NCBI GenBank assembly: GCA_036785375.1
Contig: JAWMAR010000430.1
Coordinates: 496,001 to 560,000 of the forward strand
DNA from: Leucoraja ocellata
Lineage: Eukaryota
Reading direction: 5' to 3'
DNA length: 64,000 bases
The notes below the pieces were generated by a model, which saw only the letters and a list, made by a program, of their open reading frames with translations, was not told where the DNA came from and did not search any database. Positions 1-64,000 of this stretch are shown here, one piece after another. Position 1 is the stretch's first letter, and every line of letters starts with the position of its first letter. The position numbers and the translations under genes are program-made.

Positions 1-224
1 CAGGAGAGAATGAAATACAGAGATATTTAATTATACAGAGAAATTAAGAATGAACACGAGAAGCCTGTCTCTATCTATTCATAGCACATGTGTAGAAGTC
101 AACTTAGATGTATTGATTTTTGTATAACAATACAACTGAGGATGAAATTGCACGGAAGCCTGAAAGAATTGGAATTACGTGATCATGTACTCATTAGTAA
201 TTCAGTTGTACCCAAGCAAGTTGA

Positions 225-358
225 TATGAGAGAGGCAAGGAACAGCAGATGCTGGAATCTTGTGTGGAACACAAAGAGCTTGAGGAACTCAGCAGGTCAG
301 GTAGCATCTCTGGAGGACATGGAACGGCAATGTTTCGGTTTGGCCTCTTCTTCAGACT
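225..358 (-). mobile_element. Penelope-like element terminal-repeat fragment with decayed hammerhead motif
   Basis: Matches the dispersed repeat gcagatgctgg...aactcagcaggtcaggtagcatctctgg...gtttcgg...cttcttcagact, which is contiguous with GIY-YIG coding sequence at 30117-30433. Confidence 0.7.
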
Positions 359-432
359 GCGAGTTAATATGGCCCTCCAAGAAAGTTGGTTTACATAACA
401 TTATTATTTGTGTGTTACAAGATCATGTAAGT

Positions 433-867
433 TAGATACATAGAAACATAGAAACATAGAAGGTAGGAGTAGGCCATTCGGCCCTTCGAACCTGCACTGC
501 CATTCAATATGATCATGGCTGATCATCCAACTCAGTATCCTGTACCTACTTTCTCTCCATACCCCCTGATCCCTTTAGCCACAAGGGCCACATCTAACTC
601 CCTCTAGTTCCCTATAGCCAATGAACTGGCCTCAACTACATTCTGTGGCAGAGAATTCCAGAGATTCACCACTCTCTGTGAAAAATATTTTTCTCATCTC
701 AGTCCTAAAAGATTTCCCCTTTATCCTTAAAATGTGACCCCTTGTTCTGGATTTCCCCAACATCGGGAACAATCTTCCTGCATCTAGCCTGTCCAACCCC
801 TTAAGGATGTTGTAAGTTTCTATAAGATCCCCCCACAATCTTCTAAATTCTAGCGAGTACAAGCCGA
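433..867 (-). mobile_element. CR1 LINE 3' fragment (young family)
   Basis: Translates to GLYSLEFRRL.GDLIETY..LKGLDRLDAGRLFP; (tttctatg)n tail; close to copies at 12403, 22143 and 46803. Confidence 0.93.
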
Positions 868-1879
868 ACACACTCATACTTTGTGTGTCACGTGGTTGTG
901 GGTGAGAGAGAATTTTGTTTTAAATTTGTTTTATTACTTTATTACCACTTGTTTTATTACTAAGTTTTTGGATAACAGAAGCAACATCTCTTCCTGGTTG
1001 TCCAGCCCACTGGGTGAGGAAGGAGTGTTATTCAATTTGCCTTTTATCCTTTAGCATCGGATGCAGTTTGACTTGCACTTGGTGTAATATGTAAACCAGA
1101 TATGCAGTTGAAGTGGACCTGCACATGGATGGACCATGCTTTAAGAATTGCATTCATAATAGAATTCCTCTACACAAGAATTTTAAATCACATTGGTTAA
1201 TAAAAGATCAAATGTGAGGACAAATATTTTAGTTGGGTTACAGATAAACTGTAACTGTAGTGACTGGTAGAGAAGGCTTCAGGGGCGATATGATCTACCC
1301 TTGTTCTTATAATTCCGTGTCAAGGACGAACAAACCATGTACTTACACAGAACGGTGTTGAATTCATGAGCATTCCAACGAGTCTCCCGCCCTATCTAAA
1401 TGTTCATTTAATGATATCTGTGGCAATATGATAATCCAGGCAGTTGGCATTAAAATATGAATTGTTTAATCATGAATGAAGGAATTAATTTTGCAGAAGC
1501 AGTACCCTAGAGTGCAGTAATATCTGTGTAACAGTGCAATGTGATTTTGCATCTTCAAAAAAACAATACATTTTAAATTAGGGAAACGTACCAAATGTTG
1601 TCTCATTTTCAGCCCAATTTCATGGCCCTTGGCACATTTCCTAACTCAGCTGAAAATGGTTCATGCAGAAAAACCTTGATTAAAGGACCACTGTGCTCAA
1701 TTGAAGCATATTCATTACTCAGGATTAGTGGGGTGAATTGGAAGCTTGGTAAATCTTGGGTAGGTTAGTATCTTGCATGGTAGTAAAGGATGTATTACAT
1801 TATCATAAATCAGTCTCTTGCCCTGATTTAATAATTGCCCACTCCTCTCAGTTTTGCACACTTGTCATACAACAGTTCA

Positions 1880-2148
1880 CACCAACCATCGATCCTCTGA
1901 TCACACTAGGTCTATATAATTCCACTTTCTCATCTACTCCTTACACACTATGGACACTTTACAGGGGCCAATGAACCTACAAACCCACATGTCTCCGGGA
2001 TGTTAGAGGAAACCAGAGCACTCAGAGGAAACTCATGTGGTCATGGGGAGAACGTGGGAACTCCACACAGAAAGCAACCGAGGTCAGGATCGAACTCTGC
2101 TCTATGGCGCAGTGAGGCAGCAGCTCTAGCAGTTGCACCACTGTGCTG
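1880..2148 (-). mobile_element. tRNA-derived HE1/V-SINE-like SINE
   Basis: Minus strand has an A-box-like gtggtgcaactgct, B-box gagttcgatcc and central tgtggagttcccacgttctcccc V-domain-like core. Confidence 0.8.
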
Positions 2149-3002
2149 GTAAAATCAACAAGTTGGTTCTGATTGCTGCATTCAGATGAGATCGATGAGA
2201 ACCAGAGCTTTTTGTTGAACCAGTGATAATGTCAACTCTGGGTCAAAATAAAGACTGGAACTTCATTTTGTAACCATTGGTTGTGTGCAATGCCCAAAAT
2301 CAGAATAACACTTCAATATCATCTCATTACATTTAAGCATTTATTTAATTTGTTCTTGCAATCAGCGACAAATTGCTCAATGACATCCTTAAATGAATCA
2401 GCCCCATGAAGACCTATCCATCTCTGCAATGTAGAGTTTCCCTTGACCAACGACATTTGCTGCATGGCATTAGTTCAGCGGGATCCCTGGCATCCAGTAG
2501 GAGTGAAGACATCAAGTGAATTTAGCAGCTAATCGTACTAATGTTCTGCAATGAACAAACAGGAAAAGCAAAATGAACAACATTTGGTTAACATATTCAG
2601 ACCTTCTGAATATAGGTTGAAGCAGCCAGATGATGATAGAAGTTGAAACAACATATGCAGGAAATATCGAACATATTTTGAAGTATTCGTTCTGACATAA
2701 TTGCAGTATACACATAAAATTGTTTTTATGGGTGCTGGACAGTTTGTTCATTTGTAATCGTAATGTACCATTATTGGAAAAAAAATAAAACAGACAGATT
2801 CAATCTATTTTGTAGTAAGACTAGTTACTGCACAATGAAATTGTTATTAGCTCATTAATTTTCCCTGATTGCAGTTAACATTTTGGAATAGTACTGAAGC
2901 AACTCTCAGTTTTGCAAAGAACGTTACGTTTGCCACTGCTAAAAATGGCAATCAAATAGCCACATTGATATGCTGACTGCTAAACATGAACTTTATTCTA
3001 TA

Positions 3003-4072
3003 CTAGACCAAGGGGGACCCGTTGGGTCCCGTCCCCTCAACGCGCAGCTGCAGGGGGCGGGGTGGGGGGCGGCCTGCGGCGTCACACACACACACACACT
3101 AACAACCCCCCACACTCACAAACCACCCACACCCCCCCACACACACACACACACACTAAGCCCCCCTTGATATTATAATAATATTATTCATTCACTCCTT
3201 TTACCCCATCGCCCGCCCTGTCCATTCACGCATAACCCCCAACTGTGCAGGCGCAGCTAGAGAGGGGGGGAGGGGGGTAGAGAGGGAGAAGGAAGGGGGT
3301 AGAGATTGAAGAGTGGGGGGGTGTGCAGTGTTACAGGGGAGGGCTGGTTCCCGAACACAATACTCCCATAGGTCCCAATACTCACCACTCCCTAGAGAGT
3401 GAGGCCCGGAGCGATCTGAGGACGGTCAAAAACAGCGGAGGGCCGACCGATCGTGGCTTCCGCGAGGGGAAGCCCACCCACCCGCGTGACAGACGATCGA
3501 GCATGGGAGGTCGTCCCCCGTGACGGCCAGGTGTGATCAGGATCACCAGCGAGGAAAAGGTGTCACGATTCCCTGAGTCCCTGCGATTGACGGAGGAATC
3601 GCAGGTCTCCATAGACGGCCTCTCCCGGCGGAGTAATGTCTGCCACGATCAAGTTCTCATCGCACTGTCCTGCACCCTCACCCGCACCCGGGCGGAGATA
3701 ACGGCCGCTGCCGCCGCAATGTTCTAGAACTTCAAGGAACCCAGCGGAACGCGCAGGGCGACCTGAGCAGCAGTTTAAAAACGCTAAGTGACAAATTTTA
3801 AGTTAAGAAGCCAAGAAGTATAGAAGACAGAACAGGGCTGACGTCACTCACAGTGCGAGCAGAGGCAGGCAGAGCCATTGTGTCGTCATCAGCGAGACCA
3901 GCTCGTTTATATGCCAAGTTATTTGACATCATGGGATAAATCTCTATCGGAATATGTACAAATTTCACAGTTAGTGCATCATGTTTTCGAGGATATGTGA
4001 ATCGCAGACGAACAAATACACACACAAATAAATACATCCACATCCATGATCAGAGTTTTATAAGTATAGTGA
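3003..4072 (-). mobile_element. Non-autonomous Helitron
   Basis: Minus strand reads A|TCACTATACTTATAAAAC...GGGACCC-AAC-GGGTCCC-ccttggt-CTAG|T: 5' TC, subterminal GC hairpin, 3' CTAG, inserted between A and T, no TSD. Confidence 0.88.
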
Positions 4073-6489
4073 TTAATAGAAACCTAACTTCATGAGTACC
4101 ACAGGCTAGTCATTTTCTCAGGTAGATCGACAATATAAAAAGCTGCAAGCAATTCACATTTGATAAATGGTCTACATAGAATTATTGTATATTTTAATAA
4201 CATCATGAAAAAATCTAATGCAATAATGTATGAATTTGTAATAATAGTTGCCTTTCTTAACAAAAGTTGATTAATGTGCTAAACAAACCCTATAAAAGTG
4301 ATTTTAAATTTGCACCAATTCATGCAATGTTATGGAGTAATTAAAACTAGTAGAAGAGGAGTTAATTCTCATTGCACCACATCTGACCTACTTTAAGCCT
4401 AAAGAAAGACTGCCTTTGATGTAGCCCAATCCTGGTCTACCTGGAGGTATAGGCCTGGATGGATGCCAGAACCGTAACATTGTAATGCTATAACTCTGGA
4501 TTGTAACACTATAATGTACATTATGCAGATCAGCAGATGCCATTTTTTTAAATGTGGCAGAATTCTACATTGAAGCAGGGATATCTAAGTTGAGTGCGGC
4601 CATTTCTGTGCAGATTTCAAAATAGTACAGTTGATCAGGTCAAATGGGAAACGGTGATGTTTTATCACAATAACCACCTTTTGCTAAACGGAGCTATTCA
4701 GTTTTAGTTAGCAAAAGGAAATTTCAATACCTGCTGATAGTTAACCAATTATCTCCTTTATTTGAATTTCGATAATTAATTATAACCCTCTAATTAAATT
4801 GTCCAGGTAAATAATTAGGGGCCTTCTTATTCTGACAATGATAGGATAATTAGCCGATAGACAGGGGATCATTATGCAATCCAATAAATTGCTGGAATTA
4901 AAGTATGGCACAGTGATTCAATTAAACTATCACAATTGGTTAGAACCAGCTCTTAGTTATTATGTTTTAGGTGTTGTTTTACAAACTTTTTAAAATCACA
5001 AATAGAAACAAAGAAAGAAGATAAATCAAATGAATCCTTAGGATAAATATTTTCTGAACAGACGGGTAAAGTATCTGTTTGGATGAGCATTGTTTGCACA
5101 TTTGTGTACAATACCTAACCCAGAATGTGTACAATCAGCTTCCCGAAAGTGCGGCAGAGAGCAATGTTGAATTTCATAACTGGAAAATGTGAACAGGAGA
5201 TGACGAATTTAGACTGTTTTAGTAAATGCCGACGAATCCTATCTTGAGGAATCTTCCGAATAAAATGTGCATTTATTGATCCTGTCAAATTTTAAAGCTT
5301 GAATGATCTGCAGAGCAAGCTTACAATTCACCATCTCCTATTTAATTTAGACATGAAAAATATGAGATCAGTCACTTCATAAAATGAAGGCAAAACCAAC
5401 ATTTATTTGTCACCAGTTCAGGTTTATTTGTCACCAGTTCCTCTTTACAGAGGAAAATAGACTTAACATTTCAGGACACTGACCTTTCATTTGAACAGTT
5501 CTGATTAAATGGTCTTCTTGTGGAATAGTAACTGTTTCTCTCTCCATGGATGTTGTCTGATATGCTGAGGATTTCTTGCATTTACTGTTTATTTTCAAAT
5601 TGCCAGTATCCATAATATTTTAGATGTGAATTGCCCACATTAAATTTTATTATTTTGTTAAATTAATATTTTTCTGTGTTCTCCCTTTTCCCTGAAAAAA
5701 TTGATCACTACCATGTATCTTCAAAGTGCCATGATGGAAATGTCGATATCAGGCTAATAGTTCCATCATCTGAATTTAAATTGAAACTACAAGTTGCAAC
5801 AAACAAGAAGATTCAATGTGGACCAAGTTCAGCAATGATAAATAGGCCATGATTCATTGATGAAGTGTTTCCTTTTTGATTATAATTAGATATTTTGCAG
5901 ATAATATATTTATCTGAAGCAATGGTTGGATTGTAATACACCTGCAGGAACTTTAGCCACCTCTGCCAATGCACAGATCCTTCCTGTGGTGGAATTTTGG
6001 TTCCACAACCCCGTTGCCCAGAATCTGAATCTGTAACCCAGCCGTGCTGCTCTCAGCAAACTGAATAATCCAGGCATTCACAAGAGAGCAAGAGCGTGAG
6101 AATAGCTTACAGGAGGATTTTTTTTTAAAGAAAATTAATGCAGAACTGAAGTTTGTGGACTTGCAGCCACATGAACAAGAGACATACTGTACATGCTTTA
6201 ATCCTGTTCTCCATTGGGGACATCGATTTGTCTACCTTTACTTGATTGGTATTTGCACAGTCAACTGGAAAATGGCACCAATAGGATGTGGTACATGATC
6301 AGAATGCATAACTGAACAAAACCGTAAAGTGAAGAGCATGCATCGTATAGTTGTGCTTTTGATGCTTTTCTTTCCTAAAAACACAAGGGTCTATTCTGTT
6401 CCTATATTATTCCCTACCATTGCCAAAGTTCCTTAAACCTGATCCGTTTCTCTTAGTTTGTTTCCTGAACTGTGGCTGAATGTATGAGG

Positions 6490-6840
6490 TGGAAGGCAGA
6501 ACCGGTCAAGGACAAAGGAATGGATTTGTGTTTGGAGTTCGGGGATGTGGGCAAAAACTTTGGATCTATTTTTATCAAGGAGAAGGATATGGAGGACAGT
6601 GAAGACAGTGAGATATGAGATTAAGAAGGAGGGCGTATTGTGGCTCTTGACGAGCGTTAAGGGAGATGAATCCCAAGGAACTGATGGAATTTATCTCAGG
6701 TTATTGAGAGAGGCAAGAAAAGAGAATGTGGGAGTCTTGACAAAGATCTTTGTGTCTTCTCTACACACAGGTGAGGTCCCAGAGGACTGGAGAGTAGCTA
6801 ATGTTGTTCTTGTATTTAAGAAGAGAAGTTGGGAGAACCC
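6490..6840 (+). mobile_element. Decayed CR1 ORF2 fragment
   Basis: GDESQGTDGIYLRLLREA...GEVPEDWRVANV aligns to DKSPGPDRLHPRVLKE...GVVPEDWRVANV of the CR1 at 22327-24603. Confidence 0.85.
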
Positions 6841-7051
6841 ATTTGGAGGGCCAGTTTTTTAATGCTGTGTGGCTCTATGAATCTAATCAGGATGGCCTTT
6901 CATATGGGTTCCCACCTTGTTACTGCCATTCAGGGCCAAACAAATTGTTCATAAGCACAACACAGAATGATTGTTGGATCCAAAATGCACTCATTCCTAA
7001 TGCCAAATTTTCTGATGAGTCTCATGTTCGAGTAGCTTGTCTATTTTTGAG

Positions 7052-7192
7052 GTAGACAGAAATGCTGAAGAAACTCAGCAGGTGGGGCAGCATCAATGGA
7101 GCAAAGGAAATAGGCGACATTTCGAGTTGAGACCCTTCTTCAGACTGATATGAGGGTGGGGGGTGGGAAGAAGAAGGGATGAGGCGGAGACA
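7052..7192 (-). mobile_element. Penelope-like element 3' terminal fragment with hammerhead-like core
   Basis: Minus strand gtctgaagaagggtctcaactcgaaatgtcgcctatttcc; same family as 30117-30433. Confidence 0.8.
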
Positions 7193-7811
7193 CTTCCTTT
7201 TTTATCTCACTGCATGTCTCACTGTCTATTTTTAATGTGACTTTTTATAAGCCATTAAAATGCATTAAAAGAAAGAAGAAATACAGTATGGTCTCAGTGA
7301 TGAGATTACACCGTATTTCATATTGTAAAATGCTCAACATATTGCAATAATGCATAGATGAATGACTTTATTTCCTGCTGTGCTTGAAGCTACTGCTGTA
7401 GTTTGAGGAGAGTATATGAGCACAAAATACTGATGTGTAAGGCATGTTGGAACTCCCTAACAGGCACATTTTTAAAAGATCTTGTACTGTATTTTTCTAG
7501 AGCTAAATTTGCATTCTGTACGTGAATTATTTATTCTTAAATACTGGCCAACACTGGTAAAAAAAATATTTATGGACATCCCTTTATTACAATAAGCTTC
7601 CAGAATATTGTTACGTTAGTTAATAAGTTCTATGTATGTACATACATTCATTCCTGCAAACGGCAGAACTAGTTTCCTCTCTCTCCACACTTTTGTTGTT
7701 AAATTGTTCCTTGTCAGGCTGATTGCTTTCGATGCCATTCTTAACTATAACGTGGAAATCAACTTATGGCCCTTTGTAGAAACGGAACGCGTTTGTTACC
7801 CAGGGATGACC

Positions 7812-7980
7812 TACAAAATGCAAGAAAAGCTCAGCGGAGCAGGCAGCATCTGTGGAAAGAGAAACAATGCGAATGTTTCAGGTCAAAGACACTCATCAGA
7901 TACATTTTCTCTTTCACAGATATTGCCTGACTTGTTCATCATTTCTGGTATTTTTAACTTTTATTTCAAATTTCCAGTGG
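7812..7980. mobile_element. Decayed fold-back Penelope-like terminal fragment
   Basis: aagctcagcggagcaggcagcatctgtgg...gtttcaggtc followed by the inverted counterpart cacagatattgcctgacttg. Confidence 0.55.
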
Positions 7981-8328
7981 TTGTGATTACTTTGATTTTT
8001 TTTATTTACACTTGTTCTATTTTAACTAGAGTTAAATTTAAGAATGTGTTTAAATACCTCAATATATACGTCTGCTCTTGCAACAACGTATACCCTGCCC
8101 TGTACATTGCTAAGAAGTGTTTCCTTTCTTCTCTTGAAGATTCTCTCAAACTACTGCAGATGTGTGTTAGATAGTATTTTGAAAGGATACTTCTGCATTT
8201 GATTGCCTGGACCTGAAGCATTGCATCAGGAAAGCTAGAAGTATCGTCAAGGATCCCTATCACTCTGGCCATTCACCTTTTTCCCTTCTAACTTCTTGGA
8301 GAAGATGCAGAAGCTTAAACACTGTATT

Positions 8329-8770
8329 GCGGGGTGACGCATGGTTACATCACCGTGCGTCAACATTCGTAAACATGCGACGCCGCACGCCACCCATACG
8401 CAGTCGGCCCGCCTTTTTTGTGCCTTGTAACCTCTAACCTTGTCCTCACAGACCTCTTCATGGGTTTCTTGCTAGCCTTTCGTGTTGTACACCTGCCTGG
8501 CCGATCTGTAAATATGAGGGCTGCTGCTAACGGAAGTCTCTGTTGTTGCTGTGGCAATAAAATCTGTGGCTCTTCCATGATGGTCATGATGCAGAATAGG
8601 GCAGCAGGGTATTCAAATGACGTCACGTGCACCAGACGGCTGTGCTGAAGCATGATGAGGCGTGATTTGCGTGCGGCAGTCGCGCGACCGACGCGTGTCA
8701 GTCACTACTGGCCTGTCGCGTAAATGACCCGCAAATGACGCTCAAATGACGCCCAAGTGGGACAGGCCCT
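8329..8770. mobile_element. One-ended Harbinger-type MITE remnant
   Basis: Right end agtgggacaggccct followed by taa is identical to the TIR of the element at 31808-33391; CpG-rich interior; left TIR not found. Confidence 0.65.
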
Positions 8771-10369
8771 TAACTCTAGCTCCTTCAGTTATTCCATTAT
8801 TGCACTTTTAGTTTATAAATGATCTACATCCTTTGCACCATTCTGGAGTTTTGCATTTATTGTTATATTTCTGATGAGAACACAGGGATTAAGGCTGGGA
8901 CTCTCGCTACTCATTTGTCCCAACATCCCTCCTGGATAGAAGTTTGGACTCTGAAGACCACTGCATTTCAACAACTGCTGCGTACAAACTGTGCTGCAAT
9001 TTCTCAGCCTCCATTATTAAGTCTTTTAATATATCAAGCCTAGTCAGCTATTGGGCTCACAGAGTGCCCTTCAGAACAGGCACGGCCCAATTCATCCAAA
9101 ACTATAGAAATGAAACTTTATTGATGTCAAAAAATGTTATCTGAGTATTTCTCATGGTGACAACTCCTATTGAGATGCTTTTAAATATATCATTGCTGGA
9201 TGTCACTTCCAGGAAGCTCTGGGTCTTAATTGATTCAATGTAAAATTATCTTCTTTGTGAAGATTGTAAGGGGAGCAGTCACTGCTGAGAACTTTGGAAG
9301 AAGGATCCAAAATGGGTAATGTTATGATAAGCCTTGCTTCTCATTTAGGATGTTATGATTTATCCTTTGGAGATTCAGTGACCCAAATATTTCTTTTCTG
9401 ATTCCCCGATCTGAGTTTCTTCATTTTTGCACGCAGCTCTTTGGTGCAGCTCCTCATGAAAAAACCACAGTGAGATAGTGAGATGCTTTTGGGAGAGTTT
9501 AACTCTACCGTATGTCTCAGACCCTCTATCTCAATCTATGTAAAGATATCGGTGCAAACACATTTCTCTCGGGATTATTGGGGAACTGTAGAGGATCCAA
9601 GAGACATATTCCTATTTTTCAAACATTAATAAAGAAACCGGCAGTCCTAATTTTCATTCATTATGACATGCTTTCCATCAAAGCTAGGAATGGTTTACTT
9701 TCACTGCTTAAGGCAGAACATCACTTAGTTGGAAGTGACCAGTTGATTGCAGTTGAAAAATTAGTTAAAGGGTTCTGGTTCAATGCGTAGGTGCACTTAC
9801 TCATTTCTTTCACTCCCATAATATTGAAGAGACTCAGTTAGTGAGAGGAACGATGATCTTCTTGACAGGTTGTTTTACACCAAGAGTTACTTTCCGACCT
9901 ATAAATTAGATCGGTGGAATCTTGCATCAATTTAGGTTGCTTGCAGGCATCGTGGTATTTCCCCCACCACCTTTTAGTTTAATACAGCCTTGAAAAATGG
10001 TATGGGTTGAATTGGAGATCAAATTGAAAGTAGTCTGCTCACCAACTGTGAAAAATATTCCACTATATGCATATTCGAGGTTGTTTTGTGAACTTTCCAT
10101 TATTAATTATTTTCTATTTTGCACCATCAAACATTGGTCAACTCTCCAACTCCACTTGCAACTTATTCATACTTAGTGTTGTACCCACTGCTGCTCATAC
10201 CCAATTTTTAAGCAATGGGCTTGGATCTGGTTGATTTAATCTGAAAGGGTAAATGTTACTATGCTGCTCTCTTGACAGCTTAGATCATTAAATCATCTTT
10301 TATTCATTTTCTGATGAAATATTGACTGAAAGAGAGAGTTGTGTTTATTTATTGCCTTTCATGTCTTCG

Positions 10370-10700
10370 AGCGCTTCCCACCCAGTGAATTACCTTTGAA
10401 GTGCACTTAATGTTTATTTTATGGAAATACAGGAGATAGTTCACATGCGGTAAATTCCTAGACACAGCCAGGAGATGTTTGACCCATTACTCATCTTGAG
10501 ATGCTGGTTGGGTAATGAATATTGACCACCAGACTGGGGGAATTCCTTTGGCCTTCTTGTGGAAATGCTACCAATACTTTATGTTCTCTTGGAAAGGTAG
10601 TCGAGGGCTGGGCCTCAGTTTAGTATCACAGCTGGAAGATGACACCTTTTACAATGCAGACTCCTTCAGGACCGCAGTCAAGACCAGGAAAGGATCCTGA
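10370..10700 (-). mobile_element. Ancient Deu-domain SINE (SacSINE1/AmnSINE1-like), decayed
   Basis: Minus strand ggtgtcatcttccagctgtgatactaaactgaggccc...ggtcaatattcattacccaaccagcatc resembles the Deu core as recalled from memory. Confidence 0.6.
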
Positions 10701-10899
10701 TATCATTTAGAAAAGGGAGTGATAGCAAAGAGCCAAGCCACAGTTTAGCAGGAATTTGCTATTCTTGTTAACTATATGGGTATTTTGGCCCCAGTAGCAA
10801 GTGATTGAAACAAGAGCTTGAAATTGCTCTTTGCTTGTGCCCTAGCTGTCCTTCTAATTCCACTGTTCGCATCCTTGTATCCCTGTCTTTAGTACATCT

Positions 10900-11122
10900 T
10901 CCCCAGCCAACAATGGACCATTATAGACTCCACCTTTCCTGAGGTTATCTATTGCTGGCCTTGTTTTGTTCTGGCCTTCTCTGTCCTTTCGTTTGAAGAA
11001 GGGTTCCGACCAGAAACATCACATGTTCGTTTTCTCCAGAGACACTGCCTGACCCGCTGAATTACTCCAGCGTTTTGTGTCTATCTTAGGTGTCAACCAG
11101 CTTCTGCAGTTCCTTCCTACAC
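10900..11122 (+). mobile_element. Penelope-like element terminal fragment
   Basis: gtttgaagaagggttccgaccagaaacatcac...ctccagagacactgcctgacccgctgaattactccagc...ctgcagttccttcctac. Confidence 0.75.
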
Positions 11123-12402
11123 ACTCTAGTTTTTAAACTTTGGACAGATGTTTTTTGTTTTGGTTTTTATGGAGGTTAGAAGTTCTTATCCTTTTATTGC
11201 AGGCAGCCAACATTCAACTAAAACCAATGGTCGATAAAGCACACCCATATAAGTAACGGCAATCTACATAAATTGTTCTCTTCATTAATTGGTTGCACAT
11301 AATGTGAATTTTTAGAAGTAACTAAATATTTGCGCAATGAATGACTATAAACTTTATTGAACAGTAAAAAAAGGACTAGTGGCATAGGCAGCCTTTTGTG
11401 CAACGTGCAATTGAGATTGGTTAATCTGGTGGAATCTACAGAGGAGGCAGTTTTCATTTGGCCTTCAGGAGGGAATTAAATCATCTATTGTAATTATGCT
11501 AATGGTGAGGAAAAACAACGCAGTGTTCCAAGGAAGTTGTTCGGTGGACAAAACCAATGTGTTCCATGTTGAGAGTCGGTGTGCACATGATGAGCTGAAT
11601 TGCTTCCCTTTGAGCCGTATTCCAGGATAAACATAAACCCACTCAGTTTTCTACTCCAGCCAACCACAATATGTAACTCCACTGTAAGCAAATCCCATGA
11701 TGGATTTCTCTAATAGGCTTCACCAAGTACAAGTCTCATATCCCATACTAAATCGTTCCATTATTTCACGTGACTATGAATACATAATGTATGAAATCAC
11801 TTCCACTCATCAATTACAACCCCAAACTTAATGCCGACCGAAAAGTCCCTTAGCTATAAGAATAATTACAATAATGAATTATCTCCAACATATTCCTCAG
11901 GATCATACAACCAATTATAACAATTCCTAACTTAAATTTTCCTCTGTGCTTCCTATCTTCACAACATTCTTATGTTATGACTCATATTGGCTCCACAATC
12001 ACCTTCGATGTGTGTTTTGCTGTTATTTTTTGTTGTCCTTTTGAAGTTAGGAAGATAAAACCTCTTCCTGTCTTGGTGGTTTACAGTGTAGGCATCTTAA
12101 GCATGATGATTCTCAGTTCCCCTTGCTGCAACTTAGCCACAGTGTCCTCAGCAAACATAGTAAGTTCAAGCTTGAGAAAACATCATGCATGGGATCATCA
12201 CTCTTCACGTCCTCCCACATCTTCCCTCAATTATTTAAATACCATGTCCTTTTCCTCAACCTGTGCAATCATTTCCACTACATCAACACCATACAACATG
12301 TTTGAAATTCTATAACAGTCCACTACTACCTTTGTAGTTGACACCAGCATTGGTAACACCATTGTCTTCATACTTTGCTGAACTAGCTCTCATGTGAGTC
12401 TA

Positions 12403-12828
12403 AACTCTCTAGAATTTAGGAGATTGAGAGGGGATCTTATAGAAACTTACAAAATTCTTAAGGGGTTGGACAGGCTAGATGCAGGAAGATTGTTCCCGAT
12501 GTTGGGGAAGTCCAGGACAAGGGGTCACAGCTTAAGGATAAGGGGGAAATCCTTTAAAACCGAGTTGAGAAGAACTTTTTTCACACAGAGAGTGGTGAAT
12601 CTCTGGAACTCTCTGCCACAGAGGGTAGTTGAGGCCAGTTCATTGGCTATATTTAAGAGGGAGTTAGATGTGGCCCTTGTGGCCAAGGGGATCAGAGGGT
12701 ATGGAGAGAAGGCAGGTACGGGATACTGAGTTGGATGATCAGCCATGATCATATTAAATGGCGGTGCAGGCTCGAAGGGCCGAATGGCCTACTCCTGCAC
12801 CTAATTTCTATGTGTCTATGTTTCTATG
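12403..12828 (+). mobile_element. CR1 LINE 3' fragment (young family)
   Basis: Intact ORF2 C-terminus SLEFRRLRGDLIETYKILKG...GYGEKAGTGY*, then 3'UTR and (tttctatg)n tail. Confidence 0.95.
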
Positions 12829-13214
12829 TAAACAAATCAGTCATCTTTTGAACTGCTCGAAGCCAAGAACTCCCAATATTCCTCTTGCTCCAAGAATATT
12901 AAATCAGTGTCCTAGTGATGTTCACGGCTTAGGGTGCACACCTAAGCCTTTGGATATCTTGCCATAATCTGAACCTCTGCCTTTTTTGCCGCTGTTTCCC
13001 AGAACATGGGCTGCCCAATGAAGCTGCCTGAGTTCAGTGGGGCCTCATAGCCAGAGATGTTGGCTTGGGAAAGGACACTAACATTGGTTTGCCTGTGGAT
13101 TTGGAAGTATTTTCAAACATAGGTTTTTTTCCACAATTAGTTAGTTGCCTGCTGTAGGTAGTCCAGAGCTTGGACACATACACGAGGACAAAGATCATTG
13201 CTGATCATAGACTA

Positions 13215-13375
13215 TGAGGTTAGAACCAGGTTTGAAACTTCGATCTTCAAACATTCTTTTCCTCCAACGAACAAAGTCTGTCTTGGCATTCATTTCCCTT
13301 CACAAATGCTGCCTGATCTGCAGAGTTCCCCAGTACATTTTCTTTGCTCAAGATTCCAGCATCTGCAGTCTCTGG
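13215..13375 (+). mobile_element. Decayed Penelope-like terminal fragment
   Basis: cacaaatgctgcctgatctgcagagttccccagtacattt...gattccagcatctgcagtc matches the dispersed family. Confidence 0.55.
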
Positions 13376-15034
13376 CATTGCAATAGTACAATTACCTTCC
13401 TGGATATTGACCTTGTAGGATTTTTCTGATAAGCTACATTGGTTATATTTTTCATTGTAGGCTACAAATTAGATGATTTATCTGATTGATATAAATCGGA
13501 TTTGGATTCTAGTCAGTTCCATATTCATCAGCCAAACACATGCACTTGTCATGTGTACATTTACAACTCAAAAAAAGGTCAGGCTTCAAATATTATTTTT
13601 CCAGGTTCTGTACCACCAAATAAAATGTACAAATCCAAAGTGTTAGCAATTCTAATATTGACAAGTTTCAATATTAAATTAATGCGAGTGAAAAATAGAT
13701 TCAGCACATAAAGACATGGCCACAGATATTTTATTGATTAGCTGATTTAACAAAATTGCTGCCATTTATTCATGTTAGGATTGGATGGGATGGTCAATAA
13801 ACATTCACTAATATTGTTATGCAGTTTAATAGATTGCCACAAACACTGCTGTGACCCAGGTCATTCCTTATATTAGTTATCAACAGGTACCTGTTGGTAA
13901 TTCAACTTCCTTCAGAAGCGCAAGGCTGATTGTTAGAGCAAAATGGTGGAAGTGCATCATTCCTTTCTATAAAGTCTATTATTGCTACCTTCTGCGATAA
14001 ATAATAACACTAATTTCTTATGGGCCACTGATACTCAACAGAAGTTGCTCTTACCTTTGCAGAAGTTGGTTTGCACATTGCAGAGTTGCATTCAATATAA
14101 CTTACACAGTGAAACATATAGTTGCCCTGTATAGGCAAAAGAAAATGATACCATCACCGAATACCAAAACACTGAAGCACCTAAAAATGTCATGACCTTG
14201 TGGTTCATGTTTTGTGCATTATTTTATTTATGACAAACTTAAAAATTGAGTTATAAAATTGATTGCAAAGTGCCATTGCTATTTTCTAGTGCATGATATG
14301 AATTTGGTTTAGATGGTTTGCCTACTTTAGAACAATTGGATATTGTTTATTCACATGCAAAGCGCAATTGATGCTTCTACTGTGAAAGCGAAGAACTTTG
14401 TACAATTAACAGTCAATGAGGATGGCAGATCAGAAAGCAGATCTAATCAGCTTGGACATGCCTTTCTTCATTATCATCAATAATGAGAAAAGTCTTGGGA
14501 GGTAATTTGAAGGAGAATTCATCTTACATTATTCAGTAGAGTTGAAGAGAGTATTGATAAGATGGAATAAATTTGTGTCAGCGATAAGTTAGAGGTAGTT
14601 TGTATTACTAACTTGGGAATCATGGCGGTGGTCCCATTTGCCCTTCAAAACAAAGCAGAGTTGGAACAGATGTGCCGAAGTCTCAGTGGACTTGTCAGAT
14701 AAGGCACAGTCCTGGATTGCTCCACGATCCACACGCCTGTCCTGAGATATCTGGGGAACAATGTACCCAGGATATTCACTTTTCGAGGACATTGATGGCA
14801 CAAGAGACTGCCTGTGCTAGAAGCTGTAGTACCAAACAATCTGCTGGATGGAGGAACTCAGTGGGTTGAGCAAATGTGTGTCACCACTTCCCCTCTTTTC
14901 TTTTTAATGACAACCTCCCTTCTGCACTCTCAGTCCTGGTTCAGGGTTTCGAACAGAAACATCGGCCATTCATTTACACCTACAAACGTTGATCGACCCA
15001 TTGAACTCATCCACAGGTTGATTTCAGAATCCAC

Positions 15035-15350
15035 TCCCCATTTTGAAAATCGTCTATGCCTTTATTCATACCATGCATTATGCATGACTGCACACTTTGC
15101 TATGCTGTATTCCATATGAGACTTCTTTGCCCACTCTCCCAACCACTCTGCCACATGTCCTTCTGTAGACTCCCTGCTTCTTCTATGCTCCCCGATCTTC
15201 GTATTTTCTGCAACCTTGGCCACAAAGCCCTCAATTCCATCTTCCAAATCATTGATATACCATGTGAAGCAGGGGACGATACCAACATCGACCCCCTGCA
15301 GAATACCACCAGTCACTGGCAGCCAACCATAAAAAGCCCCCTCTTATTTC
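15035..15350 (-). mobile_element. CR1 RT fragment, decayed
   Basis: Minus-strand translation YINDLEDGIEGFVAKVAENTKIG (the YINDL..KFADDTK region). Confidence 0.85.
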
Positions 15351-16034
15351 AGCAAACTTAGTGACTTTTTAAAACGTAACCAGACAGTGTAAAGAACAGA
15401 ATCATTGCTGTGCAGTGCACTTTTCTGCCTTTCCTTTGAATCTATTCCAGGTCCAAAAAGCATCCTGATTAATTATTGATCACATCAACCTCCAGATTTC
15501 TTAGTTTTGTCCTGTCTTCAATTTTGCATTTCCTCCAGTTTCCTTCCTAAAATATCCAGTCGTGGCTTTTACAGAATCTTCACATGTTGACCTTGTCTTT
15601 GCCTTTCCAAATGGTATTAATTATTAATTCATTGAATAATGTTCAACTATCTCATTGACCAGCTGTTATGAAAATTTGAGGGCTAAGAAGGATGATTTCA
15701 ATTTGTCCTTTTGAATTTGAGATCAATTGGATTGATCTAACAAAGATCAGGGACCTATTCTAATTTATTCTGAAAATTGGTGCTGGAATGTGTAACTAGA
15801 TAAGTATAGAGAGGTGTGAATGGTAAGATTTAAAAGTCTGGGGTAAGATATAAAAACCACAACACAAGCTAGCAATAACAAGTATCAATCATGCTGTAAT
15901 CAGAACATTAACATTAATGCAACTTCCAAAAATACTTGCTCAAATTACTTCTCATTTATTCACATCTTGGCAATGCATTTTTTAATATTATTTGAATGAT
16001 ATAGCATTAAGCAGGCCTTTGGCCCACCAGATGA

Positions 16035-16129
16035 TAGACACAAAGTGCTGGAGTATCTCAGCGGGTTAGGCAGCATCTCTGAAGAAAAAGGATAGGTGAC
16101 GTTTCAAGTTGGAACTCTTCTTCAGACCC
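16035..16129 (-). mobile_element. Penelope-like terminal fragment inserted in a SINE
   Basis: agacacaaagtgctggagtatctcagcgggttaggcagcatctctg...ggtgacgtttc...ttcttcagaccc. Confidence 0.8.
16094..16129 (-). ncRNA. Putative minimal type I hammerhead ribozyme
   Basis: RNA sense GGGU-CUGAAGA-A-GAGU(UCCA)ACUU-GAAAC-GUC-ACCU: conserved core, helix I GGGU/ACCU, helix II, palindromic ACGU helix III. Confidence 0.6.
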
Positions 16130-16400
16130 TTCGATCTACCGAGACCACACCAACCATGATCACCCTATTCACACTAGTTCTATGTTATCCCATTTTCGCA
16201 CCCACTCCTTACACATTACAGGTATTTTCAGAAGCCAATTAGCCTAAAAGCCTGCACGTCTTTGGGATGCGGGAGGAAACTGGAACAGCTCGAGGAGACC
16301 TAGGTGGTCACAGGGAAAACGTGCAAACTCAATAGAGACAGCACCTGAGGCCAGAATCGGACCCCAGTCTCTGGCATTGTGAGGCAGTAGCTCCACCCTC
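16130..16400 (-). mobile_element. HE1/V-SINE-like SINE
   Basis: Minus strand gagtttgcacgttttccctgtgacc...agtttcctcccgcatcccaaagacgtgcagg core. Confidence 0.8.
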
Positions 16401-17248
16401 CTTTCTTCCCTTTTGTTGTCTTCGCTACAGCAGACCAAATCGATGCAGTATCACCTACAGCAGACGATGTCTGGGACTTCCCATCCACATTCTCCTCTGC
16501 AATTTACCTGCATAAACGCTGAAGCTCTTACTTCAATGCCAGGTACCTTCTGCAGATAGGGAAGACCAACTGGAAGGTCAATACTGGGGAAAGGCTGGAG
16601 AAGGAGATAATTGCTGAGGATGTGGAAGGAAAGGATAATGGTGATTAGAAAGATGAAGTCAATGATTACTGAAGTAGTCAATATGGCAGATCAGTTGTGA
16701 TCGTAACCAATATAAGAGGAGATTGCTATGAGAGAGAATTCAATTAGGCAGAGGTGTCTCTGTTGCAAGGGTCAGACTGGGCAAAATTTGAATCTTGTGA
16801 TCACTCCACTTCCTGCTTCAGTTGCATGCAAAATACCGTTGACCCAAAATTTGCGGAGAATTGTCAGCAGTTTCTGCATGGCAGCCAATAATTTCTCATG
16901 TAGGGGACGGCAACTTAGGAATACCTGCGGGAATGCAGAGGTCCTTATGTTACTCATAATTGCTTGCAGAATGATTTCCGAATCGGACTGTGCACTGATG
17001 GGTAGAGCACAAGGTTGCAACCAATGCAGAACAGTTGCCCTGGGAAATCAGCCCTAACAATATATGTCATGTTTTACTTCGGAGTCACGTGAGTGACTAC
17101 GTGAAGAACCCACCCAGCGCGCAGGTGCGGCATTACGTCAGCAGTGCAACAGCGGCAGCAGCTGGAGCCAGGCTCTCCAGCTGCAGCATAAAGACAAGAC
17201 CTCAGGTAAGTGCCTTTTTTGTGTTACAGAGTCGCTCCAGGGAGAATT

Positions 17249-18466
17249 ATGGCCTCTCGAAAGCGACCAGCCAGGAGGACTGCCTGCCCAACTCCACCCG
17301 AGGAGGGGTCCATAGCTGGGCGGCAGCCTCTCGCAGCGGAGGAGCCTTTTCAACGCTCCCACTCACCCGACACCGAGCCGCCCCCAGTGCTGCAGATATC
17401 GACGCCCCGCACAGGGAGGAAAGCTACTCATAAGACCGACCGGCCGGTGTCCTCCGATTCATCGGAGGAACGGGAACGCTCTCCACCACCGAAAAGGGGA
17501 GACGCTCGGATCAGCTGCATGAGGCAGCTCCTAGAGCGCATGATTGATGAGGAGATGCAGGCTAGGCATCTCCCAGGAGGACGGGCTTTGGCCTCCTCCT
17601 CTCCACACCCTTCTGTACCCTCTATGTTCGAGGGCAGTAAGGGAGGCCAGGACTGGGCTGGCCTATCCCAAGGGCAGGCGGAGGATACCATCAGCATGCC
17701 GGGCGTGCTAGAAGAAGAGCTACTGGGTGTAGTGGGCCGATACGCAGCGCCCCCAACGACTGGGATGGTATTGCCACCCAGAATGGCGGCCAGCATAAAC
17801 AGGCTGTCCAACAACCCGCTGCAGGACAAGGCCGTCCAGCAGGCCCTTGACACGTACAGAGCGCCAGAGAATTGCGAGGCGCTGAGGGTCAAAACGGTCA
17901 ATGGGCAGATATGGAACCAGCTGGGGCAGCAGATCAGGGCTCACGAAGTTAAGATGCAGCGAGTCCTGAAGCTCCACTCAGCAGCCATCACCGCCTTTGC
18001 TCGGTCCGTTGGGAATGAAGACCTAACCATACCCCAGCAGGATGCTCTCGCACTGATGTGCAGCACCACCTATGAGCTCAATAGCCTACGGCGGGACAAC
18101 ATCAGGCCTGCCCTCAACCCAACATATGCCGGCCTCTGCAAAGCTCCAGCGCCCGAACGAGAGGCGCTGCTATTTGGTGCAGATCTGGCCAAGAAACTGA
18201 AGGAGTTGGAAGAGGCGGCCAAACCAGTAGGCCTCATGAGGGCAGGGCCAGGACCGAGCAGGGTGAAGACACCCAGTTGGCAGCACGCCTCAGCAGCCAC
18301 CAGCAGGTACCGAGCTGGTGAAAGCCTGGTGACCGCCTCCCACTACCCCCAGAGCTCTTTTTTAGAGCGGGGCCCAGGGCGGAGCCGTGGGAAGATGCGC
18401 CGCCCCACCGCAGCACCAACACGGACAACCTTGGGCCAAACCTACCGAAAACGGCCCCACAAATAA
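17249..18466 (+). CDS. DIRS ORF1 gag-like protein
   Basis: Uninterrupted ORF of about 405 aa from the first ATG (MASRKR...); PENC..L.V, PALN..Y..LC and LFG.DL motifs; first ORF position in the element. Confidence 0.82.
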   Translation: MASRKRPARRTACPTPPEEGSIAGRQPLAAEEPFQRSHSPDTEPPPVLQISTPRTGRKATHKTDRPVSSDSSEERERSPPPKRGDARISCMRQLLERMIDEEMQARHLPGGRALASSSPHPSVPSMFEGSKGGQDWAGLSQGQAEDTISMPGVLEEELLGVVGRYAAPPTTGMVLPPRMAASINRLSNNPLQDKAVQQALDTYRAPENCEALRVKTVNGQIWNQLGQQIRAHEVKMQRVLKLHSAAITAFARSVGNEDLTIPQQDALALMCSTTYELNSLRRDNIRPALNPTYAGLCKAPAPEREALLFGADLAKKLKELEEAAKPVGLMRAGPGPSRVKTPSWQHASAATSRYRAGESLVTASHYPQSSFLERGPGRSRGKMRRPTAAPTRTTLGQTYRKRPHK

Positions 18467-18468
18467 AC

Positions 18469-20336
18469 ATGGAGGTAGGTGGGTCTGGTTCCTGTCAACA
18501 TACACAGACAAAGGGTGTTGTATTAACAGGAGGACGTTTGAGGTTCTTCAAGCATGTTTGGTGCTCCCTTACTAACAATAAGTTTATACTCAACAGTATT
18601 AGTGGATACAAAATTGAATTCAAACCAGGCATAGAACCGCCAGTTCAGCACATGCCCCAAAGGGTATTCCTTCCCTCAGCAGTTGAGAAGGTAGAAGGAC
18701 AAGCTGAACTTGATCGGCTCGTGGCTAAAGGCATCATAGAAATGACCACACACGAGCCGCAAGAATTTGTATCAAATATTTTTCTCAAATCCAAAAAAGA
18801 TGGTGGATGTCGCATTATTATTGATCTGACGTCACTTAATCAGTCTGTTGAGTATCAACATTTCAAAATGGAGACATTTGTCACTGCCAGACAACTGATC
18901 TCCAAGGGATACTACATGGCAAGCATAGATATCAAAGATGCTTACTATTTGGTGCCTTGCCCAATGGTTTAACGACAGCTCCCAGATTATTTACAAAAAT
19001 TCTCAAAGTGGCCATGAAAAAATTGAGAGAACTAAAACATTTAGTCGTGGCCTATCTGGACGATGTTCTCATATTAGGGAGAACAAGGGAACAAGCTGTT
19101 GCAGGAGTTTTAGCCACTAAACAACTCCTTGAAACTTTGGGATTCATCCTTCACCCAGATAAATCAATATTGGAGCCTACTACTAACATGGATTAACTAG
19201 GCTTCACTATTGACACTATTCATATGACTGTCACTCTGCCCAGAGACAAAAAAGTTTCACTCATTGAAGCTTGTAACCATTTAATTGCTACACCGCAACC
19301 TAGGATACGGCATGTAGCCAGAGTTATTGGCTCTATAGTAGCAGCATTCCCGGCTGCCCAACATGGGCCCTTGCATTATCAAAATTTACAAAGAGCAAGG
19401 ACTCATGCATTACGTCTTAATAGGGGGCATTATGACCGCAAAATGGAATTACCCACTGAAGCCAAATCAGAACTTCAGTGGTGGGTTGATAATATTTGGC
19501 ACAGTCACAGTCCTATCGCCGTAACCAATCCTAACATAACCATTACAACGGATGCCAGTGCTTTAGGCTGGGGAGCTACTAACTCCATAGACAGCACGGG
19601 TGGCAGATGGACTAACTCAGAGGCATCGCTACTACAATCACTGGGCATTAACTTCTTGGAAATGCTCGCCGCCTTTTATGGGCTAAAAGCATATGCATCT
19701 GATATGCGGCATGTGCATGTTAGGATTATGATCGACAACACTACGGCGGTATCTTATATCCAGCACATGGGTGGCATAAAATCAGTATCATGCGACAAAT
19801 TAACTGCTATAATCTGGCAATGGTGTGTCGAGAGACATATTTGGCTATCAGCTGCCTATTTACCAGGCAAGCTAAATTTAGTGGCGGACACCAGGTCACG
19901 AAAATTCAATGACAACATCGAATGGATGTTGGACCCAAAATTATTTGCTAAAATTGTCAAGCAATATGGTACGCCAGATATAGATTTGTTTGCGTCTAGA
20001 TTAAATCACCAACTACCCATGTATGTGGCTTGGGAACCAGACCCAGAGGCAGCAGCGGTAGATGCCTTCACGCTGGATTGGGGAAATTTCTTTTTCTATG
20101 CTTTCCCTCCCTTCTGCCTCATCAGTCGGGTACTCCAGAAAATTCAGGCAGACTCAGCCTCTGGCATTCTGGTCGTGCCCGACTGGCCTACCCAACCATG
20201 GTTCCCAATGTTCCACGACATGGTGGTAGAGACACCTATGGTCCTTCATAACCACCCCCAATTATTGACTCACCCGGTAACTGGCATTAGCCATCCATGC
20301 CACCAAAAATTGAACCTCCTGGTTTCCAGATTTTGA
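18469..20336 (+). pseudogene. DIRS pol (RT + RNase H + N6-adenine methyltransferase-like), disrupted
   Basis: RT motifs KKDGGCRIIIDL, IDIKDAYY, PNGL..APR.FTK, YLDD; RNase H TDAS, INFLE, IDNT, NLVAD; MT DLFAS and YAFPPF. Frameshifting deletion near 18956 and a stop at 19194-19196. Confidence 0.93.
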
Positions 20337-21307
20337 ACAGACCTTACCGGGGATTGGGGTTATCAAAGAGAACAATCACCACCATGTCGGCATCCCTGCG
20401 AGTTTCCACCAAAAAACAGTACCTGACCTACATCAGGAAATGGGAACAGTACTGTCTGGAAGCAGGGACATCCTACAAGACGGCTTCGATCTCGGATGTG
20501 CTGGAGTTCCTGGCCCACCTGCACCATGACCTCAAGATGAGCTACAGTGCCATCAATACAGCTCGGAGCGCCCTGTCCGCATACCTCATGCCCATAGGAC
20601 AGCATAGTGTGGGATCCCACCCTCTGGTCATCAAACTCCTTAAAGGGATCTTTAACACCAAACCCCCTACACCTAGATACACCCATATGTGGGATGTGAG
20701 TGTAGTTCTGACACACCTTCGAGGTTGGCCTCCGGTGGGATCCCTGAGCCTGGAACAGTCCACTTATAAGACCCTCATGCTCATGGCGCTTGTCTCAGCT
20801 CAGAGGGTTCAGTCGCTGCATCAGCTAAATCTGAACCACATGGTGACCACCCCAGATACCATTACTTTCACCATGCCGGGGTTGGTAAAACAAAGCAGAC
20901 CAGGTACATCCAACTCCCCGTTGATCTTCCGGGCATACCCTCCAGAACCTAGGCTGTGTGTGGTGACCCACCTTCATCATTATTTAGACACTACCCAAAC
21001 TCTTAGAGGGAGAGAAAAAGCCTTATGGGTTAGCCACAAAAAGCCTTTTGGACGGGTTACCAGCCAGACTTTATCCAGATGGTTGAAACAGGTCCTCAAC
21101 ATGGCAGGGATTAACACAGATGTTTTTAAATCCCATTCAACCAGGGCAGCGTCCACCTCAGCGCCGGATAGGATGCAGGTTCCCCTACACCACATCCTCA
21201 GAGCAGCGGGATGGTCAAGGGAATCGACATTCCAAAAATTCTACAGGAAACCGCTGATGGAACAGGACGTCTTTGCGGAAAGCATTTTAGAAACCGCAAA
21301 GTTATGA
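20297..21307 (+). CDS. DIRS tyrosine recombinase
   Basis: 336-aa open frame with SAQR (Arg), HSTR, AGW and TFQKFY (Tyr); overlaps the end of pol; true start may be ATG 20384 (ccaccATG). Confidence 0.93.
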   Translation: MPPKIEPPGFQILNRPYRGLGLSKRTITTMSASLRVSTKKQYLTYIRKWEQYCLEAGTSYKTASISDVLEFLAHLHHDLKMSYSAINTARSALSAYLMPIGQHSVGSHPLVIKLLKGIFNTKPPTPRYTHMWDVSVVLTHLRGWPPVGSLSLEQSTYKTLMLMALVSAQRVQSLHQLNLNHMVTTPDTITFTMPGLVKQSRPGTSNSPLIFRAYPPEPRLCVVTHLHHYLDTTQTLRGREKALWVSHKKPFGRVTSQTLSRWLKQVLNMAGINTDVFKSHSTRAASTSAPDRMQVPLHHILRAAGWSRESTFQKFYRKPLMEQDVFAESILETAKL

Positions 21308-21465
21308 TTTAAAAGCCCAGGGGAGCTATTTTTGTTGTAGTTAATAAACATTTCTTTTATAACTAAACAAACTTGTTGGTCTTTAGATACCACTTCCTCC
21401 CTCGATGATCTTTCGGCAGTGAGTGATATAACTGTTACACGGTTTGAAATCACAGACCTTTGAAG

Positions 21466-21578
21466 TCTTCACGTAGTCACTCACGTGACTCCGAAGTAAA
21501 ATAGTAAGATTAAACGAGTACTTACCAGTACGAAGTTTGATCTGTATTTTATGAGGAGTTACGATGAGGGATTACGTG
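21466..21578. repeat. DIRS internal complementary region (ICR)
   Basis: 21466-21501 is the exact reverse complement of 17072-17107; 21501-21578 is the exact reverse complement of 21723-21800. Confidence 0.96.
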
Positions 21579-22142
21579 CCCTCCGCTCCCACCCTCATTA
21601 TATAGATCAAATTCGGACTGATGTCTCGTTGGTCTTTACTATCTTTACTTCAACTAGTGTCTATCTGTGATTCCACACCGCTGCTTGGAAGTAGGCCGCG
21701 CCTGCGCGCTGGGTGGGTTCTTCACGTAATCCCTCATCGTAACTCCTCATAAAATACAGATCAAACTTCGTACTGGTAAGTACTCGTTTAATCTTACTAT
21801 TAAAACAAGTGTGGACACCATGCTAACCTTCATAAGAACAGAGAGGTATAGCTGTGGGGGATAAAGTTAACAATCAGCAAATTTACATTTTCTAACCTCA
21901 TTTTAATTTATTTAAAATACATGAGTATTTATTACATATTTAAGTGTACTGTTTTTCAAGTTTACAATTATGTAGTTAATTATAATTGGTTTAACAATTT
22001 GAATATCCTTTATCATTGGAAGAGATACTTAGATGCCAGTAAAGTTTTGACAGCCAGCTACACTGGACCAGCTATCTCCTGTTTTCGGTTGTTCAGTGGA
22101 TGGGGCTTATGTTGACTTCTCCTCCCATATGTTGAGCACTAA

Positions 22143-24603
22143 TAGAAACATAGAAACATAGAAATTAGGTGCAGGAGTAGGCCATTCGGCCCTTCGAGCC
22201 TGCACCACCATTCAATATGATCATGGCTGATCATCCAACTCAGTATCCCGTACCTGCCTTCTCTCCATACCCTCTGATCCCCTTGGCCACAAGGGCCACA
22301 TCTAACTCCCTCTTAAATATAGCCAATTAACTGGCCTCAACTACCCTCTGTGGCAGAGAGTTCCAGAGATTCACCACTCTCTGTGTGAAAAAAGTTCTTC
22401 TCATCTCGGTTTTAAAGGATTTCCCCCTTATCCTTAAGCTGTGACCCCTTGTCCTGGACTTCCCCAACATCGGGAACAATCTTCCTGCATCTAGCCTGTC
22501 CAACCCCTTAAGAATTTTGTAAGTTTCTATAAGATCCCCTCTCAATCTCCTAAATTCTAGAGAGTATAAACCAAGTCTATCCAGTCTTTCTTCATAAGAC
22601 AGTCCTGACATCCCAGGAATCAGTCTGGTGAACCTTCTCTGCACTCCCTCTATGGCAATAATGTCCTTCCTCAGATTTGGAGACCAAAACTGTACGCAAT
22701 ACTCCAGGTGTGGTCTCACCAAGACCCTGTACAACTGCAGTAGAACCTCCCTGCTCCTATACTCAAATCCTCTTGCTATGAAAGCCAACATACCATTCGC
22801 TTTATTTACTGCCTGCTGCACCTGCATGCCTACCTTCAATGACTGGTGTACCATGACACCCAGGTCTCGCTGCATCTCTCCCTTTCCCAATCGGCCAACA
22901 TTTAGATAATAGTCTGCTTTCCCGTTTTTGCCACCAAAATGGATAACCTTACTTTTATTCACATTATACTGCATCTGCCAAACATTTGCCCACTCACCCA
23001 GCCTATCCAAGTTACCTTGCAGTCTCCTAGCATCCTCCTCACAGCTAACACTGCCCCCCAGCTTAGTGTCATCCGCAAACTTGGAGATATTGCCTTCAAT
23101 TCCCTCATCCAGATCATTAATATATATTGTAAATAGCTGGGGTCCAAGTACTGAGCCTTGCGGTACCCCACTAGTCACTGCCTGCCATTGTGAAAAGGAC
23201 CCGTTTACTGCTACTCTTTGCTTCCTGTTTGCCAGCCAGTTCTCTATCCACATCAATACTGAACCCCCAATGCCGTGTGCTTTAAGCTTGTATACTAATC
23301 TCTTATGTGGGACCTTGTCGAAAGCCTTCTGGAAGTCCAGATACACCACATCCACTGGTTCTCCCCTATCCACGCTACTAATTACATCCTCAAAAAATTC
23401 TATAAGATTCGTCAGACATGATTTACCTTTCGTAAATCCATGCTGACTTTGTCCAATGATTTCACCACTTTCCAAATGTGCTGCTATCCCAACTTTAATA
23501 ACTGACTCTAGCAGTTTCCCCACTACCGATGTTAGACTAACTGGTCTGTAATTCCCCGTTTTCTCTCTCCCTCCCTTCTTAAAAAGTGGGGTTACGTTTG
23601 CTACCCGCCAATCCTCTGGAACTACTCCAGAATCTAAAGAGTTTTGAAAGATTATTACTAATGCATCCACTATTTCTGGAGCTACTTCCTTAAGTACTCT
23701 GGGATGCAGCCTATCTGGCCCTGGGGATTTATCGGCCTTTAATCCATTCAATTTACCCAACACCACTTCCCGACTAACCTGGATTTCACTCAATTCCCCC
23801 AACTCCTTTGACCCGCGGGCCCCTGCTATTTCCGGCAGATTATTTATGTCTTCCTTAGTGAAGACGGAACCAAAGTAGTTATTCAATTGGTCCGCCATAT
23901 CCTGGTTCCCCATGATCAACTCACCTGTTTCTGACTGCAAGGGACCTACATTTGTTTTAACTAATCTCTTTCTTTTCACATATCTATAAAAACATTTGCA
24001 GTCAGTTTTTATGTTCCCTGCCAGTTTTCTTTCATAATCCATTTTTCCTTTCCTAATTAAGCCCTTCGTCCTCCTCTGCTGGTCTCTGAATTTCTCCCAG
24101 TCCTCCGGTATGCAGCTTTTTCTGGCTAGTTTGTACGCATCATCCTTTGCTTTGATACTATCCCTGATTTCCCTTGTTATCCACGGATGCACTACCTTCC
24201 CTGATTTATTCTTTTGCCAAACTGGGATGAACAATTTTTGTAGTTCATCCATGCAGTCTTTAAATGCCTTCCATTGCATATCCACCGTCAACCCTTTTAG
24301 AATTAATTGCCAGTCAATCTTGGCCAATTCACGTCTCATACCCTCAAAGTTACCTTTCTTTAAGTTCAAAACCATTGTTTCTGAATTAACAATGTCACTC
24401 TCCATCCTAATGAAGAACTCAACCATATTATGGTCACTCTTGCCCAAGGGGCCACGCACAACAAGACTACTAACTAACCCTTCCTCATTACTCATTACCC
24501 AGTCTAAAATAGCCAGCTCTCTCGTTGGTTCCTCTACATGTTGATTTAGATAACTATCCCGCATACATTCCAAGAAATCCTCTTCCTCAGCACCCCTGCC
24601 AAT
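22143..24603 (-). mobile_element. 5'-truncated CR1 LINE, young, about 2.46 kb
   Basis: Long open ORF2 with NYRPVSLTS, DFQKAFDKV, GVPQGSVLGP and FADD; (catagaaa)n tail on the plus strand; premature stop at 22327-22329 about 30 codons before the normal end. Confidence 0.97.
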
Positions 24604-24919
24604 GTTAACAAGGCCTTGCCACTGAGGTTTGGGTTGAATTTGAAGCACAACTACTCTGCATATTTTTAATGTCCAAATGTGCATAAGAAAGCTTGTAAAC
24701 CTTATAGAATTTGGCAATCTGGAGGATAATTTTAGATTCATGATGGTGCACAGGGCAGATGCAAGGCAGTTAGCTTTCAATAGGAAGAGGTTTACACTGA
24801 TGAAATGTGATATGACAGATGAAGAGCTATACTACGAATAGCATGACAAAGCTGAGGAGAGAGACATTCACAATGCTTAAGGCAAATGCTAGCTAAAACA
24901 TTTATGGGTTACTTGGGTT

Positions 24920-37820: not shown

Positions 37821-39149
37821 TTCTTATCGTCTTGGAGGTGTCAACCTAGAATTTCCATTTTTAATTTTCTTTATCTCAAATGGGCCTGCTTACTAGTAGA
37901 AAACTAGCTCCAAATAGAAGTTGGTCAGCGTGAATAAATGTTCTCAGTCTTCATTTAATTCAGTTGTCCTGACCCTTTCACTCATACAACATGGTGCCCA
38001 AATGGTATTTTCTTTTTTGGAGACATTTAAAAAATGATCAAATTGAGCCATTATAATATGTTCTCACATTTCCCATTTTTTGTTCAAATGACCAAATGTT
38101 TTTGTGAAATTATTGCTGATTTCAATTTTGTTCTTCATTGCAAATTTCAGCTCCTGGGAATCAGTCTATGGTATACGCATAATTAAATCCATTAGCCGGG
38201 ATAACTGATGAGATTATTAACGAAAATATGTGCAGGATCATCTTTAATTGAAACAATGTGCAGAGCAGTGCGTGGATCCTGGAGATATCGGATTACTTTA
38301 ATTCAGCAGCATTTCTAGTTGGGCACACATTGTTGGGTAAGACCTGTGCTTTAAGGAAGTGTGAACCATTCTTTAAGATGTTAGTTTGGATTGACAATTC
38401 AACGAGCCAATTCCTGACAGAGTTGGCAAAGTAGGTTCATAAATTCATTTTCATAGGTGATAGGAGCAGAATTAGGCCATTCGGCCCAACAACTAAACTT
38501 CGCCATTCAATCATGGCTGATCTATCTATCCCTCTCAGCCCCATTCTCCTGCCCTCTCCCCATTACCCTTGACACCCAAACTTGACCTTAGTAGTGGGAG
38601 ATGTCCTGCATTTTAAATAATAAATTGTAATTCTCCTCCAGTTAATGGCGAACTATGAGAACAAAACATTGTATTGAGGCATAAATAGATGCAGAAAAAA
38701 TAAGTTAGTTGGTCAACGGGAACTTTATGTAAAATGATCTAGGTCCATGACAAAGTAAGTATTGGTCGATTTCTATTTTTGACATTATACAGAATGATAG
38801 GAAAGGGTAAACATTTGTTTTTTTTAATTAAATGAACAAAAAACTCTATTCTTGATTTTTAATTGGCCTCATCTGAGGTGCTTTTCAGGCTGTTTTTGCA
38901 AGGAAACAGTAATGATGTTGAATGCAAGGTTTGTATATTCCAGATACCGTGAGGGAACATAGTCGTAAAGTTGTACAGCATTGATACTGGTCCCTTGGTC
39001 CAATATGTCTTTGCTGATTATCATTTGTATCTATCCTAATCCCACTTGCCTATTTCCATATCCCTCTACTCATTCAAGCATCTTGAAGTCCAAGTGTCCT
39101 GATGGGCCCTGGATTGTGCAGTTGTTGTACAGCTGTCAATTAATAAAGA

Positions 39150-39310
39150 TGTAGGAATGAACTGCAGATGCTGGCTCATACCGAAGATAGACACAAAATG
39201 CTTGAATAACTGCAGGTCAGGCAGCGTCTCTGGAGAAAAGGAATAAGTGAAGTTTCGGGTCATTTCAATTGAAGAACAGTTCCAACCCTAAATGTCGCCT
39301 ATTCCTTCTC
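39150..39310. mobile_element. Penelope-like terminal fragment with short inversion
   Basis: gtaggaatgaactgcagatgctgg...ctctggagaaaaggaataagtgaagtttcgggtc, then inverted tgaagaacagttccaacccta aatgtcgcctattcc. Confidence 0.75.
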
Positions 39311-39552
39311 TCAAGTTAATAACGGTGCTTGCCAGATTAAAGACAATGTAATATCAGCTTTTGGGAATAGTTGATGATGCTGAACATTTCATAGTCCTGA
39401 AGTTAGTAATGCTCATGTTAACCATTCTGTTAATTGGTCTCTCAGTGGCAGTAATGGTATTTTTTTAATCTTGTGTCTTGAGCAAAATGTCCATTTCAAC
39501 AGAGTGTTTTAGTTTTGAGGGACGTAAGAGGCTTTACCATGAAGGACTAAGT

Positions 39553-39863
39553 AGGTTTAGTTTAGTTTAGTTTAGTTTAGTTTAGAGATACAATGCCGAA
39601 AAAAGCCCTTTGGCCCACCGAGTCCGTATCAACCAGCAATCTCCAAACACTAGCACTTTCCTACACACTAGGGATAATTTACAATATTTAGTGAAGCCAA
39701 TTAACCTACAAACCTGCACGTTTGCAGTGTGGGAGAAAACCGGAGCACCCAGGAAAGCCTACGCTTCACAGGGAGGAGGTACAAATTCCAAACAGACAGC
39801 ATTGAACCCAGGTCTCAGGCGCAGTAAGGCAACCACTATACCTCTGCACCACCGTCTACTGCC
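39553..39863 (-). mobile_element. HE1/V-SINE-like SINE
   Basis: (tttag)n tail, B-box gggttcaatg on the minus strand, body colinear with 56897-57217. Confidence 0.82.
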
Positions 39864-40798
39864 CCTAATTCTCTGGATATCTGTGGGAAATTTCCATAGC
39901 CTAGGAATTGTGCTGGAGATGCTACCTTTTGAAGGCACCTTTCTGTAGTCATGTACTGTTCCTTGGACATTTAAAGAACTGTGCCCCTATGTATAAGGAA
40001 GCGATTGATTAGAGTCTATTCCCTGGATATAAACACACATGTCTTGCTCTGCGGGTTACCCGGGTAACATTCCACCCATTGGACCATGTGACTGACATCA
40101 GCTCATAATCATTTGTTTCGAAGAATATCGGGAAGAGCAAAGTCATCCTATTAAGTAGTCTTGGAAGTTCTGCTGCTTTACCACTGAAGCTAAACAAGCT
40201 GTATGGAAGTTGGCATGTTGTTCAATCCAGAGCTCGGCTTTAATCCGAAATCTATTCTATCAGCAAGACAACTTATTTCCACCTCCTCAGCAGAAGTGAT
40301 CTTTGCTCCTGGCTCATCTTTCAACAAGAATGAAAATTCCTGGAGATATAAGGAGATTATAGCCATGTATGTATAATGAGCAGACCGCTATTCTTAATGC
40401 TTTTCACAAACTCGAGCATCGTCAGGGTTTAGCTGCATCTATCCTCTATCATTTGCCTGCCCTCCCGGCCTTGCTCAGTTGGCCTAGTTGTCTGACTTCA
40501 AATGAACTAAATAAGTCATGGAAATTGGCCATTTTGCCCACCGTGTCATGGTGGCCATTGAGTACTCTCTATACTAATTCCATTTATCAACACTGATTTC
40601 TATGTTAGGCATGTCAAGTGATCATCTAAATATGCAATAATGTGTGAGAGTGCCGAGCTCCAACACCTTCCAGCAGTGCAACACAGATTTCAACTGCCTT
40701 CCACGTATAAACATTTATTCCAATCCCCACTAGGTTCCTTTTCCTTTACTTTCAACCTACGCCCTCTGGTTACTGATTTCTCTGCTCAGAGGAGTCTG

Positions 40799-41197
40799 TG
40801 ATCCCCTGCAGGGGATCATTGGAGAAGAGCTCCGGCCACCGGCCTGCGGCCTAAAACACCCTGAAGCCACGGTGCCAATTCGGGCATTCCAAGCCGTGGA
40901 GTGTGTTAGACCGTCTCAACGTGGGAGTTTGGATCATCCCCATGAGAGGGCCTGTACATCGGGCCGTCCGTAGCAGCGATTACGGAGGGTTCATGGCCCT
41001 GACCACGGGTGAACAAAGGAGGAGGACTGGCTGAACTTTGTGCCTTCCACCAGAGTGAAGAATGCTGTGGTGGATGTTTGTGTTAAATCTTATTGTGTAT
41101 TGTGTGTTATTTTTAAGTGTATCGCTGCTGGCAAATTCATTTCACTGCACCTTTGTGTGCATGTGACGAATAAAATTGGCTTTGACTTTGACTTTGA
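40799..41197 (+). mobile_element. Non-coding retroposon with a Rex1/Babar-type 3' tail
   Basis: 3' end ttcatttcactgcac...tgtgacgaataaa...(tttgac)n matches the 3' end of the LINE at 42056; GC-rich non-coding body. Confidence 0.6.
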
Positions 41198-41216
41198 AAG
41201 GTTTCTCACTGTTTAT

Positions 41217-41620
41217 GGACACAAAATGCTGGAGTATCTCAGTGTGTCATAGAATGGCCTCCTGCACCTATTGTCTATTGTCTAAACATAGAAACATAGA
41301 AAATAGGTGCAGGAGTAGGTCATTCGGCCCTCCGAGCCAGCACTGAGAGCTATATCTAACTATCTCTTGAAAACATCCAGTGTATTGACCTCCACTGTCT
41401 GCTATGGCAGAGAATTCAACAGATTCACAACTCTCTGGGTGTAAAAATATTTACTCATCTCTACCTCTTATTCTTAAACTATAACCCCTGGTTCTGGACT
41501 CCCCCAACATCGGGAACATTTTTCCTGCATCTAGCCTGTCCAATCCCTGAAGGATCAGGGTCAGGCAGCATCTCTGGAGAAAAGGAAAAGGTGACGTTTT
41601 GAGTGAAGTTTCTTCAGTCT
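41217..41620 (-). mobile_element. Penelope-like terminal fragment interrupted by CR1 3' pieces (about 41250-41550)
   Basis: gacacaaaatgctggagtatctcag | CR1 with catagaaa tail and GLDRLDAGKMFP | gggtcaggcagcatctctggagaaaagg. Confidence 0.75.
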
Positions 41621-42055
41621 GAGAGGATCTCATTGTTTATCCTATCTACACCCCTCATGATTTGCACCTCACGTCAGCCTCCAACATTCCTCATCTTCCT
41701 TTTCCCTTCCCCTCATCAACACCGCCAATAGTGGCTCGGGGTCTGCTCTCCTTGTCTACATGCACCAGTGCCCTCTCACCCAATTTCCCTTTCCAGTTTT
41801 ACAAACCTCTCAGAATCCAAAATGAAAGGGTTGTGCACTGGTACAATGAGAACAACCTATGCAATAGACAGATGTCGTTCCTGAGGTTATGCTGAAACTT
41901 TTCCCTGAAGTTTTAAGGGAGCTTTTCACTGGAGATACAACTTGGCTGTTGCCTTAAACCATAAGAAGTTGTCCTTTGGAGGCATGAGAAAGCTGCTGCC
42001 TTACATTTACGGAGGAAGTTCTCTGGAATTATGATGAGGCTGTGAAGCAACTGCT

Positions 42056-43547
42056 TCAAGTCAAGTCAAGTCAAGTCAAGTTTATTTGTCACATACACAT
42101 ACGAGATGTGCAGTGAAATGAAAGTGGCAATGCTCGCGGAACAACAAAACAACCAAACAAATTATAAACACAATCATAACACACATATTATTTTACATAA
42201 TAAATAATAGAAGGAAAAACGTTCTGTACAGTTAGTCCCTGGTGAGAAAGGCGTTTACAGTCCGAATTGCCTCTGGGAAGAAACTCCTTCTCAACCTCTC
42301 CGTTCTCACTGGATGGCAACGGAGGCGTTTGCCTGACCGTAGCGGCTGGAACAGTCCGTTGCAGGGGTGGAAGGGGTCTCTCATGATTTTGTTTGCTCTG
42401 GAGTTGCACCTCCTGTTGTATAGTTCCTGCAGGGGGGTGAGTGAAGTTCCCATAGTGCGTTCGGCCGAACGCACTACTCTCTGCAGAGCCTTCTTGTCCT
42501 TGGCAGAGCAATTCCCGAACCAGATGGTAATGTTCCCGGACAAGATGCTTTCCACCGCCGCTGCGTAGAAGCACTGGAGGATCCTCGGAGACACTCTGAA
42601 TTTCCTCAATTGCCTGAGGTGGTAAAGGCGCTGCCTTGCCTTACTCACCAGTGCTGAGGCGTGTGATGACCATGTCATATCCTCAGAGATGTGGACTCCC
42701 AGATATTTAAAACAGTTCACCCTATCCACAGAATCCCCATTTATACTCAATGGAGTGTACGTCCTCGGATGATGTGCCCTCCTAAAGTCCATGATCAGCT
42801 CCTTCATTTTTTTGATGTTCAAGAGGAGGCTGTTCTCCTGGCACCAGAGTGCTAGATCAGCCACCTCCTCCTGGTAGGCCCTCTCATCATTGTCTAAGAT
42901 CAGGCCCACCACCACAGTGTCATCAGCAAACTTAATTATTGAATTGGAGCTGAACCTAGCCACACAGTCATGTGTGTACAGGGAGTACAATAGGGGGCTG
43001 AGGACGCAACCCTGGGGCGATCCTGTGCTCAGGGTGAGGGACTTCGATGTATTCCCTCCCATCTTGACTACCTGGGGCCTGGCGGTGAGAAAGTCCAGGA
43101 CCCAGGCACACAGGGAGGTGTTGAGCCCCAATTCCAGTAGCTTCCCGGCCAGTCTGGTGGGGACTATCGTGTTGAAGGCTGAACTGTAGTCTATAAACAG
43201 CATCCTCACGTAGCCCCCCTTCTGGCTGTCCAGATGGGAGAGAGCGGTGTGCAAGACCTGGGAGACCGCATCGTCCGTGGACCTGTTCGGACGGTATGCA
43301 AACTGCAACGGGTCCATGTTCCGAGGGAGGAAGGCGCAGATGTGATTCTTCACCAGCCTCTCAAAGCATTTCATGACTACCGAGGTAAGGGCCACCGGAC
43401 GGTAGTCATTCAGGCAGGCTGGGGAGGCATTTTTTGGTACCGGTACAATGATGGATTTTTTGAAGCAGGCAGGGACCACGGACTTGTCCAGGGAGAGGTT
43501 GAATAATGTAGTGAGCACTGGAGCTAGCTGCGTAGCACAGGACTTCT
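42056..43547 (-). mobile_element. 5'-truncated Rex1/Babar-clade LINE with intact RT frame
   Basis: About 437 aa uninterrupted: [52 protein letters not shown]; 3'UTR and (cttga)n tail. Confidence 0.95.
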
Positions 43548-44049
43548 GCATTATATATATTTTTAAAGGTTATTCCTACATAAAATCCTGAATTCTCTTG
43601 TTCCATTTGCAAAACTAACATTCATTCACTTTCAAATCCAATATAAAAATGGACAACATGTATGCCAATAATCTGAATATTTTTAAGTACGGTTTGTGCT
43701 GTTCTTCACATAGTTTCTGAGATGTGACACATTTTAATTTGTAAGTGGATGATAGCCTAGGTTTAAATTTTCAGATGCACAGCTTGATTCAAGATTTGGC
43801 CTTTGAGGTATCACAATGGACTTACCATTGTTAATTTAATTTCTTGTAGAGGTTAAAAGATCAAAATGTTAAGAAGGAAAATGCAAGAAGGAACAAAACA
43901 TTGGTAAATAATAATCGCAAATGTTTTGAAAGGACAATAGTTCAAATTCATTTAGGCTTTGTCCACCTATTTGCTTCTTGTCTTGAAGACAAGGAGTTGT
44001 ATTTAAGATGGTTCTACTGTTATACATGGGTGGCCTCCAGTACTTTGGA

Positions 44050-44545
44050 TATTCAATGGTTCAATGGTTCTTTATTATCACATGAAGCAAGGTATAGTGA
44101 AACACTTGTTTTGCATACAGTTCAGTAAAAGAGTACAAGAGTCGCCAGGTTTGACACCATTTTCAAAGTCCAAGCTGCGGCTGGTCATCCGGATCATCCA
44201 GCAAACCATCGTCCCTCTTCTCGCCCGGCCACCGTTCGGTCTTTGTGCCCTGGGGGCACCTCAGTCATCCGAACCTTGTGGATGCGAATGGTAAGTCCCT
44301 GGTTCTTCTTACCAGCCATTGGGTCTTGCATCCGGTATCACCCACTACTTCTACCCTCCTCTCTGGTTCTCCGTTCCGCTGGGCCAGGCGGGGTCCAGGC
44401 TCGGCAGCTCTTCCTTCTCGATGGTTTCCCTCTTCAGGCTTTCATCACATCAGGCGGGATTCCCGGTTCCATGGAGGGAGATCCAACCCTGCCTTATGTC
44501 CCGAGAGTCTTTGCACTTCACGGCCCCACAGCCCCTGTTCCGGAA
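44050..44545 (-). mobile_element. Non-coding retroposon (SINE-like), same family as 58075-58330
   Basis: Tail (ttcaatgg)n, tttattatcacatg...agtgaaa...ttgttttgc and aagagtcgcca.gttt are shared with 58075-58330. Confidence 0.55.
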
Positions 44546-44684
44546 TTTTTATTCATGGAATAGTCAAGGTTGACAGGTTGTTCTAACGCAGGTTATTGTA
44601 CAACTGAATTGATAGAACAAAATTATAGAGAATATTAAATGTGACTTTCATCTAGTACTGCAACAATGACAAGTTGAAAGAGAT

Positions 44685-45077
44685 CATGAGACAAAATAGC
44701 CTCAAACTAGGAACTGGTTGAATCAAGTTCAGGAAACATTCACGTTCTTGACCTTTATGTTGTAAGCGAATAACATTATTTAAGATCACTCCCAGCTGTT
44801 TATTATACCGGATTTGAAAGGACCATTTAAAACTATGAGAAATGAGGCTATGTTGGTTGTGTTGATGCAGTTCCACTGCAATGGGATTATGTTCTTGAAA
44901 TACAACATTCTTTTCATTTCTCATAGTTTTCAATGGTCCTTTCAAATCCGGTATAATAAATAGCTGGGAGTGATCTTAAAGAATGTTATTCGCTTGCAAC
45001 ATAAATGTCAAGAACATGGTGAATGTTTCCTGAACTTGATTCAACCAGTTCCTAGTTTGAGGCTATTTTGTCTCATG
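44685..45077. repeat. Long inverted repeat (fold-back element)
   Basis: Arms 44685-44845 and 44914-45077 are reverse complements with few mismatches; 68-nt spacer. Confidence 0.95.
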
Positions 45078-45510
45078 TCATGCTTACAACGTATATTTTG
45101 GTTTACATGTTTACCTTATTTGTGTCATAATTTTACAACTACTATTTGGTTATTAACATTTTTGCTGTAACCATTTTCCCTTCAAAGAAAACATCCTAAA
45201 CAAAAAACCTATTAAATAAATTAGACCCAATAACCCCAGGGCACTAAGATGCCTTCACTTGCTGAAGAATCACTAATTTTACTGAAATGCTCCAGGAAAT
45301 TCATCTTGATGTACACACATTCCAGAAGCACCTCGAAGCTTTCAAAGTCCAGGGACTTCCTATAAATACCACAACTCATAATTCAATATTTAAAACTGGC
45401 ACCCTACTGCTTTTGACACCCTTTCTCCAGAGGATCTTTGAAGCCCAAGCCAATGCATGTGTCTGTGTCTGTGAACCTGCTTTTCCCTACATTTTTTAAA
45501 AGGAGTCGGC

Positions 45511-45671
45511 NNNNNNNNNNNNNNNNNNNNNNNNNNNNNNNNNNNNNNNNNNNNNNNNNNNNNNNNNNNNNNNNNNNNNNNNNNNNNNNNNNNNNNNNNN
45601 NNNNNNNNNNNNNNNNNNNNNNNNNNNNNNNNNNNNNNNNNNNNNNNNNNNNNNNNNNNNNNNNNNNNNNN
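45511..45671. other. Assembly gap (N)
   Basis: Run of N. Confidence 1.
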
Positions 45672-45819
45672 GACAGAATATGCCTAAGGGCAGAACAGTA
45701 GAGGTGGTGTGCTGAAGGCTCATTGTGGTGTGGCGGGAGATTGCATTATTTACTTACCCTACTGATATGAACGGCACAGCACGATAATTATCCTGCACCC
45801 TGCAACATGTTTTTAGTTG

Positions 45820-46148
45820 ATGGCGCAGTGACATGGCTACCCTCAGAGCTCTGATGCTGATGTCTAATGCTGACTGCATGGGTTTTGAACATTCTCCCCA
45901 TGAGTGTGCAAATTTCCCTCGAGAGCTCCAATTTCTTCCCACATCCCAGAGGCATGTGGGTTGGCCGGTTAATGGAATAGTGTAATTTATCCCCAGTGTG
46001 CAGGGGAGTGATAGAATCTGGAGGATGTTGATGGGAATGTGGGTATATTCAATTGGTAATATGACTGGAATGGTGTACAAAGGTGGTTGATGTTCAGTGT
46101 GGACTCAGTGGGGCTCAGGCCTGTTTCTGTGCTGGATGACTCGATGAC
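45820..46148 (+). mobile_element. Decayed V-SINE-like SINE
   Basis: tggcgcagtg A-box-like motif; acattctccccatgagtgtg...ctccaatttcttcccacatccca core; CR1-like tail ggcctgtttctgtgctg. Confidence 0.65.
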
Positions 46149-46593
46149 AAGTGCGTGTTCTTGCTGATGTGATGAAACATTCGAATTTCAGGTGACTAAA
46201 AAAAAACAAATTATCAAGAAAGATCTTTAGCGCTTAGGGTGAAGTCATAGGAAATACAATGAAATTCAAACCTGTTCTGCTGCTGCTGCAAGTCAGAATG
46301 TAATTGTTCTGTTTCAAGACATATGACAATAATACACTCTTGACTCTAGGGTAAATGATAAGTAAAACTCTCTTGAACCTACACAAAGTTACTTTGCAAA
46401 CATGACTTTTAACCCGATAATCAAATGAAGAAACAATATTCTTTCTGCAGCTACATTCTACTTTACTCAGAGCCAGTTATTTAAAGGAACCTATTTAATG
46501 TCTGTACAAAGATGCCATGTTGCACAAATGTAGAATTTAATGTGTGAATACACCACCACTTGTAGACACTGATTTGTAACTGCACTGATGTGT

Positions 46594-46697
46594 TGTAGGA
46601 AGGAACTGCAGATGCTGGTTTAAACCGAAGATAGACACAACAAGCTGAAGTAACTCAGCGGGACAGGCAGCATCTCTGGATAGAAGGAATGGTTGAT
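46594..46697 (-). mobile_element. Penelope-like terminal fragment
   Basis: tgtaggaaggaactgcagatgctggtttaaaccgaagatagacac...gtaactcagcgggacaggcagcatctctgg. Confidence 0.8.
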
Positions 46698-46802
46698 ACA
46701 GAGATAAGGAAGAGTTTGCTCTCTGATTTGTAATCACAGGCATATTACAAACATTTTGAAATTGAGCCGACCCTTATTATGTTTGAACTGCTTTGTTGAC
46801 AA

Positions 46803-47043
46803 CAGAGAGTGGTGAATCTCTGGAACTCTCTGCCACAGAGGGTAGTTGAGGCCAGTTCATTGGCTATATTTAAGAGGGAGTTAGATGTGGCCCTTGTGGC
46901 TAAGGGGATCAGGGGGTATGGAGAGAAGGCAGGTACGGAATACTGAGTTGGATGATCAGCCATGATCATATTGAATGGCGGTGCAGGCTCGAAGGGCCGA
47001 ATGGCCTACTCCTGCACCTAATTTCTATGTTTCTATGTTTCTA
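46803..47043 (+). mobile_element. CR1 3' end (young family)
   Basis: Near-identical to 12585-12828; (tttctatg)n tail. Confidence 0.95.
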
Positions 47044-48118
47044 ATTAATCCTTTAGCTTCACGATTATAGTTTTTCCCCACCTTCTTAAACTAATTTTAT
47101 TTCCTTTCTTACCTCATTCCTTTCTTACCTACATGGCCAGAATACCATTCTATCAGTTCCCTTGTATCAATCTCATCCTTGCACCAATATCCCTGATTCT
47201 CAATATCATTCTCTCCCCATTCCAATTCATTAATATATATTGATAATTCCCTCATTATCTTTCTCTTATCTTTTCCTTATCTCATTATTCCTTTGCTTTA
47301 AACATATCCGAAGAGCATTTCAGGTGAGGTAAAGCCGCACAATGACTGAAACGTGATCACATTTCTCCTCATGGAAAATGCAGGTTGTGTTTTTTTTCCC
47401 ATTACTTCCAGCATTTTAACTCTTGTACTAACTCTGGAATGCAGCTGGTTCTCAGTTAAATAGTAAATCAAAAGCTTCAATTGAAATTATTGTTCAGATC
47501 ACTGCTCCCTTGTCCAAAAGAAAGATTCTCGCATGATTAAACTCATGTTCCAAGTCATGGGCTTCTCAACAAAGCATTAAAGACACCTTCAGCAAAATAA
47601 CGCTCATCCCAATGTCGTTGTACAACAAGATTTATAACATTTTATATTCTCCCAGAAGTAAGACAGTCATAACATAGATGTTAGCTGCTGATCAAGGCAA
47701 AGGAGAATTCAAAAATAACTGGGATAAATGCAGATAATGGTAAAAACACTCAGTGGTTCTGGTGAAGGGTCTTCAACCAGAAACATCTATTCCATATCTC
47801 TTTCCACGGATGCTGCCTGGCATTTATATGTGTCAGGATTTTCTGTTTTTATTTGAAATTTCCAGAATGTGCAGTTTTGTTTTATTTACATTTTGTTTTA
47901 GTGAGGGTGGTGCCTCACAGCTCCAAGGCTCTGGGTTCAATTCTGACCACAGGTGTTACTGCATGTGTGCAGATTATGCATGTATTCTACATGGGTTTCA
48001 TTCATGCTTTGGTTTCCCCTCATATTACAAAAAGGTGCCTGTGATTAAATAGCCACAGTTAATTATGTCCATCTCGGGAATCACACAAGAGTTGATGAGC
48101 ATATGTGCGAGTGACACC

Positions 48119-48324
48119 AAAGATAGACTCTAAATGCTGGAGTAACGCAGTGGGACAGGTAGCATCTCTGAAGAGAAGGAACGGGTGACATTTTGGGTGA
48201 AGAAAGGTCTCGACCCGAACCATCACACATTCCCTCTCTCCAGAGATGCTGCCTGTCCCGCTGAGTTACTCCAGCATTTTGTGGATATATTCAGTGTAAC
48301 CAGCATCTGCAGTTCCTTCCTACA
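48119..48324. mobile_element. Fold-back (inverted dimer) Penelope-like terminal fragment
   Basis: Left arm aaatgctggagtaacgcagtgggacaggtagcatctctg and right arm cagagatgctgcctgtcccgctgagttactccagcattt; junction at the hammerhead core. Confidence 0.85.
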
Positions 48325-48522
48325 TATTTGTTTTCGGCAATATCAGGAAATAAGGAGAGAGAGTTTCGTAAATAATGATGTTGCTCAACTTAGGGCCAGC
48401 ATGGACGTTTGGGTTAAATGGCCACATCCAGTGTTATTATAGGTGTATAGTAAGTAGAAATTAAGATTTACTGCTTATGAAAGCAGCAACTTTAAAAAAA
48501 ATTGTCCTACACACAGAAACAT

Positions 48523-49470
48523 CATTGGATTTGGATGATTTGAATGAGAACGTACATGGCAAGATTAGTAAGTTTGCAGATGATACAGAAGTGGGTGGTT
48601 TTGCAAATCGTGAAGATGGCTGTAAGAAATTGTAGCAGGATATTGATCGATTGATCAGGTGGGCTGAGGAATGGTTTTGGTCGAATTTGATACAGAGAAA
48701 TGTGAGATGTTCCATTTTGGTAAGTTTGCCATGGGCAGGACCTGAATGGTAGGGCTCTGGGGAATGTTGAAGAGCAGAGGGATCTAGGAGTGCAGGTGCA
48801 TTGGTCCTTGAAGGTGGAATCGCAGGTAGATAGGTTGGTCAAAAAGGCTTTTGGCACATTGGCCTTCATCAGAGTATTGAGTATGGGAGGTCATGTTGCA
48901 GTTATATAAAACGTTGATGAGGCTGCATTTAGAGTATTGTGTTCAGTTCTGGGCACCATGGTATAGAAAAGATGTTGTCAAGCTGGAAAGGGTACGATTT
49001 ACGAGGATGTTGCCAAGACTCGAAGGTCTAAGCTATAGTGAGAGGGTGCGTAGGCTGGGACTCCATTCCTTGGAGCACAGGAGGATGAGGGGTGATCGTA
49101 TAGAGGTCTATAAGATCATGAAGGGAATAGATCGGGTAGATTTACAATCTTTTGCCCAGGGCAGGGAATTGATGACCAGAGGGCATAGTTTTAAGGTGAA
49201 GGGGAAAAGATTTAATAGGAATCTGAGGGATAACTTTTTCACACAAACAGTGGTGGGTGTTTGGAATGAGTTGTCATAGGAGGTAGTTGAGGCAGGGACT
49301 ATCGCAATGTTTAAGAAACAGTCAGACACGTACATAGATAGGACAGGTTTGGAGGGATATGGGCCAAACCCAGAGAGTTAGGACTAGCATAGCTGGGACA
49401 TGTTGGCCAGTGTGGGCAAGTTGGGCCGAAGGTCCTGTTTCCATGCATGAATGACTCTATGACTATGAAT
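48523..49470 (+). mobile_element. CR1 LINE 3' portion, decayed
   Basis: KFADDT region, LYKTLMRLHLEYCVQFW and GLHSLEHRRMRGD; (gactctat) tail. Confidence 0.92.
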
Positions 49471-51085
49471 CTATTAACAACAATAATTGTTCATCTGCAA
49501 TCATTATAATGATGTGTAGTGTAGCAAACAATGTGTCGTTGCCTTCTCTGACTTGAGAGTTTACAGATGCCAAAGTATGATTCCCACATAGATGCCGTCA
49601 CACATTTTAACAGCAATGTTCATCAAAGACTGTCCACTTTAATCTCCTGCTTCATTTGTCTTCATCTCTCTACTCTGCTCAGAGAATCATATGATTACAT
49701 ACAGAAGGAAGATTAATGAAAGAGTTATTCCTTTATCTTTTCCCCTTCACCCTGACAGTTGTTCCCTTTCTCATGTTCATTTCCACTATGGATATTACCA
49801 CAGAAACTGCCTCAAACACCTTTTACAGCAGTACATTCTTGATCATGTCAAGTTGTTGCATTGTAAAATAAATCTCCCTGTCCATGTTCATATTCTTTAC
49901 CAATCAGTCACCTTTTAAATTCTGCCCTTTGGCTACTGATCCTCTTTCAAGTTTGTGTTGGCCGGTGTGGGCGTTGTGCCGAAGGGGCTGTTTCTATTAC
50001 GCATTGACTCTAAGTTGAGGCAGCTCTTTTTCCTGTATCTAAACCACACCATGGTTTTAATTGTCTCTGAAATCTCCACTTCGCTCTTTCCACTACAATG
50101 AGAACCATCCCATCCCTTCTTCTTGTTCTCTTCCCAATCTCAATCTGGGCACATGCAAATTATTTGCCCATCACCACCCCACCTTCCGTCTGACCACTTC
50201 CCCAGCCGCATCTGGTTCCACCCTCTATCCATCTCCTCTCCTTGACCGTGTCACTCATCGGGCCTGTAATCTGCGGAGGCTGTTGTGACTGTAAAGCGAG
50301 TCACACCACTGCCACGACAGTGGAACCTTACTTCGATTTTAAATGCTACTCTATATTTACACTGCCACTGAGATAAGTCAGAGTAGCCAGAATCAATAGC
50401 GGATGTTCAGCACCAAAGTACATATGCAAGTCATTTCTTTACTTAGCAGCAGGTTATATGAAACCCTCATTGACATAATGATACATGGGCAGTCAATAGT
50501 AAATCTACCCCAACACACTAGGTGAAAGGGGATCTATAACTTCCCCCAGTTCTCACATTGGATTAGAACTGCTGATATGTACCCTTTAAGCTGTTTTATT
50601 CCTTGATGTAAATTTCATTAGAGTATTTGATGAGAAAAAAAATCTAGTGCTATTAACATCAATATTGCCAGCTTTATTTACAGAACTAAAATCATTTAAC
50701 TATTCTAATCTCAATTTATTCATGCATACTCAAAGAACAGAAAGCCAACAGATGACCCAGTTACTTTTTCCCGGTGAGAAACTACTGATTTTATTTAAAT
50801 TGATTCTGTACTTGCAAAAAAAAACAATAAATGAAAAATGAAAAACGTCACTGTTAAATCTCTTAGGAGACCCTGACTTTCTGAAAATGAGAATTATTAT
50901 TTATTTTCTAAATTTACACGTTCAGCACCAAACCTCAATGAAAATTACATTAAAACATATTGTCGCTGAATGACCTTGAAGTGTCCATGAAGGTAAAAAT
51001 CCACACAGGCAACTTGGAAAGTTCATATTCACACGAATTGTTGAAGCTTTGGGGGGAGCATTAGATCATAAGGCCATAAGTGTTA

Positions 51086-51550
51086 AGGGCCTGTCCCATG
51101 AGCATGCGACTGCATGGGGCGAGCGCGACCAAACCGGAAGCGGGGGCCGCGCGGAGGTCGAGTGATCCCCGTACAGGGCCTGTTCCACCAGCATGCGTCT
51201 GCATGCGGCAAGCACGACCAAACCGGAAGCGGAGGTCGAGTGATCCCGTACGAGTTGACATAAAGTTCGAGCGAAGGCTGCGGGAAGTTCGTGCGTGACG
51301 TTCTGCGTCAAAACGCTGCGCACGCCCGTCGAGGCGGTGCGTACGGCCTCAATGCGGCTGCAGGCTGCAGGCCGTTGCTGTGCGGGATTTTTGGACAGTG
51401 TCAGTTTTTGCGATTGTCGGGACCAGCTCTGCACAACTCCATACGGCTCTGGCGATCGAATTGGGACCGGCGCCGCGAGGCTGTAGGGCTCAAGGGACCA
51501 CGTTAGGTCGCGCTTGCCGCAAGCAGTCGCATGCTCGTGGGACAGGCCCT
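51086..51550. mobile_element. Harbinger-type MITE inserted in a CR1 3' tail
   Basis: 28-bp TIR agggcctgtccca(t/c)gagcatgcgactgc with one mismatch; flanks tta/ata; CpG-rich. Confidence 0.88.
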
Positions 51551-52050
51551 ATAGGAGCAGAATTAGATCATTCGGCTCATCAAGTCTACTCGCCATTCAA
51601 TCATGACTGATCTATCTCTCCCTCCTAACCCCATTTTCCTGTCTTCTCCCCATATCCCCTGTCATCCATACTAATTAAGTATCTATCTCTGCCTTCAAAA
51701 TATCCATTGGCCTCCACAGCCTATTCCACAGATTCACCACTATCTGACTAAAGAAAATTCTCTTCATCTCCTTCCCAAATTCTTTTCATTCTGAAGCTAT
51801 GACCTCTAGACACTCCCACTAGTGGAAACATCTTCTCCACATCCACTCTATCCAAGCCTTTCACTATTCAGTACGTTTCAATGAGGTCTCCCCTCATTCT
51901 TCTAAACCAGTGAGTACAGCCCCAGTGCTGTCAGACGCTCATCATATGTTAACCCACTCATTCCTGGGATCATTCTTGTAAACCTCTGGACTCTCTCCAG
52001 AGCCAGCACATCCTTCCTCAGACATAGTGCCCAAAATTGCTCATAATACT
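51551..52050 (-). mobile_element. CR1 3' fragment
   Basis: Reverse complement of the sequence type seen at 28080-28580. Confidence 0.88.
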
Positions 52051-52387
52051 ACCAGCTGTTCCCCCAGCTGTGCCAGTGCTATGTGTATAATGGCAGTGGC
52101 TTCAGTGAGCAATGAGTGTAATGCCACATCATGAGAAATCACAATGAAGCATTAGAATGTTCCAGGGGCACATTTAACTGGTTATTTAAGAACACTGCTC
52201 TTTCTCCATGAACTTGCATTCACAGCTTAATAGGTGTCTTATTACCCAAGCATAGTTGTAAATGCAAAATATTTAAGCCAGATATGCTGGTGACATTTCT
52301 CCACTTTCTCCATATTTTTCCATGTGATAGCAATGTTATATTGTGTGCTCGAAACCAGTGATCCACAAGAGTTATGCGCAGTTACGC

Positions 52388-52687
52388 AGTTTAGAGATAC
52401 AACACGGAAACAAGCCCTTCGGCCCTCCGCGTCCATGCCCACCAACAATCCCCGCATATTAACACTATATGACACACACTAGGGACAATCTTTACATTGA
52501 CCAAGCCAATTTACTTACACACCTGTACGCCTTTGGAGTGTGTGAGGAAACCGAAGATCTCGGGGGAAACCCCACGCATCGTGGGGAGAACATACAGGCA
52601 GCACCCGTAGTCGAGATCAAACCTGGGTCTCCGGCGCTACAAGTGCTGTAAGGCAACAACTCAACCGCTGCACCAACGTGCCGCCCA
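52388..52687 (-). mobile_element. HE1/V-SINE-like SINE
   Basis: Minus strand gggcggcacgttggtgcagcggttgagttgttgccttacagc...ggagacccaggtttgatctcgactacgggtgctg. Confidence 0.85.
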
Positions 52688-54169
52688 AATATTTTTAGCG
52701 CAAAAACAGTAACCCCACCACCACAAATTTTGTAGTAGAATATCCCGCATTTGGGGACATTGCAGGCATCAGCACAACCGAAGTGCAATGGGATAGCCTC
52801 ATCCTGGGAGATCGGCCATCATGACCACTGATTCTCCCCATGCCAGGTAAGAATTTGAGTTGAAGGCTCCAACATCCTAGTACAGGCTACTACAACAATG
52901 ACATTCTCCGTGCATTCCAGATTTCTTTAGAAATGGACGATGCCTATAAAGCAGACCATGGGAGTTCACACAGCCATAATAAAATGGATCAAACATCATA
53001 TAGCTACAGCAGTAACCACCATCACCACTTTCAGAAGGCTGTGGATGCATGTATTAAAATGAAGTAAAATTACAAGTTTGATAGGATAAGTAAAGTCAGG
53101 TGAGTGTATGAGGACAAACAACTTGAGTTATATGAGTCATGAAATAAGTGAATAGTTGAGCAGGTGTAAGGAACCAAATGGCCTCAACCTGTTCCCTTGG
53201 AGACTTTTGCTTTTGCTTCACTGAGGTCGTACAAATGAGTTTACTTCCAAATTGTCATCTGCCATCACATCTTCTCTGGGAAACGGCACTTTAACTGCCA
53301 CCAAGCTAATATCCATATATTTGTTTCCCTGACTTGAAAATTTGAATTGTCTTGGAGAAAATGAGAAAATCAAATGGGATTGTCAGCTCTCTTTAGTCTG
53401 AAGAAAACAGAATCCAAATGCTGGAGGCAAAACTAATCATCTACATATAGAGGCATTACTGTGCCTATGTGCTGAGCTCTAAGAAGCATTAACTCGATCT
53501 GAACAATAGCTATAAGAAAATGATTCACCCACTCACTTTTATGTACAATGGTGGCTCTATACTAGCATTCTTAGCATGAAAATATACATTGACACTTAGC
53601 CAATTTTTTTAAAGATCCATTGAGCTAGTGAAGGGGCCTTTTTTTATTAATGGATTTAACAATTCAATTTAATTTCTGGGTAATTGTGTTGTTACATTAT
53701 GTAGTTGGTAATATATTCATAGATCGTTCACATAATGTGCAGTATATATACAACATTCTCGTATTATGGTAATAATGTTGAATGACTGTCATATAGCCCA
53801 GGCATGTGTTGCGAGTAGCGATTGCACTTCCATTCTTTAGTACTTTTGATCTGCTTTATTGCAGCAGTGTGAACTCCCTTTGTAGGAATGGTCCATTGCT
53901 AATGGTGCCTGGTTGTATGAAGAATCCCATCACTCTGCATAAATCCATGATGTTGAAGATGTTCTCTTTATTTATAAATTCAAGTTTAATGGGCTGTAAG
54001 TAAGGTAATTTGAGTCACCGGCTGGCTGTGCAACATAATTATGATTTCACCATGTTACACATTGTCAATAATTTCAAAGCAATACATTTGACTTACTAGA
54101 AAGTATTTTCTGGGTAGGTGATGGATTATTTGCCTGGGGTAGCAAGTGTTTGAATTACTCTTGTTATAA

Positions 54170-55445
54170 TTAGGGATAGCCAGAACGGCTTTGTACGTGG
54201 CAGATCATGTATCACTAACTTGATTGAGTTTCTTGAGGAGGCGACAAAGAGATTGATGAAGGAAGGGCCTTGGATGTTGTATACATGGATTTTAGCAAGG
54301 TTTTTGATGAGGCCCTTTATGGAAGGCTGATCCAGAAGATTAAGATGTATGGATTTTGTGATGACTTGGTCGTATGGATTCAGAACCAGCTTATTCATAG
54401 AAGACAGAGGGTTGTGGTGGGACGTAGATCGTCTGGCTGGAGGTCTGTGACCAATGGAGTTCCACAGAGATCTGTGCTGGGACCTCTGCTATTTGTCATA
54501 TATATAAATGACCATGATGTAAATGTAGATGGGTTGGTGAGTACGTTTGCTGATGACATCAAAATAGGAGGAGTTGCAGACAGTGAGGAAGGCTGTCAGA
54601 AGATACTGCAGGATATAGATTAGCTACATAAATGGGTGGAGAAATGGCAGATAGTTTAACCTGAGTGAGATGTTGCACATTGGGAGGTTGAATGTAAGGA
54701 GAGAGTATACAGTTAATGGCAAGACCCTTAACTACACTGATGTGAAGAGGGATCTTGGAGGCCAAGTTCGTGGCTCATTAAAGGTGGCAGCACAAGTAGA
54801 CAGTGTGGTAAAGGAGGCATATTGTATGCTTGACTTCATTCCTAGGGCCACTGAATATAAGGGTCAGGAAGTCATAACTATAGGACTTTGGTGAAGCCTC
54901 ATTTGGAATATTGCATGCAGTTCAGGTCACACTGTTACATGAAAGATGTGGAAACTTTGGAGAGGGTGCAGAGGAGGTTACCAGAATACAACCTGCATTA
55001 GAGGGTTTCAGCTATAGGAGGAGGTTGGATAGACTTGGATTGTTTTCTTTGTAGTGCCGAAGGTTGAGGGGAGATTTGATAGAAGTATATAAAGTTATGA
55101 GAAGCAAAGATAAGGTAGACAGTCAGAATCTTTTTCCCAGGTTGGAAATGTCCTAATCTAGAAGGTAAAGTTATAGGATGACAAGGGGAAATGTTAATGG
55201 TGCAGGACAAGGTTTTTTACTCAGATGGTGGTGGGGGCTGGGATGCATTGCCGGGGGTGGTGGTGGAGGCAGATATGATAGTGGCATTTAAGAGGCTTTT
55301 AGAAAAGCATATGGAAGTGCAGGGAATAGATGGATATGGCCCTTGTTTAGGAAAATTTGAGCAGTTCAGTGAGTCATCATTTTCAGCACAAACACTGTGG
55401 GTCGAAGGGCTTGTACCTGTGCTATACTGTTCCAGGTTCTATGTT
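54170..55445 (+). mobile_element. CR1 LINE 3' portion, decayed
   Basis: DVVYMDFSKVFD, GVPQRSVLGPLLF and FADD; frameshifted. Confidence 0.92.
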
Positions 55446-55521
55446 TTATAACGGTACCCAGACTGTTATACCTCTGCTGTCGCCTTCTCGTTGACATATG
55501 ATGGCAAGGATTTGGAAGAGG

Positions 55522-56476
55522 GAATGATTTGGAAGAGGGAAATAGGAGGAACATTAGCAAGTTGGCGGATGACACAAAGCTGGCTGGCAGTGTGAACTGT
55601 GAAGAGGATGTTAGGAGGATGCAGGGTGACCTGGACAGGTTGAGTGGCAGATGCAGTATAATATAGATAAATGTGAGGTTATCCACTTTGGCGGCAAAAA
55701 CAAGGGGGCAGATTATTATCTCAATGGGGTTAGGTTAGGCAAGGAGGAGGTGCAGCAAGACCTGGGTGTCCTTGTACACCAGTCACTGAAAGTTGGCGTG
55801 CAGGTACAGCAGGCAGTGAAGAAAGCTAATGGAATGTTGGCCTTCATAACAAGAGGATTTCAGTATAGGAGTAAAGAGGTTCTTCTGCAGTTGTATAGGG
55901 CTCTGGTGAGACCACATCTGGAGTATTGTGTCCAGTTTTGGTCTCCAAATTTGAGGAAGGACATCCTTGTGATTGAGGCAGTGCAGCGTAGGTTCACGAG
56001 ATTGATCCCTGGGATGGTGGGACTGTCATATGAGGAAAGATTGAAAAGACTAGGCTTGTATTCACTGGAGTTTAGAAGAATGAGGGGGGATCTTATAGAA
56101 ACATATAAAATTATAAATGGACTGGACAAGCTAGATGCAGGAAAAATGTTCCCAATGTTCGACGAGTCCAGAACCAGGGGCCACAGTCTTAGAATAAAGG
56201 GGAAGCCATTTAAGACTGAGGTGAGAAAAACCGTTTTCACCCCGAGAGTTGTGAATTTGTGGAATTCCCTGCCACAGAGGGCAGTGGAGGCCAAGTCACT
56301 GGATGGTTTTAAGAGAGCGTTAGATGGAGCTCTAGTGGCTAGTGGAATTAAGGGATATAGGGAGAAGGCAGGCACGGGTTATTGATTGGGGACGATCAGC
56401 CATGATCACAATGAATGGCGGTGCTGGCTCGAGGGGCTGAATGGCCTCCTCCTGCACCTATTTTCAATGTTTCTAT
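55522..56476 (+). mobile_element. CR1 LINE 3' fragment, well preserved
   Basis: 244-aa open frame to the natural stop ...EKAGTGY*, then 3'UTR and tail. Confidence 0.95.
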
Positions 56477-56896
56477 TTCAGTTGTGGCATTCCACCAGAT
56501 CAACTAAAGAACAGCATGAATCCAATCAATATTGTAATAAAAGGGTTTTGGACTTGAAACACTAACAATGTTACTTTTTCAACATATGCTGTTTGATCTG
56601 CTGTGAGTTTTATTGCTGAACATGATGTTTTTAGGTCACATTTCCAACATTTGCATTTTTTATAAATGTTAAATCCATAGATGTTTGGCCAATTGAGTAT
56701 CAACGTGTGGCTATCCAACATTGACAATCCTGTTCTTAACATAACTAGTGCTTTAGTATTGTTGGTAGGGGATAAAAGGAACCAAGAAGTTGCACGTAAG
56801 CACTTTTCAAAGGTACATCTGTGGAGACTTACTGCATTGAAACAGAAAAGTACTACGTGTAAGTTATAGATAATCTGGTGTTTGGAATTCTCAGTT

Positions 56897-57217
56897 GTTT
56901 AGTTTAGTTTAATTTAGTTTAGAAATACAGGATGGAAACAGGCCCTTTGGCCCACCAAGACCACGACAACCAGCGATCCTTGTACACTAGCACTATCCTA
57001 CACATTAGAGACAATTTACAATCTTTATCGAAGCCAATTAAACTACTAATCTGTACATCTTTGGAGTGTGGGAGGAAACTGGAGCACCCGGAGAAAACCC
57101 ACATAGGTCATGGGGAGAATGTACAAACTCTGTACAGACAGCACCCGTAGTCAGGATTGAACCCGGGTCTCTGGCGCAGTAAGGCAGCAGCTCTAATGTT
57201 GCGCCATTGTGCCGCCC
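56897..57217 (-). mobile_element. HE1/V-SINE-like SINE, full length
   Basis: 5' gggcggcacaatggcgcaac (A box), gggttcaatcc (B box), V-like core, CR1-type 3' end gggcctgtttcc and (ctaaa)n tail. Confidence 0.88.
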
Positions 57218-58074
57218 TGTCTGACTACGTCTGAAGATCCTTCAGGACAAATAAATCAGAATTTGTTCTCAGGATGTTCTGCACAATATGGCATAACAAT
57301 GAGGATTAGGAATGGAGGATCACTAAGACCCATGTACTCTCTCCATCTGATGTAGATTCAAAGTTAAAGAACAGAAGGACAACAAGGCCAGATGGACCTC
57401 TACCTGCAGACCACTTCACATTCCCAATGTTGCCAGAGATACCTTCATGACTCAAAACTTTAGTTATTGCTGGCTTTGACCAAAGTAGCTTTCGCATCTG
57501 TCTCCTGTTCCTCAGCCCCATGGATACAAAGCAGCAATGCACCAGGTTTGGGAACCATTGGGCCTCATAGTTCAAGTCCTTGAGTTCATCAGCAGGCAAC
57601 TTAAAACTCAGCAGAGAAGAATGGTGTCTAGAAGTGAGTGATGTAAGCAAATTCACTTAATGGTCATAAATAAGTAAATGAAACATAATGGGTTGAACCT
57701 TCCTCCAAAGAGTAGCAAGGTTTGTGCATTACTGTTGGAACTTACATAATCTTGCATAAGCATGGGAGTCCCTCTTAAGCATGTGTAAGCCCTGAAATCC
57801 TGTGTTTCCTGAGAGCTGATCACTGCTGACAGGTCTGATGCTGGCTACTTCATGAACTCCACAGTTTCCCAGTATTGTGGTGGAAAATCTGCCCACTGCT
57901 CCTGCAAAGGGCCAGGAATGGCTATCAGGAATGACAGGTCAGGAATGGCTATCAGGGTGCAAGGTCAGGTATTTGTGGGACTTTTGGCTAAATTCGGTTT
58001 TTCATAAATATATTTAATGTTTTCAGTTATTATTTTTTTAAATAATAAGTAAAAAATGTTTAATTCCATACTTT

Positions 58075-58330
58075 AGTAATTCAATTCAATTTAATTAAAT
58101 GATACTTTGAAGTCACGTGAACTTAGGAACAGTGAAATGCTTTGTTTTGCTTACAACCCGGTAAAATCATACAGCAGACCTCACCTAGGCGGTAGATAAG
58201 AGTCGCCACGTTTCTGGGGCGACAAAGTTATAAAAAGTTGATTGAACAGTTTTATGTTCTGCTGGCAGTGGCGAACCAGGCCGTCCCCCCTCACCCCACC
58301 GCTTCCCTTCATTCACAGCGGTCTGGCCTG
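58075..58330 (-). mobile_element. Non-coding retroposon, same family as 44050-44545
   Basis: Shared agtgaaa..tttgttttgc and aagagtcgccacgttt; (aattc)n tail. Confidence 0.5.
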
Positions 58331-58794
58331 TAAGTGACAAAGTGACGATGACAAACATTCAAACTCTTGACAGCCCTTCCAAGTTGGTTCAGCTGGGACA
58401 TGGTTTCACTGGTCGTTAAAGAAATTCTATGTCGGCTGCCATTTCTGATTGATGCACTCTGTGCTTCATTGAATCTCACTGATCAGCCTGGAGCTTGCTT
58501 AACCTGAAGAAGTTGACACTTGGTGCAGGAGTAATCAGCAAGCAACTGGCAGGTGTAAACAACCCGTTGTTCTGTGGATGAAACTACAGGGCAACCACAC
58601 GTACTCATAGAGACCCACGTGAGGATCCATCTCCCTTTGATCTTAAGTGTTGTAAAATCTACGGCTTCAGTAGGATTACAGACAGGCTGACCCTTAGGTA
58701 CATTCAGCCAAAGATCTTTGAGTGCTGGTGTTCATGAGGATCCCAATACAAACGCAACACTTCTGTTGGTTCATAGAGAAGTTTGTCCATAGTG

Positions 58795-59005
58795 CTACTA
58801 TCTACTTCGTCAGAAACCGTTGGCCTATCTTTGATTGGACTTTACAGGATTTTATCTTGCACTAAAACTTATTCACGTTATTCCCTTTATCATGTATTGG
58901 TGTACTGTGGATGGCTCGATTGTAATCATGTATTGTCTTTCTGCTGACTGGTCAGTACACAACAGAAGCTTTTCACTGTACCTCGGTACACGTGACAATA
59001 AACGA
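58795..59005 (+). mobile_element. Rex-like LINE 3'UTR fragment
   Basis: Reverse complement of 37365-37570. Confidence 0.8.
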
Positions 59006-59819
59006 AACAGAAGAAGACCATCAGAACAGTAGGCAGCGTAACAGGCAGTTGAGAGGTTGGAGTTCTTTGAGTGGAGTTTCCATTTTCCCAACATCTTTCC
59101 ACACCAGCTATCTCTTGGCCAAGTGGTACACTACTTTATCTCAGTAGGGAACTCATATGGCATGGATCAGGCTGGCTTGGATGATGGTAATGATTATGTA
59201 CATAAAGATGTTATCCTATTTAAAATAGCATAAATCAACAGTTTAAATGACTATTGTTAAGGTCAGTATAGAATACCCCAAATAAAGATCCACTGAGGAT
59301 GATTCCTGCATTAATTGGTACTATTAATACACTCCTCAATGCTTTTGCAAATAGTGCACAGCACATTTGTAAGTACTATCTCTCTATTACGTCCTTTTTT
59401 ATTAAGGGTCTTTGGGATTCACCATCTACGTGCCTCAAAGCAGAGTTTAGAGGGGGACCTGCACAACAGTGGCCACTCTCCATAGTGGCCACTGCTCTGT
59501 TACCACGCACTGTTCTGCTCACTTGTGATTCACCAGGTATGAACACATCAGACATACCCACTGGTGCTCACACCTTTGTTAGTGTCAGGTTGGCAGCATC
59601 CTGTGATGATGCACCTTTTGAAGCAATGAGTTCATCTGAGAAAGTTCGTCATCTCTGGGCAGGGGCTACTCATCCTTGCACATTTGCCCTGTTGGAGAGA
59701 TGCAACAGGTATGATTAATCATTGGAACATAAAGATGTAGCAAATCATCATGATTAAGGTGGTAGTATTTTAAGTTGTGCTGATTTTCGGTTAAGTTAAC
59801 TTTGTCTTATTGTTGCAAA

Positions 59820-60215
59820 AAACAAGCTGCTGGAGGAATTCAGCAGTCCAGGCACCATCCGTTGAAGTGGACAGTAAATGGAAGGTCGGCGTTTTAGGTC
59901 AGGACGCTTATTCAAGAATCACTTGAGACCAGACACAAAAAGCTGGAGTAACTCAATGGGACAGGCACCATCTCTGGAGAAAAGTAATGGGTGATGTTTC
60001 GGGTCGAGATCCTCATCACCCATTCTTTCTCTCCAGAGATGCTGCCTGCGTTACTCCAGCTTTTTGTGTCTATCTTCAGTTTAAACTAACATCTGCAGTT
60101 CCTTCCTACGCATTCACCCAAGACCAATCATTTCCTTCCACAGACGCCGCTTGACCCATTGAGGTCCTCCAGCATCTTGCTTTTTGCTCATGAATCTAGC
60201 ACCTGCAGTCTCTTC
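59820..60215. mobile_element. Nested fold-back Penelope-like terminal fragments
   Basis: Inner hairpin of about 59931-60110 (agacacaaaaagctggagtaac ... gttactccagctttttgtgtct) inside an older outer inverted pair. Confidence 0.8.
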
Positions 60216-60404
60216 TGTCACTGTTGTGATTTTGGAGATATGAGTTGCAGAAACTATGTTTATCACCCCGCAACAATGAAGTCTCCATGAGTTAAAGATC
60301 TCGAACAGTACCAGGTCCACTTAAAAATGAGGAGCCAACCTGGAAAAACTGAAACAAATGACCATATGAGTGCAAAACAGCAAAAGCAGTATGTTCTAGC
60401 CAAA

Positions 60405-60503
60405 GGTAGACAAAAGTGCTGGAGGAACTCAGCGGGTGAGGCAGCATCTACGGAGCGAAGGAATAGGTGACGTTTCAGGTCGAGACCCTTCTCCAGTCTG
60501 AAG
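60405..60503 (-). mobile_element. Penelope-like terminal fragment
   Basis: Minus strand ctggagaagggtctcgacctgaaacgtcacctattcc (hammerhead core with one substitution). Confidence 0.8.
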
Positions 60504-61479
60504 ACTAACACTCCTTTAACAGCAGATCTAAGTCCATAATCTCAAACAACAAAAAAGGACAAAGACAATAGAAATGCCATTATCTGTAGTTTCCATGCCA
60601 TGAAATATGTTATCTGCTTTGGAAATACATAACTGACCCTTCACCTGAATTGAGTCAAAATTCTGGACCTTCTTGCAGAATAACACTTTGGAAATACCTT
60701 TATTAAATCTGCAGATTTGAAAAAGCAACTTGCCACTATCATTTCCAGGACGTATATGGAAGGTTAGTAAATACCCGCATTATTTGTTCACTTACATCTT
60801 GTAACATGTAAAATAAATTGTCTTCAACTAAACTGAATGCCCAATAGGATCAAGGAATTCCAAAAAGTGAACGGAACTGAATTTCAGAAATCTTATTCTG
60901 CATGCAGTCACTACAATGGTGCATATTTCGAGCAAGCAACTGTGGGAATTTCTATCTTCTCATGCCTCAGAAAGTAGATTTGCCACATTCTTGAAAGCCT
61001 TTATTGAGTGTTTCTTTGACTTATGTTCCAAAGGGGTTCATTGCAAATTAATTCTGCCAACTGCAGAGATCCAATACCTATGGAGGTGTTCGACTTCAAC
61101 AAGCTTACAGCTGGCATTTAAAAAATCTAGTTTTAATTAGTAACAATCTTACCTAGAGAAACAATAAGGATAACTCTGAAGAAACAGAAATATATTGTTG
61201 TTTGTCTGCAGAGCAATGGATAACTTACATTGAGTTAACCCTGCATTATGTCAACTGGGGATTGCATGATGCTGGCTCTGATGGCAAAATGTGGATTCTA
61301 TTCCAAGACTAGTGGGCCTCACCAATTGTAAAATTAAACAATAAACAGGAATAAAATGTCAGAATAAATGGCATAAGCGGAGCATCAGTTATCCAATCCC
61401 GTCTGCTTTCCAAAATATTAGGGAAATATGAATTCCTCAATTTCACATATTGATGCTGAGCCATGAAGTTGCCTTCCCT

Positions 61480-61638
61480 TCCAGTTTTGGTCTATGTGAC
61501 TTCAGGCCCCCCAATGTGGTTGACTTTCAACTGCCCTCTGAAATTGTCAAGCAAGCCATTCAGTTCAAGGGGCAATTCTGGATGGGCAGTAAATCCTAGC
61601 CTGGTGAATTAAATTCATATCCCATGAACAAATAAAAT
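61480..61638 (+). mobile_element. Old LINE 3' end (CR1/L2 group)
   Basis: Counterpart of 36160-36340; ends atcccatgaacaaataaaa. Confidence 0.55.
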
Positions 61639-62578
61639 ACATTTAATCGTCTCCCGTTTGTCACAGTCAGCTCTTTGTTTCTGACCTCATATACCAACGT
61701 ATTTGAGACTATGAACTCAGCAGTGCAAATGAGATCAAATTGCCCTGTTACTAATTGAGTATTGGTCTAAATGTTGACACTAAGCACCTCTCCTTTAATA
61801 AACTATGCCTGTCGAGTGTAAATCTTCCCTTGCAATTCAATTTCCACGGTTGTTCTCTCAGTCATTAGTGATTTCATTAGAGTTATCGCTAAAACACTAC
61901 TGAGAAGCAGCATTGAATTATACGCATTATACATTCAAATATAAAAAAGGAATGATGTAACCAAGAAGTCTTGATGATGTGCAATATGTCAGCTAATCAT
62001 ATTCTCCACATTATAATGTCCTCACTCTCCTTCTCAGCCCACCTGATGCTGGAACCTTTTCCCATTGATTTTGTCATCTCCAGACCAATCTATATCAAGG
62101 GGTTGCTGCTGGTTAGCTTTTCTCTACCCACAGGAAACTTTAGCTGGTCACCATTCTCTTAATCATCCATTCCCCATTCTGTTCACCACCTCACTCTTTG
62201 GAAGACATCCTTAATGTCCTTAAAAATCAGCTATATTGTTAATCATTTGGCTAAGTTCTCTGCTCCCATTGCTTTATCTCTATTAAGTGGTTTCACATCT
62301 ATTTTTTTCTATTGAATATGTCATATCACTGCAAATTGTTGCTGTTACCTCACATTGAGTCATCCACTAGTTATGAAAAATATGAAATGTGACTTTAGAA
62401 GATTCATGACATGTTTGAACGTTTTGAACTGTAATCCGGATTTCAAGAAAAGGCATCTTTTTCCAAAGATCTGCACCTTTGTCTGCTATTGTTGCTGTTA
62501 TAGAATGACCAACTTGAAATGTAGATTGGAAATAACAGAAAACAAAATATTTATTTATGCACAACATGGAATTTATTA

Positions 62579-62978
62579 ATTCACTGGAATTTAGAAGGAT
62601 GAAAGGGTATCTTAAGAAACATATACAATTCTTAAATGATTGGACAGGCTAGATGCAGGAAAAAATGTTCCCGATGTTGGGGGAATCCAGAACCAGGGGG
62701 CCAGTTTAAGAATAAGGGGTAGGCCATTTTGGACTGAGATGAGGAAAAACTTCTTCACCCAGACCAGAGAGTTGTGAATCTGTGGAATTCTCTGCCACAG
62801 AAGGCAGTGGAGGCCAATTCGCTGGATGTTTTCAAGAGAGAGTTAGATTTAGCTCCTAGAGCTACAGAAATCAAGGCATATGGGGGAAAAACAGGACCAG
62901 GGTACTGATTTTAGATGATCAGCCATGATCATATTGAAAGGGCCGGGTGACCTACTCCTGCACCTATTTTTCTATGTA
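62579..62978 (+). mobile_element. CR1 3' fragment
   Basis: ttcactggaatttagaagg...ttggacaggctagatgcagg...cctactcctgcacctattt. Confidence 0.92.
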
Positions 62979-63019
62979 ATTTATTACGTTTATATTCTAA
63001 TCTTAATCATAATTATAAC

Positions 63020-63565
63020 CGGGTGTTATCGAGTGCGTTATTTTGTGTTTTCTACTCGCTGGGGAATGATGCCGATATCTTCGTTGTAATGAACTTGCGG
63101 TGATCCGTGAAGCAGGGGGATGCTTCGTTGGTGTGGGAGAGATGAGCTGTTCACCTTTAGCGTGTGAAGGGCTGGAGAGGGAGAGCTGGGCAGCTGGAAT
63201 CTGCTGCTCTGCTCCTCCTCCACTCCGTGCTATTGCGCATGATACTGCGGCGCTCCAGCCGCTCCACCTCAACCCACCTTGAACAGGCAAAGCCCGCCGC
63301 CCCGCTGACCGACGTCTCCCCGCACCAATCGGCGCTGGGGGCCTTCCCTCCTCGACCAATGGGCGGTGGGAGAGAGGCAGGAGGAGGCGGGAGCCAGCAA
63401 GTTAGGTTGTCGGCGAGAAGGGGGGGGGGGGGGGGAGGGGGGGTGATGGAGGAGGGGGGAGGGGGGGGGGGGGGGGGGAGCTCTCTCCGCGCTGAGAAAG
63501 AGCAGGAGTTAGAGGCTGGGAAGAGTGTGAAGTGCCATTCCAGAAGGGATGTAACCGAATGAGAG
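63020..63565. promoter_or_regulatory. CpG/GC-rich promoter-like region
   Basis: CCAAT at 63325 and 63356, GC boxes ccgccc (63297) and gggcgg (63361), gacgtc, long G tracts; does not resemble any repeat in the window. Confidence 0.6.
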
Positions 63566-63694
63566 NNNNNNNNNNNNNNNNNNNNNNNNNNNNNNNNNNN
63601 NNNNNNNNNNNNNNNNNNNNNNNNNNNNNNNNNNNNNNNNNNNNNNNNNNNNNNNNNNNNNNNNNNNNNNNNNNNNNNNNNNNNNNNNNNNNNN
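63566..63694. other. Assembly gap (N)
   Basis: Run of N next to GC-rich sequence. Confidence 1.
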
Positions 63695-64000
63695 TGAAGA
63701 GGAAATGCTCGGCAGGATTGCATTGCACTGATGGTCAGAGCAGGGGCTTTTCCAGGGAACATCTAAAAGTGAAGAGCTGCAAGATATGATCCAGCCACAT
63801 CTCACAGTGGGGTGACAGTACTATGATTTGGTATGTGGCCACTTTGCTAGCGGGTGTAATCAGCACAAGAGGTTCGGCAGCTCAAGGTGAGTTGAAGTTC
63901 AATACCATTCAGCCCAAGTTTATTTGATGATGCGATTATGCTGACAGCGGTGGCGTTAACTGATTCGGGGAAATGAGCCGTTTGCTGTAGTTTTTTTTGT

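Follow-up and report, generated by a model that had tools for sequence, protein, structure and literature searches.

The window, that is, the whole 64,000-nucleotide stretch of Leucoraja ocellata DNA analysed here, is scattered with copies of a repeat of about 100 nt bearing a hammerhead motif. These repeats are very probably 5'-truncated ends of a Neptune-type Penelope-like element (PLE), intact arrays of which lie in the same genome, and their hammerhead would then be inert baggage that decays after insertion. Both the motif and the kind of element are already known; the present family is a further member.

Repeat copies in the window

A refined model detected 26 copies of the repeat in the window (E ≤ 0.01), about one per 2.5 kb, which agrees well with the dispersed family of roughly 20 copies (one per 3 kb) described in an earlier note on this sequence. 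With nhmmer, 28 matches were obtained at E < 0.5 and 26 at E < 0.001; the reversed window, used as a control, gave one match (E 0.39). The statement that many copies retain the motif was too strong: CUGANGA is kept in six of the 26 copies, GAAAYGUH in six and the whole minimal hammerhead fold in three (core starts at 7143, 16125 and 30211). The Rfam scan suggested in the same note returned no hammerhead family for the window at E ≤ 1, and a PDB sequence search gave no match.

The most informative copy is a young, 5'-truncated one on the minus strand (30118–30418). It consists of the last 29–30 GIY-YIG codons (30331–30420), a stop codon, a pyrimidine-rich UTR, an intact minimal hammerhead and a 3' end without the optional tail. 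Over 301 nt it shares 94.7% identity with an intact tandem unit, and its translation, RHRKLEEQHLIFRLGSLHPGGMNIEFSQFC, corresponds to the last 29–30 residues of the parent protein, so that the proposed continuity of the 30117–30433 copy with a GIY-YIG C-terminus holds. The copy is flanked by an 11 bp target-site duplication (left 30102–30112, right 30434–30444, no strand assigned), and a short tandem duplication lies at its truncation point (30419–30433, minus strand). Its hammerhead (30184–30214, minus strand) has the core at 30205–30211, an extra A at 30204, helix II at 30192–30203, GAAAC and GUU; the predicted cut is after 30184 and helix I has 2 bp. Together with 16094–16129, also on the minus strand, it had been named as one of the two best copies, and both were recovered at these positions. 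The latter hammerhead belongs to a short copy (16033–16128, minus strand), in which helix II is decayed yet pairing. Its helix I of 4 bp is partly borrowed, because the 5' flank is part of another repeat, which recurs at 24 further sites with similarity reaching as far as the junction; the other two intact copies have a helix I of 2 bp. The third (7051–7189, minus strand; core start 7143) retains about 49 nt of upstream UTR.

The remaining copies are eroded to different degrees. On the minus strand, CUGANGA is present in a short copy that has lost GUH (268–359), in an old copy with a decayed 3' core (7812–7901) and in a copy with a broken helix II (41558–41622), while a short copy at 60405–60501 has one change in the 5' core (CUGGAGA). 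The same strand carries an old copy without 5' core (33771–33849), a fragment of the 3' hairpin region (41216–41249), a copy with tail starting near model position 32 (46599–46697) and an old copy (59819–59914) in tandem with its neighbour at 59931. On the plus strand are short copies with the optional tail and a broken core (10990–11116) or with the 5' core missing or broken (26384–26471), old copies with a broken core (14937–15013, 29876–29972 and 47758–47821), fragments comprising the 3' part (5530–5591, the 3' part only, and 60123–60180), a further fragment (13290–13338) and a very old one (56542–56605). Three back-to-back inverted pairs, assigned to neither strand, complete the set: 39186–39315 (39186–39262 minus, 39269–39315 plus), 48122–48319 (48122–48202 minus, 48195–48288 plus, tail to 48319) and 59931–60074 (59931–60017 minus, 60014–60074 plus).

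The parent element

The intact parent occurs in the same genome as 3,946-bp head-to-tail tandem units, which bears out the Penelope origin proposed earlier. Arrays contain three and four hammerheads at a 3,946-nt period, and full units differ by 0–3 mismatches in 3,800 nt. Each unit has the order hammerhead, tail, ATG, RT, Cys linker, GIY-YIG, stop, pyrimidine UTR. The open frames of 1,233 aa (1,221 aa from the first ATG, which lies 164 nt after C3) encode RT and, at the C-terminus, a GIY-YIG domain in one ORF, with the motifs YIDD, C-x4-C-xx-C, IYCVRC, YIGET, RFAEH and EEQHLI. Pfam matches to RVT_1 (E 1.5e-6) and GIY-YIG (E 0.0013) are both below Pfam's cut-offs; Atlas matches to RT/GIY-YIG clusters reach 0.98. 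The Cys linker CGRSRCNTC, at 1088, follows the CX2-5CxxC pattern of the RT-EN linker of Neptune and Nematis. Other traits of EN+ PLEs were also found, namely tandem units forming a pLTR, an inverted 5'-truncated neighbour and an optional tail. The linker motif points to a Neptune-type (or Nematis) PLE as the parent. It may be currently active, a point that belongs to a reading of the short copies taken up below.

Structure and decay of the hammerhead motif

The motif is already known from PLEs. The published consensus of their minimal hammerhead (min-HHR) reads CUGANGAH – G..helix II..C – GAAAN – palindrome – NUH (Cervera and de la Pena, 2014; PMC4209133), and includes both the palindrome and the additional base that follows A9. 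In the present family the extra base occurs in 54 of 61 descriptor matches and the minimal spacing in 55 of 61; as in other metazoan PLEs, it lies between 9 and 10.1 and is followed by G10.1-C11.1 (PMC4209133). Positions 15.2-16.2 are palindromic and there is no true helix III, in line with the earlier reading as a minimal hammerhead of type I whose helix III is palindromic. PMC6155905 contains no mention of CChMVd, the viroid with which the extra base had been compared. Helix I is shorter than the 3–5 bp of min-HHRs: 2 bp are followed by a 2x2 mismatch and 2–3 further possible pairs, with 2 bp in 35 of the 61 matches and at least 3 bp in nine. Rows with a 2-bp helix I have been published for Culex, D. 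virilis and Oikopleura (PMC4209133).

The core CUGANGA/GAAA/NUH is present in all six subfamily consensuses and in 55 of 650 sampled copies (8.5%). None of the 11 core columns varies among the consensuses versus 13 of 55 downstream, a difference that is not significant (one-sided p about 0.07, computed by hand). Within the motif five columns vary, each in a way compatible with the fold: two are loop bases, two turn a U-A pair into U-G, and one is C17 to U17. In the young subfamily, which has a GUU cut site, the helix II probability is only 0.01–0.12, as the pyrimidine tract that follows the cut site pairs with the core. For the young copy, the double hammerhead was computed at -7.1 kcal/mol versus -28.8 kcal/mol for the dimer minimum, weak evidence as tertiary contacts are ignored.

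After insertion the copies accumulate changes as neutral sequence would, with G12 altered in 25% of copies overall. Non-CpG sites are changed in 230 of 2906 cases in the core (7.9%) and in 1314 of 14312 downstream (9.2%); the slightly lower rate in the core (odds ratio 0.85, p 0.03) is driven by A13/A14 at 2%. Double changes in helix II, of the kind that one copy displays, were compensated in 91 cases versus 103 in the uncompensated, non-pairing control, and changes between subfamilies are one-sided only. The differing yet pairing helix II variants pointed out earlier lack support as a sign of selection. Among these variants, GGGU/ACCC versus GGGU/GCCC is a real subfamily difference, whereas GAGU/ACUU is confined to a single decayed copy. 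A set with GGC/GCC, shared by 10 of 32 matches, was considered as a compensated family and rejected: at the tested locus it lies antisense in CR1 ORF2 and is a chance match.

Perhaps the motif has ceased to be a ribozyme, in the active parent as well, and the terminal ~90 nt as a whole are kept only as a signal for protein binding and priming; we consider this possible but doubtful. Among 23 endonuclease-linked copies, similarity is 0.78 in the hammerhead segment, 0.78 and 0.78 in the next two segments and 0.60 in the UTR. The weak helix I, the GUU site of the young subfamily and the uncut templates described below are in keeping with such a role, and the anole element could do without cleavage in vitro (PMC11167929). 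However, the invariant core and the fold-compatible variation described above speak against this reading, and the same core is kept across animal PLEs (PMC4209133).

Copy number and insertion junctions

From 650 copies in a 1.23-Mb sample, of which they make up 4%, about 1.8 million copies were extrapolated genome-wide. One exact core pattern occurs 33,685 times in the genome (control, 0). The family is thus of very high copy number, as had been anticipated, and it is likewise mostly non-coding: a sense-strand protein match within 600 nt upstream was found for 14 of 310 copies, and six RT-core pieces stand against 650 ends in the sample.

Thirty young copies, 95–98% alike, all share one 3' end and differ in their 5' ends. 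The arrays end at +94 and +129 from the core, and the short copies, or stumps, share both of these 3' ends; the tail motif is present in 232 of 558 copies reaching the 3' end. Target duplications of 9–15 bp flank some stumps, and duplications of at least 9 bp were found for 26 of 276 isolated copies (control, 2.3). A 5'-5' inverted arrangement involves 230 of the 650 copies (35%) in 115 pairs, versus five face-to-face and 23 tandem pairs within 30 nt. Exact palindromic junctions number 1,496 genome-wide and close head-to-tail core junctions 234, the latter with a pattern that required GTC; small tandem subsets of stumps occur elsewhere in the genome. The back-to-back orientation of the inverted copies means that no cis dimer is possible. 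The arms of 16 full inverted pairs have a similarity of 0.81 (0.80 for unrelated copies of their subfamily), and in eight of the 16 pairs they fall into the same subfamily. So slight a difference does not separate fold-back from twin priming.

Most stumps stop 0–11 nt 5' of the core. This edge is sharp, 134 of 237 non-inverted copies reaching only 0–11 nt 5' of C3, with its exact position blurred by unrelated DNA, which extended the model by 0–9 nt in 56 of 60 controls. Random truncation fails to account for it. A sharp edge would fit a self-propagating, SINE-like family in which an initiator-like start at the 5' edge of the hammerhead gives short RNAs, copied by the PLE protein from internal priming sites to the RNA 5' end. 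An active Neptune-type PLE would then have spawned a self-amplifying hammerhead stump, copied uncut, to the numbers given above; we regard both this scenario and the underlying mode of propagation as unlikely. In their favour, 19 of the 26 duplication-defined 5' junctions fall at -9 to +4 of C3, and the word YYANWYY, which we take to be the initiator consensus, lies across the 5' edge in 22 of 30 endonuclease-linked copies. An internal promoter has been located in the pLTR of D. virilis Penelope (PMC2377424) and internal priming has been shown for the anole element (PMC11167929). On the other hand, the 5' ends are spread over -1 to -6 instead of one base, and at -3, where G makes up 10 of the 23 bases other than A, an added G is in no clear excess. 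The edge is not the start of any of the 22 long copies, and endonuclease-linked long copies share the hammerhead variants of the stumps. Were such propagation real, the genome would hold the largest hammerhead-motif load among the cited counts, and the initiator at the edge would account for the sharp start and also for a helix I of 2 bp.

Traces of cleavage in DNA and RNA

Genomic 5' ends showed no peak at the hammerhead cut site: 15 copies start at model positions 31–38, versus 23 at 21–30 and 19 at 39–46. The cut site is not the start of any of the 22 long copies, and 16 of them continue across the upstream hammerhead, which suggests that the templates for copying were uncut RNA.

Read ends were mapped, as the earlier note had recommended, in four RNA runs of related organisms (5–6% of two bulk runs and 1–3% of two single-cell runs). 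No pile-up of read beginnings or ends was seen at the motif, in fragmented short reads that would miss rare or quickly degraded cuts. The idea of that note that dispersed copies are working ribozymes cutting host intronic RNA is, in our view, very improbable. It could draw on the complete minimal fold of the 55 sampled copies, which scales to the order of 150,000, on the abundance of the motif in polyA RNA of relatives and on the 234 head-to-tail junctions. A further point is the roughly 7:1 excess of reads antisense to the motif in the two single-cell runs (20,956 versus 2,849), which may be due to oligo-dT priming on the A-rich strand or could instead mean loss of sense RNA. In the one bulk run that looks stranded, however, reads over the motif come about equally from either strand (3,578 versus 3,254). 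Only two same-strand intact pairs within 1 kb exist among the 61 descriptor matches, and the short helix I, the low helix II probability of the young subfamily and the neutral-like decay also speak against function. In published assays, min-HHR monomers were inactive and dimers cleaved weakly (PMC4209133), eight of nine Xenopus retrozyme dimers did not cleave (bioRxiv 10.64898/2026.07.22.740005), and the anole hammerhead required protein (PMC11167929). Solo copies, then, likely do not cut host RNA.

Two further ideas gained no support. The GTC-requiring pattern suggested cut-site joins, that is, cleavage fossils, in tandem junctions, but a GAAA-only anchor did not. Junctions anchored in this way (first 100 of 700 matches, tallied by eye) have match lengths of 20–35 with modes at 25 (13) and 32–34 (35), and the reading was dropped because both modes sit at short shared words. 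An intron, indicated by a donor-like word at the stop codon and a pyrimidine tract with CAG just 5' of the core, is improbable, except perhaps in rare RNA: of six genomic matches none lay at the predicted joint, the joint did not appear among the 15 listed of 68 RNA joints, and target duplications abut the core.

Discussion

Truncated ends of a PLE could arise as follows, by analogy with the anole PLE (PMC11167929). Both strands of the target would be nicked by the element protein, and reverse transcription would be primed on uncut RNA downstream of the hammerhead, at one or other of two sites separated by about 35 nt. Early drop-off would leave solo stumps, and inverted pairs might result from pairing of two cDNAs or from fold-back at short palindromes (motif 5' edge, helix II). 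The ribozyme, if it cuts at all, would do so weakly, in array transcripts (hammerheads 3,946 nt apart, ACGU pairing) or with the element protein; cutting would not be expected in solo, host-embedded copies.

The family resembles the published PLE min-HHR set in its mostly single, dispersed motifs from truncated PLEs with opposite-strand pairs, and in a few tandem motifs, there about 3 kb apart and here in arrays (PMC4209133). Unlike that set, it shows little helix II diversity, and no cartilaginous fish is among the published alignment rows compared here (PMC4209133). With EN+ PLEs of the Neptune/Nematis type it shares the single ORF with RT and C-terminal GIY-YIG, the CX2-5CxxC linker, tandem units forming pLTRs and a hammerhead near the end (Craig et al., 2021; PMC8557442). 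The 5' truncation, adjacent inverted copy and optional 30–40-bp tail described for PLEs (PMC8557442) all occur here. In PAc, a Poseidon element of the green anole, the hammerhead likewise lies where pLTR and ORF meet, 3' ends occur at two positions some 35 nt from each other, the RNA is copied uncut and RNA-seq shows no ends at the predicted cut (Frangieh et al., 2024; PMC11167929); PAc differs in clade and in its ATG, which lies in stem II (PMC11167929). Non-LTR retrozymes, found in one chondrichthyan genome, are also PLE-pLTR-derived, hammerhead-bearing and non-coding (Li et al., 2026; bioRxiv 10.64898/2026.07.22.740005). They are, however, tandem repeats with a hammerhead in each unit, whereas the window copies are solo or inverted. 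We found no description of the present family in the openly accessible papers on Penelope hammerheads or elasmobranch and Chondrichthyes repeats; the main text of the little skate genome paper does not mention 'Penelope' (PMC10115646).

The scale is unusual: about 1.8 million ends compare with thousands to tens of thousands in the cited papers. Descriptor counts were ~4,000 for coelacanth and ~9,000 for Xenopus (PMC4209133), compared with 33,685 exact matches and the decayed ends estimated here by a different method; the highest PLE count named in section 7 of PMC8557442 is ~37,000 3' ends (Naiad, crab). The third of copies in inverted pairs would fold into ~95-bp hairpins in host transcripts, and double-stranded RNA would be a likelier host effect than cleavage. 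The near-identical arrays with open 1,221-aa frames offer a second vertebrate system, beside the anole element, for testing the role of the PLE hammerhead, and the junction statistics constrain the mode of PLE insertion.

A dispersed repeat family of very high copy number

A profile made from ten window copies of the repeat, which is about 100 nt long, matched the window 28 times at E<0.5 and 26 times at E<0.001; the reversed window gave a single match (E 0.39). The refined profile yielded 26 copies. The earlier note had called both the element, a Penelope-like element (PLE), and its minimal hammerhead correctly from raw sequence, and its two named copies (16094-16129 and 30184-30214) are present, on the minus strand. 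Its statement that many copies retain the motif goes too far: the complete minimal fold occurs in just three window copies (core starts 7143, 16125 and 30211, minus strand), and CUGANGA and GAAAYGUH are each intact in 6 of the 26. An Rfam scan reported no hammerhead in the window.

The repeat landscape would suit a skate- or ray-type fish as host. Throughout the 3.44 Gb assembly, an exact search with one core pattern gave 33,685 matches (control, 0). Copy number was estimated from 1,231,633 bases, comprising the window and 117 stretches of 10 kb at round coordinates on contigs of at least 1.4 Mb, except for one in a hit-rich area (L043) and two beside the window. This sample holds 650 copies (reversed control, 0), and the mean density in the 10-kb stretches is 5.33 per 10 kb. 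Scaling gives 1.84 million copies genome-wide (bootstrap 1.58–2.10 million), which bears out the proposed very high copy number; the 100-nt model by itself accounts for 4.0% of the sampled DNA. The complete minimal fold was found in 55 of the 650 copies; a hammerhead descriptor gave 61 hits in the sample and two in the reversed control.

Element and motif type are already known, and this is another family of that kind. PLE-related retrozymes in one chondrichthyan have been reported in a preprint (bioRxiv 10.64898/2026.07.22.740005, 2026). No prior description of the family was found in the openly accessible papers searched. Of note are its abundance, its intact arrays and its sharp 5' edge.

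The parent element

The young window copy at 30118-30418 (minus strand) carries the end of a larger element's reading frame. Thirty members of its subfamily, 95–98% alike, have a common 3' end and differing 5' ends; the longer ones encode reverse transcriptase (RT) and GIY-YIG in a single frame. A search with the N-terminal part revealed many long open frames and many tandem neighbours. Two tandem arrays of the intact element (L247-L250), at about 5,604,000-5,617,000 of contig G000:C8 and about 1,138,000-1,151,500 of G000:C300, repeat every 3,946 nt, and their full units are 0–3 mismatches apart over 3,800 nt. Their open frames are 1,233 aa long, or 1,221 aa from the first ATG, 164 nt past C3 (the first core base). 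The protein shows YIDD, a C-x4-C-xx-C linker and GIY-YIG motifs; Pfam matches to RVT_1 (E 1.5e-6) and GIY-YIG (E 0.0013) were both under cut-off, and the nearest Atlas clusters are RT/GIY-YIG proteins (0.98). A linker of this type is described as a mark of the Neptune or Nematis clades (PMC8557442). Judged by sequence, this is a vertebrate Neptune-type PLE whose near-identical intact arrays point to recent or current activity. Endonuclease-linked copies bear hammerhead variants identical to those of the stumps (the 5'-truncated ends that form the family), with UTRs of about 90-260 nt upstream. RT-core pieces are scarce, with six in the 1,231,633-base sample.

Constraint and decay of the hammerhead

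The family motif matches the published minimal hammerhead consensus of PLEs, down to the extra base that follows A9 and the 15.2-16.2 palindrome (PMC4209133). Neither the extra A nor the palindromic helix III singled out earlier therefore calls for a viroid parallel. For PLE motifs the same source describes monomers without cleavage and dimers with low cleavage. Helix I stops at 2 bp, where a 2x2 mismatch begins (35 of the 61 descriptor hits have 2 bp); at 16125, a 4-bp helix I is supplied in part by a flanking repeat. Folding models for the young subfamily have the core paired to the pyrimidine tract past the cut site and give helix II a probability of 0.01-0.12, compared with 0.77-0.90 in the 16125 copy.

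Across six subfamily consensuses (297 near-full copies), the core is invariant (0 of 11 columns), whereas 13 of 55 columns downstream differ. Inside the motif, variation is confined to five columns, all of them fold-compatible. Among 23 long copies, similarity is 0.78 in the hammerhead segment, 0.78 in each segment behind it and 0.60 in the UTR. Since the hammerhead segment does not exceed the segments behind it, these alignments do not distinguish selection acting on catalysis from selection acting on a protein-binding end.

Once inserted, copies decay as if neutral, save for a small effect at A13 and A14. Departures from the subfamily consensus amount to 7.9% at non-CpG core sites (230 of 2,906 cells) and 9.2% at sites downstream (1,314 of 14,312); A13 and A14 drive this difference (odds ratio 0.85, p 0.03). 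G12, described as the general base of the hammerhead (PMC6155905), is altered in 25% of copies and lies mostly within a CpG. Helix II pairing had been proposed to persist between copies; at its second pair, compensated double changes showed no excess genome-wide (91, versus 103 non-compensated).

An apparent compensated helix II family proved to be antisense CR1 coding sequence at the locus tested. A chance CUGAUGA..stem..GAAA word on the antisense strand of CR1 ORF2 (L163, L132) passes the hammerhead descriptor, a source of false positives for hammerhead searches in such genomes.

Insertion, 5' edge and arrangement

Among 276 isolated copies, 26 are bordered by duplications of 9-15 bp, where the control gives 2.3; an 11-bp duplication borders the young window copy. 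Of 558 copies that reach the 3' end, 232 carry the optional tail. The arrays end at +94 and +129 from the core, resembling the two priming sites described for an anole element (PMC11167929).

The 5' edge of short copies is sharp: 134 of 237 non-inverted core-reaching copies extend just 0-11 nt beyond the core, 19 of 26 duplication-defined junctions fall within -9 to +4, and relatives' reads depart from the reference at the same edge. Transcription may start there at an initiator-like word, which is present in 22 of 30 long copies; this reading suits the stumps and has a precedent within such an element (PMC2377424). Long copies do not fit it, however, since 0 of 22 begin at the edge, nor is there a clear excess of an added, cap-like G. 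The idea that the edge's CAG serves as a splice site was not supported: none of 6 genomic hits lay at the predicted joint, and no such joint was among the 15 listed of 68 RNA joints in relatives. In most long copies the UTR is nevertheless laid out like an intron, with a donor-like word at the stop codon and, right before the core, a pyrimidine tract that closes with CAG, as at 30212-30330 (minus strand).

Starts number 23 at model positions 21-30, 15 at 31-38 and 19 at 39-46, with no peak at the cut site; 0 of the 22 long copies start there and 16 continue through an upstream hammerhead. Templates for insertion are therefore mostly uncut RNA.

Back-to-back pairs, at most 30 nt apart, account for 230 of the 650 copies (115 pairs, three within the window), compared with five face-to-face and 23 tandem pairs. 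A palindrome at the motif's 5' edge forms the exact junction in eight, and this junction occurs 1,496 times genome-wide. A transcript of such a pair would hold one sense hammerhead within a long hairpin, making a cis dimer impossible. Same-strand intact pairs at most 1 kb apart number two among the 61 descriptor hits; genome-wide there are 234 close tandem core junctions. Mini-arrays of element pieces were also seen: a core-junction array of 31-nt period at G000:C73:7728093-7728209 and, at sampled loci, 66-nt arrays of the 3' part lacking CUGANGA. These are retrozyme- or minisatellite-like offshoots.

RNA of related organisms

Samples of four raw RNA runs from related organisms cover the motif thousands-fold, without read beginnings or ends piling up anywhere on the reference. 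The stranded-looking bulk run has about equal motif strands (3,578 versus 3,254) and a 2-3:1 skew over the coding part, antisense under the usual convention. In the two single-cell runs, antisense reads outnumber sense reads by about 7:1 across the motif, a skew that could come from oligo-dT priming on the A-rich strand. That dispersed copies cleave host RNA, as the earlier note envisaged, we consider very unlikely.

Other features of the window

At 17210-21307 (plus strand), frames of 418, 216, 114, 379 and 338 aa overlap, and the fifth matches a tyrosine recombinase (PF00589, E 3.8e-7); from its architecture we take this to be a DIRS-type retrotransposon. LINE pieces lie at 22327-24831 and 42232-43569 (minus strand) and 55630-56385 (plus strand); their frames include a CR1-like one of 834 aa (RVT_1, E 5.9e-32) and an RT one of 445 aa (E 1.5e-29), alongside other CR1-like fragments. 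A GC-rich stretch at 63003-63762, which has purine runs and an open frame of 133 aa that stops next to a masked stretch, has no Pfam match and is possibly a promoter or first exon. The U1 snRNA match at 52694-52854 (minus strand, 81.5 bits) has a damaged last stem and is likely a pseudogene.
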